Shown here: piece by piece, positions 1-57,205 of the stretch
Numbering within the stretch: the stretch's first letter is position 1
How the letters are laid out: each line of letters begins with the position of its first letter
IMG/VR virus record: IMGVR_UViG_3300009151_000084
Coordinates: 1 to 57,205 of that record
Length of the DNA stretch: 57,205 nt
Strand: one strand, 5' to 3'
DNA from: a virus
Lineage: Duplodnaviria; Caudoviricetes
The notes under the pieces: generated by a model
Told to the model about the DNA's origin: nothing
What the model saw: the letters and a program-made list of their open reading frames with translations, nothing else
The model's database searches: none
Made by a program: the position numbers and the translations under genes

Positions 1-26
1 CAGCTTCAAGCACATATAACGCTTAA
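1..26 (+). CDS. 3' end of a truncated gene, paralogue of the glycine-rich protein at 402-1343
   Basis: Frame from nt 3 reads ASSTYNA-stop; the 402-1343 protein ends SSSTYNA-stop. Confidence 0.6.
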
Positions 27-40
27 TTAAGGAGACCATT

Positions 41-391
41 ATGGGTCATTTTGCAAAAGTAGTTGATTCAAAAGTGGTTCAAGTGATTGTTGCTGAACCG
101 GAATTCTTCACGACATTCGTTGACTCAAGCCCCGGCGCTTGGATTCAAACCTCATACAACACGCACGGTAATCAGCACCCAGAAGGTCGCCCATTGCGTG
201 GCAACTACGCAGGCATTGGTTATCACTACGACGCCTTAGCAGACGTTTTCTACGCACCGCAGCCCTACGCATCATGGGTACTAAGCCCACTGACTTTTTT
301 GTGGGAAGCGCCTGTCGCTATGCCTGCTGACGGCAAAGCGTATGAGTGGGACGAAGCCACGACTTCGTGGAAAGAATTAGCTGTAGCTTAA
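41..391 (+). CDS. Hypothetical tail-fibre-associated protein
   Basis: AAGGAG RBS; 116 aa with W/Y/P-rich C-terminus (YEWDEATTSW), as in small genes beside fibre genes. Confidence 0.6.
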   Translation: MGHFAKVVDSKVVQVIVAEPEFFTTFVDSSPGAWIQTSYNTHGNQHPEGRPLRGNYAGIGYHYDALADVFYAPQPYASWVLSPLTFLWEAPVAMPADGKAYEWDEATTSWKELAVA

Positions 392-401
392 AGGACAGAT
401 C

Positions 402-1343
402 ATGGCTCTCGACGTACAAGGTACAGACTATTTAAAACTGCCTGTTGGCACAACGGCGCAACGCCCTACTGTCCCTGCGTCTGGCATGATTCGCCAAAAC
501 TCCACAACGAGCAATCCTGAGTGGTATGACACTACTACGTCATCGTGGCTGCAATTTAGCCAACCTGCGGGGTATTCGGTCAATTACCTAGTGGTTGCGG
601 GTGGTGGTGGAGGTGGTGCATACGATAATGGCGGCGGTGGGGGGGCAGGCGGTCTTTTATCTGCAACTGCAAATTTATCAAGCGGAACTTCATACTCGGT
701 CACAATTGGTTCGGGCGGCGCTGGAGGCACTGCTCCGGGCGCTGCGGGTACGTCCGGTTCAAATTCTGTAATTTCAACTATTAATACTGCTTTGGGCGGC
801 GGTGGCGGTGCTTCTACTGGTGGTGCTGCAAGTAATGGTGGTTCGGGTGGTGGCGGGGCTTATGTTACTTATACAGCATCAGGAACAGGAACGTCAGGAC
901 AAGGTAACGCAGGTGGCACAGGAATTAATGGCACTTATGCTGCGGGTGGTGGTGGGGGTGGTGCAACCGCAATAGGCGGTAATGGTAACGGAGCAACTGG
1001 TGCAGGCGGTGTTGGAGGAGCAGGTGCGTCTAGCTCAATATCTGGTGCTGCCGTAAATTATGGCGGCGGCGGAGGTGGCAGTGGGACTGTAAGTGGTGGC
1101 ACAGGAGGCGCAGGTGGCGGCGGCGCAGGGAGCAATAGCGCTTCAAATGCAACCGCAGGTTCTGTTAATACTGGAGGCGGTGGTGGTGGTGGGCGGTCAG
1201 TTCCAAGCGCAGGCGGCAATGGCGGCTCTGGCATTGTAGTTATCAGTTACCTTGGTTCACAGCGTGGCACAGGCGGCACGGTTACATCTGTGGGTGGCTA
1301 CACGATCCACACTTTCCTTTCATCCTCAACTTATAACGCTTGA
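402..1343 (+). CDS. Glycine-rich virion/tail-fibre-like protein
   Basis: AAGGA RBS; N-terminal LKLPVGTTAQRP fibre motif; long GGGGG-rich body ending GGSGIVVISY...GGYTIHTF. Confidence 0.7.
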   Translation: MALDVQGTDYLKLPVGTTAQRPTVPASGMIRQNSTTSNPEWYDTTTSSWLQFSQPAGYSVNYLVVAGGGGGGAYDNGGGGGAGGLLSATANLSSGTSYSVTIGSGGAGGTAPGAAGTSGSNSVISTINTALGGGGGASTGGAASNGGSGGGGAYVTYTASGTGTSGQGNAGGTGINGTYAAGGGGGGATAIGGNGNGATGAGGVGGAGASSSISGAAVNYGGGGGGSGTVSGGTGGAGGGGAGSNSASNATAGSVNTGGGGGGGRSVPSAGGNGGSGIVVISYLGSQRGTGGTVTSVGGYTIHTFLSSSTYNA

Positions 1344-1348
1344 TAACT

Positions 1349-1516
1349 ATGAACCTCTCAACCGAACTCATCCAAAACATTTTGAATTACCTCGCTCAGC
1401 GCCCCTATGCCGAGGTGTTTCAACTGATCAATGCGGTGCAAACCGAGGTGGCAAAAATAACCAACGGCGGCGCAGGCAACGCGGGTGGCGGTGCTGACGT
1501 TCCAAAAGAGGAGTAG
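1349..1516 (+). CDS. Small helical protein (55 aa), possible fibre chaperone; not in ORF track
   Basis: Translated by hand: MNLSTELIQNILNYLAQRPYAEVFQLINAVQ...; fills the gap between neighbours; resembles 56374-56547. Confidence 0.6.
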   Translation: MNLSTELIQNILNYLAQRPYAEVFQLINAVQTEVAKITNGGAGNAGGGADVPKEE

Positions 1517-1518
1517 TC

Positions 1519-1773
1519 ATGGATTGGCAGAACGTCATCAATGCGGCAATAGGATTGGTATTTGCAATCGGTGGATGGTTTTGCCGACAGCTTTGGGATT
1601 CTGTAAAAGAACTCAAGACCGACATTTCTAATTTAAAGTTGCACGTTAGTGATTCGTACGTCAAAAAGTCTGAAATGGATACGCTCAAGTCCGAGATGGA
1701 CAAACGCTTTGACCGCGTTGAGATGCTGCTCGACCGCTTGTTCGATAAACTTGAATCAAAGGTAGACAAATAA
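1519..1773 (+). CDS. Membrane-anchored coiled-coil protein, lysis cassette (holin/antiholin-like)
   Basis: GAGGAG RBS; N-terminal TM segment followed by coiled coil; lies upstream of the lysin. Confidence 0.55.
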   Translation: MDWQNVINAAIGLVFAIGGWFCRQLWDSVKELKTDISNLKLHVSDSYVKKSEMDTLKSEMDKRFDRVEMLLDRLFDKLESKVDK

Positions 1774-2138
1774 TGGATCCGTTAACCATCCTCGCAGCGC
1801 TTGGGCCACTCGCCGTAGACCTTGGCAAGAGCCTAATCGGCAGGTTCATCCAGACCGATGTCTACAAGCCGACCAACATTGCCGAATACGCACAGATGCG
1901 GAACACCGACCTAGCCATGTTCCAAGCGATGAACAACGCAGGGGCGGGCGGTGCAACATACCCGTGGGTGGAAGCGGTGGTTAGGCTCATGCGTCCTGCT
2001 GTCGGGGCTATTGTGTTGGGTACTTGGTCGTTCATGATGCTAACAGGGCAAGAAAATCCTGCTGTCAACAATTTTGCAAGCGCCGTTGGGTTTTATCTCT
2101 TTGGCGATCGCACACTTTTTTACTCGCAGAAAAAATGA
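1773..2138 (+). CDS. Putative holin
   Basis: Hydrophobic segments, WVEAVVRLMRP and FYLFGDRT motifs typical of 3TM-type holins; overlaps the lysin start (ATGA). Confidence 0.6.
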   Translation: MDPLTILAALGPLAVDLGKSLIGRFIQTDVYKPTNIAEYAQMRNTDLAMFQAMNNAGAGGATYPWVEAVVRLMRPAVGAIVLGTWSFMMLTGQENPAVNNFASAVGFYLFGDRTLFYSQKK

Positions 2139-2671
2139 AACACAACTGGCAAAAAGCATTTGAACAGATGCTCAAAAGCGAAGGCGGGTTTACTGATGAC
2201 GAGCATGACAACGGCAACAAGCTACCAGACGGGCGCAAAGGCTCGACCATGCTTGGCGTGACGCAATACAACTGGGAAGCGCACGTTGGGCATCAGGTCA
2301 CGCACGACGATATGCGCAAGCTAACCGCTGCGGATGTTGAACCGCTGTACAAAAAGAAGTATTGGGACGTTGTGCAGGGCGATAAGCTGCCAAACGGCAT
2401 TGACTACCTCTGCTTTGATATGGGGGTCAATGCGGGCTCGCAGCGGTCGATTAAGCTCCTTCAAACTGCCGTAGGTGTAACTGCCGATGGTGGGCTTGGG
2501 GCGATCACTTTGTCGGCTGTTTGGGCGGCTGACCCTGTCGTGTTAATTGAGAAGTTTAGCCAAGAAAAAGAAAAGTTTTACCGCAGTCTGGATTCTTTTG
2601 ACGTATACGGTAATGGTTGGCTTAATCGTGTGGCAGAAGTTAAACTGAAAGCATCCTCAATGGTGGCGTGA
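2135..2671 (+). CDS. Endolysin, glycoside hydrolase family 108 with peptidoglycan-binding C-terminus
   Basis: SEGGF...D...G.T..GVT catalytic region, YKKKYWD, FDMGVNAG, GWLNRV; ATG at 2135 preferred over the 2024 start. Confidence 0.85.
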   Translation: MKHNWQKAFEQMLKSEGGFTDDEHDNGNKLPDGRKGSTMLGVTQYNWEAHVGHQVTHDDMRKLTAADVEPLYKKKYWDVVQGDKLPNGIDYLCFDMGVNAGSQRSIKLLQTAVGVTADGGLGAITLSAVWAADPVVLIEKFSQEKEKFYRSLDSFDVYGNGWLNRVAEVKLKASSMVA

Positions 2672-3225
2672 TGAAAACACTTTTTGCTTTAGTCAGCGCG
2701 GTCGTATTGTTCTGGGTATCAGCGCTATTTGTCACGATTCAAGCACAGACATTAGGCACCTGCACGGGTCAGTACGCGCTATGCGCAGCCTCTGGCGCCA
2801 CGCCTACTGGTAAGACCATGCTCATCAACGGCAAGCCCTTTGCGCAGGGCGTGGCGGTTTGCCCTATCTTGACAGGCATGGCGATCGCCGACCTTGACAT
2901 GATGGGCAGTTGTAACGCACCGAAAGGCAAGGTATGGAGTCTGTTCGGCATCCCACCTGTCTCGGCTTACCCACAGGCGCCGACGTGGGAGGTCATGCCT
3001 GCTGCGTTTAACAGTTTCAAACTGACCAAAGAAAACGGCATGAGCAATATGTGGTCGTACATTTGTGACCGTCAAGAAAAGCGCGTAAACGGGGTGGAGC
3101 TCGCGTCCTGTTACGGGCCGATCAACGAGTCTCCTTGGACACACAACCACGTCGTGCAGGGTGAGACTGTCTTCACTCAGGCGCCCGTTGGCACGATTAA
3201 CGCAGTCGGCGGCAATCTACCATGA
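2668..3225 (+). CDS. Cys-rich exported protein of unknown function
   Basis: Signal-peptide-like N-terminus (MMKTLFALVSAVVLFW...AQ), several Cys; coupled to both neighbours by overlaps. Confidence 0.6.
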   Translation: MMKTLFALVSAVVLFWVSALFVTIQAQTLGTCTGQYALCAASGATPTGKTMLINGKPFAQGVAVCPILTGMAIADLDMMGSCNAPKGKVWSLFGIPPVSAYPQAPTWEVMPAAFNSFKLTKENGMSNMWSYICDRQEKRVNGVELASCYGPINESPWTHNHVVQGETVFTQAPVGTINAVGGNLP

Positions 3226-3851
3226 CCACCTCATTCACGCTCACCTACGACAACTTAGTCAGCTCGGTCGAGCAGTATCTCGAGCGTAATGACGCCGCTG
3301 TCGTCGATCAGATCCCCACGTTTATAACTCTTGCTGAATTTGAGATTGCACAGCAGATTAAAACGCTCGGTCAAATTCAGGTTGTTCAAACCAATTTAAG
3401 CGTTAGCAACCCGATTCTGCAGAAACCTGCTCGATGGCGTAAAACAGTTTCAATGACTGTCACGAGCGGTACGACAAAGAGCCCAGTCTTCCTTCGCAAG
3501 TTTGAGTATCTGCAGTCATACAACAATGAAGGCAATACTGGTTTGCCGCTTTACTACGGCGATTATGACTACGACCATTGGTTAGTCGCCCCTGCGCCTG
3601 ATCAGGCATACCAAATTGAGGTACTTTACTATGAACGCCTTCAGCCTTTGTCTTCAGAAAATCAAACAAATTGGATCACAAATAATGCTCCAAACGCGAT
3701 GCTTTTTGGCACGCTTCTACAAGCGGTGATCTACCTAAAGGATGACGCTCGTCAGATTTTTCAACAGAAATATGACATGGCAATGCAGGCGCTCAAGGCT
3801 GAGGATGTTACTCGCATTGGCGACAGATCAGCCGTGGCGATGGATACCTAA
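3222..3851 (+). CDS. Head-tail adaptor / tail tubular-like protein
   Basis: IPTFITLAE, P.PDQAY.IEVLYY, NWITNNAPNAMLFGTL pattern of podovirus adaptor proteins; first gene of the tail block. Confidence 0.6.
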   Translation: MTTSFTLTYDNLVSSVEQYLERNDAAVVDQIPTFITLAEFEIAQQIKTLGQIQVVQTNLSVSNPILQKPARWRKTVSMTVTSGTTKSPVFLRKFEYLQSYNNEGNTGLPLYYGDYDYDHWLVAPAPDQAYQIEVLYYERLQPLSSENQTNWITNNAPNAMLFGTLLQAVIYLKDDARQIFQQKYDMAMQALKAEDVTRIGDRSAVAMDT

Positions 3852-3853
3852 AC

Positions 3854-5074
3854 ATGACAACCTACGTCAACCCATTCACTGGACAAACACTCTCACCTTC
3901 GCAGGTGGGTTATGAGTCGCTGACGCTATCAGTGAGCACCACGTTGCAGTGGCCCGTCAACGGCAACACCTCAAGCGTCGTCGCCTCGATCATCGAAGTC
4001 AGCGCCACAACCACTAGCCTGAACCTAATCATGCCCTCGGCACTACAGGTGTCAACAGGTCAGAGCGTGCTGATCCGCAATATCGGCTCTAACACTTTCA
4101 CGGTCACTACCGCATCGGGCGCAACAATCGTGTCCATCGCTTCGGGCGTGGCTCAATACATTTACTTAACAGGCAACACAACAAATGACGGTACTTGGTC
4201 TACTGTGGTATTCGGTGCAGGTACTTCGGCGGCGAACGCCGCGACCTTGGCGGGATATGGTTTAACCGCAATCACCACAACTCTTAACCAACAATATGCT
4301 GAAAGCGCACTGTTTTCAAGCGTTGTATTAAACGACACTTACCGAGCGCAGTTCCTAGTCTGGTCATCTGGGGTAGGTACGATTACGCTTCCCAACGCCA
4401 CGACTGTTGGGAACGGTTGGTTTGTGATGATCCGCAATGGCGGTTCAGGCATAGTTACCTTGACACCGTCAGGCACGAATACAATTGACGGCAGTGCCAC
4501 GCAACAACTGCAACTTACAGAATCTCTTGTGATCGTGTCAAATGGCGCTACAGGATGGTCTACGTTCGCATATGGGCGCTCGAACACGTTTGCCTATACC
4601 CAACTAGCCAAGACCGTCACGACAGGCACCTACACGCTTACAGCGGTTGAGTACGCAAACGTCGTGCAGGAGTATTTCGGTGCATTGACTGGCAACGTGA
4701 TTGTTATATTACCGTCAACTGTTCAAATTTATTACCTGAATAACCAGACGACTAACTCTTACTCGTTGACATTTAAGACGTCATCTGTAGGTGCGGCGAA
4801 TGTTACCGTTCCGCAAGGTCAGACGCTTACAGTAGTGTGCGATGGAACGAACGTATACAACTCAAGCTCAGCCTCTGGCGGCTCAATTACAACGCTGACT
4901 GTAGGTGTTGGTTCAGTAACGAATCCGTCGATTAACTTTTCTGGCAATACTAATACAGGTATCTATCAACCTGCGACCAATCAATTTGCACTTGCGCTAA
5001 ACGGCGCCAACGCCTTGACACTGACAACCTCTGGGTTATTTGTGCCCGCGGGAATCAGCGGAGGTACGTTCTAA
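3854..5074 (+). CDS. Tail structural / fibre-base protein
   Basis: Thr/Ser/Gly-rich beta-strand repeats (TITLP, IRNGGSG, PSINFSGNTNTGIY). Confidence 0.6.
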   Translation: MTTYVNPFTGQTLSPSQVGYESLTLSVSTTLQWPVNGNTSSVVASIIEVSATTTSLNLIMPSALQVSTGQSVLIRNIGSNTFTVTTASGATIVSIASGVAQYIYLTGNTTNDGTWSTVVFGAGTSAANAATLAGYGLTAITTTLNQQYAESALFSSVVLNDTYRAQFLVWSSGVGTITLPNATTVGNGWFVMIRNGGSGIVTLTPSGTNTIDGSATQQLQLTESLVIVSNGATGWSTFAYGRSNTFAYTQLAKTVTTGTYTLTAVEYANVVQEYFGALTGNVIVILPSTVQIYYLNNQTTNSYSLTFKTSSVGAANVTVPQGQTLTVVCDGTNVYNSSSASGGSITTLTVGVGSVTNPSINFSGNTNTGIYQPATNQFALALNGANALTLTTSGLFVPAGISGGTF

Positions 5075-6849
5075 TGAGCGCCAAGGTAATCTCGCTCAAG
5101 ATTGCTGCAGGCATTCAGCGTGACGGTACATTGTTTGACGCGTCGTGCTACGTCGACGGGTCATGGATGAGGTTCCAACGAGGGCGCCCGCGTAAGATGG
5201 GTGGTTATAAGGGTATATTTCAAAATGCCTCAAGTATTAGCCGCGGCATGACGCTTAGTTCGTTGAACGGTTTGACGTATGTGTATTCAGGTTACGACGC
5301 AGGGATGCAGTATTGGACGACGGATAATGATGACGGGATCGGGGCGGGGCCAAACCCCATCACAATGACCAGTGGGTTCTCAACTAGCTCCTCAAACCTG
5401 TGGCAGTTCGATATTGGCTATAACTTGAATGGGGGTGTGGATACGATCGTCGCGCACCCCGGTTTAAATCTTGCTCACATTGATAACACAGTAAATACTC
5501 CAGTGTTGTACGGCACGTTCCCCGGGGGTGCGATGTCCCCCGTCGGTCAGTTCACCGCCGCCGTGGCGCTCGTCAACGGCTCACCTAACGGCGTAATCAC
5601 AGGTATAAACGCGCTCGTATACTCAGGTCAGCTAGTTACAGGCACAGGCATCCCTGTCGGCGCAACGGTGCTTACCTCGACGGTTGTCGGTAGCAACACC
5701 AATATTGTTCTGTCCGCTAATTACACAGGCACCACGGGTACACAGACGCTGACTTTTGATAATCAGATCAACGTGAGTGGCGGGTGCTGCCTCATCTACC
5801 CCTATTTGTTTGTTTACGGCAACAATGGGCTGATTCAGAATAGTAGCGCGGGGAATTATCAGAACTGGGTCGCCGCTGACGCCAATGCGAACAACGTGGC
5901 GACTACCAAGATCGTCAAGGGCATGCCCATCCGCGGTGGTACAACATCACCTAGCGGACTGTTCTGGTCTCTTGATAGTTTGGTGCGGGTAAGTTTTGCA
6001 CCTCAAACAGTCGGCACAAGCACCACATACTGGCGCTATGACCTGATCACCTGCCAGTCATCTTTACTCTCGTCCTCTAGCATCATCGAGTATGACGGCA
6101 TCTATTACTGGTGCGGCGTTGATCGCTTCTTGACCTACAACGGCGTGGTTCAAGAGCTCAAAAACGACATGTGCATGAACCACTTTTATGACAACCTAAA
6201 CTACGCACAGCGTCAAAAAGTATGGGTTAGTAAAATCCCTAGATGGGGCGAAATTTGGTGGTTTTATCCAAGGGGCGACGCAACAGAATGCAACGACGCG
6301 GTGATCTACAACGTACGCGATAAGGTCTGGTACGACGTGGGTGAGGGCTTAGGTGCTCGGCGTTCGGCAGGCACGTTCAGCGAGGTGTTTCGCTTCCCGA
6401 TATGGGCAGGTAACGAGTTGAGCTCAGCGAGCAAGACCATCCTGTGGCAGCATGAGACTGGCACAAATCAGGTCAACCTCACACAAGAGACGGCGATCCA
6501 AAGCTATTTTGAGACAAACAATTTAGGGTGGGTCACGGGGGGCCCAAACCAATTCGCGCAAACCATTCAGGGTAACAACAACTACATCCGCCTAGAGCGC
6601 ATCGAGCCTGACTTCATCCAAAGCGGCGACATGAACTGTTACGTCACAGGTAAGGGTTATGCGGCGGATACTGACGTGACCTCGCCTGCCTATGTGTTTA
6701 GCCCGAATACACTTAAAATTGACCTGCGCGAGCAGCGTCGTGAGATGCGCTTGCGGTTTGAGTCAAACGTGGTGAACGGCAACTATGTGACGGGCAATAT
6801 TTTGGTCTCTGCCGATGCGGGTGACGTTCGCAGCACAGGAAATCCGTAA
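5074..6849 (+). CDS. Tail hub / DNA stabilisation protein (P22 gp10-like)
   Basis: 591 aa, beta-propeller-like; GEIWWFYP...ECNDAVIYN, RIEPDF motifs; position in the tail block. Confidence 0.6.
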   Translation: MSAKVISLKIAAGIQRDGTLFDASCYVDGSWMRFQRGRPRKMGGYKGIFQNASSISRGMTLSSLNGLTYVYSGYDAGMQYWTTDNDDGIGAGPNPITMTSGFSTSSSNLWQFDIGYNLNGGVDTIVAHPGLNLAHIDNTVNTPVLYGTFPGGAMSPVGQFTAAVALVNGSPNGVITGINALVYSGQLVTGTGIPVGATVLTSTVVGSNTNIVLSANYTGTTGTQTLTFDNQINVSGGCCLIYPYLFVYGNNGLIQNSSAGNYQNWVAADANANNVATTKIVKGMPIRGGTTSPSGLFWSLDSLVRVSFAPQTVGTSTTYWRYDLITCQSSLLSSSSIIEYDGIYYWCGVDRFLTYNGVVQELKNDMCMNHFYDNLNYAQRQKVWVSKIPRWGEIWWFYPRGDATECNDAVIYNVRDKVWYDVGEGLGARRSAGTFSEVFRFPIWAGNELSSASKTILWQHETGTNQVNLTQETAIQSYFETNNLGWVTGGPNQFAQTIQGNNNYIRLERIEPDFIQSGDMNCYVTGKGYAADTDVTSPAYVFSPNTLKIDLREQRREMRLRFESNVVNGNYVTGNILVSADAGDVRSTGNP

Positions 6850-7088
6850 TGGTCACCTACGACCCTCGGGGTATGGAGTGGAATTTTTGGTGCCCATTGA
6901 TGGCAGAGCTTTTTGCAGGGCAACAACTTGGCACAGTGCCCGAGGAGCAGTGGCAGGATTGGGCAAATGGCGTATCTGGGATTGGTTATTTTGGCAATTC
7001 AGCAGTACCTGATGCAAGTTGTTTTGATGACTGGCAAGACTGGGCGCAAGCGCTAGTGGGTATTATGGATATAAAGGCAACAGCATGA
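6849..7088 (+). CDS. Small Trp-rich hypothetical protein
   Basis: Repeated WQDWA; overlaps both neighbours. Confidence 0.6.
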   Translation: MVTYDPRGMEWNFWCPLMAELFAGQQLGTVPEEQWQDWANGVSGIGYFGNSAVPDASCFDDWQDWAQALVGIMDIKATA

Positions 7089-8926
7089 GTGACTCGCAAG
7101 ACGATCCACAAACTATCGACCCATCTTTGTCAATCACGCCAGAGAACATCAGTGCCGCATATTCAAAACTGTTTGGCGGTGAGGCGCCGTCGGAATATGT
7201 AAATCAAGTGCAGAATCTTTACCAAAACAAAGGTAAAGATATGAGTAGTTTGAAGAACGACATGGTGACGTCTGCAGCAACCGCCAACATGCCCTTTGCA
7301 AACAAACCCGGTGACAATAGCGCCTTTACAGGTGGGGCGGCATACTACCAAGGTCAGGGCTACACGCCGGGGGGCTATACCTATGAGGGCGTACCGACAC
7401 AGTTCATTGACCCTAAGACGGGGAAAGTCGTTGCCAATTACGGCACAATTCAAGAAGGGCCACAAGTTAGTCGTGGTGGCTCAGATCAAACATCAGATTG
7501 GACATGGAACAACGCCTCTGCAACTCCTGAAGGATATGCTACAGGTCTAGCGCAAGCCAATAAAAATACAGGTGGATATTCTGACGCACTAAGAGCTACT
7601 GCAATTATGGCTGCTCTGGCAGCGTTTCCTTATCTTGCGCCAGAGTTAATGCCTTTGATGATCGGTGCTGAGGGTGCAGCAGGGGCAGCAGGTGGTGCAG
7701 GTGCTTTAGGAGCTCTAGGTACAGGCGCAGCGGAAGGGGCAGGAGCTTTAGGCGTTGCAGGTGGGGATATTGGTGCGTTCACAGCCGCTGATGCCGCTGC
7801 TAGTGTAGCAGGTGAGGGCGCATTCAATATGGCAGACGCTCTTGGCATGACGCTTGATCAGGCGGTGAACACAGGATTGATCTCATCAACTGGTGAGCTA
7901 ACTTCTTTGGGTACCGAAGCATTAATGGGTCTAGGTGGGGAAGCCACAGGCGCGGCAGGATTTTCAGGAACTGAAGGCGAATTAACTGCCTCTGATGCAT
8001 TGAAATACGCAAACCGTGCGCGTCAGGTCGCCAATTTAGCCAAAGGAGCTCTTGGATCAGGAGCCGTACCTTCGGCGGCAGGAACTGGTGCCGTACCTTC
8101 GGCGGCAGGAACTGGTGCCGTACCTGCTGCGGCAGGAGTTGGCGCTACGGCGGCGGCGGCGAGTCAGAACGGCGCGTGGAACACTTTTCTTAACCCAACG
8201 CACATCAAACAAGACATAGTTGCGCAAAAGCCCATCATGCAAAATCCTGAATTAGCAAAGCTTTATAAGGATCTCGATCCTTACCTGAACAATCAATTAG
8301 CTCAGGCAGGCATGACGCCATCGAACCTCGGTGGGGGTCAAATGCCTGTGAATTTTGGCAGCAATCAACAGCCCGCACAGCCTTCGGCTAACTACTTCAC
8401 CTACGGCTCATCTTCGCCAATGCAGATGGCAAACTATGGTCAACAGTTGATCAATGGTGCCCCCCTGACCGCCAAAAAAGGTGGTGCCATCAATAAGGCA
8501 AAGGGTGGTCGGATGCATGATTCTGAGTTTGATAAAACCGCGATGGGTGGCAACTATGGTGCATTAACTGCACAAGCAATGAAGCTGCTGAACCCAAGCT
8601 TTGACGTCGGTCAATTGGCGGGATTCAAGGACGGCGGGCAAGAGCATATCCCTGAATTCATCACAGGCGCCACAGGTCATTATGTGAAGGGTCGAGGCGA
8701 TGGACAGAGTGATGACATTCCTGCGATGCTCGCCGATGGTGAGTATGTGTTTGATGCTGACACGGTTGCACAACTAGGCAATGGATCAAGTGACGCAGGA
8801 GCCAAAGTCCTTGATAAAATGAGGGAATCAATCAGGGCGCATAAGCGATCAGCGGATGTCGATGAAATCCCACCAAAGAGTAAATCACCCCTTGAATACA
8901 TCAAGGAAGGAATGAAGAGGAAATAA
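7085..8926 (+). CDS. Internal virion / ejection protein with C-terminal tape-measure-type GxGxGxSDxIPAxLxxGEYV domain
   Basis: Ala/Gly-rich hydrophobic middle; FKDGG...KGRGDGQSDDIPAMLADGEYV near the C-terminus. Confidence 0.6.
   Translation: MSDSQDDPQTIDPSLSITPENISAAYSKLFGGEAPSEYVNQVQNLYQNKGKDMSSLKNDMVTSAATANMPFANKPGDNSAFTGGAAYYQGQGYTPGGYTYEGVPTQFIDPKTGKVVANYGTIQEGPQVSRGGSDQTSDWTWNNASATPEGYATGLAQANKNTGGYSDALRATAIMAALAAFPYLAPELMPLMIGAEGAAGAAGGAGALGALGTGAAEGAGALGVAGGDIGAFTAADAAASVAGEGAFNMADALGMTLDQAVNTGLISSTGELTSLGTEALMGLGGEATGAAGFSGTEGELTASDALKYANRARQVANLAKGALGSGAVPSAAGTGAVPSAAGTGAVPAAAGVGATAAAASQNGAWNTFLNPTHIKQDIVAQKPIMQNPELAKLYKDLDPYLNNQLAQAGMTPSNLGGGQMPVNFGSNQQPAQPSANYFTYGSSSPMQMANYGQQLINGAPLTAKKGGAINKAKGGRMHDSEFDKTAMGGNYGALTAQAMKLLNPSFDVGQLAGFKDGGQEHIPEFITGATGHYVKGRGDGQSDDIPAMLADGEYVFDADTVAQLGNGSSDAGAKVLDKMRESIRAHKRSADVDEIPPKSKSPLEYIKEGMKRK
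8060..8140 (+). repeat. 27-bp coding tandem repeat x3 (GAVPSAAGT)
   Basis: Units at 8060-8086, 8087-8113 and 8114-8140; the third is diverged. Confidence 0.9.
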
Positions 8927-8928
8927 TC

Positions 8929-10074
8929 ATGGCACTCACTCAAGGCGGCGCTTTACCTGATGTAACCACCATGCAGACGCAGAACACGACTGCGCCTAGT
9001 TGGTACACAGACTACTTGCAAAACACTGCACAGCAAGGTCAAAGTGCGGCTCAAAACGCACAATTTGTTGGCATCCAACCGATGCAGCAGCAGTCCTATG
9101 ACCTCGCGAATCAAAACGTCGGTAATTACAAGCCCACGCTGAACTCAGCGACGGGTGCGCTTGATAAGTCGATCAATTCGGCTAGTCCGTTGAACGCTGC
9201 TCAGCCTTATATGAATATGGCTGCGAACCCGACGTACAACACTTACCAGAATTACATGAACCCCTACGTCAAAGACGTGGTATCTCAAATCGGTGATCTG
9301 GCTCAACAGAACATCATGAACAACGTCGCGCCGCAGGCTAACGCAGGGATTGTTGGCAGTGGTCAATTCGGCTCTCAGCGCGGTGCCGCGGCGCTCGCGA
9401 ACACCTTGGGTCAGTACGGTCAACAGACCACTGCTCAACAGGTTGGTGCCTTGAATACAGGCTTTAACAACGCGATGACGAACGCGCAGAATCAGGCAAA
9501 CCTGTTCGGTCAGCTCGGTCAGACCGCGGGCAATTTGCAGTCGATGGGTCAGCAGAACCTGAACAATTCTGCGCAGATCGGTGGTCAATTAGCCAACACC
9601 ACGCAGCAGTTAGGGTTGGGTGACGTGAATGCCCTGAACACGCTTGGGACGCAACAGCAGCAGATTAAGCAGGCGGAACAACTGTTCCCGCTGCAGATGG
9701 CTCAGGCGCAGGCAGGTCTCATGCAAGGGATTAATGTGCCGACAGGGGTGACGAGTCAGTACTCGGGCCCCATCCCCGGCGCCTATCAATCCTCCCCGTT
9801 GTCACAAATCGCAGGCGTCGGATCCCTTGTCGGCGCCATCAGCCAAACGCCGTTCGGATCGTGGGCAGGAAATAAAATAGGTAATTTGTTTAGCGGAAGC
9901 GATTCAACAAGTGGTGTTGACGCGGCAAGAAATATGCCGGACTTCGCAAATAATTACAACACCGCAATGAACAACGCAACTTATGCCCCCGGTATCAATG
10001 CCACCAGTTTAGGTCAGTCTCAAATTTATGATCCCACTAGTGAAAGCGATGTCTTCACTTATGCAGGCGGCTAA
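8929..10074 (+). CDS. Gln/Asn-rich ejection (DNA transfer) protein
   Basis: YQNYMNPY, GQFGSQRG motifs and Q/N/A-rich helices as in podovirus pilot proteins; ends FTYAGG. Confidence 0.55.
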   Translation: MALTQGGALPDVTTMQTQNTTAPSWYTDYLQNTAQQGQSAAQNAQFVGIQPMQQQSYDLANQNVGNYKPTLNSATGALDKSINSASPLNAAQPYMNMAANPTYNTYQNYMNPYVKDVVSQIGDLAQQNIMNNVAPQANAGIVGSGQFGSQRGAAALANTLGQYGQQTTAQQVGALNTGFNNAMTNAQNQANLFGQLGQTAGNLQSMGQQNLNNSAQIGGQLANTTQQLGLGDVNALNTLGTQQQQIKQAEQLFPLQMAQAQAGLMQGINVPTGVTSQYSGPIPGAYQSSPLSQIAGVGSLVGAISQTPFGSWAGNKIGNLFSGSDSTSGVDAARNMPDFANNYNTAMNNATYAPGINATSLGQSQIYDPTSESDVFTYAGG

Positions 10075-10092
10075 AGTTTAAAGGAATAAATC

Positions 10093-11994
10093 ATGGTTAC
10101 ATCTGCAGGCGCACTTGCCACCGCGGTACCGTTCGGGATGGGGATCGACCCCCAAGCCCAAAAAGAATACACCGACGCCCTGAGCGAGCAACTGAAGTCG
10201 CTCGAGGGTAGGCAGAACATTAATCTGTTTAAGGCGGCGGGGAACTTCTTTAACCCGGGTCGCACTGGTTCGTTTGGCGAAGCCCTCGGCAACGTCGCTA
10301 CTGGTGTCGGTCAAGACGTTGAAGCTCAAGAAGCTCGCGCTCTCCCGATCGCACAGATGCGTGCGCAGATCGCAGGTCAAAAGTACGAGCTTGGCAACCA
10401 AGCAAAGGCGTTCGGTTTATTAGCCAACGCGATTGGCATGAGCGATCCCCAGAAAGCTGCACAGGCGCTTCAGTCTGGTCAGGGTCTGGTTGGTATCGGC
10501 AACAAGTTTACGCCCGAGCTATATACCGCCCTATCAACGCTAAGCCCCAAAATTGCCGAGATTGTCAAGAACGCGGCGGGCATGGACATTGATCGTTTTA
10601 AGGCGATGACGGAAGCTGCGAAGCTTAATGTTGACGTGACGAAGCTGTACTCACAATTCGGTGAAGAAGCTGTCAATTATTTTATTAAGATGAATGGCGG
10701 TAAATTACCATCACCTTCTGCGGCAGGCGCTCCTGCAACAGGAACGACTTCAGCTAAGCCAGAAGGTCAGTACGACTTCTCTACCATTGCAAATGGCGCG
10801 ACGTTGACAAGCCCAATGGGCGAGCGTAACGGTGAGGCTCATAAGGGCATTGACCTCGGTGGTATGAAGCTTGGCGCCCCAGTCACAACGCCTGTCGCAG
10901 GTGAGGTTGTTTTCGCGGGCGACGGCGGTAAGGCAGGCAACATGGTCACCGTGCGTGGCGAGGATGGTACCCTGCACTCGCTCATGCACTTTGATAAGCT
11001 CAATGTAAAGGTAGGCGACAAAGTTGACGCCGCAACAGTTCTTGGTGGCGCAGGCAAGACTGGCAATGCTACTGGCGTACACGTCCATTACGAGGCGAAA
11101 ACGGCTGATGGCAAACCAATCAATGTTATGGATAATTTCAAAGTCGCCTCGGGCTCAACATCAGGGGTTACCCAAGATCCTGACGCGATGAGGCTTGGTG
11201 TTGAGAAAATCTCAGCGTCGGAGTACAGATTGCCCTTCAGCGGAACGGTCTTCAAAATTGATCCTAGCTTACCGATTGAAACTAGAAATGAAATGATCAA
11301 AGCCGCTGTGGCGAACGAGAATTTGATTTATAAGTCGATGAACGAAGAAGAAATCAAAGCATACGCAGGCAAGAAAGCGGAGCTTATTAATATGCGTCCA
11401 CACGAATTGAGTACGCAGATGGGCGACTACGAAAATTTGATTAAGTATTTGACAAAGCCTGAATACAAAAATGTTGTTGGTGCTCTGCAGCAAAAACTAG
11501 AAGGCAGTAATGAGACCGTTTGGGGAAAATTCATGAGCGGATTGCAAGCGCTCGGCGCAGGCGGCGAAAAAGGTATTGCCGCAGGCAGATTAGGTAGCGT
11601 GTCATTACCTGTTGCGGAAATGATACGAACTTTTAATTTAACCGAACGAGAGCGAATTGCATTCAATGAAATTGAGAGGATTGTCAAATCAGGCTTGATC
11701 AGCACGATTGCGCAAAGCGGTAAAGTGCTAGGCACAAATCCGACAGATTCAGATCGTCAATTGTTTGAGGCTGCGTCAGCATCAACTAACAATCTGGCTG
11801 CAAATACGATTTATTGGGCGCAAATGCGGCGAGCTCAAACAGAGTTTTTGCGTGACGCATCCAAAGGGATCCGCCAATATACTGGCAAACATCCTGCGGC
11901 TTATTTTACTTCGCCAACATCGCCGTACATGAAGGCGGAAGAGGCGTTTGATGACAATATACGCTTGATCCAGTCAAAGGCGCCGGGTCTGTAG
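10093..11994 (+). CDS. Ejection protein with internal M23 peptidase domain
   Basis: HKGID (HxxxD), GNMV, HFDK and GVHVHYE (HxH) M23/LytM motifs at about 10800-11130. Confidence 0.8.
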   Translation: MVTSAGALATAVPFGMGIDPQAQKEYTDALSEQLKSLEGRQNINLFKAAGNFFNPGRTGSFGEALGNVATGVGQDVEAQEARALPIAQMRAQIAGQKYELGNQAKAFGLLANAIGMSDPQKAAQALQSGQGLVGIGNKFTPELYTALSTLSPKIAEIVKNAAGMDIDRFKAMTEAAKLNVDVTKLYSQFGEEAVNYFIKMNGGKLPSPSAAGAPATGTTSAKPEGQYDFSTIANGATLTSPMGERNGEAHKGIDLGGMKLGAPVTTPVAGEVVFAGDGGKAGNMVTVRGEDGTLHSLMHFDKLNVKVGDKVDAATVLGGAGKTGNATGVHVHYEAKTADGKPINVMDNFKVASGSTSGVTQDPDAMRLGVEKISASEYRLPFSGTVFKIDPSLPIETRNEMIKAAVANENLIYKSMNEEEIKAYAGKKAELINMRPHELSTQMGDYENLIKYLTKPEYKNVVGALQQKLEGSNETVWGKFMSGLQALGAGGEKGIAAGRLGSVSLPVAEMIRTFNLTERERIAFNEIERIVKSGLISTIAQSGKVLGTNPTDSDRQLFEAASASTNNLAANTIYWAQMRRAQTEFLRDASKGIRQYTGKHPAAYFTSPTSPYMKAEEAFDDNIRLIQSKAPGL

Positions 11995-12015
11995 CGCTGA
12001 ATCCAGAGGCATAAA

Positions 12016-13443
12016 ATGACAGAAAAATTCAACCCTTACGCGATCAATCCAAATGATTACATGGATCCAGAGCCCGCGCCTAAAGTGGCGGAGCCGCCTC
12101 CAAAGGAGGCTGAGCCGCTCCCGCCAAGAAGCTTTGGCAGCAAAGTCGCGCAAGGCGCTGCGATCTTAGGTGGCGGTGCTGCGGGAGCAGCGTTTAAGTA
12201 TGACAAGGGGATGTTTGGCCCCGACCCGACACAGAAGTTCCAAACCTCAACCCGCGGAATGGGTATCGATCCCCTCCCCCAATTTCAGCTCGGCACCCGT
12301 CAGGGGCAGGTCACCGAGGGAGCCCGCCAAGAATTACAAATGTTGCTTGCCAAGACGCAGGGCGCTCACTCCTTGCACGGTCAGGAAGCGCAGGTGTTGC
12401 GCGACGCGTTAGAGCGAGCCATCCAGAACCTCCCAGAGGCTTCGATGGAGCGCGGCATAGCCCTGCAACGGTTAGCTGAATTAGGCGGCGTCAAAGCCCC
12501 TAGATTGGCTCCATTGAGCACAACCGCCGTTAGTGGGGTGCCTGATAGCGTAACTCAAACACTGAGCGCTCAAACTTCTGCAGAAGCTCCAGTCTCGCCC
12601 CTTGCTAAAGCGATGGGGCAGCACGAGTTTGAGCATTACATGAAATTAGCTCGCGCAGCAGGAGCACAAACGCTTGATGATCTGGCTCGGCTTGGCATCA
12701 CAGATATGTCGTATGCGCAAAAAATGTTGGACGCGGGGTTGCACTTGCCCACCGCAGGCGGTCAGGTTTTTGTCAGACCGAATCAATTGATGGGCGCTGA
12801 TAATCTTCCCCTGCCAACGACGCAAGACCGCGCCGCAGCCGAAGCTGCCACAGAACAAGCACGAGTTCAATCCGAGGCAGCTCGACGCGCCGAGGTACAA
12901 CGTGCGGTCGATGCGCAGAATGCAAGGTACGGTTACAACAGTGCAGAAAAGCGCACAACGAGCCTTCAGGACACGATTAACAAGCTAGAGGAGCAATACC
13001 TGTCCCACGTCGGCAAGTCGTCTCCTGCAGCCGTTAAATTGGCGCCAGAGGTTGAGATTGCTCAGCAGAGGCTATTAGGTGCGCAGGCAAACATGCCAAA
13101 CGCGCTTGGTTACGCAAAACATGGTGTTGTGAAATCGTTGCCAATTTTTGGTGGCGCTTTATCTGGTGCAGGTGCGCTAGACATGGGTTATGAGGGGCTG
13201 CATCGATCGCGTACTGGGGATCCAATCGGCGCTGCACTTTCTGGCGCAGGTTCTGCGCTGTCAGCAGCAAGTATGCGTCCTCAGCTCGCTATACCCGCGG
13301 GGCTTGGGGCGCTCGGAGTTGAGGGGCTTTTGATGCTGTACGACAAGTTTGGCCCCCCCATCCTGAATCAACTCGAAAAAAGTAAATTAATCCCCAAAGA
13401 CTGGAACCCTGCCAACTTTTCGTACATGCCGGGCATGAAATAA
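12016..13443 (+). CDS. Putative internal virion protein
   Basis: 475 aa, coiled coil plus Gly/Ala-rich hydrophobic C-terminus; last gene before the terminator. Confidence 0.55.
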   Translation: MTEKFNPYAINPNDYMDPEPAPKVAEPPPKEAEPLPPRSFGSKVAQGAAILGGGAAGAAFKYDKGMFGPDPTQKFQTSTRGMGIDPLPQFQLGTRQGQVTEGARQELQMLLAKTQGAHSLHGQEAQVLRDALERAIQNLPEASMERGIALQRLAELGGVKAPRLAPLSTTAVSGVPDSVTQTLSAQTSAEAPVSPLAKAMGQHEFEHYMKLARAAGAQTLDDLARLGITDMSYAQKMLDAGLHLPTAGGQVFVRPNQLMGADNLPLPTTQDRAAAEAATEQARVQSEAARRAEVQRAVDAQNARYGYNSAEKRTTSLQDTINKLEEQYLSHVGKSSPAAVKLAPEVEIAQQRLLGAQANMPNALGYAKHGVVKSLPIFGGALSGAGALDMGYEGLHRSRTGDPIGAALSGAGSALSAASMRPQLAIPAGLGALGVEGLLMLYDKFGPPILNQLEKSKLIPKDWNPANFSYMPGMK

Positions 13444-13468
13444 TCTCCTCGACCGTTCAGGGTCGTTT

Positions 13469-13499
13469 GCCCCCTAGCTCATAACTAGGGGGTTTTTTT
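13469..13499 (+). terminator. Rho-independent terminator between convergent operons
   Basis: GCCCCCTAG-ctcataa-CTAGGGGGT followed by a T run. Confidence 0.85.
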
Positions 13500-13722
13500 A
13501 CGCGTTACCCTCGGGCTGAACAAACATCAGATTGACGGTGTTAGCAGCCTCGACATGCAATCGCGTGCAATGTGCAAAGCCGTCATTGAATGCGCTCTGG
13601 AGCATCTTTGCACGAAGGCTGAGGGAAGTTATATCCCCGCTATCGTACAGCTTCACTTGAAGCTCGATGGCATCCCAGTCGAGCTCCATCTCTACTGACT
13701 CCTGTCTGTCCATTTCAGCCAA
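13498..13722 (-). CDS. Hypothetical protein
   Basis: GGAGG upstream on the minus strand; last gene of the leftward operon. Confidence 0.6.
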   Translation of the reverse strand: MAEMDRQESVEMELDWDAIELQVKLYDSGDITSLSLRAKMLQSAFNDGFAHCTRLHVEAANTVNLMFVQPEGNA

Positions 13723-13928
13723 TCCTCCAGAGCCTTTGCCACCTCGACGTTGAGCGAGCGCACAAACTTAATGCACTTTGCTTGCTCACGCTTAACAGAC
13801 TCAAACCCTAAAAATTCTTCAAGTTTTCTTGCAAACTCAAGGACGTCAACATCATCCGCATACATGCCGTCAGGGCTTTTGTTGTCGCACTCTAAAAACA
13901 CTGCTTTGATTTGATCATTAGTAAGCAT
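13692..13928 (-). CDS. Hypothetical protein
   Basis: AGGA RBS; MLTNDQI...FARKLE pattern of small phage proteins. Confidence 0.65.
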   Translation of the reverse strand: MLTNDQIKAVFLECDNKSPDGMYADDVDVLEFARKLEEFLGFESVKREQAKCIKFVRSLNVEVAKALEDWLKWTDRSQ

Positions 13929-13936
13929 ACCGCGTC

Positions 13937-14653
13937 CTATTTCAAAAAGTTGATACGTTTGTAGATCTGGCGCGTGCGGATGACATCATGCACGCAGTAG
14001 GTCGCCACGTCATCGATACGACCTGCCTGCACATAATCCCAGACCTTACTGCCATCGATGTCACCGTCGACCTCAGAGCCCTTAGCGTCGATCCCAAAGA
14101 CCTCGCAAAGCTTCGCCATGCTGACGCGGTTTCCTACCCCTGCCCAAGCGGTCATGGTGTCGAACACAACGTCATCCCACGGCTTAGCCTTGAAAGGGAT
14201 GAACATTGGCGGCTTAACACCGACGACGATCGAGCGCTGCAAAAGGAAGCGCAGATCGAAGTTCACAATGTTGTGACCGATGAACACTGGTCGCATCTGA
14301 CTGTTGGGGTTGTAAGCGGACTGCAGGCTCTCATACAAGCTCGTCAGGATGAACTGCTCACTATCCTTCCAGTCTGACGCATAGATCACCACAGGATCGT
14401 CATCGTCGATTGCATAGGACGCCACAACGATCTGCCCTACGGCGCCATCAAACGACGTCTTACGATACCGTTGTTCAAAGTCGACATCGATCTCGATACG
14501 CTTGGCAGCGATGTACTCTTCAATCTTGGCGACGTCCTTGTAATTCGACGGCGCCTTAATCGCGAGCTTCTCCCTCTCCGCCTCAAGCCTCAGCGAGGTG
14601 ATCGCCCTGGGGTTCTGTGCGGGAATGGTCTCAAGGTCGAGGTAGATGTTCAT
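13937..14653 (-). CDS. 3'-5' exonuclease, DnaQ/PolB-exo-like (DEDDy)
   Basis: ExoI YLDLET, ExoII GHNIVNFDL, ExoIII YCVHDV. Confidence 0.85.
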   Translation of the reverse strand: MNIYLDLETIPAQNPRAITSLRLEAEREKLAIKAPSNYKDVAKIEEYIAAKRIEIDVDFEQRYRKTSFDGAVGQIVVASYAIDDDDPVVIYASDWKDSEQFILTSLYESLQSAYNPNSQMRPVFIGHNIVNFDLRFLLQRSIVVGVKPPMFIPFKAKPWDDVVFDTMTAWAGVGNRVSMAKLCEVFGIDAKGSEVDGDIDGSKVWDYVQAGRIDDVATYCVHDVIRTRQIYKRINFLK

Positions 14654-15119
14654 CTTTAACTCCTTCTTTTTGAATGGTTAATGCCAACTCAGCCATCTGG
14701 GCTTCCTTCTCACGATCGACGCGATTACGACGATTGCGGAGAATAGGATCTTTGCCCGTATCCTTCTTGTACTTGCGGAGCCAGTTCTTTAATTGCTTTT
14801 CCATCAAATAAAGCTTGTACTTCTCGTCAGCAAGCTCCTTGCGAGCGTCCACAAGTTGCTTTTCGAGGGAGTTAACCTCGTCATGGGGAGCCACCTTCAC
14901 CAAGGGATCCTCATTCTTCTTAATCTCCGCGTGCTTGCGGGTGATCAGAATGTTCTTGGCAATCGTCATCTCGTCATCAAGCCTGCGAAGTTCAACAAAT
15001 AAATTGTCAATCATAAAATTAACTTCTGAACCACGCTTATGCTGCGCAGTCTCAAGTGCGGTTACGCGTTGTTCAAGAACATCCAAGCGCTCGTCTTTGT
15101 TTTTGCCAAAATAAAACAT
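14631..15119 (-). CDS. Coiled-coil hypothetical protein
   Basis: AGGAGAG RBS; heptad-rich 162 aa. Confidence 0.65.
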   Translation of the reverse strand: MFYFGKNKDERLDVLEQRVTALETAQHKRGSEVNFMIDNLFVELRRLDDEMTIAKNILITRKHAEIKKNEDPLVKVAPHDEVNSLEKQLVDARKELADEKYKLYLMEKQLKNWLRKYKKDTGKDPILRNRRNRVDREKEAQMAELALTIQKEGVKDEHLPRP

Positions 15120-15144
15120 TGTGCTCTCCTATTAAAAATGTTAA

Positions 15145-15324
15145 TTAATTTAATTTCAATTCTTTTTTAAGAAGGTTTTCAATAATTTCAGTGACGGTAC
15201 ACTCTCGCTTCGCAGCAACAATTTTCAATTTGGTATGCACCTCTACAGGCAAATTGATGGTCAGACGTTTATAGCCCTTGGGGGCATTAAAGACTCGAGC
15301 AGGCACATCGATTTCAATCAACAT
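15145..15324 (-). CDS. Ribbon-helix-helix DNA-binding protein (ParG/CopG-like, 59 aa); not in ORF track
   Basis: Translated by hand: ...KRLTINLPVEVHTKLKIVAAKRECTVTEIIENLLKKEL; AGGA RBS. Confidence 0.75.
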   Translation of the reverse strand: MLIEIDVPARVFNAPKGYKRLTINLPVEVHTKLKIVAAKRECTVTEIIENLLKKELKLN

Positions 15325-15344
15325 AGATTATCCTAAGTTAAACT

Positions 15345-15986
15345 TTAAAAAGGAATGTCGTCATCATCTTCCACAACTGCGGAAGTCGCAAATGGTGCCA
15401 TCGCACCGTGTGATTGAAACTCAGGGCTCGCCATGATCTTCTTCTTGACGTTCTCAGACAGCGTCTCAAAGATCGCAGCGTCGTGATCCTCGATCGAGTA
15501 CATCGCAGGCGTGTTGTGCGGCTCAGGCAGACCTGCCTTCTTCAAATGCGAGGGCACTGGCATGATTGCTTGGATGTTGGTGTACTCCTTACCATCACGA
15601 CCTGCGTCACGGGTGACTGACAACATCGCCCAGACGCCGAGCACGTTCTTCAACTCAAAGCCACGCAGCTCATCAACTGTAAAGTCACGACCACGCCATG
15701 TCTTCAGATCAGCGCGAAGCGACGCCTTATCTGACAATGTCAGCGTGTAATTTTTGCTGATTGACAGAGGCTCACCCTTCTGAGTCACGGTAGCCTTGCC
15801 CTGCTCATCCTCAGACCAAACCTCAAACTGCAGCATGACCTTGTGCTGAATCTTCACCTGACCCATGTACTCGCTTTTCTGACTGCCTAGATCCACGATT
15901 TTGTAGCAGCGTGCCAAATGCATACCTGCGGGGACTGGGGTAAAGCTGCCGCCTTCATTTGCTTTCGCTATTAGTGACATTTTCAT
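15345..15986 (-). CDS. Phage ssDNA-binding-like protein
   Basis: F.PVPAG.H.ARC..IVDLG.Q N-terminus; acidic SSB-type tail EDDDDIPF. Confidence 0.7.
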   Translation of the reverse strand: MKMSLIAKANEGGSFTPVPAGMHLARCYKIVDLGSQKSEYMGQVKIQHKVMLQFEVWSEDEQGKATVTQKGEPLSISKNYTLTLSDKASLRADLKTWRGRDFTVDELRGFELKNVLGVWAMLSVTRDAGRDGKEYTNIQAIMPVPSHLKKAGLPEPHNTPAMYSIEDHDAAIFETLSENVKKKIMASPEFQSHGAMAPFATSAVVEDDDDIPF

Positions 15987-16227
15987 TTCCTATTGTGATT
16001 GTGTGTAAAACGGGTCGAGAAGTGATCCCGTGTTCAAAGCGAATGATGTTCCAATCATCCTCTGTCGCTAACCCGTAGTTGGCACGTTCAATCGCCGCGT
16101 CGAGCTGCTCCATTCTTTCCTTCTCTGCCTCTTCTGTGGCGAGAGCAAGTGCCTCATCAAGCGCCCTTGTCTCGTCAAGCTGCTGCAGCCGTTCAAGTTC
16201 TAATTGGTGGTTTTCGGCTTCGGTCAT
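15955..16227 (-). CDS. Hypothetical protein
   Basis: Acidic helical ORF overlapping both neighbours. Confidence 0.6.
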   Translation of the reverse strand: MTEAENHQLELERLQQLDETRALDEALALATEEAEKERMEQLDAAIERANYGLATEDDWNIIRFEHGITSRPVLHTITIGNENVTNSESK

Positions 16228-16367
16228 TGATGGCTCAAATATTCATCAGCCAAAATAGCTGCAACTTTATAAATATCCTCTGATACTTCAGGAGGGCTCT
16301 CGCTTGCATAAAAGCCAGACGCCAGAGCCAACATAAATTCGAGAATTAATTCTTGACGAGTCTTCAT
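16224..16367 (-). CDS. Hypothetical protein (47 aa); not in ORF track
   Basis: MKTRQELILEFMLALASG...; ATGA overlaps at both ends. Confidence 0.6.
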   Translation of the reverse strand: MKTRQELILEFMLALASGFYASESPPEVSEDIYKVAAILADEYLSHQ

Positions 16368-16564
16368 TTCACTTCCTTTGTGATTTGTAATTGTTCAGCC
16401 GACAACAACGAAAGGGACTGGTAGTACAGCCACTTTTTAATGATGTCAGGATCCTTTGAAGGAGGCGTCCAGTTGCAGGCACGCTTCCACGTTCTTTGTA
16501 CGCTAGTCGCCGACGCAGGTGCGTAGGCTTGATCACTGTCTTTCAGCTTCATTTCATCTGTCAT
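16364..16564 (-). CDS. Hypothetical protein, first gene of the leftward operon
   Basis: Start set at MTDEMK (16564), downstream of the leftward promoter; A.ATSVQRTWKR...WTPPS motif. Confidence 0.55.
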   Translation of the reverse strand: MTDEMKLKDSDQAYAPASATSVQRTWKRACNWTPPSKDPDIIKKWLYYQSLSLLSAEQLQITKEVK

Positions 16565-16596
16565 TTTTGATTCTCTGTAGTTTTGTAGGAAAATGA

Positions 16597-16626
16597 ATTG
16601 TACACACGTTAATAAAAAAGTACAAT
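16597..16626. promoter_or_regulatory. Symmetric bidirectional sigma70-type promoter
   Basis: ATTGTAC-N16-GTACAAT gives TTGTAC-17-TACAAT on both strands, exactly between the divergent operons. Confidence 0.7.
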
Positions 16627-16656
16627 CTACTTTCAAGTTAACATTTTGGAAGGATT

Positions 16657-16854
16657 ATGACACTGAAAGAATATTTTGCAAAACAGCCATTCGGCGCCAT
16701 CACAGAGATGGCAAACAAGCTAGGGGTAAGCAGGACGTGGCTGTCCTTAATTACCAGTGGCAGGAAACCCCCAAGCCCCTTATTGTGTACGTTAATTGAG
16801 CGCTTGACCAAAGGCAAAGTGAAGCGTAAAGTTTTACGCCCAGACTTGTTTTAA
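16657..16854 (+). CDS. Cro/YdaS-like HTH regulator
   Basis: MANKLGVSRTWLSLITSG...IERLTKGKV...LRPDLF; first rightward gene. Confidence 0.8.
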   Translation: MTLKEYFAKQPFGAITEMANKLGVSRTWLSLITSGRKPPSPLLCTLIERLTKGKVKRKVLRPDLF

Positions 16855-16903
16855 CAAAAAGCTGTTAACGAGTTATACTTAACGAATTACAAAAAGGACA
16901 TTC

Positions 16904-17644
16904 ATGAAATTAGATCAGATCAGGATAGACGGCGGCACCCAAGCAAGAGCGAAGATGAGCGAAGACACAGTGAGAGAGTATGCGGACTTTTTGAAGGAGG
17001 GGGTCAAGTTCCCTCCTGTCACGGTGTTCTTTGATGGCGTGGATTATTGGTTGGCGGATGGTTTCAACCGCTACTATGCGCACAAGTTAATCAAGCGTGA
17101 CGTGATTGATATTGATATCAAGAAGGGTTCTAAGCTTGATGCTAAGTTATACGCCTGCGGCGCCAACGCGACTCACGGTCAGCCACGCACTCAGGCGGAC
17201 AAGCGCAATGCTGTTCTCCTCGTATTATACGAGCCCGAATGGAAGGGTTGGTCGAATAGCGAGATAGCACGCCAGTGCGCAGTGACTGAAGGTCTGGTCA
17301 GGTTGGTTAAAAAATCATTGTTGCCTGAGCCTGAACAAAAGCCTAAAAAGACATTCCCTAAGCAAGATGATCCAGAGTACGACGACCGCGATGAAATGCG
17401 CGAGACGATTGCCACACTGAACGAAGAGCTCGAGATTGCCTCGCGAGCAGCGGCTGCAGGCGTATTACTTGAGGGCATGGAAGAGGCGCAGGCGATCATG
17501 GATCGACAGGCAGGGGAGATCAAGACACTACAGGCAGAGAACGATGGATTGAAGGCGACCCGCGACACGATGATGGTCGAGATTAGAGAGCTTAAAAAAC
17601 AGTGTGCGTACTATCAAAAGAAACTCAAAGGACTTGAAAAATGA
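16904..17644 (+). CDS. ParB/Srx-like N-terminal domain protein with HTH and coiled coil
   Basis: FPPVTVF...WLADGFNRY, N..HG.P.T.ADKR.AV, WSNSEIARQCAV. Confidence 0.75.
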   Translation: MKLDQIRIDGGTQARAKMSEDTVREYADFLKEGVKFPPVTVFFDGVDYWLADGFNRYYAHKLIKRDVIDIDIKKGSKLDAKLYACGANATHGQPRTQADKRNAVLLVLYEPEWKGWSNSEIARQCAVTEGLVRLVKKSLLPEPEQKPKKTFPKQDDPEYDDRDEMRETIATLNEELEIASRAAAAGVLLEGMEEAQAIMDRQAGEIKTLQAENDGLKATRDTMMVEIRELKKQCAYYQKKLKGLEK

Positions 17645-19116
17645 CATTCGATATTGATGAGAGATTAAGAGACTATCAGCGCGACGGGTTAGACAGTTTG
17701 AGAGAGGGGATTAAGCAGGGTCACAGAGCACAGTTGTTGTACGCCCCTACGGGGGCGGGCAAGACTGAGATTGCTATTGCCCTGATGGAATACTCGCGTC
17801 GCATGGGACGTCGCTCTGCGATGATTATGGATCGTATCGTGCTGTGCAACCAGACCTCCACCCGTCTGGACAGCTACGGCATCGAGCATGGGGTGTTGCA
17901 GGCTAGTCACTGGCGGTACCGTCCTACGGAGCGGATTCAGGTGTGCTCGGCGCAAACCTTAGAGAAGCGGAAGAGCTTCCCCGGTCTCGATCTTCTGATC
18001 GTCGACGAAGCGCACCAGATCCGCAAGGCGACAGCCAAGTTCATCGACGCGCACCCATCGATCAAAGTGATCGGTCTGAGCGCCACGCCTTTTACCAAGG
18101 GCTTGGGTAACGTCTTCACCAACGTCGTCAACACCGTCACCACAAAGGATCTAGTCGACACTGGCATGCTTGTTCCACTGAAGGTGTTCATTGCTCGCGA
18201 GATCGACATGACTGGCGCCAAAAAGATAGCAGGCGAATGGTCAGACGCAGAAGCAACTGAGCGTGGCATCAAGATTACTGGCGACGTTGTGAATGAGTGG
18301 ATCAAGAAGACGCACGAGATCTACGGTTGTGCTCGCAAGACAATCGTGTTTGCAGCATCAGTTGCTCATGGTGCTGACCTTGCATCGAAGTTCAACGAGG
18401 CAGGCTACAACTTCGTGCCGATTTCCTACATGGATACTGACGAGTACAAGAAGGAAGTGTTCGAGGACTTTGCCAAGCCTGACACGCGCATCAATGGATT
18501 AATTGCGGTGGACATCCTGACCAAAGGCTTTGACGTGCCTGACGTCTGCATAGGCATCTCAGCGCGACCATTCTCGAAGTCGTTGTCGTCGCACATTCAA
18601 CAGATGGGGCGCGTGATGCGCATGCACCCCTCGAAAGACTTTGCGGTCTGGATCGACCACGGCGGCAATTACGTTCGGTTCCGTGAGGACTGGGATTCAA
18701 TCTACGCCGAGGGCGCAGGCGATCTCGATGACGGTCGTGAGAAGCCAAAGAAGGAGCCGACAGTCAAAGAGAAAGAGGCGGCTAAGTGCCCACGCTGCGG
18801 CAGTATCTGGGGTAACTCTGACATCTGCTCGCATTGTGGGTTCAAGCGTGAGCGCCGCGGCAACATCATCGAGAAGGTCGGCGAGCTCGTAGAGTTAGAA
18901 GGTAAGACAGTCAGCAAGGTTGACAAGCAGACGTTCTACTCTGAGCTCCTGTACATGGTTAAGAACCGTGGCTACAAAGAGGGTTGGGCTGCGTGGAAGT
19001 ACAAAGAAAAGTTCGGCGTGTTTCCGCGGGCGTTAGAGAAGACGGAACGTATACCTTCTCTGCAGACTCTTAACTGGCTCAAGTCAAAAGCGATCGCATT
19101 CGCAAGGCGGGCATGA
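17641..19116 (+). CDS. Superfamily 2 DEAH helicase (RadD/YejH-like) with Zn ribbon
   Basis: LRDYQ, APTGAGKT, IVDEAH, GLSATP, GFDVP, QQMGRVMR, CPRC...CSHC. Confidence 0.9.
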   Translation: MTFDIDERLRDYQRDGLDSLREGIKQGHRAQLLYAPTGAGKTEIAIALMEYSRRMGRRSAMIMDRIVLCNQTSTRLDSYGIEHGVLQASHWRYRPTERIQVCSAQTLEKRKSFPGLDLLIVDEAHQIRKATAKFIDAHPSIKVIGLSATPFTKGLGNVFTNVVNTVTTKDLVDTGMLVPLKVFIAREIDMTGAKKIAGEWSDAEATERGIKITGDVVNEWIKKTHEIYGCARKTIVFAASVAHGADLASKFNEAGYNFVPISYMDTDEYKKEVFEDFAKPDTRINGLIAVDILTKGFDVPDVCIGISARPFSKSLSSHIQQMGRVMRMHPSKDFAVWIDHGGNYVRFREDWDSIYAEGAGDLDDGREKPKKEPTVKEKEAAKCPRCGSIWGNSDICSHCGFKRERRGNIIEKVGELVELEGKTVSKVDKQTFYSELLYMVKNRGYKEGWAAWKYKEKFGVFPRALEKTERIPSLQTLNWLKSKAIAFARRA

Positions 19117-19913
19117 TGGAATTCATCGACTTTCTCCGTGCGCATGGGTTGATTGTGAACGACATCGATGTCGGTCGTTGGGTGAGGGTGCCCACGGTCG
19201 ACCACCCTCGTTCGCGCAACGGCGCCTACAAGTTTATGGGCGACGTGGGCTTCGTCCAAAACTGGGCTGAGCAGATCGAAGTAAGTGTCTGGAAGCCTGA
19301 GCGCGACAGCGAAATCAAGATTGACCAAAAGGCTGTACTTCAGAAGGTGACCGAGGAAGACCGTAAACGGGCTCAGGAGCGTCGCAAGGCGGCGGACAAG
19401 GCTAAACGTATCCTCGAGGCTTCCACGCTCGCTGAGCACCCATATTTGAAGCGCAAGGGGTTCGAGACGATGTTGGGTAACGTCTGGAACGATATCCTGC
19501 TGATCCCAATGCGTGTTGGTAACGGGTTAGTCGGAGTCCAGTTGATCGATGAAGCAGGTCAGAAGAAGTTCCTGACGGGGCAGAAGACGAGCGATGCGTG
19601 CTTTGTGATGGGGCAGGGGGCACCGATTTACTGTGAGGGTTATGCGACTGGCTTGTCGATCATGAAGGCTATTACTGCAGGCAAGATGCGCAAGAGCGTT
19701 GTTGTTTGCTTCTCTGCAGGCAACATGCAGAAGCTTGCGAATGATCCCCGCGGCATGGTCGTCGCTGACAACGATAAGTCACTAACAGGCGAGCGCGTAG
19801 CAAAGGCGACTGGGCTCAAGTATTGGATGAGCGATTCAGTTGGCGAGGACTTCAACGACTTTCAACTCCGTGTCGGTCTGTTCAAATCGCTTCAAGCTCT
19901 GAAGGGGTTCTGA
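19113..19913 (+). CDS. Toprim-domain primase
   Basis: HPYLKRKG, Q.IDEAGQKKFL.G, CEGYATG, ADND, DFND motifs. Confidence 0.85.
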   Translation: MMEFIDFLRAHGLIVNDIDVGRWVRVPTVDHPRSRNGAYKFMGDVGFVQNWAEQIEVSVWKPERDSEIKIDQKAVLQKVTEEDRKRAQERRKAADKAKRILEASTLAEHPYLKRKGFETMLGNVWNDILLIPMRVGNGLVGVQLIDEAGQKKFLTGQKTSDACFVMGQGAPIYCEGYATGLSIMKAITAGKMRKSVVVCFSAGNMQKLANDPRGMVVADNDKSLTGERVAKATGLKYWMSDSVGEDFNDFQLRVGLFKSLQALKGF

Positions 19914-20122
19914 TGCGAGGCGACTTTGATTGGTCAGAAGAGTACAGGCACCAGTGCTTGGTCAGGTACGTCATCAAGATGCGACGCTCTGACAGGAAAG
20001 AAGCTCTGGCATTTTTAAACAGGTGGGAGCAGAAACACAAGAACACAAAACTAGAGGACGACGTTCGCATTCAGTGGTCAAGAGGTAACCGAGGTGTTCA
20101 CAACGATTGGAGATTGGTATGA
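19913..20122 (+). CDS. Hypothetical protein
   Basis: ATG overlaps the primase stop; SEEYRHQCLVRY...QWSRGNRG. Confidence 0.6.
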   Translation: MRGDFDWSEEYRHQCLVRYVIKMRRSDRKEALAFLNRWEQKHKNTKLEDDVRIQWSRGNRGVHNDWRLV

Positions 20123-20400
20123 GTACAACAATGAGTGATTTTCAGAAGTCATTTTTATCGCGTGGTGGTATGACCGTCTACACGCAAAAGGAGTTTGACG
20201 CGCACTTAGCAAAAGCGCAGGCGCAGATTATGCAAGTAGCAATTGACACGACTAAGACAGCGATTGTCATTGAGAGAGAAGAGTGCGCCAAGATTGTCGA
20301 TGAGATGCGCAAAGAGATGGAGAGCCCTGATATGCCGATGGTGATGGATATTGCGCTCGCAAATCTTGCAGAGAAAATTCGTAACAGGCTGAAGAAATGA
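20119..20400 (+). CDS. Hypothetical protein
   Basis: EREECAKI...A.KIRNR motif common in phage small proteins; start may be 20107 or 20119. Confidence 0.6.
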   Translation: MSTTMSDFQKSFLSRGGMTVYTQKEFDAHLAKAQAQIMQVAIDTTKTAIVIEREECAKIVDEMRKEMESPDMPMVMDIALANLAEKIRNRLKK

Positions 20401-20858
20401 TTTGGATCGGCATTGACCCGGGGGCAATCTCGGGCGCCTACGCCGCCATCAACCACAGCGGCGAGCTAATCGGCTGCGGCGACATCCCGAGCGTGGACGG
20501 TCGCGTCAATGCCTCTCAGTTGCGCTACCTGATCAAGTCATGCGTGAGCACGTTTGACACCGCGATGATTGCGGTAGAGAGCGTTCACAGTATGCCCAAG
20601 CAGGGTATTGCATCGACAGCAAAATTTATGCGTGCCGTAGGTGCGATTGAGGCGACGGCTGAGCTCACGCACTATCCGTTTGTTTTAGTAACACCGCAGG
20701 CTTGGAAGAAGTTTCACGGTCTCATTGGAACGGAGAAATCTGCAAGTCTCGAGCTTGCGCGATCGATGTTCCCAGAGGCTTCACTCAAACGCCAGAAGGA
20801 TCATGGCAGGGCTGACGCTTTGCTGATGGCTGTATGGCTCAAGGAGCAATACGAATGA
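20397..20858 (+). CDS. RuvC-like Holliday junction resolvase
   Basis: IGIDPG, VE.V, TPQAWKK, DHGRADALL. Confidence 0.85.
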   Translation: MIWIGIDPGAISGAYAAINHSGELIGCGDIPSVDGRVNASQLRYLIKSCVSTFDTAMIAVESVHSMPKQGIASTAKFMRAVGAIEATAELTHYPFVLVTPQAWKKFHGLIGTEKSASLELARSMFPEASLKRQKDHGRADALLMAVWLKEQYE

Positions 20859-21040
20859 TTTTTACTGTCTATTGCGATATATGCAAACTTTTGAGGGGCG
20901 GCTCATCAAAGGTTGATCATACAAAATGCGGCGAAATACTTAGAGCACAAAGGGTTGAAAAAAGACCATTAAAAGTTAGTCGAGCATATTTAAACGAAAG
21001 AAAGTTAACCGCATTTTTAAAGGTTGTGGCAGATGAATAA
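20855..21040 (+). CDS. Hypothetical protein (CxxC...HxxC)
   Basis: ATG overlaps the resolvase stop; CDIC and HTKC. Confidence 0.55.
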   Translation: MIFTVYCDICKLLRGGSSKVDHTKCGEILRAQRVEKRPLKVSRAYLNERKLTAFLKVVADE

Positions 21041-21188
21041 CGAAGATTTGATAGACCTATTCGCAGCATTTGCAATGTTTACTTGCACAGGCAACGAGGG
21101 TGATTACGAAGCTGATGCAAAAGCTTGCTATGACGCAGCAGAAGCAATGATGAAAGAAAGGGAGCGCCGCAATGAGCAGAACAATTGA
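21033..21188 (+). CDS. Hypothetical protein (51 aa); not in ORF track
   Basis: DLFAAFAM...A..CY..AEAMMKER pattern typical of small phage genes. Confidence 0.6.
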   Translation: MNNEDLIDLFAAFAMFTCTGNEGDYEADAKACYDAAEAMMKERERRNEQNN

Positions 21189-21504
21189 TCCCCACGAGGC
21201 TATCGATTACATCATTAAGAACGCAGGCAAGTTTGCCAACGCTCGCGCTGAGCGTGTTTACATCGAAGAGTACAGAAAATCATTGAAGGCGTTGCTCATG
21301 CAGCGCTCAGGGCAGAAAGTGATCGCAGCACAGGAGCGCGACGCTTATGCTCACGAGGAGTACGCAGCGCTCTTAGCGGGGCTCAGGGAGGCTGTAGAGG
21401 TCGAAGAGAAGCTGCGGTGGGATCTGATCGCTGCACAGGCAAGGATCGAGGTCTGGCGCTCGCAAGAGGCTACCAACAGGACACAGGACAAACTAGCGCT
21501 ATGA
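21172..21504 (+). CDS. Conserved helical hypothetical protein
   Basis: GGGAG RBS; AAQERDAYA.EEY...IEVWRSQEA.NR. Confidence 0.7.
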   Translation: MSRTIDPHEAIDYIIKNAGKFANARAERVYIEEYRKSLKALLMQRSGQKVIAAQERDAYAHEEYAALLAGLREAVEVEEKLRWDLIAAQARIEVWRSQEATNRTQDKLAL

Positions 21505-21761
21505 ACAACAAACTGACGACTAGACAGCGAGCGCACATAGGACAGGTCAAGGAGCTGCCATGCAGTGTCTGCGACGCCCCTCCACCTTCTGATGCGCATC
21601 ACATTAAACAGCACAGGCAGTACACCTGCGTCGCCCTGTGCAAGGACTGTCACCAAGGCTCTGTCATGGGTTGGCATGGGCAAAAGAGAATGTGGGCAAT
21701 TAAGAAGATGGACGAGCTCGACGCCTTAAACATCACGATTGAGAGATTATTAAATGGCTGA
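21501..21761 (+). CDS. HNH-type nuclease, Ref (recombination enhancement)-like
   Basis: LPCSVC...AHHI...LCKDCHQG...GWHG. Confidence 0.75.
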   Translation: MNNKLTTRQRAHIGQVKELPCSVCDAPPPSDAHHIKQHRQYTCVALCKDCHQGSVMGWHGQKRMWAIKKMDELDALNITIERLLNG

Positions 21762-21987
21762 TTTACTTGGCGATGAAGAGTTTGACTGGCAAAAAGAATG
21801 GCAGGGCATGCCAGAGTTCGTTCAGGATGACATGAAGGCTATCAGTTCGATAGTGGTTAACTTCCTGACCGTCGAGGATATGAATGCATTCAGTGAGCTG
21901 ATCGGTAAACGAATCACGTTCACAACGAAGAGCGTGCTGTTCCCTGTTCAGCAAACCGCCAAAAAGATATACGTCGATGAATCCTGA
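21754..21987 (+). CDS. Small protein coupled to the glycosyltransferase gene
   Basis: WQKEWQGMPEF.Q motif; overlaps the start of the next gene. Confidence 0.7.
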   Translation: MADLLGDEEFDWQKEWQGMPEFVQDDMKAISSIVVNFLTVEDMNAFSELIGKRITFTTKSVLFPVQQTAKKIYVDES

Positions 21988-22807
21988 ACATCCTGTTTAC
22001 ATCGTATCAAAGGGAAGGTGGGAGAGCAGGCTCACGAGCAAAGCATTAGAGCGAATGGGCGTGCCCTACAGAATCGTGATCGAGCCGCAAGAGTACGACG
22101 AGTACGCCGCGGTGATCGACCCGCAAAAGATCCTCGTATTGCCCTTCAGCAGTCTAGGCATGGGTTCCACGCCTGCCCGCAACTGGATCTGGGAGCACGC
22201 GGTCTCTGAAGGTGCGACATGGCACTGGATCCTCGATGACAACATTAATGGCTTTGTGAGGCTCAATCGCAACGAGCGGGTGCCTGTGTACTCAGGATCC
22301 ATTTTTAAAGCGACTGAGGACTTCGTAGGGCGTTATGAGAACGTCGCGCAGGCAGGGTTCGAGTATCGATTCTTTGCAGGAGGTAATCGACGCAAGAAGC
22401 CCGCGTTCAGGCTGAACACGAGGATCTTCAGTTGCATCTTGATGCGCAACGATATCCCGCACAGGTGGACGCAGAAGTACAACGAAGACCTAGACCTCTC
22501 GCTCAGGATCCTGAAGGATGGTTGGTGTACGGTGATGTTTCACGCCTTCCTGCAGAACAAAGCCGCCACACAGAGCGTTAAGGGGGGCAACACTGAGGAT
22601 CTGTACGGCGACGGCACTCTCGAGAAGTCTAAAGCTATCGTGCAAGCCCACCCAGACATGGCGAGTCTAGTCTGGCGCTATGACAGGTGGCACCATCAAG
22701 TCGATTTCGACGTGTTCAGGCGCAATATTCTGAGGCGTAGACCCGAGCTCGAGCTCCCTGAAGGGGTCAACGAATACGGCATGAAGCTCATTAGGGTAAA
22801 CACCTAG
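21977..22807 (+). CDS. GT-A glycosyltransferase, GREB1/TET-associated (TAGT)-like
   Basis: PVYIVSKGR, IEPQEYDEY, ARNWIWEHA, HWILDDNI, NEDLDLSLR, GGNT, RWHHQVD. Confidence 0.75.
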   Translation: MNPEHPVYIVSKGRWESRLTSKALERMGVPYRIVIEPQEYDEYAAVIDPQKILVLPFSSLGMGSTPARNWIWEHAVSEGATWHWILDDNINGFVRLNRNERVPVYSGSIFKATEDFVGRYENVAQAGFEYRFFAGGNRRKKPAFRLNTRIFSCILMRNDIPHRWTQKYNEDLDLSLRILKDGWCTVMFHAFLQNKAATQSVKGGNTEDLYGDGTLEKSKAIVQAHPDMASLVWRYDRWHHQVDFDVFRRNILRRRPELELPEGVNEYGMKLIRVNT

Positions 22808-22868
22808 TAATTATTTTTATTTATTTTGCACAAACCGTTTGACAAAGCATAATCGTTAAGATTACATT
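22792..22868 (+). promoter_or_regulatory. Promoter: TAGG..CCTA palindrome, AT-rich tract, TTGACA-18-TACATT
   Basis: TAGGGTAAACACCTA 22792-22806; TTGACA 22839-22844; TACATT 22863-22868. Confidence 0.65.
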
Positions 22869-22913
22869 AACGGTACTGACAGCGAGTCAGGACAAACTTA
22901 CAGAGAGATACAC

Positions 22914-23210
22914 ATGAACCCAAACGACATCGCCCTCTTAGAAGTTGACCAGTTAGGTCTTCTCTTGGCTCAAATTGCTGAGCTGACCAAGCAAGCCGAC
23001 AAGATCAAAGACGACATCAAAGATGTTGCCACCCTGCTTAACGGCGACAAAGTGATCGCAGGCAATTTGTTCAAAGCCACCGTGGTCGAATCTAACCGCA
23101 ACACTGTTGATTACAAAAAGCTGTGCGCCGACCTTGGCGTGACTTCAGCGCAGTTGGCTATCTACACCAAGGTCACCGCCGTCTACGCCGTCAAGGTCAC
23201 CTCACGTTAA
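22914..23210 (+). CDS. Hypothetical accessory protein
   Basis: GAGAG RBS; VDQLG.L.AQIAEL...G.LFKATV...VDYKKL. Confidence 0.75.
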   Translation: MNPNDIALLEVDQLGLLLAQIAELTKQADKIKDDIKDVATLLNGDKVIAGNLFKATVVESNRNTVDYKKLCADLGVTSAQLAIYTKVTAVYAVKVTSR

Positions 23211-23243
23211 CCCAACCGCCCCCTCGGGGGCTCGGAGAGCACC

Positions 23244-23459
23244 ATGAATGCATTTGTCGGAAAGCTGAACCCAAACATCTACGCAGAAGAGCAAATTGTT
23301 TTTACTGACGATCAGATCGCTGAGCAGCAATTAATACGCACTACTCAGCACGCGCACAACCTGTTTTCAGTAGTGATGCAATTGATGCAGGGCGCCAACC
23401 CAGATTCAATCGCATACCAAAACGCACGCAACGTCTTAAACAAAATCAAGCACGGATAA
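23244..23459 (+). CDS. Hypothetical cassette protein
   Basis: Starts at the ATG of repeat A1. Confidence 0.7.
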   Translation: MNAFVGKLNPNIYAEEQIVFTDDQIAEQQLIRTTQHAHNLFSVVMQLMQGANPDSIAYQNARNVLNKIKHG

Positions 23460-23491
23460 TCAACTGCCCCTTCGGGGGCTTGGAGAACAGC

Positions 23492-23665
23492 ATGACCAAA
23501 TCACTTCAGAATTTTTATAACGCATACGTCGAACATTTTGAAACGGACGATGAGGGTTTTCAAACCCTTGTTAAAGCCATCAAAAAAGGTGAATACGATA
23601 GGGTAAACCAAACAATGTTAAGCGCCTACCTTCTCTGGCTCGACGCTAGTAAATCAAAAAATTAA
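23492..23665 (+). CDS. Hypothetical cassette protein
   Basis: Starts at the ATG of repeat A2. Confidence 0.65.
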   Translation: MTKSLQNFYNAYVEHFETDDEGFQTLVKAIKKGEYDRVNQTMLSAYLLWLDASKSKN

Positions 23666-23698
23666 ATTAACCGCCCCCTCGGGGGTTCGGAGAACAGC

Positions 23699-23881
23699 AT
23701 GGAAATCAAATTTTGCAAAGACTGCCAACACCTGAAGGGCGAGTATTGCACCCGCCCAGACGGCATCTCGCTCGTGACTGGCGAGCTCAAGTTTATCCGC
23801 CGCTCTGCTGAGTCAGAGCGCAGCTACGACGCCACAGGTTGTGGCACCACTGCACGTTATTTCACTCTCAAACAAATCTAA
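23699..23881 (+). CDS. Cys-containing hypothetical cassette protein
   Basis: CKDCQH...C...CG..ARYF; starts at the ATG of repeat A3. Confidence 0.7.
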   Translation: MEIKFCKDCQHLKGEYCTRPDGISLVTGELKFIRRSAESERSYDATGCGTTARYFTLKQI

Positions 23882-23914
23882 TCAACCGCCCCTTTGGGGG
23901 CTAAGGAACCTGAA

Positions 23915-24211
23915 ATGAACACAGTAAAAATCTGGGTAAGCAAGCTTGGTCTTGAGCGCATCAACGTGTCTGACCTGAGCGATCCTGAAAACAGCGAGTG
24001 GTTTTTGTTTACGAACACCGACATGAGCGACTGCGGATATACGCAAGTTGGTACAGGCGTCGTCGAGTGTTCTTTCTACACTCGCGACGAGATCCAACAG
24101 GGCGCCATCAACTCGCTTAAATCTCAAGTGCAGCAAGTTCGCGCTAAGGCTGAGAACGAAGTTATGAGACTGCAAGAACAAATCAGCCAGTTGTTGGCAA
24201 TCACCGCTTAA
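23915..24211 (+). CDS. Hypothetical cassette protein
   Basis: Starts at the ATG of repeat A4; C-terminal coiled coil. Confidence 0.7.
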   Translation: MNTVKIWVSKLGLERINVSDLSDPENSEWFLFTNTDMSDCGYTQVGTGVVECSFYTRDEIQQGAINSLKSQVQQVRAKAENEVMRLQEQISQLLAITA

Positions 24212-24245
24212 TCAACCGCCCCCTCCGGGGGGCTCAGGATGAATC

Positions 24246-24362
24246 ATGAAAACAGTAAACGATGAGGGTTTGAAAGAAATCCGTGGCGCACTTGCTGCGT
24301 TGCAAACAGGTGCGGCGATTGATGTAGTCGCTGCGATTCAAATGTTGAGGGGGTTGGAATGA
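24246..24362 (+). CDS. Small cassette protein (38 aa); not in ORF track
   Basis: Starts at the ATG of repeat A5; stop overlaps the next ATG. Confidence 0.55.
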   Translation: MKTVNDEGLKEIRGALAALQTGAAIDVVAAIQMLRGLE

Positions 24363-24571
24363 GCAAAGAACGTGACGATGCTTTTGAAACATGGTGGAAG
24401 ATTGAAGATGATGAGTTGCCGTGGTTTATTAAGTTGCGTGATGATGTCCGCAAAAAAGATGCCAAGCGCATATGGGATGCGGCGTTTAAAGAAGGTGGTC
24501 GTATGCCTTGGTGGTCAATCAATCAAGAGCAATGGGCGGTGCTAAACAAAAAACTTGGGGGTGAGAAATGA
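24359..24571 (+). CDS. Hypothetical protein
   Basis: FETWW...IWDAA motif; ATGA-coupled. Confidence 0.6.
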   Translation: MSKERDDAFETWWKIEDDELPWFIKLRDDVRKKDAKRIWDAAFKEGGRMPWWSINQEQWAVLNKKLGGEK

Positions 24572-25173
24572 ACGCTTTAGAGATGGCATTAGAAGCTCTG
24601 ACAAACCCAAGCACAATTGCGGTCAGCCACGCTATTGAGTTGATACGGGCAGAGTTAGCCAACCAAACTCCAAACATTGAGGACTCATCGCAGGACTGGG
24701 CAAAACTTGACGGTGCTGTGGCTTGGCATTTAATCGAACGTCACGCTGAAAACTGGGCTGATGTTGGCAAAATGATGGATGAATATGTAGCGTCTAAGTT
24801 AGCCAAGCCTGAGCAAGAGCCTGTTGCTTATATTTACAATGGTGATTTGCATTGGTGTGAGGATGTTAGTACCAATGACGCTGCGGCAATTGAGGGGCAA
24901 GGTTTATACACCGCACCATCACGCAAGCCTGAGCAAGATATTAATATTTTACATATTGGCACGGATGTAATCGAAGAAGGTATGCGCCTAATTGTTAGAA
25001 GGGGTAATGAAATTATTCACTCACAATTTTATGAATCACCCAAACGTCAATGGGTCGGGCTGACGGATGATGAAATCAACAACTTTGATAAAAAGCTGCG
25101 AGATAACGGCGACTATTGCTCCCTACATTTTGCATGGGGTATTTCAGCCAAACTAAAGGAGAAGAACACATGA
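24568..25173 (+). CDS. Mosaic hypothetical protein (QEPVA / LYTAP / WVGLTDDE family)
   Basis: Carries these short motifs, which are common in proteobacterial phage accessory genes. Confidence 0.7.
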   Translation: MNALEMALEALTNPSTIAVSHAIELIRAELANQTPNIEDSSQDWAKLDGAVAWHLIERHAENWADVGKMMDEYVASKLAKPEQEPVAYIYNGDLHWCEDVSTNDAAAIEGQGLYTAPSRKPEQDINILHIGTDVIEEGMRLIVRRGNEIIHSQFYESPKRQWVGLTDDEINNFDKKLRDNGDYCSLHFAWGISAKLKEKNT

Positions 25174-25394
25174 ATTGTGAAATTGCAATAAATTTAAATG
25201 GCGTGGTTGTTGAAGTAACCGCCAATCCCGGAAGAATCAATTTTACGAAGGGTGAGCAATTTGAAACAGAGATGGCAAACAGGCAAAAAGTAATTTCAGG
25301 TGACGGGTTTAACACCATGACTACAGCAGAAAATCGTCGCCAGTGGATGCACCGCAAACTGGATGCGTGGATTGATGGAGAAGACAATGCCTAA
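25170..25394 (+). CDS. Hypothetical protein
   Basis: AAGGAG RBS; ATGA overlap with the previous gene. Confidence 0.6.
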   Translation: MNCEIAINLNGVVVEVTANPGRINFTKGEQFETEMANRQKVISGDGFNTMTTAENRRQWMHRKLDAWIDGEDNA

Positions 25395-25629
25395 GCTACC
25401 CTACACCTACACAATCGTGCCGCCCAACGACCCGCCTGAGCCCAAATTCACAGCAAGCTGTGGTGAGATAGGTAGGTTGCTGATGAGCAGCCCTAACGGT
25501 GATTTGACGATCAATCAAAAGCAGATGAGCCTGTGGGACTCGTGGACACGTTCTGTTGGCGCCACGCATGTTGAGGTTAAGCAGTGTCGAGATAAGCGAA
25601 TTGAGGAGAAGAGCAATGAGCAACCGTGA
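25387..25629 (+). CDS. Hypothetical protein
   Basis: GGAG RBS before the ATG at 25387. Confidence 0.55.
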   Translation: MPKLPYTYTIVPPNDPPEPKFTASCGEIGRLLMSSPNGDLTINQKQMSLWDSWTRSVGATHVEVKQCRDKRIEEKSNEQP

Positions 25630-25807
25630 CAAGGAGTTCCGTAAGTGGTACGACGCACGCACGGGCACAAAACACGAGTCGTTTGCGTACGACGCTTGGT
25701 GCGCGGCGTGGGATGCTGCAAGAGTGGAAGAGCCCTGTCACTGTACTAATCCGATATTGTGTGACTTGAACGACAGGTGCATGCGAGCAAATGAATATCC
25801 CCGCTGA
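25616..25807 (+). CDS. Hypothetical protein
   Basis: GAGGAG RBS; F.KWY...AW.AAWDAA plus Cys cluster. Confidence 0.6.
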   Translation: MSNRDKEFRKWYDARTGTKHESFAYDAWCAAWDAARVEEPCHCTNPILCDLNDRCMRANEYPR

Positions 25808-25879
25808 CTTACCGACGTGGATGTTGTGGTTTTACGGCGCATGGTGCGCACTCTTACTGTTTTTTAAATGGTGGTTTAA

Positions 25880-26080
25880 ATGAAAGAAGTAACAATGCTG
25901 TCTGGCTTCACAAACAAGACCGAAGCGCTCCATCACCAGAACTCGCTCGGAGAGAAGGCGGTGCTCGTGAACGTCGTCAATCACGGTGGGCTCCCTGTCA
26001 CCCCGATCGGTTATTTCACGCTCAGTCAGGACGCCATCAATCTGCTGCAGGCGACGCTAAACGATGCAGGTGAGGAATGA
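25880..26080 (+). CDS. Hypothetical protein
   Basis: 66 aa ORF in operon context. Confidence 0.55.
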   Translation: MKEVTMLSGFTNKTEALHHQNSLGEKAVLVNVVNHGGLPVTPIGYFTLSQDAINLLQATLNDAGEE

Positions 26081-26241
26081 GTATCAGAAAGGCTGCAGAG
26101 GCGCTTGTAGGGGCTCTAAACGGCTCTGATAAGGATGCTATAGCCAAGGCGAAGGCGGAACTTGAGCGCGAGCTCGGGAAAAGGGAGGAGTTGTGGCTCA
26201 AGCGGCTGTTCGCCGAGGATCCTGAAAAGAAAATATATTAG
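26077..26241 (+). CDS. Hypothetical protein (54 aa); not in ORF track
   Basis: MSIRKAAEALVGALNG...; ATGA overlap; GGTGAGG upstream. Confidence 0.55.
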   Translation: MSIRKAAEALVGALNGSDKDAIAKAKAELERELGKREELWLKRLFAEDPEKKIY

Positions 26242-26349
26242 GGAAACCCCTAGTATAAATAAATGATTCGTTTGCGCAAAGTTAACGAATCATGCTATAA
26301 ATACACCACTGCAACCGCAGAACAGCGAAACTTACAAGGAACGAAAATG
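26238..26349 (+). promoter_or_regulatory. Promoter-leader module copy 1
   Basis: TAGGGAAACCCCTA; TTGCGC-18-TATAAA with extended TG; GTTAAC in the spacer; leader nearly identical to 28117-28156. Confidence 0.7.
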
Positions 26350-26688
26350 AGAAACTGGAACATCACCTCACTCGAGCACGCAGCAGAAATCGCCGCCGCA
26401 CAGACTATCGAAACTGGCAAGATGCACATTGCGTGCGACTACGGCGACCACTGCTCGTCACGCTTCTACACCGTCGAGGTGCCTGCAGTTGGTGACCTCG
26501 TCTCTTACGCGTTCAACGGCGACTACTACCCCTGCGGCGTGGTTACCTCGGTCAGCAAGACTCTCAAGAAAATTACCACTAGCGAGGGTCAAGTCTTTTA
26601 CCGTCGCCGTCAAACTGGTTGTTGGAAAATGAACGGCGTCTGGTCGTTGGTAGGCGGTCACATTGAGCGCCAGAACCCAGAGTTTTAA
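26347..26688 (+). CDS. Hypothetical cassette protein
   Basis: AAGGA RBS before the ATG at 26347. Confidence 0.75.
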   Translation: MRNWNITSLEHAAEIAAAQTIETGKMHIACDYGDHCSSRFYTVEVPAVGDLVSYAFNGDYYPCGVVTSVSKTLKKITTSEGQVFYRRRQTGCWKMNGVWSLVGGHIERQNPEF

Positions 26689-26738
26689 TCAAACGGGGGC
26701 TCAGCCCCCACCCCCATAGCGAATCCAAAGGAAACATC

Positions 26739-27092
26739 ATGAAATTAAATTACAAAGCCCTCTGTTCATCATGCCGCGCAGGCGAAAATAAAGTTTTTGC
26801 CGATGCGTTCGTTACTGGTTACGACCAGATCAATCAGCGCCCCTTTCGAGGCTACCTCTGCGACGATCACCTCGATATCGTTTTGCATGATGGTCAACTG
26901 GTAAACGAAAAAATTCATGCGACGGGTGTTGATGCTGTTTGCAAGGATGAGTTCAATTGCACCCTTGAAGAGTTATGTCTGAATGCTAGGTGGAATCCTA
27001 CGCTGCGCGGTGAACGCCTTGCGCGGCTTGTACATGCGTTTAATTACTACATGGAAGCACACAACAAACCGTGGCGTGCTTGCAACTATTAA
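26739..27092 (+). CDS. Cys-rich hypothetical cassette protein
   Basis: AAGGA RBS; CSSC...LCDDH. Confidence 0.7.
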   Translation: MKLNYKALCSSCRAGENKVFADAFVTGYDQINQRPFRGYLCDDHLDIVLHDGQLVNEKIHATGVDAVCKDEFNCTLEELCLNARWNPTLRGERLARLVHAFNYYMEAHNKPWRACNY

Positions 27093-27115
27093 ATAACGGG
27101 GGGAAACCCCCTCAC

Positions 27116-27144
27116 TTGCGTTCTGAATTTAGTTAACATACAAT
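27116..27144 (+). promoter_or_regulatory. Sigma70-type promoter TTGCGT-17-TACAAT
   Basis: -35 at 27116-27121, -10 at 27139-27144, GTTAAC in the spacer. Confidence 0.7.
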
Positions 27145-27178
27145 TAACGCTCCAACAGCGAATTTACAAGGAAACGAA

Positions 27179-28009
27179 ATGAACTCAATCTTAAACATGC
27201 GCGACGACCTCGATGCTCTGAACGGCACGTCAGTGGTCACCACCACCCTCTACAAAGAGCCTTGCAAGAAGTGCAACGGCAGTGGTAAGTTCATCGGCTA
27301 CACTGGCTTCTCGCTTGGTGATTGCTTCTCTTGCAAGGGCGCAGGCTTCCACGAGTTCAAGACGTCTCCCCAGTACCGCGACAACGCTCGCAAGTCTACC
27401 GCCGTGCGCAAAGAGCGCCAAGCCACCGCCACGATCGACGCCTTCGCTGCTGAGTACGCAGCCGAGCACGCTTGGATGGTCAAGACAGCCCCACGCTTCG
27501 AGTTCGCGCAATCAATGCTCGACGCCGTGGTCAAGTTCGGCTCGCTGACAGAGAAGCAGCTCGCAGCGGTGCAGAAGTGCGTCGCCAAGGATGCTGAGCG
27601 CAACGTAGAGCGTGCAGCCCGCGTCGAGGCAGCTCCACAGGTCGACATCACCAAGATCGAAGTGTCGTTCGCTAACGCTATGGAAAAGGGCATCAAGCGT
27701 CCCAAGTTACGCTTGGCTGAGTTTAAATTCAGCCCTGCTCCTGCGACTGGCAACAACGCAGGCGCCATTTACGTTAAGAGCGGTGACACATACCTCGGCA
27801 AGATTGCAGGCGGCAAGCTCTTTAAATCGCGTGAGTGCGACGATCAGACCGCGGGCAGTATCCTAGCCGCCGCAAGTGATCCAGAGGCTGCAGCGGTCGC
27901 CTACGGTCGCCGCTTCGGTCAGTGCGCGATCTGCGCCCGCGAGCTCAGCAATCAAGAGTCGATCAATCGGGGGATTGGCCCGATCTGCGCCGAGAAGTTC
28001 GGTTGGTAG
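27179..28009 (+). CDS. Zn-finger protein with DUF6011-like C-terminus
   Basis: CKKCNGSG and CFSCKGAG (CxxCxGxG); C-terminal CAICARELS..ESI.RGIGPICA. Confidence 0.75.
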   Translation: MNSILNMRDDLDALNGTSVVTTTLYKEPCKKCNGSGKFIGYTGFSLGDCFSCKGAGFHEFKTSPQYRDNARKSTAVRKERQATATIDAFAAEYAAEHAWMVKTAPRFEFAQSMLDAVVKFGSLTEKQLAAVQKCVAKDAERNVERAARVEAAPQVDITKIEVSFANAMEKGIKRPKLRLAEFKFSPAPATGNNAGAIYVKSGDTYLGKIAGGKLFKSRECDDQTAGSILAAASDPEAAAVAYGRRFGQCAICARELSNQESINRGIGPICAEKFGW

Positions 28010-28012
28010 GAC

Positions 28013-28034
28013 AAGGGGGCGAAAGCCCCTTTTT
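28013..28034 (+). terminator. Rho-independent terminator
   Basis: GGGGGC-GAAA-GCCCCT followed by TTTT. Confidence 0.75.
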
Positions 28035-28040
28035 GTTGTA

Positions 28041-28165
28041 TTAGGGAAACTACCTACAAAAATAATTAAAAATAATTGTTATTTGTTCACCTAAAGTTAA
28101 CGATATCGAATATAGTTACACCACTGCATCCCGCAGGACAGCGAATTTACAAGGAAATCAACATG
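28041..28165 (+). promoter_or_regulatory. Promoter-leader module copy 2
   Basis: TAGGGAAACTACCTA, A/T tract, AAAGTTAACGA, TATAGT, then the shared 40-nt leader. Confidence 0.65.
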
Positions 28166-28543
28166 AACAAGTCTTACCGCGCAATCGTAGCTTCAGATCT
28201 TTATCAAGCAGGCGTCACCGAAGATGGTCGCCCTTTCATCGCTGAGAATTATTACGTCATGATCGAAAACGCAGCAGGTCGTCGCTTTGCTCACAACGTG
28301 GTTTTCAACGGCGCCGTTGTTCATTTTGATGACGAAGAAATTTGCCATTATTTTGAAGATGTTCGCGAAGAGTCAAAAGCTAAGGCAGAAGCCCTTTGCG
28401 ATCGCATCAGCGCAGCTCTTCAAGCAGGTCGCACTCTGGACGGTGCTTATTGGAACGAGATGGATCCTTCTTACGGTTCCGACGAGTACATCTCTCAAGG
28501 TACTGAAGCTCAGCGTGTATTTTTAGAGCGTCAAGAAGCTTAA
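28163..28543 (+). CDS. Hypothetical cassette protein
   Basis: AAGGA RBS; GRRFAH...W.E.DPSYGSDEY. Confidence 0.75.
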   Translation: MNKSYRAIVASDLYQAGVTEDGRPFIAENYYVMIENAAGRRFAHNVVFNGAVVHFDDEEICHYFEDVREESKAKAEALCDRISAALQAGRTLDGAYWNEMDPSYGSDEYISQGTEAQRVFLERQEA

Positions 28544-28590
28544 TCAAACAGGGGGCGCAAGCCCCCACCCACAGCGAACAGGAAAACATC

Positions 28591-28851
28591 ATGACTTACT
28601 TTATCCTTGACAGAACACCAAACGCAATCGACACAGTCAAGTGGACTGACATTTGCCACAGCCAAGAAGCTTTCGTTTTTATTCGCCACGAGCCACGCCG
28701 CGATACAAGCCGTTGGTGCTCAGTTGAACGTCAGCGCCCCTTCATGGTCGCAAGCTACAGCAAGGCGCGTAGTGGCTCTGTGTGGCACGAAATCTCAGCG
28801 CACAAGACACTTGAAGCAGCCATCGCAGCCGCGGTCAAATTAACAAAATAA
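28591..28851 (+). CDS. Hypothetical cassette protein
   Basis: Starts at the ATG of a repeat B copy; stop directly precedes the next copy. Confidence 0.7.
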   Translation: MTYFILDRTPNAIDTVKWTDICHSQEAFVFIRHEPRRDTSRWCSVERQRPFMVASYSKARSGSVWHEISAHKTLEAAIAAAVKLTK

Positions 28852-28897
28852 TTTAACGGGGGCGCAAGCCCCTACTTACAGCGAACAGGAAACTATC

Positions 28898-29143
28898 ATG
28901 ACAATCAAAATCCGCTTTAGCCACTTAATGGAAACAGTCACTTGCAGCGCACCCTTAGTGCGAGTTTATTCACGGCTATCAGACCGCAAGGTGATTTCAA
29001 TCCATCGCTTGCCCGAAGGGATTCAACGCCTGACCTTCACGCCCTCCTGCGTGAATAAAGATCATCGCACCGTTCGTGTCGCCAGTACGTCTTATGACCA
29101 CTTGCTAAAAGCCATTGAAAACAATTCAATTATTAAGCTGTAG
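28898..29143 (+). CDS. Hypothetical cassette protein
   Basis: Starts at the ATG of a repeat B copy. Confidence 0.65.
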   Translation: MTIKIRFSHLMETVTCSAPLVRVYSRLSDRKVISIHRLPEGIQRLTFTPSCVNKDHRTVRVASTSYDHLLKAIENNSIIKL

Positions 29144-29152
29144 GAGCCCATC

Positions 29153-29383
29153 ATGCAATTTAAATCACGCGTCGCAGGCATTCCCTGCATCATCGAAGTT
29201 ACCCACTACAGCATCATCAAGGGCGAGGGCTACGGTGCCCCGTCAGACATCGATGCGCGTGGTGGCGTCGAGTCAGAGTTCGAGTTGTTAGACAGCCGCG
29301 GTCGTCGCGCACTGTGGCTCGAGCGCAAGCTGAACGCTGACATGATCTACAACATCAAATCTGAAATTGCGGAGCTCGTATGA
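29153..29383 (+). CDS. Hypothetical protein
   Basis: AGGAG RBS; GIPCII.VT...LDSRGRRA.WLERK. Confidence 0.7.
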   Translation: MQFKSRVAGIPCIIEVTHYSIIKGEGYGAPSDIDARGGVESEFELLDSRGRRALWLERKLNADMIYNIKSEIAELV

Positions 29384-29469
29384 AGTACACATTCTGGTCG
29401 GAGGTTTGCGGCGCCACCTCGTTGGTGATTTGCTTTATCATGATGATTCTTCTAGTGGGATGCCTTTAG
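29380..29469 (+). CDS. Putative 29-aa membrane peptide
   Basis: GGAG RBS, ATGA overlap, hydrophobic C-terminal half. Confidence 0.4.
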   Translation: MKYTFWSEVCGATSLVICFIMMILLVGCL

Positions 29470-29483
29470 CAAGCAGCTGTGGC

Positions 29484-29797
29484 GACGGGCACACGACCGT
29501 CTAAGCGGATACACTCAGCTTCAGAGTTGACGCCTCGGAAAGACGAGGATCAACACGCATAGGCGTTACTGGCTGACGAGCAGCATTGATCTGAGTCCAA
29601 AGGGGTATGACATGGCTACCCACGGATCAATGCGAAAAGGTAGCGCCTAGCCGTGTTGATAGTGCTATCAACTAATAGCGTCGACGTTAGGCATGAGTGG
29701 GCGGCGCGGGGGTTTAGGTTTTTTACCCTTTAACCATGCCAGTCGGTGCGCGGGAACCTTACTGCGTGAACCGATGGACACCTCGGAAAGACGGGGA
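29484..29797 (+). ncRNA. Candidate structured RNA region with two CCTCG-GAAAGA-CG(A/G)GG hairpins
   Basis: No ORF of 60 aa or more; nested stems 29549-29660 and 29583-29633; repeated hairpin at 29533-29548 and 29781-29796. Confidence 0.5.
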
Positions 29798-29845
29798 CTA
29801 ACAATAAATACGGGTTAGCGTTAACTCGTATAATACGAGGTGATA

Positions 29846-30100
29846 ATGATTAAATTCGACGGATTAGACGACGCACTGGTAGGCATGAGCGAAGTCTGGC
29901 TCACAACAGGCGCCAAGGTGCTCAGAACGGTCTACAGTGGCAACAAGATGGTCGAGCTATTCAAGGCACAGGGTATGACAGACGAAGAGGCTATGGAGTG
30001 GATATCGTTCAATGTCGAGGGTGCCTACGTCGGTGAGGCAACACCGATTGTGTTCTGGGACTACGATCCAGAGTGTGGTTGGGAGTTTGAAGGAGCTTGA
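29846..30100 (+). CDS. Conserved phage hypothetical protein
   Basis: GAGGTG RBS; DGLDDALVG...EA.EW..FN.EGAYVGE.TP; TATAAT at 29829. Confidence 0.75.
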   Translation: MIKFDGLDDALVGMSEVWLTTGAKVLRTVYSGNKMVELFKAQGMTDEEAMEWISFNVEGAYVGEATPIVFWDYDPECGWEFEGA

Positions 30101-30124
30101 CAGAACTTGTAGTGAGAGTAAAAT
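30097..30124 (+). promoter_or_regulatory. Sigma70-type promoter TTGACA-16-TAAAAT
   Basis: TTGACA 30097-30102, TAAAAT 30119-30124. Confidence 0.65.
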
Positions 30125-30136
30125 ATGCAGTATGTA

Positions 30137-30249
30137 GTCGGATTGGAACTCCGACGAATGAAGCCGCTTTAGTATGCGTCCCGCCCCGTTAAGGGGGTCA
30201 GTCCCACAAAGACTGGGTTCCACGGGGTGCAGACTAAAGCGGCTTTTTT
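30137..30249 (+). ncRNA. Candidate pseudoknotted leader / small RNA ending in a U-tract
   Basis: Hairpin GTCGGA-TTGGAAC-TCCGAC; long stem 30161-30183 / 30223-30245 enclosing two hairpins; loop TGGAAC complementary to GTTCCA at 30217-30222. Confidence 0.6.
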
Positions 30250-30449
30250 ATTTTCCCGATCAGATCGTCGGTCACATTCCGACAGGGTCTGGTGGATAGC
30301 TCCTACTGTGGGAAGTCTTGAGACAGGAGCGTGGGTGGCGAAGTTAGCGCCCTAAGACAAACGGCTGACGGGTTCTGTGGCTCCGAAAGGCAAACAGATG
30401 AAGGCGAATCTAGGATGGGCTAGGTTCGTCCACCAAAAGGCAAGTGACA

Positions 30450-30499
30450 GGGATGGGGCAGTAAAGGGGGCAGATGGGGTAAACGGGGAGGGGGTAGGG
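30450..30499 (+). other. G-quadruplex-forming tract
   Basis: Seven runs of 3-5 G with 1-7 nt loops within 50 nt. Confidence 0.6.
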
Positions 30500-30729
30500 T
30501 GACGTATTACTTCGACAAAAAAAAGGGCAGAATTGCCCATCTCTGGAACGACACTGACACGTTCTGTGGCTTCCTGAAAGCAAACGATGGCTCAGGTAAG
30601 CAGATCCAAACAAACAAGCTAGAACGAGACATCTGCCACGCCTGTGAGCTCAAGTGGCTACTGTGGGACGAGGAAGGTAGCACAGAGCCCAAAAGATCTT
30701 TACAATCTCAGGCATCACAAACGCTTTGA
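30499..30729 (+). CDS. Hypothetical Zn-binding protein
   Basis: GTG start; AHLW...DTFC...ICHAC. Confidence 0.55.
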   Translation: MTYYFDKKKGRIAHLWNDTDTFCGFLKANDGSGKQIQTNKLERDICHACELKWLLWDEEGSTEPKRSLQSQASQTL

Positions 30730-30739
30730 GAGAAAGCTG

Positions 30740-31216
30740 ATGGCAACAAAGAAACCAAACGGTAGACCGACCAAGTACACAGAAGAGCTTGTCGCGGAGA
30801 TATGCGACAGGGTAGCGAACGGTACGCCGCTGCGGGAGATCTGCAGGGAGGAGGGGAAGCCGACGTGGTCGACCATATACAACTGGATTGCAAGCAACGA
30901 CGAGTTATTTACACGCTTCGCTCGCGCCCGAGAATTGGGCACTGACGCCATTGCGGAGGACGCGATTGCGATCCTCGACGCCATCCCTGAGCGCATCGAT
31001 GGGGGGCGGATGGACTCAGCGTATGTCCAGTGGCAAAAGAATCGCGTGGAGATGCGTTTAAAGCTGTTGGCGAAGTGGAACCCACGCAAGTATGGCGACA
31101 AGACGATCCTCGCAGGCGACAAGGAGAACCCCGTGGTGACAGAGTCGACGGTGAACGTACTCGACGCAGCCCTGCTCAATCTGGAGCGCAAGCTGCAGGT
31201 CAAGAATGAAGAGTAG
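30740..31216 (+). CDS. terS: Terminase small subunit
   Basis: GRPTKYTEEL..EIC.R.A.G..LR.IC, F.RARE.G, L.KWNPRKYGDK; directly upstream of terL. Confidence 0.85.
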   Translation: MATKKPNGRPTKYTEELVAEICDRVANGTPLREICREEGKPTWSTIYNWIASNDELFTRFARARELGTDAIAEDAIAILDAIPERIDGGRMDSAYVQWQKNRVEMRLKLLAKWNPRKYGDKTILAGDKENPVVTESTVNVLDAALLNLERKLQVKNEE

Positions 31217-32638
31217 GTGTTCACAGTGAACACTTTGACTGACTCGCTCGAGCTGTTCAAGAGTGAGGAGTTCCGCAAGACGTACCTGAGCGCCCCTGCG
31301 GTTAATCGCATCGCGTTCAACTGGCGCCTGAAGTGGCTGTCGACCGCGCACCCCCACCAGATCACCCCGAGCGGGGACTGGTACAACATCCACCTTCTAT
31401 TAGCAGGAAGGGGGGCGGGCAAGACGAGGGTGGCGGCGGAGCAGATCGGATGGTGGGCGTGGCAGCTGCCTAACAGTAGGTGGCTAGTCTCCGCCCCCAC
31501 GAGCTCGGACGTCAGGGCTACCTGCTTTGAGGGTGACTCTGGGCTGATCAGCGTAATCCCACCTGAGCTCGTGGCTGACTACAACAAGAGCTACCACGAG
31601 ATCAAGCTGATCAATGGCTCGCTGATCAAGGGGATCCCCGCGTCAGAGCCTGAGCGCTTTCGCGGTGGTCAGTATCATGGCGCTTGGCTCGATGAGTTAG
31701 CCGCGTGGGACTACCTCAGAGAAGCGTGGGACATGATCCAGTTCGGCGTGCGTCTGGGCAACAAGACAATGATCTTGGCTACCACCACGCCTAAGCCGAA
31801 AGAACTGATCCTAGAGCTGATCGAGCGCGATGGCGATGACGTCTGTGTCACGACGGCTTCGACCCACTCTAATATAGATAACCTCGCGCCAAGCTTTAAG
31901 GCGCAGATCCTGAGCTACGAGGGCACCAAGATCGGCAGGCAGGAGATCTACGCCGAGATCATCGATCCAGAGGAGGGAGGGATTATCGTCAGGGACTGGT
32001 TCCGCCTGTGGTCAGCGGAGCGGGCGTTCCCTGAGTTCGAGTACATCCTGCAGAGCTACGACACGGCGTTCACTGAGCGCACGACAGGCGATCCGACGGC
32101 GTGTTCGGTCTGGGGTATATTCAAGCCCCTCGATCGTCCGCTATGCGCGATGCTGATCGACTGTTGGTCGGAGCACCTCGCGTACCCTGACCTGAAGCCG
32201 AAGCTGTTAGAGGACTATGAGGCGGTGTACGGGGAGCCCGGCAAGCGCGTCGACCTCGTCCTCATCGAGGAGAAGGCGAGCGGGCAGTCGTTGATACAAG
32301 ACCTTGGCAGAGCGCATGTGCAGGTGCGGGGCTATAACCCCGGGAAGTTGGACAAAGTGCAACGCGTCCACCTCATCTCAAACATCATCGCCGCAGGGCG
32401 CGTCTACATCCCTGAGTCGACCAAGCGCAAGGGCTACGTCCGCGACTGGGCTGAGCCCTTCGTGCAGCAGGTCTGCTCGTTCCCTGAGACCAGCCACGAT
32501 GACTACGTCGACACGATGTCGCAGGCGCTGCGCTACCTGAGAGACGCAGGCTTCCTAGACATCGACCCCGATCCGCATTATGATGACGAATACGTCGACG
32601 ACTCTCGCATCAAGCGAGTCAACCCTTACGCAGCGTGA
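31217..32638 (+). CDS. terL: Terminase large subunit
   Basis: AGRGAGKT Walker A, WLDE Walker B, TTTP, QSYDTA, IEEKASG, HDDYVD. The start could be GTG 31226. Confidence 0.92.
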   Translation: MFTVNTLTDSLELFKSEEFRKTYLSAPAVNRIAFNWRLKWLSTAHPHQITPSGDWYNIHLLLAGRGAGKTRVAAEQIGWWAWQLPNSRWLVSAPTSSDVRATCFEGDSGLISVIPPELVADYNKSYHEIKLINGSLIKGIPASEPERFRGGQYHGAWLDELAAWDYLREAWDMIQFGVRLGNKTMILATTTPKPKELILELIERDGDDVCVTTASTHSNIDNLAPSFKAQILSYEGTKIGRQEIYAEIIDPEEGGIIVRDWFRLWSAERAFPEFEYILQSYDTAFTERTTGDPTACSVWGIFKPLDRPLCAMLIDCWSEHLAYPDLKPKLLEDYEAVYGEPGKRVDLVLIEEKASGQSLIQDLGRAHVQVRGYNPGKLDKVQRVHLISNIIAAGRVYIPESTKRKGYVRDWAEPFVQQVCSFPETSHDDYVDTMSQALRYLRDAGFLDIDPDPHYDDEYVDDSRIKRVNPYAA

Positions 32639-35600
32639 CGACTATGTCTAAATTCTCCATTACAGAATCAGCCTCACCTGTGCTAATAGCCATCGAGCGT
32701 GCCAAGCGGCTGATCGAGGCGGAGAAGGCAAAGGCGCCAACCGTCATGACGCGCAGTGGCATCACCGATCTTGCTAACCGCGTGCGGCAGAGCGAGGGAC
32801 AGTACGGCGCCCAACGCGTTGAGCGGGCTGCGGACGAGATCCCGAACCTCGAGAAGCTGTATCAAGATCAAGCGTTAATGCGTGCATTCACTGGCGACAA
32901 CGCGCAAGGGCTGATGACAATGAAGCCATCGGACTTCGAGCGCTATGCGGCTCCGCTTGACGCTAACTTGTCAGGCAGAAGTTTGCAAAAGATTGCCGAT
33001 ATCACTGGCTTTCACAATAACGGTGGGTTTTCTGATGTGCCGTACCTAAACATTAATAAGATGCAGCAAGGCTCGACTGGCTTGCCTTACATCTCTGGGC
33101 ATGAGGGCAGGCACCGCAGCCGAGTAATGGATGCGGCAGGCGAGCAGGCAGGTCTGGTTCAGCTAGTACCGCGGTCGGAGCTGCGCGAGCCGTTCCCCCG
33201 TCGGTCGAGAGAAGACTACCTCGAGGCGCTCTACAAAGAGATGCAACTGACAGGCAACCGCGTCAAGCCACAGAGGTATGATGAACCCGTAACAGACTCA
33301 GCCGACCGCGTGATTGAGCTCCGTAGCAAACAACGCCCCACGATTGAGCTGCCAGAGTTCTACGCCGAGGGCGGCATGATCACCGATCAGCAGACCCCCG
33401 CGGTCGAGGCGCTCAAGCAGACGGTGCAGGACGACGGCGCCAACAAGATGCTGAACCTCGACCTCGCCAAGCTCGCGATCATGCATCAGCCGCAGCGCAT
33501 GGCAGGCGGTGGCGTGCTACACATGAGCAAGGCAGGCTCGGTAACAGACATGGCGGTGGCGGTCGAGAAGGCGAAGCGCAAGCTCTCTGCAGAAGCCGTA
33601 GAAAGGGCAGCGCAACGCGCACTGGATCGTGCTTCGGTCAGGGAACGGGAAGAGGCGGAGGGCTACTACCACCCGATCGGGGGCGGCAACAAGCTGACCA
33701 CGCCGACGAGCCAGATGTCAGCAGAGTATGCGCCTACCGCGGGGGTCAACATGACGCCGCAGCAAACCGTCAACCCAGAGAAGATAGTAGGCGGCGCAAG
33801 CGTACCGCTAGGTGGCGACGCAGCGTTGGGGGGCGTAGATCTGATTGGCATCAATGGCAGAAAATTGTCCGCACCTGTCACGCTGCAGGCGGGGGAAAGT
33901 TTCAGCAGGCAGAACCCCGGCGAGGGGTGGAGATCCCACCAGAACGTCATCAGCTTGCTAGACAATCGCATGCGCGACGCCTACGGCTTGGGCGCTGATA
34001 ACGTGTATGGGGCGTACACGTCGATGGGCCCGATCGCGGGCGACTTTAACCACATGACCACGCAAGCCCTGCTGCGACAGTTTGATCCAAAGACATTTAA
34101 GAAAGCGTTCGAGTTCAACAACGACGTTAGAACACTTGGCGCGTTGGATCCGAACACAGGAGCGATGGTTTACCACGGCAAAGACTTCGTCGGTCTACAA
34201 CACCCAGACCTCGAGAAGCAGTTGATGGATTACGGGAGCGGCAACCTTCGTAAGGTATTCCTCAACCGTGCGCAGATGGCAAGGTATCAGCGCGAGGGCA
34301 TGCCTGACGTGGCGTCCACTAGGTACGGTGTCAACGACCCGACCATGCTGAACACGCCGATCGGCACCGTTGGCAGGAGTATTTCTCAGTTCCCAAGGGC
34401 TGATAGACAAATCATATCGTCGCAGTACCCACCTCACGGTTCATACCCCGCAGGCTTGTATGGCGACTACGTTGGCGGTCTAGAACATCCAGTCTCCTAC
34501 AAAGACTGGTTTCATACATTCTTTGACCCACGCGTAGCCAAGAACGAAAGCCCTGCGAACGAGAATTTTGCATTCATGCGCTCTACGCCGATACAGCTCC
34601 ACACTCAACAGTGGCTTGATCGCGTGATGGGCTCCATCAAGAAGCAGCAGGATGCGCTGAAGCTAGGCACCTACGCAGAAGGCGGCGCCGTCCACATGGA
34701 AGACGGTGGCGACGTTGAGCTACCCACTGGCGGTCTATCGACTGACGTCGGCACCAACCCCCTAAGCATCTACAACCAGAACCTGCCCAAGCCTGAGATG
34801 CGCCTGCACGCACGGCGCAAGACCGCCCCCGATGGCGAGCCAAGCACGATGGACGTGGCGCGACAGCTAGGCATGATGGCGAAGGAGCAGGCAGGCGAGG
34901 AGTGGGACACCCTGAAGGCAAACCCTGTGCGCGGCGCCCTCGACATCCTCAACCGTGGCATGGTCGCAGGCAACGTCGGAGCGCCTGTCGACATTGTCAA
35001 CATGGGGCTGCAGGGCGTCAACTACCTGACAAAGAAGGCAGGGCTAGGTGGCGACTGGGCGTCTGAGAAGCCAGTGATGGGCTCGAAGTGGATCGAAGAC
35101 AAGATGAACGAGCTCGGCATCACGTCAGACAAACATTACCCCATGCTCGAGCTCGCAGCCAACTTCTTGAACCCCGTGGGAATCACCGCGGGGGCGGCGA
35201 AGGCGGCGCCAGTGATCGGCAAGAACGTGTTGATGCCTCTCGCGGAGAAGGGGCTGACGATGTTTGAGAAGGGGCAGTTGACGCCCGGCTTCAAACCCAT
35301 CTCCGAAGTATTCGCAGGCAGCACAGCAAAAGGCGCCGACCTCGCCGCCCGCGATACCGCCAAGGCACGCCTAGCGGCAGGCGAGGATCCCGCGCTTGTC
35401 TGGAAGGAGACAGGATGGGCAGCACCACCGTGGGCGCCGAACGACCTGCGCTTCGAGATCAGTGACCACGCCATGACCTCAAACGCCCCTGCGGCGGTTA
35501 ATGCAAAGCTTGATGCGCATAGCAGAAAGTTGGCAAATGTTTATTATGCTCAGGAAATTAAACGCAATGTCGCATCAGGTGATGCATTCGACGATGCCGT

Positions 35601-36504
35601 GGTAAAAGCCGAGGCTACTGTAAAAAACGCAGGGTTAAAGTTACCGATGACGCCAGAGGCTGAGGCTTTAGCCCGCGATCCTAACGTCACTCGCGCAGAA
35701 CTCGTCAAGGAGTTTGACAAGGGGAAGGTCAAAAAAATCTCCACCATTGGCAAGCTGTCTGGCAAACTAGACAAGTTCGTCGACCATGATGAGTTCTTTG
35801 CGGCGTACCCTGACTTTGCACAGAAGATCAAATTCAAAACTCTCAACGCAAAAGAGACGAACAGGCTGCACGGCTCCTTTAGTCCGTCAGATGCAGAGCT
35901 CTCAATGAGTGCTCCGCAATTGAGAAGCAAGCCAAACGATGCGCTCGATACAATCATCCATGAATTGCAGCACGGCGTGCAGTCGCGTGAGCGGTGGAAC
36001 AATGGTGGCAACTCTAGTAGCGTTACAGCCTATCCCTCCAATTACGATCCTGTCACCGCTCAGTCAAAACAGCAACTCACAGATATGATGGTTGCTGACA
36101 ATGGTAGGCTCGGCGATCTGTACAGGAAGGGGCAGACAACTAAGTTGAGTCCAATGGAGATTCAAGAGCTGAACCACCGAATCAGGAGCACTCCAGAGTA
36201 TTCAAAGTATCAGAAAGACGCACTAACCTTCCGACAAAGCGATACTCCGTACGCGCTGTACGAGCGCTTAGCAGGCGAGGCAGAGGCTCGGTTGGCGCAA
36301 GGGCGCAGAACGCTGAAGCCAAACGAGCGTCAGGATCAGTACCCCTACGACCCGCAACACTTCAAAAAGCTGACTGGTTATGACATTAATTCAATAATCG
36401 CCAACCCTGTCAGGGCGGCAAATAATTTCAGCAAAGGTGGCGCCGCAAGTCACCCGTCTGTTGAAGAGATGCGCATCGAGATGATGGAGCGTAAGCATGG
36501 CTGA
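32635..36504 (+). CDS. Giant multi-domain (polyvalent-type) virion cargo protein 1
   Basis: ParB-like HEGRHR; LPD23-like WKETGW...RFEISD; zincin HELQH...GEAEAR; several YAEGG/MEDGG linkers. Confidence 0.7.
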   Translation: MTTMSKFSITESASPVLIAIERAKRLIEAEKAKAPTVMTRSGITDLANRVRQSEGQYGAQRVERAADEIPNLEKLYQDQALMRAFTGDNAQGLMTMKPSDFERYAAPLDANLSGRSLQKIADITGFHNNGGFSDVPYLNINKMQQGSTGLPYISGHEGRHRSRVMDAAGEQAGLVQLVPRSELREPFPRRSREDYLEALYKEMQLTGNRVKPQRYDEPVTDSADRVIELRSKQRPTIELPEFYAEGGMITDQQTPAVEALKQTVQDDGANKMLNLDLAKLAIMHQPQRMAGGGVLHMSKAGSVTDMAVAVEKAKRKLSAEAVERAAQRALDRASVREREEAEGYYHPIGGGNKLTTPTSQMSAEYAPTAGVNMTPQQTVNPEKIVGGASVPLGGDAALGGVDLIGINGRKLSAPVTLQAGESFSRQNPGEGWRSHQNVISLLDNRMRDAYGLGADNVYGAYTSMGPIAGDFNHMTTQALLRQFDPKTFKKAFEFNNDVRTLGALDPNTGAMVYHGKDFVGLQHPDLEKQLMDYGSGNLRKVFLNRAQMARYQREGMPDVASTRYGVNDPTMLNTPIGTVGRSISQFPRADRQIISSQYPPHGSYPAGLYGDYVGGLEHPVSYKDWFHTFFDPRVAKNESPANENFAFMRSTPIQLHTQQWLDRVMGSIKKQQDALKLGTYAEGGAVHMEDGGDVELPTGGLSTDVGTNPLSIYNQNLPKPEMRLHARRKTAPDGEPSTMDVARQLGMMAKEQAGEEWDTLKANPVRGALDILNRGMVAGNVGAPVDIVNMGLQGVNYLTKKAGLGGDWASEKPVMGSKWIEDKMNELGITSDKHYPMLELAANFLNPVGITAGAAKAAPVIGKNVLMPLAEKGLTMFEKGQLTPGFKPISEVFAGSTAKGADLAARDTAKARLAAGEDPALVWKETGWAAPPWAPNDLRFEISDHAMTSNAPAAVNAKLDAHSRKLANVYYAQEIKRNVASGDAFDDAVVKAEATVKNAGLKLPMTPEAEALARDPNVTRAELVKEFDKGKVKKISTIGKLSGKLDKFVDHDEFFAAYPDFAQKIKFKTLNAKETNRLHGSFSPSDAELSMSAPQLRSKPNDALDTIIHELQHGVQSRERWNNGGNSSSVTAYPSNYDPVTAQSKQQLTDMMVADNGRLGDLYRKGQTTKLSPMEIQELNHRIRSTPEYSKYQKDALTFRQSDTPYALYERLAGEAEARLAQGRRTLKPNERQDQYPYDPQHFKKLTGYDINSIIANPVRAANNFSKGGAASHPSVEEMRIEMMERKHG

Positions 36505-39500
36505 TCCAGTCAAGGCAGCACAGGTCGTCGAGATGGCGCTTAAACGCGCTCGACAGGCAGCGAAGTCCGCTCGGATCGCCGAGTACAAGGATCCCGTCAC
36601 CACTAAGGCGGAAGACTGGAAGTGGAAGCCCCTTGAGGGAGTAGCGGACAAGCTAAAGATCGAGGCGGTGCCTGACTACATTCAGGGCGGCTACGGCGAC
36701 TTCATGAAGGAGCAGCTCAAGCGTGCGGAGAAGGGCGACCTCAACGCTCGAGATCTAATCAAGGCATACACGATCACGCAGGCGTCGATCGGTCGCGGTG
36801 GTCTGTCGCACTCGACGGCGACCAAGCACGGCTTGCGATTACCCAACACTGGCGAAGAGGTTCGTCCCGAAGGCGCGTTCGCTGAGTGGCTAGGTTCACC
36901 GATGGGGCAGCGCTACCTCAATGCTGCGGAGCTCGGCAAGCCAGACGCTGCTGCGATGCAACAATTGCGCACAATGTTCTCCCCTTACGGCAAGCAAGAC
37001 GATCAAGTCGCCAAGATGCAGTGGGCGGCGGACAACCTGCCGAACATGGCGAAGGATCTCAATGCGAGGGTAGCAGGCGGTCGCGACGAGTGGCGCGATT
37101 ACTCTGACAGCCTGCGAGGTATCGCTGCAGCGAAGTCAGGCTTCGTTGGCTCCCTGCTCGGACGTGGCGACATCCCCACGCTTGACGCACGTCAGATCAA
37201 TCTGCACACGACACCCGCACCAGTAAGCATGGGCTCGATTCAGAACCGCGGCAAGGGTACAGGTGGGCGTGAGCTCGTCGATCGCTTGGCGGCGCGTCAG
37301 GATGCGCTTGAGCTAGGATTAGACCCAAGCCTCGCCCCCTTCTATCAGCACCTCGGTCACCACGCGGTATGGGACAAGATCGGCGGCACCGAGACCACGC
37401 ACAACGACCTCATGAAGGCGATGCGTGGTTACGACAAGGGTGGCGCGGTTCATATGGAGGACGGCGGCATTACGCCACGCGCTTTCAGCTTTTCACCCAC
37501 AGATCGTGATGAGCATAATCGCAAGCTAGGATTGCCTGCTGAGTTCTATCGTTCAGGTCAAACCGATCCAACAATGCAGAGTTACGGCGCAGGTATGAGC
37601 GTTCCAGTTGGGGGCGCTAGGCTGACCGCCGATGCAATAGCATCACGCAATGCGCAGATGCGCGACACACTAGCAGGTATCATGCTCGGCGCTGAGTTTC
37701 CTGTCGGTAGCGGTACGCTTCGCGCTGAGATGATGCGACCAACAATGCAAGGTGCCTCACCTCAATATGGGTTGAGATACAGCAGACCATTTGCTGAAGG
37801 CGGTCAAGTGCAGCGCTTCGATGAGGGCGGCGACGTCAACCAAGCAGAGCTCGATCGCATGCGGCTAGAACTAGCCAACAGCCCTGTCATCCAAGCCACG
37901 CCACAGTCCACCACGCAGAAGATGATCGGCACGGTAGGTGGCTACATGGATCAGGCAGGCAAGTTCGTCAGCGAGGCGATGAAGCCTATTGCTGAGACGC
38001 ACCCGATCCGCACCTTCCTGACAGACATGATGATTGCGGATCCGCTCAAGAGCGCAGGCGCCGCGCTGCAGGACTATACGAAGACTAGCCGCGACATCAC
38101 CGAGGAGCAGCCCTACACCCGCAGCCCTGTCACAGGGAGCGGTCAGACGCTACGCCTTGACCCTCGCGTGCTAGACGTCGCACAGTTCGCGACGCCTGTC
38201 ATCAGGGGGGCGACCAAGCTTGCAGGGGCAGGAGCGAAGGCGGTGGCGCCGTTTGCGTCGAAGGTGGACGACATGGTGCGGGAGCTGTACGAGGCGGGGA
38301 CGCTTCCACAGCCGGGGTTGTCAATCAAAGACGTCACCCCCAAGGCTCTCGCCCCCGCCAATGAGCAGGGGTTCTACTCGCCTACTGAGGCGGCAGCACT
38401 GAACCTGCAGCGCAAGTCAGGCAACGGTCAGCAGTTCTTAAACGACATCCTGAAAGGCGATAACGTGCGCTCGGAAGAGGTCAGCAACATGGGGCTCGAC
38501 ACGTTCCTGAAAGACAAGAAGAACGTCACAGCGGCTGAGGTGCAGGACTTCATCGCGCAGAACAAGATGAGATTGGATGAATCGAGGTATGGGGCAGTTA
38601 AAGAAGACCCTGTTGGAATGGAAAAACGCAAAGAGATATTTGATTCTTATCAACCTGAAATTGATAGGCTATACAAAGAACATGATGCTTATTTTGACGC
38701 AGGGGACAATGCAGCTAGGCGCAAAGTTGAAGAGCAAATAATTAACGTGCAACTTAAAAGAAATTTAGAAGCCCATAGCGCGTATAAACTTCCTATTTCT
38801 AAGCATACAAGATTTGAAGATTGGCAACTCCCCGGCGGCGAGAACTACCGCGAGGTGGTGTTGACATTGCCACAAACGCCAGAGCATAGTGAGTTTGCTC
38901 GTCTTAATAAAAAAATGAATGAAGATGGTTTGCTTCCTGATGAAATGAATCGTTGGACGGAGTTAGGCGGTGATCTAGGCGCGGAAGGCAGACGTCAAGC
39001 TAAGGAAGGAAGGTATCGAACCCCTCATTGGGAGGACGTAAATCCCATCGCCCACATTCGTTTAAGCGACCGTGTGACTGACGGCAAGAAGACGCTGTTG
39101 GTTGATGAGGTGCAGTCTGACTGGCATCAGGCAGCGCGAGACATCAGAACCGCAGAGGTTAAACGGTTGGTTGAAACATACAATGTATCAAAAGAAGATG
39201 CGCAGAAAGCCGTGCCGAAAGATTATGGATATAGAATTGCTGACCCAGTAAAAAAGAATGCAGACGGCACGTTCACTGTGATTCAAAACGATGGCACGGT
39301 AATGAATTTTCCTGCCACAACAGACATTGACATGCTTCGAGGTAGTTTTGGAGCTGACGCAGGCGTACCTGACGCGCCTTACAAAGACGATTGGTATCAA
39401 CTTGCGCTCAAGCGTGCGGTCAAAGAAGCGATTGATGGCGGCTACGACCGTGTGGCGCTGCCAACTGGTGAACGTGTCGCAGATCGGTTTCAATTGACTC

Positions 39501-40099
39501 ATTACATCGATCGGATTGCCCACAAAAAAAATGCCGACGGTACATATAGCCTTGCTGCCGTTGACAAGGAAGGCAGACCTGCGTTGAATGACAAGAGCGT
39601 GCCGCAAGATAAATTGGCAGGCATCGTTGGTAAAGAAGTGGCTCAAAAAATTATTGATGCTGAAGGGAAGGGGTACCCGAAAGGAAGCGTTAGCGAAGAT
39701 ATGCTTATTTTGTCAGGTCTTGATCTAAAGACTGGCGGCGAGGGTATGAAGAAGTATTACGACGAGATCTACCCTAGCTACCTCAAGAAGTTCGGCAAGA
39801 AATACGGCGCAACAGTTGGCAAGACTGATGTTGTTACTGATAACAAAGCCAATGGAATTTTGGAAGCCAACGGAAAATTTTTTGTTATTTCAGATGATGG
39901 CATTAACTTCAAAGAATTTAATAATTACACCGAAGCGGCTAAGCATTTAGGCGTTGGTGTAGAACCCCTGCACTACATGGACATCACCCCCGCGATGCGC
40001 AAGGAGTTCAAGACAGGCATTCACATGAAGAAGGGCGGCGCAGTACACTTCGCTGACTCACTAGACGCAATGCGTCATGAATTAACAAAGGCTAAATAA
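36497..40099 (+). CDS. Giant multi-domain (polyvalent-type) virion cargo protein 2
   Basis: HhH-glycosylase-like N-terminal module; beta-rich module; GFYS...LPGGENYRE...DEVQSDWHQ module; xxxGG linkers. Confidence 0.7.
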   Translation: MADPVKAAQVVEMALKRARQAAKSARIAEYKDPVTTKAEDWKWKPLEGVADKLKIEAVPDYIQGGYGDFMKEQLKRAEKGDLNARDLIKAYTITQASIGRGGLSHSTATKHGLRLPNTGEEVRPEGAFAEWLGSPMGQRYLNAAELGKPDAAAMQQLRTMFSPYGKQDDQVAKMQWAADNLPNMAKDLNARVAGGRDEWRDYSDSLRGIAAAKSGFVGSLLGRGDIPTLDARQINLHTTPAPVSMGSIQNRGKGTGGRELVDRLAARQDALELGLDPSLAPFYQHLGHHAVWDKIGGTETTHNDLMKAMRGYDKGGAVHMEDGGITPRAFSFSPTDRDEHNRKLGLPAEFYRSGQTDPTMQSYGAGMSVPVGGARLTADAIASRNAQMRDTLAGIMLGAEFPVGSGTLRAEMMRPTMQGASPQYGLRYSRPFAEGGQVQRFDEGGDVNQAELDRMRLELANSPVIQATPQSTTQKMIGTVGGYMDQAGKFVSEAMKPIAETHPIRTFLTDMMIADPLKSAGAALQDYTKTSRDITEEQPYTRSPVTGSGQTLRLDPRVLDVAQFATPVIRGATKLAGAGAKAVAPFASKVDDMVRELYEAGTLPQPGLSIKDVTPKALAPANEQGFYSPTEAAALNLQRKSGNGQQFLNDILKGDNVRSEEVSNMGLDTFLKDKKNVTAAEVQDFIAQNKMRLDESRYGAVKEDPVGMEKRKEIFDSYQPEIDRLYKEHDAYFDAGDNAARRKVEEQIINVQLKRNLEAHSAYKLPISKHTRFEDWQLPGGENYREVVLTLPQTPEHSEFARLNKKMNEDGLLPDEMNRWTELGGDLGAEGRRQAKEGRYRTPHWEDVNPIAHIRLSDRVTDGKKTLLVDEVQSDWHQAARDIRTAEVKRLVETYNVSKEDAQKAVPKDYGYRIADPVKKNADGTFTVIQNDGTVMNFPATTDIDMLRGSFGADAGVPDAPYKDDWYQLALKRAVKEAIDGGYDRVALPTGERVADRFQLTHYIDRIAHKKNADGTYSLAAVDKEGRPALNDKSVPQDKLAGIVGKEVAQKIIDAEGKGYPKGSVSEDMLILSGLDLKTGGEGMKKYYDEIYPSYLKKFGKKYGATVGKTDVVTDNKANGILEANGKFFVISDDGINFKEFNNYTEAAKHLGVGVEPLHYMDITPAMRKEFKTGIHMKKGGAVHFADSLDAMRHELTKAK

Positions 40100-42681
40100 T
40101 GGCTACTCAAATGCCCATCCCGCAGGACTATGATCCGACGTCTGAGGACAGTAGCGCTCTAGATAACACCGCACTGACAGACATATTCAACGATGATGTT
40201 CAGCAAGAGGTTGAAGAGCAAGAAGACGGATCCGCGATCGTCCGCTTGGATGACTTAAAGACGCCTGAACAGTCGCCCTCGTTCTACGAGAACATGGTTG
40301 ATGACATCGACGCGTGGCGCCTGTCGACGATCGCGTTGAAGTACCTCGACATGATAGAGAAGGATAAGGAAGCCCGTGAAGGACGCGACAAGCAGTACGA
40401 AGAGGGATTGCGTAGGACTGGGTTGGGGCATGACGCCCCCGGCGGTGCGCAGTTCATGGGCGCCTCCCGCGTCGTGCATCCTGTCATGGCTGAGGCGTGC
40501 ATCGACTTCTCTGCGCGGGCGATTAAGGAGTTGTTTCCGCCTGACGGGCCCGTCAAGACAAAGATCAACGGCGAAGTAACCGAGGCTAAGACCACCAAAG
40601 CCGAGCGCAAGCGCGACTTCATGAACTGGCAGCTTACCGAGCAGATCGAAGAGTACCGCGACGAGGAGGAGCAGATCCTAACCCAGACACCCCTTGGCGG
40701 ATCGCAGTACATGAAGATCTGGCGCGACGATCAGAAGAAGCGCTCGTGCGTCGAGTTCCTGCCGATCGACAACGTCTACCTTCCCTACGCCGCGGGCAAC
40801 TTCTACACTGCTAGTCGCGTGACCGAGGTCAACAACATCACGCAAGAAGAGTTTGAGCTGCGCGTGTCGAAGGGTTTGTATGCTGACATCAGCATCTATC
40901 GATCGAGCGAGGAGCCTGAGCTCACCAAGCCTGAGAAGGCGAACGACAAGATCGAGGGCAAGAAGTCAGAGTACGAGAACATTGATGGCGTGCGCACCGT
41001 TTATCACATCTATACATTCATGGAGGAGGAGGATGACCGATTCTCCAAGGGTGAACGCGCCCCTTACATCCTGATGATTGACAAGAACACTTCCGAGGTC
41101 GTGGGTTTGTACCGCAACTGGGAGGACGGCGACAAGCAGATGTCCAAGCTTGACTGGATCATTGAGTTTAAATTCATTCCGTGGAGGGGTGCGTATGCGA
41201 TTGGGTTGCCTCATCTTATCGGTGGCTTGTCTGCTGCTCTTACTGGCGCTCTTAGAGCTCTGCTTGATTCTGCTCATATAAACACCAACCCGACGATGCT
41301 CAAGTTAAAGGGCGGCAAGGTGTCAGGGCAGTCGATTGTTGTTGAGCCCACGCAGGTGACGGAGATCGAGGGGGCGCCGGGGATTGACGACATCCGCAAG
41401 ATCGCCATGCCCATGCCCTTCAACCAACCAAGCCCAACCCTACTGAGTCTATTAGGATGGCTCACCGACGCCGCTAAAGGGGTCGTCACGACCGCCGAAG
41501 AGAAGATCGCCAACGTGAATGCCAATGCCCCTGTAGGCACGACGCAGGCGCTGATCGAGCAGGGCTCAGCAGTGTTCTCAGCTATTCACGCACGCCTACA
41601 TCAGTCGCAGGCAAAGGTGTTCAAGGTTCTGGCTCGTTTGAACCGTTGGTACCTCGACGAGGATGATATCGAGATGGCGAAGGAGCTCGGCGTGACAAGC
41701 GCTGACTTCGAGAAGAACGACGATATCGTGCCTGTGTCAGATCCGCATATCTTTTCGGAGACTCAGCGCTATGCTCAGGTTCAGGCTCTCGCGGCACGAG
41801 CGGCAGCGAATCCACAAATCTATAATCTGTTGGCTGTTGAGAAGCGAATTCTTAAACAGCTCAAGATTCCTGATACGAACGAAGTGCTACCTGATCCGCA
41901 GGATGTTAAGCAGATGAACCCTGCGCTCGAGAATGTGGCGATGACGATAGGGAAGCCCGCGGGGGCGTTCCCCGGTCAAGACCACCTCGCGCACATTCAG
42001 GTGCTTCTGGACTACGCCAAAGACCCGATGTACGGTTCCAACCCCATCATCGCGCCTGTGTTCATCCCCCGCGCCCTCGAGCACCTCAAGCAGCATCTGA
42101 CGCTCTGGTACCTCGACTCGATGGACAACTACACAAGCAAAGCGTTGGGTAGGCGCTTTGACATCCTGAAAGAAGAACCCATCATTAAGGAGGCTCAGCA
42201 ATTGCTCGCGGCATCATCGCAGCATGTCTTCATGGACGTCCCTCAGCAATTCAATGGCGTCGCGCCAGTCATGCAGCAGATGATGGGCATGATGCAGCAG
42301 CTTCGCCAACAGCAGCAGCCGCAGGATCCTAGCGTACAGGCTCTGGTACAGACTCAGATGGCTGAGACTCAGCGCAAGGCGAAGAATGACAACGATCGCC
42401 TACAGCTTGACGCAGCTAAATTGGCTGCAGACACTCAAGCCAAGCAAGAGAAGAACGTGGCTGACGAGCAAATGAAGGCTGCAGAGATCACGCACGATAT
42501 CAACGTGCTCACGCTCGAACAGCAACACGAAATGCAGCGTCAGCAACTGCAGGCGCAGCAACAGCAGCAACTTCAAGAACAGGCGGCGCAGCAAGCTCAA
42601 CAGCAAGCAATGCAGCAATCTGAGCAGGAGCAGCAAATGCAACAAATGCAACAAGAACCTCAACCTCAGCAAGGAGTTTAA
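40099..42681 (+). CDS. Portal protein
   Basis: F.GASRVVHPVMAEAC.DF.ARA.KELFP..GPVKT, YAIGLPHLIGGLS, APVGTT.ALIEQG; Gln-rich tail; follows the terminase region. Confidence 0.85.
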   Translation: MATQMPIPQDYDPTSEDSSALDNTALTDIFNDDVQQEVEEQEDGSAIVRLDDLKTPEQSPSFYENMVDDIDAWRLSTIALKYLDMIEKDKEAREGRDKQYEEGLRRTGLGHDAPGGAQFMGASRVVHPVMAEACIDFSARAIKELFPPDGPVKTKINGEVTEAKTTKAERKRDFMNWQLTEQIEEYRDEEEQILTQTPLGGSQYMKIWRDDQKKRSCVEFLPIDNVYLPYAAGNFYTASRVTEVNNITQEEFELRVSKGLYADISIYRSSEEPELTKPEKANDKIEGKKSEYENIDGVRTVYHIYTFMEEEDDRFSKGERAPYILMIDKNTSEVVGLYRNWEDGDKQMSKLDWIIEFKFIPWRGAYAIGLPHLIGGLSAALTGALRALLDSAHINTNPTMLKLKGGKVSGQSIVVEPTQVTEIEGAPGIDDIRKIAMPMPFNQPSPTLLSLLGWLTDAAKGVVTTAEEKIANVNANAPVGTTQALIEQGSAVFSAIHARLHQSQAKVFKVLARLNRWYLDEDDIEMAKELGVTSADFEKNDDIVPVSDPHIFSETQRYAQVQALAARAAANPQIYNLLAVEKRILKQLKIPDTNEVLPDPQDVKQMNPALENVAMTIGKPAGAFPGQDHLAHIQVLLDYAKDPMYGSNPIIAPVFIPRALEHLKQHLTLWYLDSMDNYTSKALGRRFDILKEEPIIKEAQQLLAASSQHVFMDVPQQFNGVAPVMQQMMGMMQQLRQQQQPQDPSVQALVQTQMAETQRKAKNDNDRLQLDAAKLAADTQAKQEKNVADEQMKAAEITHDINVLTLEQQHEMQRQQLQAQQQQQLQEQAAQQAQQQAMQQSEQEQQMQQMQQEPQPQQGV

Positions 42682-42683
42682 TC

Positions 42684-42941
42684 ATGTCAGAAGCAATTTC
42701 GCAGCACAAGAAGATGGCAATGGGCGAGTCAGTGCCTATGGCTAAGGGCAAGTCAGTTATGCCTAAATACGCGTCAGGTGGCGCCGTCATGAAAGAGGGT
42801 GGCGTAGCTAACCTACCCGCCAAAGGATCGGCACCTCCACCCCTCGCACGTCCTGCAGCAGGCATGGCAGGCAAGATCGCTACCCTGAAGAAGGGCGGTG
42901 CCGCTAAGCCAATGCGCAAGGTAGCAGGTCGTGGAAGGTAG
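42684..42941 (+). CDS. Small basic protein with three xxxGG motifs
   Basis: AAGGAG RBS; YASGG, MKEGG, LKKGG. Confidence 0.7.
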   Translation: MSEAISQHKKMAMGESVPMAKGKSVMPKYASGGAVMKEGGVANLPAKGSAPPPLARPAAGMAGKIATLKKGGAAKPMRKVAGRGR

Positions 42942-43098
42942 GCTCATTGGCATGATCAAGCAGAGGCGCGAAGACATCGCCCTCGCGCTTGCCGAAGGCA
43001 ATGCTATCAACATCGAGTCGTACCACCGTATGGTGGGAATTTATCGAGGGCTTGGAGAAGCTCTGGATATGCTCGATGCATTGCTCGCGGAAGACTAG
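42931..43098 (+). CDS. Small helical head-region protein (55 aa); not in ORF track
   Basis: GTG start; LAEG...ESY.RMVG.YRGL..A pattern between portal and GroES. Confidence 0.6.
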   Translation: MEGRLIGMIKQRREDIALALAEGNAINIESYHRMVGIYRGLGEALDMLDALLAED

Positions 43099-43147
43099 GT
43101 TTTTGTAGTAACCCGCTCTGAATAGAGCTATTGAAAAGGAGTGTCGC

Positions 43148-43555
43148 ATGACGCTTGATGAAGCATTTCCCGCAGTAGATTCTGGCTGTACTCCACTAGG
43201 TGGTCGAGTATTGATTCAGTTCAAACAGGTGCCAAAGAAGACCACAGCAAGTGGGATCATTTTAATGGAAGATACCAAAGAGACTGAAAAGTGGAACACT
43301 CAAGTCGCAAAAGTTGTTGCGCTTGGGGCACTAGCCTACAAAAACCGCGACACAATGGAGCCGTGGCCCGAGGGCACATGGGCTAAGGTCGGCGACTTCG
43401 TTCGCGTTCCAAAGTGGGGTGGCGACCGTTGGGAAGTTCCTTACGGTGAAGTGGTCAATGGCGATCAAGATATGGCGCTGTTCTCCGTGTTCAACGATCA
43501 CGAGATCATCTCTAAGGTGACTGGCGATCCATTGAAAGTGAAGGCATTCTTATGA
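43148..43555 (+). CDS. groES: Co-chaperonin GroES-like protein
   Basis: PLGGRVLI, TASGIIL, KVVALG, KVGDFV, NDHEII; AAGGAG RBS. Confidence 0.85.
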   Translation: MTLDEAFPAVDSGCTPLGGRVLIQFKQVPKKTTASGIILMEDTKETEKWNTQVAKVVALGALAYKNRDTMEPWPEGTWAKVGDFVRVPKWGGDRWEVPYGEVVNGDQDMALFSVFNDHEIISKVTGDPLKVKAFL

Positions 43556-44529
43556 ACTCAACAGACAAGATGGAAATGCAGGTCGAGGAGTCATCCGACG
43601 GCAGCGCGATGATCGAATTGCCCTTGCAAGAGGGTGATGTTGCGCAGCCAATGTCGCAAGGTGGCGCCGTGGAGGACGACGACGATCATGAAGATGGCTC
43701 TGACGGGCTAGATTCAGACCCAGATCGTGAAGCAATCCGCGCAGCACGTCGCGAAGAGCGCAAGCTCAAGAAGTCTATCCACCGTGAGAAGGCAAAAGAG
43801 TCTAATCACCTGATCAATGCCCTCAAAAAGCAGAATCAGCAGTTGGCGGACAGGCTTGCAAACCTCGAAACGCGCACTTCAGGTGCCGAATTGGGGCGTG
43901 TCGAGAAGGTGATGGAAGACACGCAGGTGCAGATCGAGTACGCGAAGATGAAGATGAAGGAAGCTGTCGCCTCGCAGGACGGAGAATCGATGGTTCGGGC
44001 GCAGGAATTGATGTATGAGTCGATGCGCAAGTACGAAGCGCTCAAAAACATCAAGGAAAATGCCACGAGGCAGATGTCTCAGCCCCAACAGGCGAACATT
44101 CAACTCCCTGACCCTAGCGTACAGCGTAATGCGGCTGATTGGATGCGCAAAAACAGTTGGTACGACCCCGCGGGCAAGGATTTAGACTCCGAACTCACGC
44201 AAAGTATCGACAAACGACTCACCGCAGAGGGTTATGACCCTTCAAGCTCAGAATATTGGGAAGAATTGGACACGCGCCTAGCAAAATACCTTCCGCATCT
44301 CTACGATAGCGGCGGTAATCGCAATAATTCAGAGAGACGCGAGCGTCCGCGCTCGGCAGTCACTGGAACAGGCAGGGAATCGACACCATCTCGCAGTGGT
44401 AGCAACTTTACGCTCTCACCGCAGCGTGTTGCCGCCATCAAAGAGATGGGGATCTGGGATGACCCTGACAAGCGTAAGAAAATGATTAACCGATTCATCG
44501 AGTATGACCGTCAAAACAAAGGAAATTGA
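43552..44529 (+). CDS. Putative capsid scaffolding protein
   Basis: Acidic N-terminus, long coiled coil, W..KNSWY, C-terminal helix; lies between portal and capsid. Confidence 0.65.
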   Translation: MNSTDKMEMQVEESSDGSAMIELPLQEGDVAQPMSQGGAVEDDDDHEDGSDGLDSDPDREAIRAARREERKLKKSIHREKAKESNHLINALKKQNQQLADRLANLETRTSGAELGRVEKVMEDTQVQIEYAKMKMKEAVASQDGESMVRAQELMYESMRKYEALKNIKENATRQMSQPQQANIQLPDPSVQRNAADWMRKNSWYDPAGKDLDSELTQSIDKRLTAEGYDPSSSEYWEELDTRLAKYLPHLYDSGGNRNNSERRERPRSAVTGTGRESTPSRSGSNFTLSPQRVAAIKEMGIWDDPDKRKKMINRFIEYDRQNKGN

Positions 44530-45068
44530 TCATGGATGACCGTATCCGCAAGAACACTGGCGCAGGTCGTGAAAACCGCGCTGTAGTAGACAAACGTCGC
44601 GCTCCTGCAGACGACGCACTAGCCTCGGCGCCAACACGCCGTCGTCGCTTCCAGTCAGAATTCACGCAGGAAGCGCTGCCGACCGTCAAAGGCGATCCGA
44701 ACTGGCATTACTGTTGGTTATCTACAACAAACCAGTACGACACCATCCACAGCCGCATGCGCTTGGGCTATCAGGCGGTGCTGTGCGATGAGCTCGAAGG
44801 TATGGAGCATCTCAAGGTCAAAGAGGGTGAGCACGTCGGTCACGTCTCCTGCAATGAGATGATTCTGTACAAGTTGCCGATGGACATCTACCAAGACTGG
44901 ATGGCAGAGAAGCATCACTATCAGCCGATGGAAGAAGCAGGCAAGATCCGCGTTCAGCAGGAGCAATTATTGAACTCGGCTCGCGACAGCAACGGCAAGA
45001 GCTTGATCCGCGCTGAGGGTGACTTGTTAGACGGGGAACGCGACATCCCTGCTCCTATTTTTGAATAG
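44526..45068 (+). CDS. Conserved head-region hypothetical protein
   Basis: WHYCWLST...R..LGY..V...EM.LYKLP; start 44526 or 44532. Confidence 0.7.
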   Translation: MIMDDRIRKNTGAGRENRAVVDKRRAPADDALASAPTRRRRFQSEFTQEALPTVKGDPNWHYCWLSTTNQYDTIHSRMRLGYQAVLCDELEGMEHLKVKEGEHVGHVSCNEMILYKLPMDIYQDWMAEKHHYQPMEEAGKIRVQQEQLLNSARDSNGKSLIRAEGDLLDGERDIPAPIFE

Positions 45069-45104
45069 TTGTTTTATTTATTTAGAAAGAGCATAATATT
45101 GCAA

Positions 45105-45193
45105 AGATCGCCTGCTTTGAACAAGGTGGGCGATCTACAAAACGCTATCCTAAAAATCACGTTGGTGATTTTGCCTGACGCTTTGAACAAAGC
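45105..45193 (+). promoter_or_regulatory. Structured leader of the capsid operon (three hairpins, two with a GAAC loop)
   Basis: Stems 45105-45136, 45153-45172 and 45180-45193; GCTTTGAACAA occurs twice. Confidence 0.5.
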
Positions 45194-45234
45194 CGAAACC
45201 AAAATTTTCATCTAACAATTTTTAGGAGCATCCT

Positions 45235-45822
45235 ATGAGTGCAACCTCTGCACCTTTTGGTCTGCGACCCGCGTTTCATCCTACTGGATTGGATCGCGCT
45301 CAAGCGCTCGCCAACGGCATTACATCTGGCTACGCTACTAACATCCTGAAAGGTCAGGCTGTTCAGTATTCGCCAAACGCAGGCGTCATTTTGCCTGTTC
45401 TTGATACAACAACCAACAGCGGTTTAGTCTCTGGCGCCTTTGCGGGTGTTGAGTGGACTGACACCACTGGTCGTCGTCGCGTGTCGAATTATTGGCCCGC
45501 CTCCACAGCCGTAATCGCAGGTAGCGTCGTTGCGTATTTTTACAACGATCAGCAGATCGTGTACGAGATCCAGACCGACGGTACGATGGCTCAAACGGCA
45601 GTAGGCAACGAAGCCAACTTGAGCAATTTCACCGCAGGGTCAAGCACTACGGGTTTGTCGCAGATGACTTTATCAGCCACATTGGTTGGTTCAGGCTCAG
45701 CAGCGCAGTTTCGTATTGTTGATCTGGCGCCGATTCCCGGGAACAACTGGGGTGATCCGTTCGTCGTAGTCCGCGTACAGATCTCCAAGCCACAGTTCAT
45801 CTCAACTGTTAACGCTATCTAA
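45235..45822 (+). CDS. Capsid decoration / cement-like protein
   Basis: AGGAG RBS; APFGLRP N-terminus, G.F.GVE.TD, GS.TTGLS; immediately upstream of the major capsid gene. Confidence 0.65.
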   Translation: MSATSAPFGLRPAFHPTGLDRAQALANGITSGYATNILKGQAVQYSPNAGVILPVLDTTTNSGLVSGAFAGVEWTDTTGRRRVSNYWPASTAVIAGSVVAYFYNDQQIVYEIQTDGTMAQTAVGNEANLSNFTAGSSTTGLSQMTLSATLVGSGSAAQFRIVDLAPIPGNNWGDPFVVVRVQISKPQFISTVNAI

Positions 45823-45833
45823 GGGGAACTGAC

Positions 45834-46748
45834 ATGGCAGCTCCAATGCGCAGTACCGACTTTAGAAGTATCGTTGAGCCGATTCTCAGTGAATGCTTTG
45901 ACGGAGTCTATGACCAACGCTCAGATGAATGGAGCCAAGTGTTCCGTGAACAGATGGGCATTCCCCGTAACTACCACGAAGAACCCGTTCTCTACGGTTT
46001 CGGTGCGGCTCCTGAATTGCCTGACGGCACTCCAGTTTCGTACCAACAAGGTGGCGTACTCTTCCTGCAACGCTATGTGTACAAGGTCTACGGCTTAGCC
46101 TTCGCCTTGACCAAAGTGTTGGTTGAAGACGGCGACCATATCCGTATCGGGCAGGTTTATGCAAAGCACTTAGCTCAATCACTGGTTGAGACCAAAGAGA
46201 CGCTTGCAGCCAACGTGCTCAACAACGCCTTCAACAGCTCCTACACTGGCGGCGACGGCGTACAGTTAAGCGCATCTACCCATCCTATCGTCAACGGTAC
46301 CTTCAGCAACCTCCTTGCGACTGCTGCGAACCTTTCGCAGACTTCGCTCGAACAGATGTTGATTCAGGTTCGCTTGGCAGTGGATAACAACGGCAAGAAG
46401 ATCCGCTTGCAGCCGCTGAAGCTTGTGGTTGCCCCCGGCAACGTGTTCCAAGCCGAGGTTCTGCTGAAATCGGTTCTTCGTACTGGCACCGCCAACAACG
46501 ACGTGAACCCAGTCAAATCGATTGGTTTGATTCCTGAAGGCGCTGCGGTCATCAGCCGTTTGACTTCGGCTACTAACTGGTGGGTGCAAACCGACGCACC
46601 AGAAGGCGCCAAGTTGATGATGCGTCGTGGTCTTGAGAAGACGATGGAAGGTGACTTTGAAACCGACTCCATGCGTTACAAGGCTACTGAGCGTTACTGG
46701 GTCAGTTGGACTGACCCACGCTGCCTCTTCGGTACGCCCGGAGTGTAA
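45834..46748 (+). CDS. Major capsid protein (HK97 fold, Mu gpT-like family)
   Basis: GFGAAP...G, KE..AANVLN.AF, GGDG..L....HP, EGDFET...RYKA.ERY...W.DPR...G.PG; followed by a terminator. Confidence 0.88.
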   Translation: MAAPMRSTDFRSIVEPILSECFDGVYDQRSDEWSQVFREQMGIPRNYHEEPVLYGFGAAPELPDGTPVSYQQGGVLFLQRYVYKVYGLAFALTKVLVEDGDHIRIGQVYAKHLAQSLVETKETLAANVLNNAFNSSYTGGDGVQLSASTHPIVNGTFSNLLATAANLSQTSLEQMLIQVRLAVDNNGKKIRLQPLKLVVAPGNVFQAEVLLKSVLRTGTANNDVNPVKSIGLIPEGAAVISRLTSATNWWVQTDAPEGAKLMMRRGLEKTMEGDFETDSMRYKATERYWVSWTDPRCLFGTPGV

Positions 46749-46752
46749 AGCG

Positions 46753-46784
46753 AAGGGGGGTGAGCTCAATTCACCCCCTTTTTT
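46753..46784 (+). terminator. Rho-independent terminator
   Basis: GGGGGTGA-gctcaat-TCACCCCC followed by T6. Confidence 0.85.
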
Positions 46785-46823
46785 AATTCAATTCTGAGTG
46801 GTTCAAGCCACAGGAGTTTTAAA

Positions 46824-47795
46824 ATGCCCCAATTTTCAGACGACCTATTCTTAGGCACTTCGCAGACCTTTATGGGTATTGCGCAGGGTGCTATTACAAA
46901 CACTATCGCAGGTTCAATTACTACCACCACGATGACAGTTACGCAGTTGCTGTCAGGTGAGCCAATTACGGTTGGTCAGTTCGTATCAGGCACTGGCGTG
47001 ACCGCAGGCTCATACGTTACCGCATTCGTTACGGGTACAGGTGGCGCAGGTACATACACCGTCAGCGCATCGTCTTCGGCAACTGGTGCAATCACTATCT
47101 ACGGTTCAGGCAATGCGTTGCTTGGAGACCCCGCCCCAATGGACTTGGGTGTTGGGCCACTCGGTCGTGTGTACGTCTTTGACGTTATTCCACAGACTGC
47201 ATCAACCTCAAACATCGCCGCCACGCAGACCCCTGCCGCTTCAGGTAACTTGACGTTGACAGCAGGTGCAGGCGTAAGGTCAGTCACAAACAAAAGCGGT
47301 ACGACAGTATTTCAGCTTGACTGCCCTCGTGCGATGGCGGTTTCATTGGTCACAGGTGGTACTGCTCGTGCTTACACAATCACTGGCTTTGACTATTATG
47401 GTCAGGCTATGAGCGAGGTAATCACTTCTGTTGCAGCCGCAACTACCAACGGCAAGAAAGCGTTCTATCAAATCGTTTCGATTTCGGGCGCAGGCGGTTC
47501 GGTTACTGCGGTCACGGTCGGCACGACTACATTGCTTGGTATTCCAGTTCGCGTGATTGACGGCGGCTACCTTTGCCACGTTGGTTGGAACGGCAGTTTC
47601 TCTGTTGACTCAGGCTCGCTTGTTGTGGCAGCTACCGCAACAGCAACAACCACGACTGGTGACGTTCGCGGCACGTTCAGCCCGTCGACCGCACCTGACG
47701 GGATCAAGCGATTGGTTCTGGGCATCATGCTCTCAGGAATCGCGGTTGGCCCGAACTCAACCCGCACTGGCGCCCTCGGCGTCACACAAGCCTAA
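46824..47795 (+). CDS. Virion structural protein
   Basis: AGGAG RBS; Thr/Gly-rich; [22 protein letters not shown]. Confidence 0.65.
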
Positions 47796-47806
47796 AGGGG
47801 TAAATC

Positions 47807-48343
47807 ATGGGTCAATTTAAGCCAATGCCGAAGATGGAAACCACCGAGCCTTCAGTCATCCTGAAGCTCAAGAAAGGTGGTGTTGCGAAGAAAGCAATGG
47901 GTGGGGCTCTGCCAGTTGGACAGCCTCAGACAGCCCGCTTGCCTGCGATTGTTCCTCCTACAGCACCTGCTATGGCGGCTGCACGCCCTCGGGGTGCAAC
48001 GCTGATGGCGTCGCGTGCGCCGATGCGCCCAAGCCCCGGGATACCTCCACAGGCAATGGGTCGCAAGAAAGGTGGCGAGATCGAAGGCAAAGCCGAGCAC
48101 GCCAAGGAAGAGCGCGAGATCAAAGGCATCAAGAAAGAGCTCATGTCGCACGAGGACAAGCCTGCGTCGAAGGCGCACAAGGGCTTAAAGCGTGGTGGTA
48201 AAACATCACGCACCTACGTTGCCAATGACAATCTTGCAATGGTGAACAAGGCACGCCGCGGTTATGCCGATGGTGGTCACGTTGCGATGGGTTGCAAAAG
48301 CACTGACGGTTTTAAAGCCAGTAAAAAAGGCGGTTCTTTTTAG
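47807..48343 (+). CDS. Basic low-complexity protein with six xxxGG motifs
   Basis: LKKGG, KAMGG, RKKGG, LKRGG, YADGG, SKKGG. Confidence 0.7.
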   Translation: MGQFKPMPKMETTEPSVILKLKKGGVAKKAMGGALPVGQPQTARLPAIVPPTAPAMAAARPRGATLMASRAPMRPSPGIPPQAMGRKKGGEIEGKAEHAKEEREIKGIKKELMSHEDKPASKAHKGLKRGGKTSRTYVANDNLAMVNKARRGYADGGHVAMGCKSTDGFKASKKGGSF

Positions 48344-48375
48344 AAAAAAGGGGGAGGTAACCTCTCCTTTTTTTT
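48344..48375. terminator. Bidirectional-type intrinsic terminator
   Basis: A6-GGGGGAGG-taa-CCTCTCC-T8. Confidence 0.8.
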
Positions 48376-48394
48376 GAAATCTTACAGGTGAAAT

Positions 48395-51022
48395 ATGTCA
48401 CAAATCGTCACTTTCGTTGGCCCCTCAAGCTCGACCGATAACCAACTACGCACGCAGATCTCTTCACGCTCTGCGGCATACGACCCAGTTGATAAGCTGC
48501 GCGTATCGCAGCCACAGGCGTTGATCGACACCGACTTTGAGTACGGCACGCAGCCGACCAAGTGGGAATCAATCTCTCTGCAAAACAACCGTCAGAGCTG
48601 TTACTACATTCCGCAGCAGCCGTTGACAATCACAGGCATCACGGGTCTTAACACGCTGAACGGCGGCTTTACGTTGGCGGGTACGTTTATTCTTGCTACG
48701 GGCGATATCATCTTTGTTCAAAACTCGTTGAGCACTGACTGTAATGGTTGGTTGTATGTATCTACGGGCGGCACAAACTCGTGTGTTGTTCAGACAGCCG
48801 TAGGCACCACAATCCCCGCAACAAACTTCTACAACGCTGCAGCCACATACGTTTACAAGGGTATCTTTTACTCTAGCTGCGGCATATCGCTTACAGGCAC
48901 CGCAGCGGTTACTAGTGTAGGGACGACCGTCACAGTCACTACTACCTCTGCGCACGGATTAAATGCAACTAGCTTGATCTACGTTATCAATTTAGGCGGC
49001 GGCACCCCTGCTCCAAACGGCGCCTACGCTGTCGCCACAGTGCCTACTGCAAATACCTTCACTTACGTCGTGGCGGCGGCACCAACGGTCGGCATCACCA
49101 ATACTGCGGGTCAGGTAAACATTTACGCCCGACCTTCAGGGTTTGTTGAATCACGCGCCTTTGATGGTGGCGTTGCGTTTTCAGCAGGTGCTGCAGTACC
49201 GAATCAACAGTTGATTCGGCAGACGCGTCGTTACTTCCGCTATCAGTCAGGAAAGGGCATCCAGTTCTCGACTGGCTCATCACTGAAACCGTATTTGTTC
49301 AACCCCACGCTTACCGCAAGCAGCACTGCGATTGGTGCGACAATTACTGTTACCACGCAATCACCACATAACCTAACAACCAATGCTGTTGTGTTAGTGG
49401 CTGCTGTTGATCAAGCAGGTTACAACGGCACCTTTGTTATTACTAGAACAGGCGCTCTTACCTTTACTTATATTGCGCTAGTAGCACCTGCGACGACTAC
49501 GGCAACTGGGTTAAACATCAAGGTCACGCCATTCAGTTGGTGGGGTTCTAGTAACCGTATTGGATTCTTTGACCAACAAAACGGTCTATTTTTTGAATTT
49601 GACGGTCAGGTTCTGTACGCTGTTTTGAGAAGCTCAACTACGCAAATTAGCGGTCGCGTGACAATTACTCAAAGTTCTGCGGCGGTCACAGGCACTGGTA
49701 CGCAATTTAGTACACAACTTAAACCCTTTGACTACATTGTGATTCGCGGTCAGTCGTACAAAGTCATTACAATCATCGATGACCTAAACTTGACAATTTC
49801 GCCTGAGTATCGTGGCGGAACGCTTACCCAAGGTGGCGCAATTGTTTCTAAGACTATCGACACTCGCGTCCCTCAGTCGCAATGGTTTGACGTCTGTGAC
49901 GGTTCAAGCTCAATCAATAATCCCTCGGGATATTTGCTTGACTTGACCCGCATGCAGATGTGGTACATCGACTACTCATGGTACGGTGCGGGTTCAATTC
50001 GCTTTGGCTTTAGAGCTAAAGACGGCGCTGTGACCTACGTTTATCAGATTCAAAACAACAACGTCAAGTATGAAGCGTACATGCGCTCAGGAAACATGGC
50101 TGCTCACTATGAGTCTAATAACCAGTCACCTGCGGCATACTTGACCACAACGCTTGCAAGCGGAACTACCGCGTCAATGGACGTATCCGACACCACATTC
50201 TTTGCTCCTGCGGGGGCTGTCAAGTTGCAAGCTGCAGGTAACACTGGAGCAATTGAGTATATTGCCTACACTGGCAAGACGGCGACCACGCTTACTGGCT
50301 TGACTCGTGGTCAGACTGGTGGCAGTGCGGCTCAGACGTTTACCTACTCTGCTACAGCACCTATCTCTGTTGAGTTCACTTCGCCTGACTCTTCCGCTGC
50401 GTTATCGCACTGGGGTTCGTCGGTGATCATGGATGGTCTGTACAACGATGACAAGTCGCTAATTTTCAACTACGGGACGACCACCGCAATCACCACATTG
50501 AACACAAACCCAATCGTGATCATGGCAATTCGTGTTGCACCTTCAGTTGATAACGGCACGACTAGCACTTTAGGTCTGAAGGAGATCATCAACCGCATGC
50601 AGTTGCAGTTAGACTCTCTGGGCTTGTACACGACTGGCACTGGTTACCTGATCAATTTGATCTTGAATGGCTACGCATCAGGCGCTATGTCGGGTGGCTT
50701 TATCTCTCCGATTCAGCAGGTCAACGGCATCACGTCGTCCTTGGCGCAGATTGCGATCAACACCAATGCTGTGACGGTAACGGGCGGCGAGTCGGTATTT
50801 GCGGCGTACTCGAACACTTCAGGCAGCACCACGTTGGACTTGTCGATCGTGCGTGACTTGGGCAATTCAATCTTAGGTGGCGGCACAAACAACACCGTGC
50901 CAACGTCTCAGGCGGGGTTCTATCCTGATGGGCCCGACATCCTGTACATCGTTGCTACGCCACTAAGCGCAACGTCTTCAACCATTCTGGCTCGTCTGAA
51001 CTGGAAAGAAGCACAGGCTTAA
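48395..51022 (+). CDS. Large beta-rich virion protein (spike / accessory fibre)
   Basis: 875 aa, Thr-rich; repeated TVTT..HGL/HNL beta modules; QTRRYFRYQSGKG lectin-like core. Confidence 0.65.
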   Translation: MSQIVTFVGPSSSTDNQLRTQISSRSAAYDPVDKLRVSQPQALIDTDFEYGTQPTKWESISLQNNRQSCYYIPQQPLTITGITGLNTLNGGFTLAGTFILATGDIIFVQNSLSTDCNGWLYVSTGGTNSCVVQTAVGTTIPATNFYNAAATYVYKGIFYSSCGISLTGTAAVTSVGTTVTVTTTSAHGLNATSLIYVINLGGGTPAPNGAYAVATVPTANTFTYVVAAAPTVGITNTAGQVNIYARPSGFVESRAFDGGVAFSAGAAVPNQQLIRQTRRYFRYQSGKGIQFSTGSSLKPYLFNPTLTASSTAIGATITVTTQSPHNLTTNAVVLVAAVDQAGYNGTFVITRTGALTFTYIALVAPATTTATGLNIKVTPFSWWGSSNRIGFFDQQNGLFFEFDGQVLYAVLRSSTTQISGRVTITQSSAAVTGTGTQFSTQLKPFDYIVIRGQSYKVITIIDDLNLTISPEYRGGTLTQGGAIVSKTIDTRVPQSQWFDVCDGSSSINNPSGYLLDLTRMQMWYIDYSWYGAGSIRFGFRAKDGAVTYVYQIQNNNVKYEAYMRSGNMAAHYESNNQSPAAYLTTTLASGTTASMDVSDTTFFAPAGAVKLQAAGNTGAIEYIAYTGKTATTLTGLTRGQTGGSAAQTFTYSATAPISVEFTSPDSSAALSHWGSSVIMDGLYNDDKSLIFNYGTTTAITTLNTNPIVIMAIRVAPSVDNGTTSTLGLKEIINRMQLQLDSLGLYTTGTGYLINLILNGYASGAMSGGFISPIQQVNGITSSLAQIAINTNAVTVTGGESVFAAYSNTSGSTTLDLSIVRDLGNSILGGGTNNTVPTSQAGFYPDGPDILYIVATPLSATSSTILARLNWKEAQA

Positions 51023-51023
51023 T

Positions 51024-51392
51024 ATGCCAAGCAAATCACCTGCCCAAAAGCATCTGATGCAAGCCGCTGCCCACACCAAGGGTGGGTTCGGTGGTGTACC
51101 TCAGTCCGTGGGCAAGGAATTTGCGAAGGCTGACAAGATGAAAGACGGCGGAGTATCGCTCGCAGTAGGTCGCGGTGAGAAATTACCCACCAAGCAGGGC
51201 GCAGGACTTACGGCTAAAGGTCGCGCAAAGTACAATAGCGAGACTGGTAGCCACTTAAAAGCGCCGCAGCCGCAGGGCGGATCTCGCAAGGATTCATTCT
51301 GCGCAAGGATGAGCGGTGTAGTCAAGCACGCAAGCGGTGATGCGCCTCGCGCAAAAGCCTCACTGAAACGATGGAAATGCCCGGGGTGGTAA
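51024..51392 (+). CDS. Two-module small basic protein (MPSKS module plus DUF6321-like domain)
   Basis: MPSKSPAQ..LM.AAAH; MKDGG linker; GLTAKGRAKYN...LKAP...SFCARM.G...L.RWKC. Confidence 0.65.
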   Translation: MPSKSPAQKHLMQAAAHTKGGFGGVPQSVGKEFAKADKMKDGGVSLAVGRGEKLPTKQGAGLTAKGRAKYNSETGSHLKAPQPQGGSRKDSFCARMSGVVKHASGDAPRAKASLKRWKCPGW

Positions 51393-51395
51393 CCG

Positions 51396-52466
51396 ATGAC
51401 AACAGGCTTGAACACTTCTGGAACGGTTGGACAGACAGTAATCTCCGTTCAACAGTTGATCGACCACGGTGCTCGCCGCGCAGGAAAGCTCGCGGAAGAA
51501 TTGACGGTCGAGCAGGTTTCGGCTGCGCGTGACAGCCTTTATTACCTGCTGTCCTCATTGACCAATTACGGGATTAATTATTGGTGCATCGACCGCACGA
51601 TCATCGGTCTGCAGCCTGATCAGTATCAATATTATCTACCCGTTGGCTCAAACGACATCCTGAACGCCAACTACCGTACCCTCACTAATGTCAATACAGG
51701 CTATAACAGCTCCTCTGGCGTGACTTCAAACGCATTTGATGGTGTAGGTAAGAGTATCTGCCAATTGAGCTCTAATACGGGCGTAATCGGCATTGCCAAC
51801 GGCACGAACAACGCGGTCTACATCAGCACGATCGGCATCCTGCCCGCGGTGTCTGGCTCGGTGACCATAAACCTGCAATATTCGCAGGATGGTTCGACGT
51901 GGGTGACGGTCAAGGCAGTCGGCGCCGTGACGTGGGTAGCTAACACATGGATTTATTATGAGATTGACCCCTCTGCAAGCGCCCCATTTTGGCGTATTCA
52001 GCAGACTGCAGGCGTTAACATGGGATTCTATCAGGTCGTATTCGGCACCAATCCGATGTCGATTCCGATGGCTCGGATGAACCGCGACGACTACTCGAAC
52101 CTGCCTAATCGGTCATTTACATCAAACCGTCCGCTTCAATTCTGGTTTGATCGCACGATTGATCAGCCGAACATGAAGTTATGGCCCGTCCCCAACAGCA
52201 TCCAACCTCAGCTCGAGATCTGGATCAGCCGATACATTCAGGACGTTGGCCAGCTAAACGGTCAGCTCGAGATCCCGCAGCGGTGGTACATGGCGATTCA
52301 GAATGGGTTGGCGCATCAGATGGCGATGGAGTTGCCGAGCGTTGACTCGGGTCGCATCACCTACCTCGAGCAGCAGTGGGAGAAGCACTTCGCTCTCGCC
52401 GAGGCTGAAGAGCGCGACAAATCGCCGATCTACTTCGCAAGCAACATCTCGTATTATACGAGGTGA
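51396..52466 (+). CDS. Head completion / adaptor protein with inserted carbohydrate-binding-like domain
   Basis: R.DY..LPN, P.QFWFDR, LWPVP, P.RW..A...GLA; central LQYS.DG..W insertion. Confidence 0.6.
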   Translation: MTTGLNTSGTVGQTVISVQQLIDHGARRAGKLAEELTVEQVSAARDSLYYLLSSLTNYGINYWCIDRTIIGLQPDQYQYYLPVGSNDILNANYRTLTNVNTGYNSSSGVTSNAFDGVGKSICQLSSNTGVIGIANGTNNAVYISTIGILPAVSGSVTINLQYSQDGSTWVTVKAVGAVTWVANTWIYYEIDPSASAPFWRIQQTAGVNMGFYQVVFGTNPMSIPMARMNRDDYSNLPNRSFTSNRPLQFWFDRTIDQPNMKLWPVPNSIQPQLEIWISRYIQDVGQLNGQLEIPQRWYMAIQNGLAHQMAMELPSVDSGRITYLEQQWEKHFALAEAEERDKSPIYFASNISYYTR

Positions 52467-52469
52467 CCC

Positions 52470-52799
52470 ATGCCAAGGTTCCTTGATACCTTCGGAAACA
52501 GCACGCTAAGTATCTTCATCTGCGACCGATGCAAGATGAAGAGACCCTATTCTGATATGCGCCCCGATGGTAATATACCTGCTATCAAAGTATGCAGTGA
52601 AAGTTGCTCGGATCAGTTTGATCCATATCGGTTGCCGCCAAGACAGCCAGAGAAAATTTCAATCAGATTCCCGCGCCCAGATTTGGATGTCGCGGTGAAT
52701 AATGATGCAATAATTACTGAAACACTAGGAAATAGCCCAATATCTCCTGAGCAAGGCAACACGCCAAATAATGGCAACCTCAACAATTTGAGTCCTTGA
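52470..52799 (+). CDS. Zn-ribbon hypothetical protein
   Basis: ICDRC...VC..C.D...P...RFPRPD. Confidence 0.7.
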   Translation: MPRFLDTFGNSTLSIFICDRCKMKRPYSDMRPDGNIPAIKVCSESCSDQFDPYRLPPRQPEKISIRFPRPDLDVAVNNDAIITETLGNSPISPEQGNTPNNGNLNNLSP

Positions 52800-52801
52800 T
52801 T

Positions 52802-55800
52802 ATGGCTGATATTAGAATCTCGCAATTACCCTCAGCGCCGACCGCCATCACTGGCACGGAGCTAGTGCCGATCGTTCAGAATGGTCTGACGGTTCAGACA
52901 ACGGTCGCCGCAATCACCGCGAGTCCCTCTCAAAATCAACCATTCTTGACCGTGAGTCAGCAGCCAACCTTACCGAACAGCCGATACTTTTCGGCAGGCA
53001 CAGGCTTAGGCATTACTGATGGCGGCGCTCAGGGTGCGTACACAATCGCATTCAATGGCACTGCGGCTTCATTAGAGGCGTCAGGGACGGGCTTTGCCGT
53101 CAAGACAGCCGCTAACACCATCACGCCACGATCGCTTGCTGTGAGCGGCAATGGCATATCCGTCAGCAACGGCACAGGCATTAGTGGTAACCCTACATTT
53201 TCGTTGTCTGGTCTGCCCTTGGCGCTTGCCAATGCATCAGGCACAGGCATGTTGGCAATCAATGGTTCGGCGCTCTCGCCTGTCACGATCACAGGCACCT
53301 CTAACCAAATTGGCGTGGCAAACGGCAATGGCGTAGGCAGTCCGACCATTAGCATCGTGAACGATCCTGTGATCTCGGGCAATGCGGGGCTTACGCTACC
53401 GATTGGGACGTCCGTGCAGCGTGTCAACACCACTGGGGCGGTGCGCCTAAATAGCGACCTGACAGCCTTTGAGGGTTACAACGGCACGTCTTGGACGCAG
53501 TTCCTGACGAGCGCTCTTGCATCATTCAGTGCAGGCACAACGGGCTTTACCCCCAATACCCCCACAACGGGCAATGTTGTCTTAGCGGGAACTCTTGGCG
53601 TTGCTAACGGTGGCACAGGATTGACTTCTGTCACGGCTAATCGAATCCTTTATGGCAACGGCACAGGTGCGTTAAACGCCTCTGCTAACCTGACCTTTGA
53701 TGGTACAACGCTGACTACGCCAAATGATGCATCGATTAGTGGTTTTACAGTTGGCAGAGGCGGCGGTGCGGTTACCTCTAATACTGCTTTTGGTACATAT
53801 AATTTAACCAAAAACACAACTGGTACTAATAACACCTCCATCGGATATTTTGCATTGTATTTAAATACAAGCGGCGGCGGCAATACGGCGTACGGATTAT
53901 CTGCGTTATTAGGAAACACCGTAGGTAGCAATCAAACAGCGGTCGGTTATCAAGCACTAACTAACGCAACCACTGCTGTAGCAACATTTGGTTCAATCAC
54001 GGCGGGATCAGGCTATACCAACGGAACTTACACCGCAGTATCAATGTCTGCTGTTAGTGGTGCAACTTTTAACACTTACCCAACTGTCACGGTAGTGGTT
54101 GCGGGTGGTGTTGTCAGCACTGTTACTTTGGTCACAGCAGGGTACGGCGCAACATCAACAGCAGCAACCGTTTTAACAGTCGCAGCAGCCTTAATCGGTG
54201 GCACAGGTTCTGGATTTAGTATTCCGGTGGCTACGTTTGCAACTGCTGCACAAAACACGGCGTTTGGTTTCAACGCACTGACTGCCGTTACAAATGGTAA
54301 TGGCAATACGTCTTTAGGTTACCAAGCGGGTTCAGCATTAACAACAGGAAGCAATAATTTAATACTTGGTAATACCGCAGCGGCATCCACTACAACAATT
54401 AGCAACGAAATCACGCTAGGCAATTCGTCAATCACATCGTTTAGAATCCCCGGTTTATCTATCACCGCAGCCCCTAGTGCGTTGGGGATTGGTACTACTA
54501 CACCCAATGTAAATTTAGAGGTGGTTGCTCCAAACTCATATTCCGTTGCAAGAGCTAGTAGCAATACAGGTTTTTCATTAGTTGGGGCGTTTGCAGATGA
54601 TTATTTTTCAACCCCGACATATAGAGCGACTCAGTTACAACAATATAGTTCTGCGGCAACAGGAACAACTTGTGGTATTGCAAATGCTAATTTAGGGTCG
54701 CTTGCTTTTCAAAACACCGCCGCCAATGCTTTAATTTATACCAATGGCGGAGCGGGAATTATTTTTGCTACTCTTGGCGTAGACCGTGGGCGGGTAACTT
54801 CAGCAGGACTATGGTCACTTGGTGCAGCTTTTGGCTCTGAATCCCTGCGTGTCACGCCTGTTGCGTCTGCGGTGAATTATGTAAATGTAATCGGCGCAAT
54901 TACAACAGCCTCACCCGCAATCCAAGCTGCGGGGTCTGACACTAACATCAACCTAACGCTTACTCCCAAGGGTACGGGAACTGTCACTACAGCCTCTCAG
55001 CTTACTCTCACTAACGCAAGCGACTACAACCTGTACGCTAGTGGTGCGGGCGCTAACTACTTTGCGGGTAACGTAGGGATTGGTATTACTAGTCCTGCGG
55101 GTAAGCTTCACGCTGTTGGTGACGTTATTCAACAAACATTTTTAAGTAGTAGCGGTTCGTATGTTTTTCAATCAAGAAAAGCTAGAGGCACAATAAGCGT
55201 TCCTACCGCAGTAGTTAATGGAGATGTTATTGGCGGGTTGCTTGGCGGCGGATACGATGGTTCAGCCTATAGATTTACTTCTGCAATAGAATTGACCGTA
55301 GATGGCGCAGTTTCTGCCAGTAATGTTCCGCAAGCGATAGTATTTAGCACAGGAACAACCACAGGTTATACAGACCGTGGGCGGGTATCTTCAGCAGGAA
55401 TATGGTCGCTAGGAGCCGCAGCAGGTTCAGAATCCCTGCGAGCAACGCCTGTTGCTAGTGCGGTGAATTATGTCGAGGTCTTCGGTGCAATCACAACTGC
55501 ATCACCCGCGCTTTCAGCGGCGGGGTCTGACACAAACATTGGTATGCGCTATTACACAAAGGGCACTAGTTCGCATATATTTTATACAGGCGCAACATCA
55601 GCAGTTCAATTTCAAGTTGTCAATACAGTAAACGCAGTTAATTACATTACCGCAACAGGAAACAGTATCGGCAGCGCACCTGCACTTCAATTGCAAGGTG
55701 CGGACACAAACATTAGTTTTAATTTAGTTGCAAAAGGCACTGGCAATCTTAATTTCTTAACTGGCGGTGGGCTGTTTACAACACAGTTTGTTGTATCCAA

Positions 55801-56371
55801 TACCACTTCAGCTGTAAATTACATAGAAGTGTCGGGCAATGTCACGACAGGGCTTCCAATATTGGTTGCAAGAGGCGCAGACACAAACGTAGGTTTAGCA
55901 ATATCATCAAAAGGCACGGGCAGTTTAATCTTTAGCACTAACAGCACAACCGCAGCGCACTTTGTAGTAGCTCATACAGCCTCAGCAGTTAACTATTTGC
56001 AAGTGACGGGTGGGGCTACAACCGTTGGCCCAACGCTATCTGCACAAGGCTCAGATACAAATATCAATGCTATATATGCTACTAAAGGCACAGGCAATCA
56101 TTATATTGGTTCCAACGTAAACGGATATCAATTCGCTGTAGTTACAACCGCCACTGCTGCAGTTAATTATTTATATGCCACGGGTGCAGCTACGGGTGTT
56201 GCTCCGAGTATGAATGCAGCAGGCTCAGACACCAACATCGACCTAACCCTGATACCAAAAGGCACGGGCGTAGTCCAATACGGCACATATACCGCAGGCA
56301 TTGTTGCCCAGACAGGCTACATTACAATCAAAGACGCAGGCGGCACATCCCGTCGTTTACTTGTAGGATAA
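52802..56371 (+). CDS. Long tail fibre protein with six C-terminal AVNY repeats
   Basis: MADIRISQLP, GTLGVANGGTG, NTA.G..AL repeats, GIGTT.P, six [SNA]AVNY...G.DTN repeats. Confidence 0.8.
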   Translation: MADIRISQLPSAPTAITGTELVPIVQNGLTVQTTVAAITASPSQNQPFLTVSQQPTLPNSRYFSAGTGLGITDGGAQGAYTIAFNGTAASLEASGTGFAVKTAANTITPRSLAVSGNGISVSNGTGISGNPTFSLSGLPLALANASGTGMLAINGSALSPVTITGTSNQIGVANGNGVGSPTISIVNDPVISGNAGLTLPIGTSVQRVNTTGAVRLNSDLTAFEGYNGTSWTQFLTSALASFSAGTTGFTPNTPTTGNVVLAGTLGVANGGTGLTSVTANRILYGNGTGALNASANLTFDGTTLTTPNDASISGFTVGRGGGAVTSNTAFGTYNLTKNTTGTNNTSIGYFALYLNTSGGGNTAYGLSALLGNTVGSNQTAVGYQALTNATTAVATFGSITAGSGYTNGTYTAVSMSAVSGATFNTYPTVTVVVAGGVVSTVTLVTAGYGATSTAATVLTVAAALIGGTGSGFSIPVATFATAAQNTAFGFNALTAVTNGNGNTSLGYQAGSALTTGSNNLILGNTAAASTTTISNEITLGNSSITSFRIPGLSITAAPSALGIGTTTPNVNLEVVAPNSYSVARASSNTGFSLVGAFADDYFSTPTYRATQLQQYSSAATGTTCGIANANLGSLAFQNTAANALIYTNGGAGIIFATLGVDRGRVTSAGLWSLGAAFGSESLRVTPVASAVNYVNVIGAITTASPAIQAAGSDTNINLTLTPKGTGTVTTASQLTLTNASDYNLYASGAGANYFAGNVGIGITSPAGKLHAVGDVIQQTFLSSSGSYVFQSRKARGTISVPTAVVNGDVIGGLLGGGYDGSAYRFTSAIELTVDGAVSASNVPQAIVFSTGTTTGYTDRGRVSSAGIWSLGAAAGSESLRATPVASAVNYVEVFGAITTASPALSAAGSDTNIGMRYYTKGTSSHIFYTGATSAVQFQVVNTVNAVNYITATGNSIGSAPALQLQGADTNISFNLVAKGTGNLNFLTGGGLFTTQFVVSNTTSAVNYIEVSGNVTTGLPILVARGADTNVGLAISSKGTGSLIFSTNSTTAAHFVVAHTASAVNYLQVTGGATTVGPTLSAQGSDTNINAIYATKGTGNHYIGSNVNGYQFAVVTTATAAVNYLYATGAATGVAPSMNAAGSDTNIDLTLIPKGTGVVQYGTYTAGIVAQTGYITIKDAGGTSRRLLVG
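54781..55539 (+). repeat. About 168-bp imperfect intragenic duplication in the tail fibre
   Basis: 54781-54948 versus 55372-55539; both begin AGACCGTGGGCGGGTA and share GAATCCCTGCG, TGCGGTGAATTATGT and GCGGGGTCTGACAC. Confidence 0.85.
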
Positions 56372-56373
56372 AA

Positions 56374-56547
56374 ATGAACATACCTCTTAGCCTCACCCCC
56401 GAAGAAATTAACTTCATCCAACAGGTGCTAGGTGAATTGCCATCGAAGTCGGGCGCATTTATTTTGATGCAAAAGATTAAACAACAGTCTGACGCTGCTG
56501 CTATCACCCAAGCCCCCGTAACCCCTATACCGCAGGTGCCACTATGA
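56374..56547 (+). CDS. Small helical protein (57 aa), possible fibre chaperone; not in ORF track
   Basis: L.PEEIN.I...LGELP......L..KIK.Q; AGGA RBS. Confidence 0.65.
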   Translation: MNIPLSLTPEEINFIQQVLGELPSKSGAFILMQKIKQQSDAAAITQAPVTPIPQVPL

Positions 56548-56861
56548 ACTGGATCATCAACTCACTCTCAGTAATGAACACGCCCGAACCACAAACGGCT
56601 GTCATGTCTAACTTCACCATCAACGATACGCAAGACGGATTAACAGGCTCAGTGACGTATGCGGTTAACTTGCTACCTGCCGATGCTAGTAACTTTACGC
56701 CCTATGCGAATATTACCCAAGCACAAGCGATTCAGTGGACTCAGGATGCTCTAGGCGCAGAACGTGTCGCAGACATGGAAACTGAAGTGCAGGCGCAGAT
56801 TGACGCACAAAAGATTCCAACGCCGCAACCCGCACCATTACCTTGGGCAGCAGAGGCTTAA
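56544..56861 (+). CDS. Tail-fibre assembly-like protein
   Basis: FTPYA.IT......W...ALG...C-terminal LPW. Confidence 0.65.
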   Translation: MNWIINSLSVMNTPEPQTAVMSNFTINDTQDGLTGSVTYAVNLLPADASNFTPYANITQAQAIQWTQDALGAERVADMETEVQAQIDAQKIPTPQPAPLPWAAEA

Positions 56862-56864
56862 ATC

Positions 56865-57194
56865 ATGGCACAGAGCGGTTTTACCCCGATCCGACCGTAC
56901 TACAGCACGACGTCAACGAACGTGCCGACGACTGGCAATATGCTCACAGGTGAGATTGCCATCAACACTGCTGACCGTGTCATCTACACCAAGGACGGTA
57001 CAGGCGCAGTGGTATCAATTGGTAATGGAGCGACAGGTGGCGGTGGTGATCAGATATTCGTGCAGAACGGTCAGACGGTGAACAACAGTTATTCAATACC
57101 CTCGGGGATTAACGCCATGAGCACTGGCCCGATTGCCATTGCCTCTGGTGCGGTGGTGACCATTCCTTCTGGGTCTGTGTGGGCAATTATCTAA
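56865..57194 (+). CDS. Short fibre-related protein
   Basis: P....L.GEIAINTAD..IY.K N-terminal fibre motif; NAMSTGPI...VTIPSGSVW.I. Confidence 0.7.
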   Translation: MAQSGFTPIRPYYSTTSTNVPTTGNMLTGEIAINTADRVIYTKDGTGAVVSIGNGATGGGGDQIFVQNGQTVNNSYSIPSGINAMSTGPIAIASGAVVTIPSGSVWAII

Positions 57195-57205
57195 ATGGGA
57201 CTGCG

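Follow-up and report, generated by a model that had tools for sequence, protein, structure and literature searches.

A recurrent Gly-Gly motif in late phage proteins as a candidate packaging tag for head-internal cargo

Motif-bearing proteins of the window

The sequence analyzed in this work comprised a 57-kb phage genome (57,205 nucleotides, referred to as the window) and hundreds of uncultured relatives. A motif with the consensus [YFM]-[AK]-x-G-G-x-[VIA] recurs in seven late proteins of the window; its core is Y, F, or M (sometimes L), A or K, any residue, G-G, any residue, and V, I, or A. It is carried by giant multidomain "polyvalent" proteins, by small disordered proteins of basic character, by some scaffolds, and by a DUF6321 protein. 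Every copy listed in the initial annotation was found at its coordinate, and the FKEGG match is in the early ORF24359. The two giant proteins fill the slot flanked by the genes for the large terminase (31217-32638) and the portal (40099-42681), where stops and starts overlap. The features are as follows.

8624..8638, plus strand: FKDGG in the 613-aa late protein ORF7085; without V/I/A at +2 and of uncertain status
32635..36504, plus strand: putative polyvalent cargo protein A, 1289 aa; start overlaps the end of the large terminase gene
33361..33513, plus strand: YAEGG (33361) and MAGGG (33499) of protein A; helix-like stretch after MAGGG
34672..34734, plus strand: triple tandem YAEGG, MEDGG, LPTGG of protein A; period of 8 residues
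36427..36501, plus strand: C-terminal tail of protein A, FSKGG and a short helix; aligned with 21 other tails
36497..40099, plus strand: putative polyvalent cargo protein B, 1200 aa; stop overlaps the portal start codon
37430..37468, plus strand: tandem YDKGG, MEDGG of protein B; the homology block of aa 4-316 ends here
37790..37891, plus strand: tandem FAEGG, FDEGG, then a helix, of protein B; internal copy of the tail
40025..40096, plus strand: C-terminal tail of protein B, with MKKGG, a flexible stretch, and a terminal helix; 75-sequence alignment
42684..42941, plus strand: small basic protein, 85 aa, with three motif copies (42768, 42789, 42885), directly after the portal gene
43651..43665, plus strand: single MSQGG in the acidic N-terminal part of a scaffold-like protein (43552-44529)
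47807..48343, plus strand: basic repeat protein, 178 aa, after the capsid gene; probably disordered
51138..51152, plus strand: MKDGG between the two modules of a 122-aa protein (51024-51392)

Proteins A and B fit the polyvalent class, as they are large multidomain proteins encoded beside the terminase and portal. The slot that they occupy is hypervariable, harboring unrelated proteins of about 350 to 2211 aa. Protein A (ORF32635) was found to possess an LPD23 domain (PF18838; aa 892-948, E 2e-11, above the curated cut-off), an HExxH motif at aa 1109, five strict motif copies (33361, 33499, 34672, 34696, and 36427) plus LPTGG at 34720, and, in its C-terminal tail, a match to the helix pattern given below at aa 1275. 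The copies of protein B (ORF36497) are at 37430, 37454, 37790, 37817, and 40025, and its C-terminal module (approximately aa 600-1170) is strongly conserved among 75 aligned sequences.

The initial annotation placed the motif at the domain boundaries of the giants, and the homology blocks common with relatives agree with this. In protein A, such blocks end at aa 249 and aa 678, adjoining motifs at aa 243 and aa 680, respectively. In protein B, the block of aa 4-316 ends beside the motif at aa 312 and constitutes the C-terminal module in locus L185, and a block of aa 430-1200 starts beside the motif at aa 432. Across the relatives, 47 of 355 homology breakpoints lie within 15 residues of a motif, versus 20.1 expected. 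In the AlphaFold2 model of protein B, the tandem at 37430..37468 has a pLDDT below 50 and no regular structure, a low confidence that at the internal copies may partly come from the shallow alignment there. The internal tail copy is followed by a helix (H449-460), and its residues A433, G435, and G436 reach a conservation of 90% or more in the 75 sequences. Residues 1179-1186 of the C-terminal tail again have a pLDDT below 50 and precede a helix at 1189-1198, the tail being a flexible extension that closes in a helix beyond the last folded element; G1180, G1181, V1183, and M1192 are invariant in the same alignment. In the same model, LKTGG (39725) is within a confidently folded domain and YIQGG (36677) falls in a predicted helix; both are probably not part of the signal. 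The same holds for YQQGG in the capsid protein (46041), probably a feature of the fold, which Caulobacter phage RW, a phage without the motif, also has.

Among the smaller carriers, the 85-aa protein (ORF42684) contains 16 K+R versus 3 D+E. In 62 related loci, 15 distinct small post-portal proteins with at least two motifs were identified, with 2-3 copies each and with conserved motif positions in those displayed. Only a minority of the relatives of the scaffold-like protein have the motif (16 copies in 130 sequences versus 5.1 expected). The repeat protein ORF47807 contains 35 K+R versus 14 D+E and six GG dipeptides, of which three are strict motif copies and the others variants. Members of its family (n = 121) have 2-15 copies each (median, 7), consist of 15% K, 16% G, and 8% M, and carry a net charge of +11 per 100 aa. 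Tandem copies show preferred spacings of 8-12 residues, some of the copies stem from long internal duplications, and 23 distinct C-terminal ends of the family have only 1-8 residues after GG. The 122-aa protein has DUF6321 over aa 60-117; its N-terminal and DUF6321 parts are found apart in other phages, and a free-standing DUF6321 homologue of phage DSL-LC05 starts at the residue right after GG.

Enrichment and selection at the peptide level

The motif is enriched in a single register. [YFM]xxGG was found 20 times in the seven motif proteins, compared with 3-8 times in eight other registers, whereas in 24 other late proteins [YFM] is present three residues before GG 6 times versus 3-13 times elsewhere, and is thus not enriched; this control also gave no sign of a register-specific avoidance in non-cargo proteins. 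The initial annotation had called for a comparison of late and early proteins against shuffled sequences. The strict form [YFM][AKDSE]xGGx[VIA] has 10 copies in six motif proteins versus 0.27 expected from composition-preserving shuffles (n = 2000, none of which reached 10), the motif-bearing group having been picked after the motif was seen and independent support coming from the register control and the relatives. No copy was detected in the other late proteins (0.59 expected) or in the early proteins (0.10 expected). Furthermore, 13 of the 20 [YFM]xxGG copies have V, I, or A at +2 after GG, versus 9 of 40 other GG dipeptides. In the relatives, motif counts, although raised by kinship among the sequences, were 55 versus 11.8 in shuffles for polyvalent A, 41 versus 9.6 for polyvalent B, 669 versus 82.7 for the repeat protein family, and 107 versus 15.3 for the 122-aa protein. 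The motif is conserved over at least six unrelated protein families in relatives, in line with its initial description as common to otherwise unrelated proteins, and is also present in the uncultured phage MW202545.1, Pelagibacter phage HTVC027P, and Planktothrix phage Pag-Yong1.

The peptide GGAVHMEDGG is indeed, as first noticed, the same in both giants (34681-34710 and 37439-37468). Its DNA differs at 6 of 30 bases, all of them synonymous third positions, and selection therefore acts on the peptide. Taken together, these data support a peptide signal that is under selection and restricted to some of the late proteins. An origin of the motif by chance, by glycine-rich composition, or by internal duplication can be given hardly any credence. 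Duplications did generate some repeat-protein copies and related sequences inflate the family counts, but composition-preserving shuffles yield far fewer copies, the enrichment is in one register, several unrelated families and distant phages have the motif, and its columns are invariant amid otherwise variable alignments. It is also very unlikely that the motif is kept mainly as an in-frame junction for the recombinational swapping of gene modules. The clustering of homology breakpoints at the motif and the permuted module order among relatives would fit such a role, but the divergence of the DNA under an identical peptide does not, nor do the copies at the very C-terminus of proteins or the up to 15 copies of single module-less proteins.

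The C-terminal tail and its possible functions

In otherwise unrelated cargo proteins, the motif forms the front half of a longer tail at the C-terminus. This tail of about 24-25 residues is composed of the motif, 0-4 residues, a short amphipathic helix of the pattern [SN]-[LIV]-[DE]-x-M-[RK]-x-[EA]-[LM], and a basic end; in the large cargo proteins, this cassette is also found at junctions. According to the strict pattern, the full tail ends the slot protein in 24 of 61 loci with distinct portals, and in three further loci the slot protein ends in a tail with one substitution. Of 96 full-length database matches, 91 have GG at a distance of 20-23 residues from the terminus. An exhaustive search with the tail profile retrieved 304 protein clusters at E<=0.001, and the match ends no more than 5 residues from the C-terminus in 224 of the 237 stored match proteins. 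Tail-bearing proteins contain the Pfam domains PF18760, PF14284, PF02195, PF22322, PF18838, and PF26151. The helix half is also found at N-termini, since 19 of 91 tail-bearing proteins start with the internal post-GG helix, versus 0.1 expected. At the level of sequence, the tail and these N-terminal helix copies somewhat favor the idea of a tag over that of polyprotein processing. An apparent link between the tail and an N-terminal motif of the portal reflects essentially one evolutionary event, with loci L185, L163, and L165 as exceptions.

Searches of the scanned window proteins against Pfam, PHROGs, and NCBIfam revealed no protease family besides an M23 domain and the HExxH motif, neither of which is conserved along with the Gly-Gly motif, and no match to the adenovirus-type cysteine protease clan. 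As already remarked in the initial annotation, no standard prohead protease is recognizable in the scanned head-module or early genes. The model of a 180-aa candidate protein did not match known folds (Foldseek best E 0.23; best Z 4.9). Adenovirus-type sites follow the rule (M/L/I)-x-G-G↓x, in which the cut comes four positions after the hydrophobic residue. [YFM] is three rather than two residues before GG in 20 versus 3 cases in the window and in 888 versus 91 in the families, so that the hydrophobic residue would be fifth, not fourth, before a cut after GG, a spacing that does not fit adenovirus-type sites.

The main rival reading, unlikely but worthy of attention, is that the motif is cleaved by a protease specific for Gly-Gly, encoded by the host or, with an unrecognized fold, by the phage. 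Such an enzyme would split polyvalent proteins into effector domains, trim termini, and cut the basic repeat proteins down to small peptides, either while the head matures or once the proteins have been ejected. Viral proteases directed to GG are known, and multiple copies in disordered core-like proteins resemble the situation in T4 core proteins. The copies at module junctions in low-confidence segments without regular structure, the DUF6321 homologue that begins just past the GG position, and the 19 of 91 N-termini that look as if they matched cleavage products are also consistent with processing, which Iyer et al. 2017 (PMC5512222) predict for polyvalent proteins. Apart from the empty family searches and the unmatched 180-aa candidate, the copies 1-8 residues from the C-terminus argue against such a site, as there is nothing to separate; the conserved helix past the final GG would be lost as a 19-residue peptide if it had no function of its own, and non-cargo proteins do not avoid the motif in a register-specific manner.

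A physical element without dedicated reader, for instance a hinge of glycines or a turn with hydrophobic neighbors, is improbable. It might keep internal proteins extended for threading through the portal and might aid DNA condensation in basic proteins. The copies in predicted disordered regions, the frequency of the motif in lysine-rich, strongly basic proteins, and the preferred tandem spacings of 8-12 residues agree with it. However, a plain hinge needs neither a fixed hydrophobic residue at -3 nor V/I/A at +2, and the conserved helix, which keeps a fixed distance from the terminus in 304 clusters, is left unexplained.

Our tentative preference, which we regard as somewhat less likely than not, is that the motif works as a tag by which head-internal, ejected proteins are docked or encapsidated, perhaps in combination with cleavage. 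It is preferred because the enrichment is restricted to some of the late proteins and to a single register and goes together with V/I/A at +2; because cleavage at the extreme C-terminal copies would separate nothing; because unrelated slot proteins and six Pfam domain types carry the same tail; and because the protease search of the scanned proteins came out empty. Gene position, composition, and the LPD23 domain suggest that the motif proteins are inside the virion, and by analogy with other phages the cargo may be ejected into the host. The cassette would dock cargo onto a conserved component of the assembling head, namely, the portal, the scaffold, or the inner face of the capsid protein, and any carrier protein would thus be enclosed in the head. 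Fusion of cargo genes would leave the cassette between modules, and the small basic disordered proteins with their many copies may bind with high avidity. Cleavage at the glycines may come after docking, as for the T4 capsid-targeting sequence.

Some observations speak against a tag. The occurrence of up to 15 copies per protein and of copies at internal junctions also resembles protease sites, and the C-terminal tail is absent from one whole clade (26-27 loci), in which the motif itself is kept inside the slot proteins. The exceptions to the apparent link of tail and portal, and its origin in essentially one event, also count here.

A bolder proposal, to which we give somewhat less weight, is that motif and helix form a portable encapsidation code of a large, mostly uncultured group of aquatic podovirus-like phages, as an equivalent in tailed phages of the cargo-loading peptides of encapsulins, or, in a variant, that the signal is read by a Gly-Gly-specific maturation protease of unrecognized fold. 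If true, the head would take up, and the phage inject, carriers of 350 to more than 2200 residues with at least six cargo domain types. An earlier description of the motif was not found in the literature searched. For the large, fast-evolving multidomain effector (polyvalent) proteins, Iyer et al. 2017 (PMC5512222) predicted packaging into the phage particle, and the part of that work used here names no packaging signal. The tail, which 304 clusters share although their cargo domains are unrelated, offers a concrete candidate that can be tested. If it is such a signal, injected proteins would be recognizable from sequence alone in uncultured phage genomes, the free swapping of cargo in the terminase-portal slot would be explained, and a tag for loading foreign proteins into phage heads would be available. 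If it is instead a cleavage site, a Gly-Gly-specific protease is implied in a phage group without recognizable maturation protease.

Comparison with known systems

In phage T4, a short peptide common to internal and core/scaffold head proteins is thought to direct them into the prohead. This capsid-targeting sequence is N-terminal, comprises about 10 residues, ends in (L/I)-x-E, and is removed by a recognizable prohead protease (gp21); the core protein has many copies, and each cargo protein has few. The motif described here is likewise common to presumed internal and core/scaffold-like proteins, with many copies in some and few in others. Unlike the T4 signal, it is C-terminal or internal and has a G-G core, and the protease search of the scanned proteins was negative. 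The adenovirus protease and pS273R of African swine fever virus cut at G-G preceded by a hydrophobic residue, and the substrates of GG-directed viral proteases include several core proteins, among which are basic DNA-associated precursors. Compared with these sites, the hydrophobic residue of the phage motif is one position further from GG.

Polyvalent proteins were predicted to be packaged and perhaps processed, and self-processing by metallopeptidase domains was proposed (Iyer et al. 2017, PMC5512222). Both giants of the window agree with this description, with an LPD23 domain in protein A and genes among virion and portal-terminase genes, and tail-bearing relatives also carry the polyvalent-set domains PF18760, PF02195, and PF18838. 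In contrast to our findings, a shared tail or Gly-Gly motif is not named in the part of that account considered here. Podovirus N4 packages a giant protein, and short helical or peptide segments of its ejection proteins on the portal wing and in the adaptor lumen are seen in full virions and lost upon ejection (PMC13434306); unlike for the phage motif, the portion of that report drawn on describes no common tag for them.

Encapsulin targeting peptides, as far as covered by the sections of PMC8346489 used here, are in disordered tails and load unrelated cargo into an HK97-fold shell; in one family they are present between domains and again at the very C-terminus, and N-terminal copies occur too. 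The phage tail resembles those of encapsulin family 1 in that unrelated cargo proteins carry a short peptide in a C-terminal extension that is disordered, whereas the phage logo and tail alignment do not fit the family 1 consensus SDGSLGIGSLKRS (PMC8346489). Encapsulins are cellular compartments rather than virions, and their peptide binds the inner face of the HK97-fold shell protein; in the phage, the inner face of the capsid protein is one candidate docking site. The encapsulin and N4 cases are counted as precedents for a docking tag.

Late gene order and relatives

The window is a complete virus record of 57,205 bases. Its late genes, on the + strand, start at about 30,644, reach the end of the record, and resume at base 1 to run to about 13,443. 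Their order, in which several functions were assigned by family searches, is as follows.

Late genes of the window
30644-31216, +, small terminase of the Sf6 type (family search)
31217-32638, +, large terminase (family search)
32635-36504, +, protein A (polyvalent A, ORF32635), after the large terminase; giant protein of 1289 aa with an LPD23 'polyvalent protein' domain
36497-40099, +, protein B (polyvalent B, ORF36497), between protein A and portal; giant protein of 1200 aa
40099-42681, +, portal (family search)
42684-42941, +, basic protein of 85 aa
43148-43555, +, GroES-like protein (family search)
43552-44529, +, scaffold-like protein
44526-45068, +, 180-aa protein
45235-45822, +, 195-aa protein
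45834-46748, +, major capsid protein (family search)
between capsid and repeat protein, +, 323-aa protein
47807-48343, +, basic repeat protein
after the repeat protein and before the 122-aa protein, +, 875-aa virion protein
51024-51392, +, 122-aa DUF6321 protein
downstream of the 122-aa protein, +, adaptor-like protein, then fibre and other late proteins
10093-11994, +, late protein with an M23 peptidase domain

Judged by the portal, the nearest named relative is the uncultured freshwater phage MW202545.1 (57%), followed by the RW-type Caulobacter phages (49%), the Roseobacter phages CRP-901 and CRP-902 (35%), and the Pelagibacter phages HTVC027P and HTVC023P (31-34%). Closer uncultured relatives number in the hundreds in IMG/VR, with 325 matches to the portal and at least 594 confirmed matches to the capsid protein. 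The capsid protein (45834-46748, alignment A4) is unusually conserved, with a mean column identity of 92% over 31 sequences, where the portal reaches 68%, the 180-aa protein 59%, and the scaffold 54%; the portal C-terminus (42400-42681) is a long low-complexity tail rich in glutamine. The GroES-like gene (43148-43555) adjoins the portal and scaffold genes, likewise in all named relatives examined; a GroES-like neighbour was seen in loci L002, L214, L215, L218, L219, and L220, and in phage DSL-LC05 the gene lies directly upstream of the portal gene. Its product may be a true co-chaperonin or a part of head assembly. The protein encoded at 21977-22807 (+) matches the TET-associated glycosyltransferase family (TAGT, E 1.5e-42), which hints that the phage DNA bases may be sugar-modified.

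The motif in the window and in its relatives

A peptide that is both specific and selected marks the ends and junctions of a defined set of late proteins. The motif, taken here as [YFM]-[AK]-x-G-G-x-[VIA] with the loose form [YFM]xxGG, had been described in the initial annotation as [YFML]-x-x-G-G-(x)-[VIA], and all copies listed there were located at their stated coordinates. As was also claimed, the segment GGAVHMEDGG is identical in both giant proteins and differs in its codons, with 6 synonymous differences in 30 bases. Late and early ORFs were compared, as suggested there, against shuffles that preserve the composition of each protein: the strict form [YFM][AKDSE]xGGx[VIA] occurs 10 times in six motif proteins, where shuffling gives 0.27 and none of 2000 shuffles reaches 10, and 0 times in both the other late proteins and the early proteins. 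Because the motif-bearing group was picked after the motif had been seen, a register control was added. In the seven motif proteins, 20 GG dipeptides have Y, F, or M at the third position before them, compared with 3 to 8 in each of eight other registers; in 24 other late proteins this register gives 6 occurrences vs 3 to 13 in the others. V, I, or A is found at +2 in 13 of the 20 such copies vs 9 of 40 other GG dipeptides. It is extremely improbable that the motif is an artefact. Some individual matches are probably not copies of the signal, namely, YQQGG in the capsid protein, which is shared with the motif-less phage RW, LKTGG, which lies inside a confidently folded domain, and YIQGG, which lies in a predicted helix. 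A glycine-rich late protein (402-1343, +; 31.5% Gly, Gly_rich_2 domain) gives spurious matches to the loose motif.

For the relatives, 213 loci were fetched, the ORFs called on their + strand were matched to window proteins by BLASTP, and [YFM]xxGG was counted per family, observed vs shuffled. Since the sequences are related, these counts are not independent events and their weight lies in the pattern across unrelated families: enriched were polyvalent A (55 vs 11.8; 17 unique sequences), polyvalent B (41 vs 9.6; 11 sequences), the repeat protein (669 vs 82.7; 121 sequences), the 122-aa protein (107 vs 15.3; 111 sequences), the scaffold (16 vs 5.1; 130 sequences), and unassigned ORFs (500 vs 157; 2017 sequences), while the large terminase (2 vs 8.9), the portal (11 vs 27.4), and the fibre (48 vs 89.1) were below expectation and the GroES-like (0 vs 8.7) and 180-aa (0 vs 8.5) proteins had no copy. 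Counts were below the shuffle expectation in 11 of 11 non-cargo families, but the idea that these proteins avoid the motif was dropped because the register control shows no specific depletion in them. The logo, from 724 and 419 distinct contexts, reads G/K, Y/M/L/F, K/A, K/T/D/E, G-G, a variable position, and V/A/I.

Among named phages, MW202545.1 has a repeat-protein homologue of 449 aa with 9 copies, as well as a 171-aa protein with the motif at its end, HTVC027P carries the motif in small proteins downstream of the portal gene, and Planktothrix phage Pag-Yong1 in two proteins downstream of the capsid gene; the motif was not evident in phages RW and CRP-901. The repeat protein had no tblastn match among 50,697 phage records.

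The C-terminal tail and module junctions

The interval between terminase and portal, referred to here as the slot, is hypervariable, and the proteins it holds, mostly unrelated to one another, range from about 350 to 2211 aa. The slot (32635-40099 in the window; in loci L134-L213, the interval ahead of the portal gene) is a hot spot of cargo swapping: its proteins mostly differ even between close relatives, and modules are permuted between genomes. Common to many slot proteins is a C-terminal cassette of about 24 residues, the tail, which consists of the motif, 0-4 residues, a helix of the pattern [SN][LIV][DE]xM[RK]x[EA][LM], and a basic end; in an alignment of 22 tails neither the GG nor the M varies. 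Under a strict pattern the tail was found in 24 of 61 loci with distinct portals, and with one substitution in three more. One clade of 26-27 loci is without the tail, although its slot protein retains the motif internally, in one to three copies. Co-variation of the tail with the portal N-terminal motif PIPxD[YF]xR was considered and rejected, in that the tail-less loci form one clade on the portal tree (exceptions are L185, L163, and L165), and the comparison, made on a quick tree, is without statistical weight.

A word-seeded profile search with the tail retrieved 296 proteins at E<=0.01, and the precomputed domains in these tail-bearing proteins are diverse, namely, PF18760, PF14284, PF02195, PF22322, PF18838, and PF26151. 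One word-seeded match carries FtsH-like domains; in the database protein P0108, an FtsH-like AAA and M41 peptidase fragment is joined to the conserved module and tail of protein B, either by a genuine fusion or through a chimeric assembly. At E<=0.001, an exhaustive profile search of 1.84 billion representatives gave 304 clusters, and at E<=1e-10 it gave 47, at least one of the listed matches being a false positive, a repetitive non-phage-like protein. The GG lies 20-23 residues from the end in 91 of 96 full-length matches of the word-seeded search, and exactly 21 in 66; of those 91 proteins, 21 have an additional internal tail and 19 the helix pattern within their first 45 residues, where shuffling predicts 0.1. 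The tail profile matches 237 of 238 pooled stored proteins, for which only the match position is informative because the same profile had selected them: in 224 the match stops no more than 5 residues short of the C-terminus, and there is also an N-terminal match in 23 and an internal one in 67.

The motif had been placed at the domain boundaries of the giants, and the ends of homology blocks do adjoin motifs in both: in protein A, blocks shared with relatives stop at residue 249 (motif at 243) and residue 678 (motif at 680), and in protein B at 316 (motif at 312) and 430 (motif at 432). In locus L185, the module that is N-terminal in protein B occupies the C-terminal place. Of the 355 breakpoints in 41 proteins, 47 have a motif no more than 15 residues away, vs 20.1 ± 4.3 at random, and 0 of 2000 randomizations reach 47. 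A recombination junction has to be weighed at this point as an explanation of the motif itself, and appears improbable. Residues 432-465 of protein B form a full internal tail. In an alignment of 75 sequences, conservation of its A, G, and G columns is 90% or more, and the terminal tail shows no variation at G1180, G1181, V1183, and M1192.

Structure prediction, suggested initially as a test for a location in inter-domain linkers, gave an AlphaFold2 model of protein B (mean pLDDT 59; no Foldseek match at E<=0.001). The copies at 312, 320, 432, and 441 are irregular with pLDDT below 50, which is weak evidence because the alignment is shallow there, and the copy at 1177 is predicted to lie just past the end of the folded part, ahead of a flexible stretch and the helix (1189-1198) that closes the protein. 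A hinge without any dedicated molecule recognising the motif is an unlikely explanation.

The 122-aa protein consists of two modules with the motif at the joint, and its halves are separate in other phages; a free-standing homologue in phage DSL-LC05 starts directly after the GG position. Its DUF6321 module (aa 61-119 of the 51024-51392 product) occurs in 525 phage records, many of them T4-like cyanophages, where it carries a structural-protein annotation and is often C-terminal in larger proteins. The first 59 residues of the 122-aa protein match proteins of 58 aa from phiKZ-like Pseudomonas phages. Members of the repeat-protein family have 2-15 copies each (median 7), with spacing peaks at 8-12 and 33-45 residues, and contain 15% K, 16% G, and 8% M, with a net charge of +11 per 100 residues. 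In the 62 loci with enough sequence, 15 distinct small proteins after the portal have two or more motifs, at conserved positions in those that were printed. Many proteins end 1-8 residues past the GG, the repeat-protein family alone having 23 distinct such ends. Many homologues of the repeat protein (47807-48343) and some small motif proteins end in cysteine or Cys-Trp, within a few residues of the last GG.

Candidate readers and known peptide signals

The reader of the signal was not found among the candidates examined in the window. No standard prohead protease had been recognised initially, and none was detected by Pfam, PHROGs, or NCBIfam in the window proteins scanned. The M23 family includes Gly-Gly endopeptidases, but the M23 peptidase (10093-11994) was rejected as a conserved reader because motif-positive relatives are without PF01551: this domain is present in 0 of 4 related complete genomes, which include the motif-positive MW202545.1 and HTVC027P. 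The module of protein A that contains its HExxH motif is missing from most relatives. The 180-aa protein (44526-45068), considered as a hidden protease, was modelled by AlphaFold2 from 40 sequences (mean pLDDT 72.5) and corresponded to no known fold, with a best E of 0.23 by Foldseek against the PDB and a best Z of 4.9 in a wide structural search; in the Atlas it matched unnamed viral clusters only. For the 195-aa protein (45235-45822), phage cement proteins come closest among the named Atlas clusters (scores of 0.81-0.83), a weak lead. As the GroES-like gene sits in the head module, likeness to the GroES mobile loop was weighed and rejected, by reasoning only, since the conserved hydrophobic positions differ. 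A predicted complex of portal (A6) and tail (A2) scored 0.00, which bears on binding neither way.

The initial observation is confirmed and far broader than first seen. Its interpretation as a cleavage site and/or packaging tag is partly supported: the selected peptide on late proteins stands, and cleavage and docking are both candidate roles. We tentatively favour a docking or encapsidation tag, which would dock or encapsidate the motif-bearing cargo proteins. The reasons are that unrelated cargo proteins share one and the same terminal tail, at a fixed distance from their end, that many copies are extreme C-terminal, where cutting would achieve nothing, that the tail helix is conserved in its own right, that no protease is evident, and that precedents exist in encapsulin targeting peptides and phage N4 ejection proteins. 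The main rival, a Gly-Gly-directed cleavage site, is possible but somewhat less probable; it is supported by the copies at module junctions, by the many copies in core-like disordered proteins, and by N-termini that resemble cleavage products. Docking and cleavage may also be combined, as they are in the T4 capsid-targeting sequence.

Domain content and gene context place proteins A and B with the polyvalent-protein class (PMC5512222). No description of the motif or tail was found in the literature searched, leaving aside the supplementary alignments of that paper, which could bear on whether the tail was seen before. Encapsulin targeting peptides are reported to lie in disordered tails, in one family between domains and again C-terminally (PMC8346489), and short segments of phage N4 ejection proteins are reported to dock on portal and adaptor (PMC13434306). 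The spacing of the motif does not fit an adenovirus-type site. The proposed role resembles that of the T4 capsid-targeting sequence, from which the signal differs in sequence and position, and that of the encapsulin targeting peptide, from which it differs in sequence or position, and this comparison suggests that the motif and tail belong with the peptide signals for head-internal proteins.

Follow-up and report, generated by a model that had tools for sequence, protein, structure and literature searches.

Double-glycine linkers and a portable short helix mark the joints of modular giant proteins between the terminase and portal genes of a podophage

Only in a few model phages is it known how proteins are chosen for transport in the capsid, and polyvalent proteins are not among the cases understood. 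Phage T4 marks such cargo with an N-terminal capsid targeting signal, which its prohead protease cuts off. The term polyvalent proteins denotes giant proteins of many domains whose genes lie next to those for terminase and portal; LPD domains, ART-PolyVal and nucleic-acid-directed modules are combined in them by domain shuffling, and some of them embed a zincin-type peptidase. The passages cited here from the study that describes them deal with domains, not inter-domain signals, and the word linker does not occur in its main text (Iyer, Burroughs, Anand, de Souza, Aravind 2017, PMC5512222). The DNA analysed here (the window) is the 57,205-nt record of a 57-kb podophage, and two of its ORFs, A and B, fill the slot between the large terminase and the portal genes. 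A and B are polyvalent, putative cargo proteins in which exchangeable modules are strung together by junction cassettes, and they belong to a lineage of HTVC023P/CRP-901-like podophages.

Like polyvalent proteins A and B contain several unrelated domains (YTH-like, LPD23 and zincin-like in A; Ogg2-like and a separate C-module in B), A has the family-specific LPD23, and the context is that of a phage terminase and portal. The difference is that here the junctions carry lineage-specific motifs, a GG box and a helix with the motif [ED]xMRxE[LM] (motif 2), which mark protein ends. A further comparison is with the capsid targeting sequences of T4 internal proteins and the propeptides of giant-phage ejection proteins (PMC9958956, PMC3012670, PMC10052503). 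Such signals are short terminal peptides, portable between unrelated cargo, that bring proteins into the prohead. The same kind of portability is seen here, where the motif-2 tail stands behind 15 BLAST-unrelated contexts (of 38 distinct ones), but the element is mostly C-terminal or internal, predicted to be helical, and comes after a GG linker. Encapsulin cargo-loading peptides (PMC8346489, PMC11866011) are short conserved sequences at the ends of otherwise unrelated enzymes; an HK97-fold shell recognises them, and they can be moved to foreign proteins. The capsid protein of our phage has an HK97-type Pfam match (Phage_capsid_4). Unlike an encapsulin, this phage packages DNA with a terminase and a portal, the motif sequence is apparently unrelated, and any resemblance would be one of mechanism only. 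In the MuF/SPP1 gp7 toxin fusions (Jamet et al. 2017, PMC5576092) variable effectors beside the portal gene are believed to reach the capsid by means of a conserved targeting part. That part is a folded domain some few hundred residues long, whereas here it would be a helix of ~15 residues with a linker. Pfam finds no MuF domain in A or B (E <=0.01), nor in eight pieces of them (E <=1).

The genes for TerS, TerL, A, B and the portal form, in this order, a co-directional block (Table 1). With gene starts and ends taken from the ORF calls, the start of B overlaps the stop of A by 8 nt and the portal start codon abuts the stop of B. The portal has 325 relatives in IMG/VR, and 83 of 90 further loci share TerL, portal or A modules with this phage; among 35 diverse slot proteins from relatives, Pfam finds ART-PolyVal in nine and PcfJ in three. 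The slot gene is absent in Caulobacter phage RW and Roseobacter phage CRP-902 despite related head genes, so heads can be assembled without the cargo. Judging from gene position and from the analogy with the polyvalent family, A and B are probably virion cargo, carried inside the phage head.

Table 1. Features of the terminase-portal slot (residue numbers are those of A or B)
Feature	Positions	Strand	Evidence
Large terminase (left border of slot)	31217..32638	+	Pfam Terminase_6N E 2.1e-22, Terminase_6C E 5.7e-10
ORF A, 1289 aa, first slot protein, polyvalent putative cargo protein	32635..36504	+	ORF list; LPD23; AlphaFold2 of residues 1-1200
Motif 1, A19-25, AIERAKR	32689..32709	+	predicted helix 14-31, A N-terminal leader, pLDDT about 50
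GG box A243-249, end of A module 1	33361..33381	+	pLDDT <50 at 246-257; homology breakpoint 243-249
GGG box A289-295	33499..33519	+	pLDDT <50 at 280-307
Motif 1, A309-315, AVEKAKR	33559..33579	+	start of long predicted helix 302-342 into folded domain 343-678
YTH-like (modified-base reader) fold with insertions, A365-672, weak match	33727..34650	+	VIA-align on AlphaFold2 model
Triple GG box A680-700, end of YTH-like domain	34672..34734	+	pLDDT <50 at 680-812; breakpoint 678
LPD23 domain, A892-948	35308..35478	+	Pfam E 2e-11; E 5.1e-12 on isolated piece
Small zincin-like fold, A1041-1124, HELQH at 35959-35973	35755..36006	+	VIA-align
GG box A1265-1271, ahead of A C-terminal helix	36427..36447	+	sequence
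Motif 2, A C-terminus, VEEMRIEM, A1276-1283	36460..36483	+	profile score 16.3 bits
ORF B, 1200 aa, second slot protein	36497..40099	+	ORF list; AlphaFold2 model
Motif 1, B14-19, ALKRAR	36536..36553	+	predicted helix 4-29, N-terminal extension before glycosylase-like fold, pLDDT 81-92
HhH-GPD (Ogg2-type) DNA-glycosylase-like fold, B45-302	36629..37402	+	VIA-align
Double GG box B312-326, end of glycosylase-like module	37430..37474	+	pLDDT <50 at 315-334
Double GG box B432-447	37790..37837	+	pLDDT <50 at 392-447; breakpoint 430
Motif 2 inside B, LDRMRLEL, B452-459	37850..37873	+	11.6 bits; predicted isolated helix 449-460 between low-confidence stretches
Widespread B C-module, B588-1173, no function assigned	38258..40015	+	homologues, PHROG, AlphaFold2
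GG box B1177-1183, ahead of B C-terminal helix	40025..40045	+	pLDDT <50 at 1174-1184
Motif 2, B C-terminus, LDAMRHEL, B1189-1196	40061..40084	+	14.0 bits; predicted helix 1189-1199
Portal protein (right border of slot)	40099..42681	+	PHROG 1216 E 7.5e-18

Fold comparisons with VIA-align suggest what some of the modules may be. The N-module of B resembles 3n0u_C (Z 16.7, rmsd 2.8 A, 203/208 residues), followed by 3knt_A (Z 16.0) and 3fhg (Z 15.7), all three of the Ogg2 type, while other HhH-GPD enzymes score Z about 10; in Foldseek itself the match reaches E 0.1 only. HhH-GPD glycosylases have a catalytic Lys and Asp after the helix-hairpin-helix. In the B N-module K213 and D230 are the most frequent residues in their columns among the homologues (34 and 30 sequences) of a partly misaligned alignment. 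The confidently modelled YTH-like region of A (pLDDT 84-98) matches 4u8t_C weakly (Z 8.2, rmsd 4.1 A, 145/155 residues), and YTH domains are the majority among the 50 matches listed. The zincin-like region resembles selecase 4qhj_A (Z 5.4, rmsd 2.5 A, 70 residues) and jannalysin 4jix_B (Z 5.4); it has no Pfam match, and its homologues are confined to a few loci. The C-module of B has 201 short homologues, matches PHROG 7348 (E 3.5e-15) and is modelled with pLDDT up to 97.

The modules are separated by cassettes of one to three GG boxes in linkers predicted to be disordered, often followed by a motif-2 helix. The boxes share a context (an aromatic residue or Met at -3 before GG, Ala at -2, Val two residues after) and lie in AlphaFold2 segments with pLDDT <50 that edge the confident domains; the motif-2 sites of B are short isolated helices in the model. 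The A680-700 box has ten residues identical to a B box, encoded by different codons (29/48 nt identical). The original prediction had placed three sites each of motif 1, A-h-x-[RK]-A-[KR], and motif 2 in these ORFs. All six are found there on the plus strand, each in a predicted helix beside a low-confidence linker, at the edge of a folded domain.

The relatives bear out the idea that the giants are concatenations, since their slot proteins are mosaics in which modules are fused, split, permuted or alone. Fusion, fission and permutation at GG boxes are directly visible in the loci L162, L163, L164 and L166. In L162 A continues into B from residue 315, in both L162 and L164 the frame runs past the A1265-1271 box into further modules, L164 joins an A-like protein to a part resembling B from residue 430 on, and in L166 the A modules are permuted. 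The internal motif-2 junctions coincide with gene boundaries in relatives. Overall, 101 of 482 homology breakpoints fall within 25 residues of a cassette, against 43.5 +/- 5.8 at random positions, in agreement with the postulated link to domain boundaries. For the majority of the distinct relatives listed, and for 8/8 stand-alone proteins, the N-module of B ends at its B312-326 box. None of these eight has motif 2 after the box, so some modules can do without the helix; one of the stand-alone copies, P0139, has GG and a motif-2-like helix upstream of the module. Of the terminal signals sought in stand-alone modules, the GG box is thus kept and the helices are not, and 14 of 18 short homologues of the B C-module also have no tail.

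The strict patterns each occur three times in A and B, against a mean of 0.0036 in 5000 residue shuffles for motif 2 (none reached 3) and 0.0115 in 2000 shuffles for motif 1 (max 1), figures that overstate the significance of both because the patterns were written after the sites were seen. The decisive test is conservation in relatives, and it separates the two motifs. Relaxed motif 2 has 66 matches in 72 slot proteins of relatives (63,828 aa; shuffle expectation mean 1.41, max 5) and none in 576 other ORFs from the same loci (200,845 aa), while strict motif 1 is found in none of 70 wider relatives; the expectation that the motifs recur in homologues is supported for motif 2 and, beyond close relatives, not for motif 1. 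A motif-2 profile whose positives doubled as its training set scores at least 8 bits in 61/88 complete slot ORFs and 0/576 controls; the other 27 slot ORFs have no such match.

Motif 2 occurs in 80 distinct instances (12 N-terminal, 28 C-terminal, 40 internal), which are not independent events since many share descent. GG lies at most 18 residues upstream in 27/28 of the C-terminal, 26/40 of the internal and 0/12 of the N-terminal instances, and the distance from GG to Met is 10-11 residues at each site in A and B. The predicted tie between motif 2, GG and protein ends is thereby supported; the fixed order motif 1, effector, GG, motif 2 has to be given up in view of the N-terminal instances without GG and the stand-alone modules without helix. 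Among portal-adjacent proteins, 25 of 63 distinct ones end in motif 2, and one clade with short ones (377-450 aa) has another ending. The copy inside B has orthologues in L003, L013, L014 and L163.

The consensus is P-[ST]-[LVI]-[DE]-x-M-[RKQ]-x-[EA]-[LM] followed by basic residues. It describes a short amphipathic helix in which Met is invariant and four further positions are constrained, and it is kept at portal identities down to about 57%. Identical motif residues use differing codons, a sign of selection at the protein level; motif 2 is a conserved, portable, lineage-specific element of module and protein ends. The last 3-5 tail residues share codons with the ribosome-binding site of the gene that follows (15 of 19 portal junctions), and terminal conservation may thus be partly nucleotide-level. 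Both tails in the window have this arrangement: VEEMRIEM sits 6 residues from the C-terminus of A and is followed by codons with GGAG 9 nt upstream of the B ATG, and the last codons of B contain the AAGG site of the portal gene.

Motif 1 had been proposed as a general module-start signal, a role that its distribution does not support: by sequence its three sites are three unrelated leader or extension helices, whose conservation is limited to close relatives or to a single module, and they give no score against the motif-2 profile. The A leader with AIERAKR is kept in L162, L163 and L164, and in L164 a GG linker follows it directly in place of module 1. AVEKAKR begins 16 residues past the GGG at A291-293 and is part of the post-GGG cassette in L162, L163 and L164, with a different downstream module in the latter two; it is missing at the same place in L001, L003 and L014. 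Short basic helices related to that of ALKRAR precede the B N-module in relatives, in internal and N-terminal copies alike, and the second gene of L163 keeps the B leader, followed by a GG box and a different module.

As the best explanation we tentatively propose that A and B are cargo chains in which the GG linkers and the portable motif-2 helix form an encapsidation or docking tag, motif 1 being outside it. We infer both the packaging of A and B and any docking function. The motif-2 helix would dock the cargo on a conserved head component during procapsid assembly (the portal is our first guess, then the scaffold or the capsid protein), and the GG linkers would act as flexible tethers and module-swap sites. 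The mode of action would be akin to that of other capsid-targeting peptides, with a tag that occurs near N-termini, at C-termini, especially of the portal-adjacent protein, and at internal junctions. A bolder version, which we regard as doubtful, is that GG box and helix together serve this podophage lineage as an all-purpose, plug-and-play tag for loading: whatever module stands between two slot cassettes would enter the capsid, and the peptide of the last tag, whose codons hold the portal ribosome-binding site, would dock on newly made portal. If true, this tag would be the phage counterpart of encapsulin loading peptides and would explain the range of slot contents, from none at all up to about 2,500 residues of shuffled anti-host enzymes.

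It is unlikely, in our opinion, that a phage or host protease processes the giants as polyproteins by cleavage at the GG boxes or close to them, with motif 2 as an exosite or as the new N-terminal end of the released module. The boxes do have a defined context, lie in predicted disordered linkers and are also present in other small basic proteins and in a scaffold-like protein of the head module. A cut at GG would leave an internal helix 5-13 residues (the GG-to-Met distance of internal instances) from the new N-terminus, and natural N-terminal copies stand roughly 9-27 residues from the start. Double-glycine cleavage signals of the bacteriocin-leader, papain-like or deubiquitinase type are encoded together with a cognate cysteine peptidase. 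No such Pfam family was found in the 59 window proteins scanned or in the giants of 35 relatives, some of these proteins being unannotated; nor did Pfam or PHROGs reveal a prohead or other processing protease among the 59, bar a cell-wall M23 domain, several head-module proteins having no family at all. A itself carries the zincin-like fold with HELQH, and self-processing of some polyvalent proteins by embedded metallopeptidases has been proposed in the passages cited from Iyer et al. 2017 (PMC5512222), but the zincin module occurs in few loci whereas the cassettes are general, and the 35 diverse giant relatives have no Pfam peptidase. Moreover, a cut at the last GG would free a peptide of roughly 20 residues without cargo.

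The cassettes might also be passive, flexible linkers or tolerated recombination joints without any targeting, in which the helices are stiffeners or hitchhike with the translation-start regions of their neighbours. The clustering of breakpoints, the ribosome-binding sites embedded in tail codons and the stand-alone modules that do without the helix are all compatible with this, as is the joint inheritance of tail, stop, start and leader in close relatives. A plain linker, however, would not keep an invariant Met and four constrained positions, with differing codons, over 15 unrelated contexts; the N-terminal and internal copies serve no downstream start codon, and the motif is absent from the other phage ORFs. 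We consider this reading improbable as well.

Still less probable is a zipper, in which the C-terminal helix of one slot protein would associate with the N-terminal helix of its downstream neighbour, or with the N-terminus of the portal, and so join split polyproteins non-covalently. At the A/B boundary and at those in L163, L166, L169 and L170 the gene after a C-terminal motif-2 helix starts with a leader helix, and the genes are translationally coupled, but the first slot proteins of L005, L006 and L009 lack a C-terminal helix though the next ones have an N-terminal one, and the tails of A and B are alike while their downstream neighbours (B leader, portal N-terminus) are unlike. That the helix and Gly-rich stretch B449-484 is a DNA-binding relative of alpha/beta-type SASP, bound to packaged DNA, is close to refuted: the Pfam match (E 8e-4, 19.7 bits) is below the gathering score of 22, one of 31 other motif-bearing segments matches, weakly (L014, E 0.18), and a profile of five orthologous segments finds no PDB SASP chain at E up to 10.

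A docking tag, if portable across the lineage, would give a testable rule of cargo selection in abundant freshwater and marine podophages, would allow cargo genes to be recognised from sequence even with every module functionally unassigned, and might be a handle for loading foreign proteins into capsids. The close relatives, for their part, show domain shuffling, gene fusion and fission at defined joints.

The motif-2 helix is narrower in range than the GG box: GG boxes are present in the more distant phage MW202675 and in HTVC027P gp41 and gp42, while motif 2 was found in none of the four MW202675 proteins and in neither HTVC027P protein. Genetic linkage ties the tail to the conserved portal gene. 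One extra relaxed motif-2 match, DEMRKEM at 20299 in a 97-aa ORF, turns up when the window is translated in all six frames.

All six motif sites of the original prediction are present at their coordinates and in the expected ORFs, i.e. three copies of motif 1 (A-h-x-[RK]-A-[KR]; residues 19 and 309 of the probable cargo protein A and residue 14 of the probable cargo protein B, hence A19, A309 and B14) and three of motif 2 ([ED]xMRxE[LM]; at the C-terminus of A, inside B and at the C-terminus of B). A GG dipeptide precedes every motif-2 site in the two proteins by 10-11 residues. Strict motif 2 was observed 3 times in A and B together as opposed to a shuffle mean of 0.0036, and 0 out of 5000 residue shuffles reached 3; the corresponding shuffle mean of strict motif 1 is 0.0115. 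Both patterns were written after the fact, to fit known sites, so conservation in relatives is the real test.

The window, an entire viral record of 57,205 bases, has an estimated completeness of 91% (CheckV). By portal sequence, the closest named phages are Caulobacter phages RW, KcrB, RLK and GB2A (49% identity), followed by Roseobacter CRP-901 and CRP-902 and Pelagibacter HTVC027P and HTVC023P (about 31-35%), and there are 325 portal relatives in IMG/VR. The coding content of the slot between terminase and portal ranges across loci from 0 to about 2,550 residues, and RW and CRP-902 have no gene there. At the place of the 7.4 kb of cargo genes, RW has a tRNA-Val (locus L172, 5247-5627) and CRP-902 has nothing (L176, 2422-2429); the large terminase of RW is annotated as two pieces with a methyltransferase gene between them.

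Head region of the window, embedded ribosome-binding sites, and a second tail type found in relatives (L, locus; P, protein)
Feature	Position	Strand	Remark
Small terminase (Sf6-type)	30644-31216	+	first in head-region order
Large terminase	31217-32638	+	
ORF A, 1289 aa	32635-36504	+	
ORF B, 1200 aa	36497-40099	+	
Portal	40099-42681	+	
Basic 85-aa ORF after portal	42684-42941	+	3 GG boxes
Cpn10-like protein in head module	43148-43555	+	
325-aa scaffold-like protein	43552-44529	+	GG box near N-terminus, acidic run directly after
Two small proteins, then 304-aa HK97-type capsid protein		+	downstream of scaffold-like protein
Embedded ribosome-binding site of portal	40070-40101		
Embedded ribosome-binding site of ORF B	36480-36499		
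Second tail type, L101	3868-3912		
Second tail type, L106	5590-5631		
Second tail type, L099, L107, L108, L111			
Second tail type, P0123, P0130, P0132, P0133			

The slot proteins were taken from 80 portal-anchored loci as ORFs of at least 300 aa between terminase and portal (70 distinct proteins, 72 with A and B; 63,828 aa), and the controls were the 576 remaining ORFs of 150 aa or more in those loci (200,845 aa). A relaxed form of motif 2, [DEQ]xM[RKQ]x[EA][LM], has 66 matches in the 72 slot proteins and none in the controls, against an average of 1.41 and at most 5 in shuffled sequences, so that motif 2 holds up as a real shared element. With 65 proteins from a second locus set added, the total is 135 proteins and 80 distinct instances, of which 12 lie in the first 40 residues, 28 in the last 25 and 40 internally. 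The logo of these reads P, S/T, L/V/I, D/E, x, M, R/Q/K, x, E/A, L/M, M/A, x, R/K, where the M is invariant by construction. The derived profile reaches at least 8 bits in none of the 576 controls and in 61 of the 88 complete slot ORFs; having been trained on these positives, it gives an independent result for the controls alone. Over the window it finds the three predicted sites and no others. Motif 2 is very probably a genuine, selected and portable element. One relaxed match lies outside A and B in the window (DEMRKEM at 20299, within a replication-region ORF of 97 aa) and is probably due to chance.

In its C-terminal form, motif 2 consists of a GG box (a glycine-pair linker motif), 3-9 residues, the helix, a few basic residues and the stop codon, and this arrangement stands behind 15 BLAST-unrelated upstream contexts (38 distinct contexts). 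Among 18 short homologues of the B C-terminal module taken from a large protein collection, the tail is present in 4; the remaining 14 have other endings, one of which is common to most of them. Motif 2 is absent from all four cargo-like proteins of the distant phage MW202675 and from gp41 and gp42 of HTVC027P, two phages whose head genes are related and in which GG boxes are present; a six-frame scan of the RW genome gave one chance-like match, within the portal. Portability and absence from distant phages together tie the helix to one lineage (portals at least about 57% identical) and not to a particular module. Motif 2 stands at the end of the portal-adjacent protein in 25 out of 63 distinct proteins. 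In one clade the slot proteins are short (377-450 aa), end differently at the C-terminus and carry motif 2 internally. Such a protein (e.g. L055 2271-3401, L031 8751-9965) combines GG boxes and one or two motif-2 helices with a conserved peptide at the N-terminus and two twin-arginine-like stretches (RRxxF/L...) in its interior, and may be the minimal form of a slot protein. One sub-lineage keeps motif 2 at the end of the portal-adjacent protein and has another kind of short tail behind the last GG box of the first slot protein; this second tail type, T-H-x-[IL]-x-h-x-E-R-x-L followed by the stop, is found where the first slot protein ends and a further slot gene follows.

The original prediction also proposed a three-part unit of helix, effector, GG site and second helix, and this did not survive the comparison. 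The B N-terminal module occurs alone in eight proteins (298-412 aa, six of them on contigs of at least 19 kb) that all end at a GG box plus 2-11 residues, and none of the eight has motif 2 after it; in protein P0139, a GG box and a motif-2-like helix stand upstream of this module. The GG box thus moves with the module C-terminus and the helix is optional. The idea that the giant proteins are concatenations fared better, since modules are seen fused, split and permuted among relatives. The second slot protein of L003 contains module 1 of A (residues 27-249), and A305-678 and B588-1185 are adjacent within one 1837-aa protein of L021. L164 has an A-like protein fused to a part like B from residue 430 on in one 1794-aa ORF, and L166 has the A modules in the order 341-687, 243-293, 1045-1289, 27-249. 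In L162, whose A is 86% identical, there is no stop after the last GG box of A and the frame continues into B from residue 315, so compared with L162 the glycosylase-like module of B and the gene boundary behave as an insert between GG boxes.

The module in question, B45-302 (window 36629-37402), matches Ogg2-type 8-oxoguanine DNA glycosylases over their full length in VIA-align (3n0u_C, Z 16.7, rmsd 2.8 A, 203 out of 208 residues; 3knt_A, Z 16.0; 3fhg, Z 15.7), as opposed to Z of about 10 for other HhH-GPD enzymes. The match depends on VIA-align, as Foldseek with the B model found nothing in the PDB at E 0.001 or better and a glycosylase only at E 0.1. K213 and D230 are conserved among homologues of the module, with rough per-column counts because alignment A1 behind the B model sets some C-module homologues under N-module columns. 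Stand-alone proteins of this type, about 300 aa long, are common in metagenomes. A365-672 (window 33727-34650) gives a weak but consistent match to YTH domains (best Z 8.2, no Pfam match), A892-948 is LPD23, and 35 diverse slot proteins of relatives include ART-PolyVal (9/35) and PcfJ (3/35). The module make-up of A, B and relatives is the same as that described for polyvalent proteins in Iyer et al. 2017 (PMC5512222). No PDB chain matched A, B or the portal by sequence at E up to 1, and PADLOC and NCBIfam gave no match to A and B. A TET-associated glycosyltransferase gene at window 21977-22807 (Pfam TAGT, E 1.5e-42) suggests that the phage hypermodifies its own cytosines, and this may bear on the glycosylase-like and YTH-like reader folds in the cargo.

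In the predicted structures, all six sites are helices beside disordered linkers, at domain borders. The AlphaFold2 model of B (72-row alignment, mean pLDDT 65.5) has a confident domain at residues 1-311 (block means 81-97, with a dip to about 53-66 near 241-260), and pLDDT falls below 50 at 315-334, 392-447 and 1174-1184, exactly the three clusters of GG boxes. Two motif-2 sites form short helices (449-460 and 1189-1199), and B14 lies inside helix 4-29. In the model of A (AlphaFold2, residues 1-1200, 29 rows, mean pLDDT 64.5), the stretches below 50 (246-257, 280-307, 680-812) are again GG boxes; A19 lies inside a low-confidence helix (14-31), and a long helix (302-342) starts at A309 and runs into the confident domain 343-678. 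Of 482 BLAST homology breakpoints in slot proteins, 101 are no more than 25 residues away from a GG box or helix, the expectation for random positions being 43.5 +/- 5.8 (maximum 62 in 1000 trials), with the breakpoints not independent of each other.

To judge from codon usage, selection on the cassettes, i.e. the junctions of GG boxes with or without the motif-2 helix, is at the protein level. The GG boxes at A683 and B315 have ten residues in common with differing codons, and likewise the tails of relatives keep their residues while the DNA differs. A recent DNA duplication as the origin of this ten-residue box was rejected, as no long direct repeat joining cassettes was found and only 29 out of 48 nt are identical over the 16 codons. 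The last three to five tail codons hold the ribosome-binding site of the next gene, at 15 out of 19 distinct portal junctions under a strict spacing rule and likewise at the A/B junction, where the site of ORF B lies within the tail codons of A. The terminal basic residues are thus dual-coded and may be constrained partly at the RNA level.

Motif 1 proved not to be a general signal: the strict pattern is absent from 70 wider relatives, and from the controls. Positions orthologous to A19 and A309 in L001, L003, L014, L021 and L023 show nothing or a loosely similar charged helix. The sites are conserved in the nearest clade (L162-L171, terminase identity 87-96%), the A leader and the A309 cassette both in L162, L163 and L164, and the B leader in the second gene of L163. 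Module 1 is missing from L164, where a GG linker comes directly after the A leader, and the B leader of L163 leads via a GG box into a different module; such swaps point to discrete elements rather than plain orthology. The term module-start helix is fair for B14, as the short basic helix in which it lies precedes the glycosylase-like module not only in many relatives but also in stand-alone proteins and in the distant MW202675. A loosened pattern, A-[IVLF]-x-[RK]-A-[KRQH], has 31 matches in 144,250 aa of slot proteins as compared to 8 in the 200,845 aa of controls and a shuffle mean of 7.6, and the matches form five orthologous groups. In our reading, the motif-1 sites are three unrelated Ala/Lys/Arg-rich helices rather than one signal. 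Motif 1 is not a degenerate motif 2 either, since the motif-2 profile scores nothing at A19, A309 and B14 even at very lax thresholds. By eye, the B leader is like those of L166, L169 and L170, in which a motif-2-like stretch is directly continued by a motif-1-like one.

As for function, we tentatively consider that motif 2 could be a loading or docking (encapsidation) signal; should it dock, the portal would be a possible, if rather doubtful, receptor. A docking tag is favoured because the helix sits at protein ends, recurs on unrelated modules, is confined to one lineage and missing from all non-slot proteins (the 576 control ORFs), is amphipathic (hydrophobic i, i+3, i+7 with flanking charges) and is carried on disordered tethers, the last tag being closely coupled to the portal gene. 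A co-fold of the portal (24-row alignment) with the last 50 residues of B (17-row) scored 0.00, which speaks neither for nor against binding. One of the two main rivals is processing at the GG boxes. A1041-1124 (window 35755-36006), with HELQH, gives a minimal-zincin match (Z 5.4, no Pfam match), the 35 slot proteins of relatives contain no Pfam peptidase, and a 180-aa head-module protein, a candidate protease, met nothing but unnamed viral clusters in the ESM Atlas. The other main rival is that the cassettes are passive joints. Homology of the helix to SASP was rejected.

Polyvalent proteins and capsid-targeting peptides are known already. Our literature search found no account of conserved junction or terminal tags on polyvalent proteins.

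GG boxes are also found elsewhere. The predicted mobile loop of the Cpn10-like protein (TASGIILMED) resembles the boxes of A and B (GGAVHMED), and the pattern matches the corresponding loop of the Cpn10-like protein of RW (L172 9058); by this resemblance GG boxes could be GroES-loop-like hairpins. A basic 178-aa ORF (window 47807-48343) has 3-4 GG boxes and its MW202545 homologue 9, and a 613-aa protein matching a tape-measure-like PHROG (window 7085-8926) has them too.
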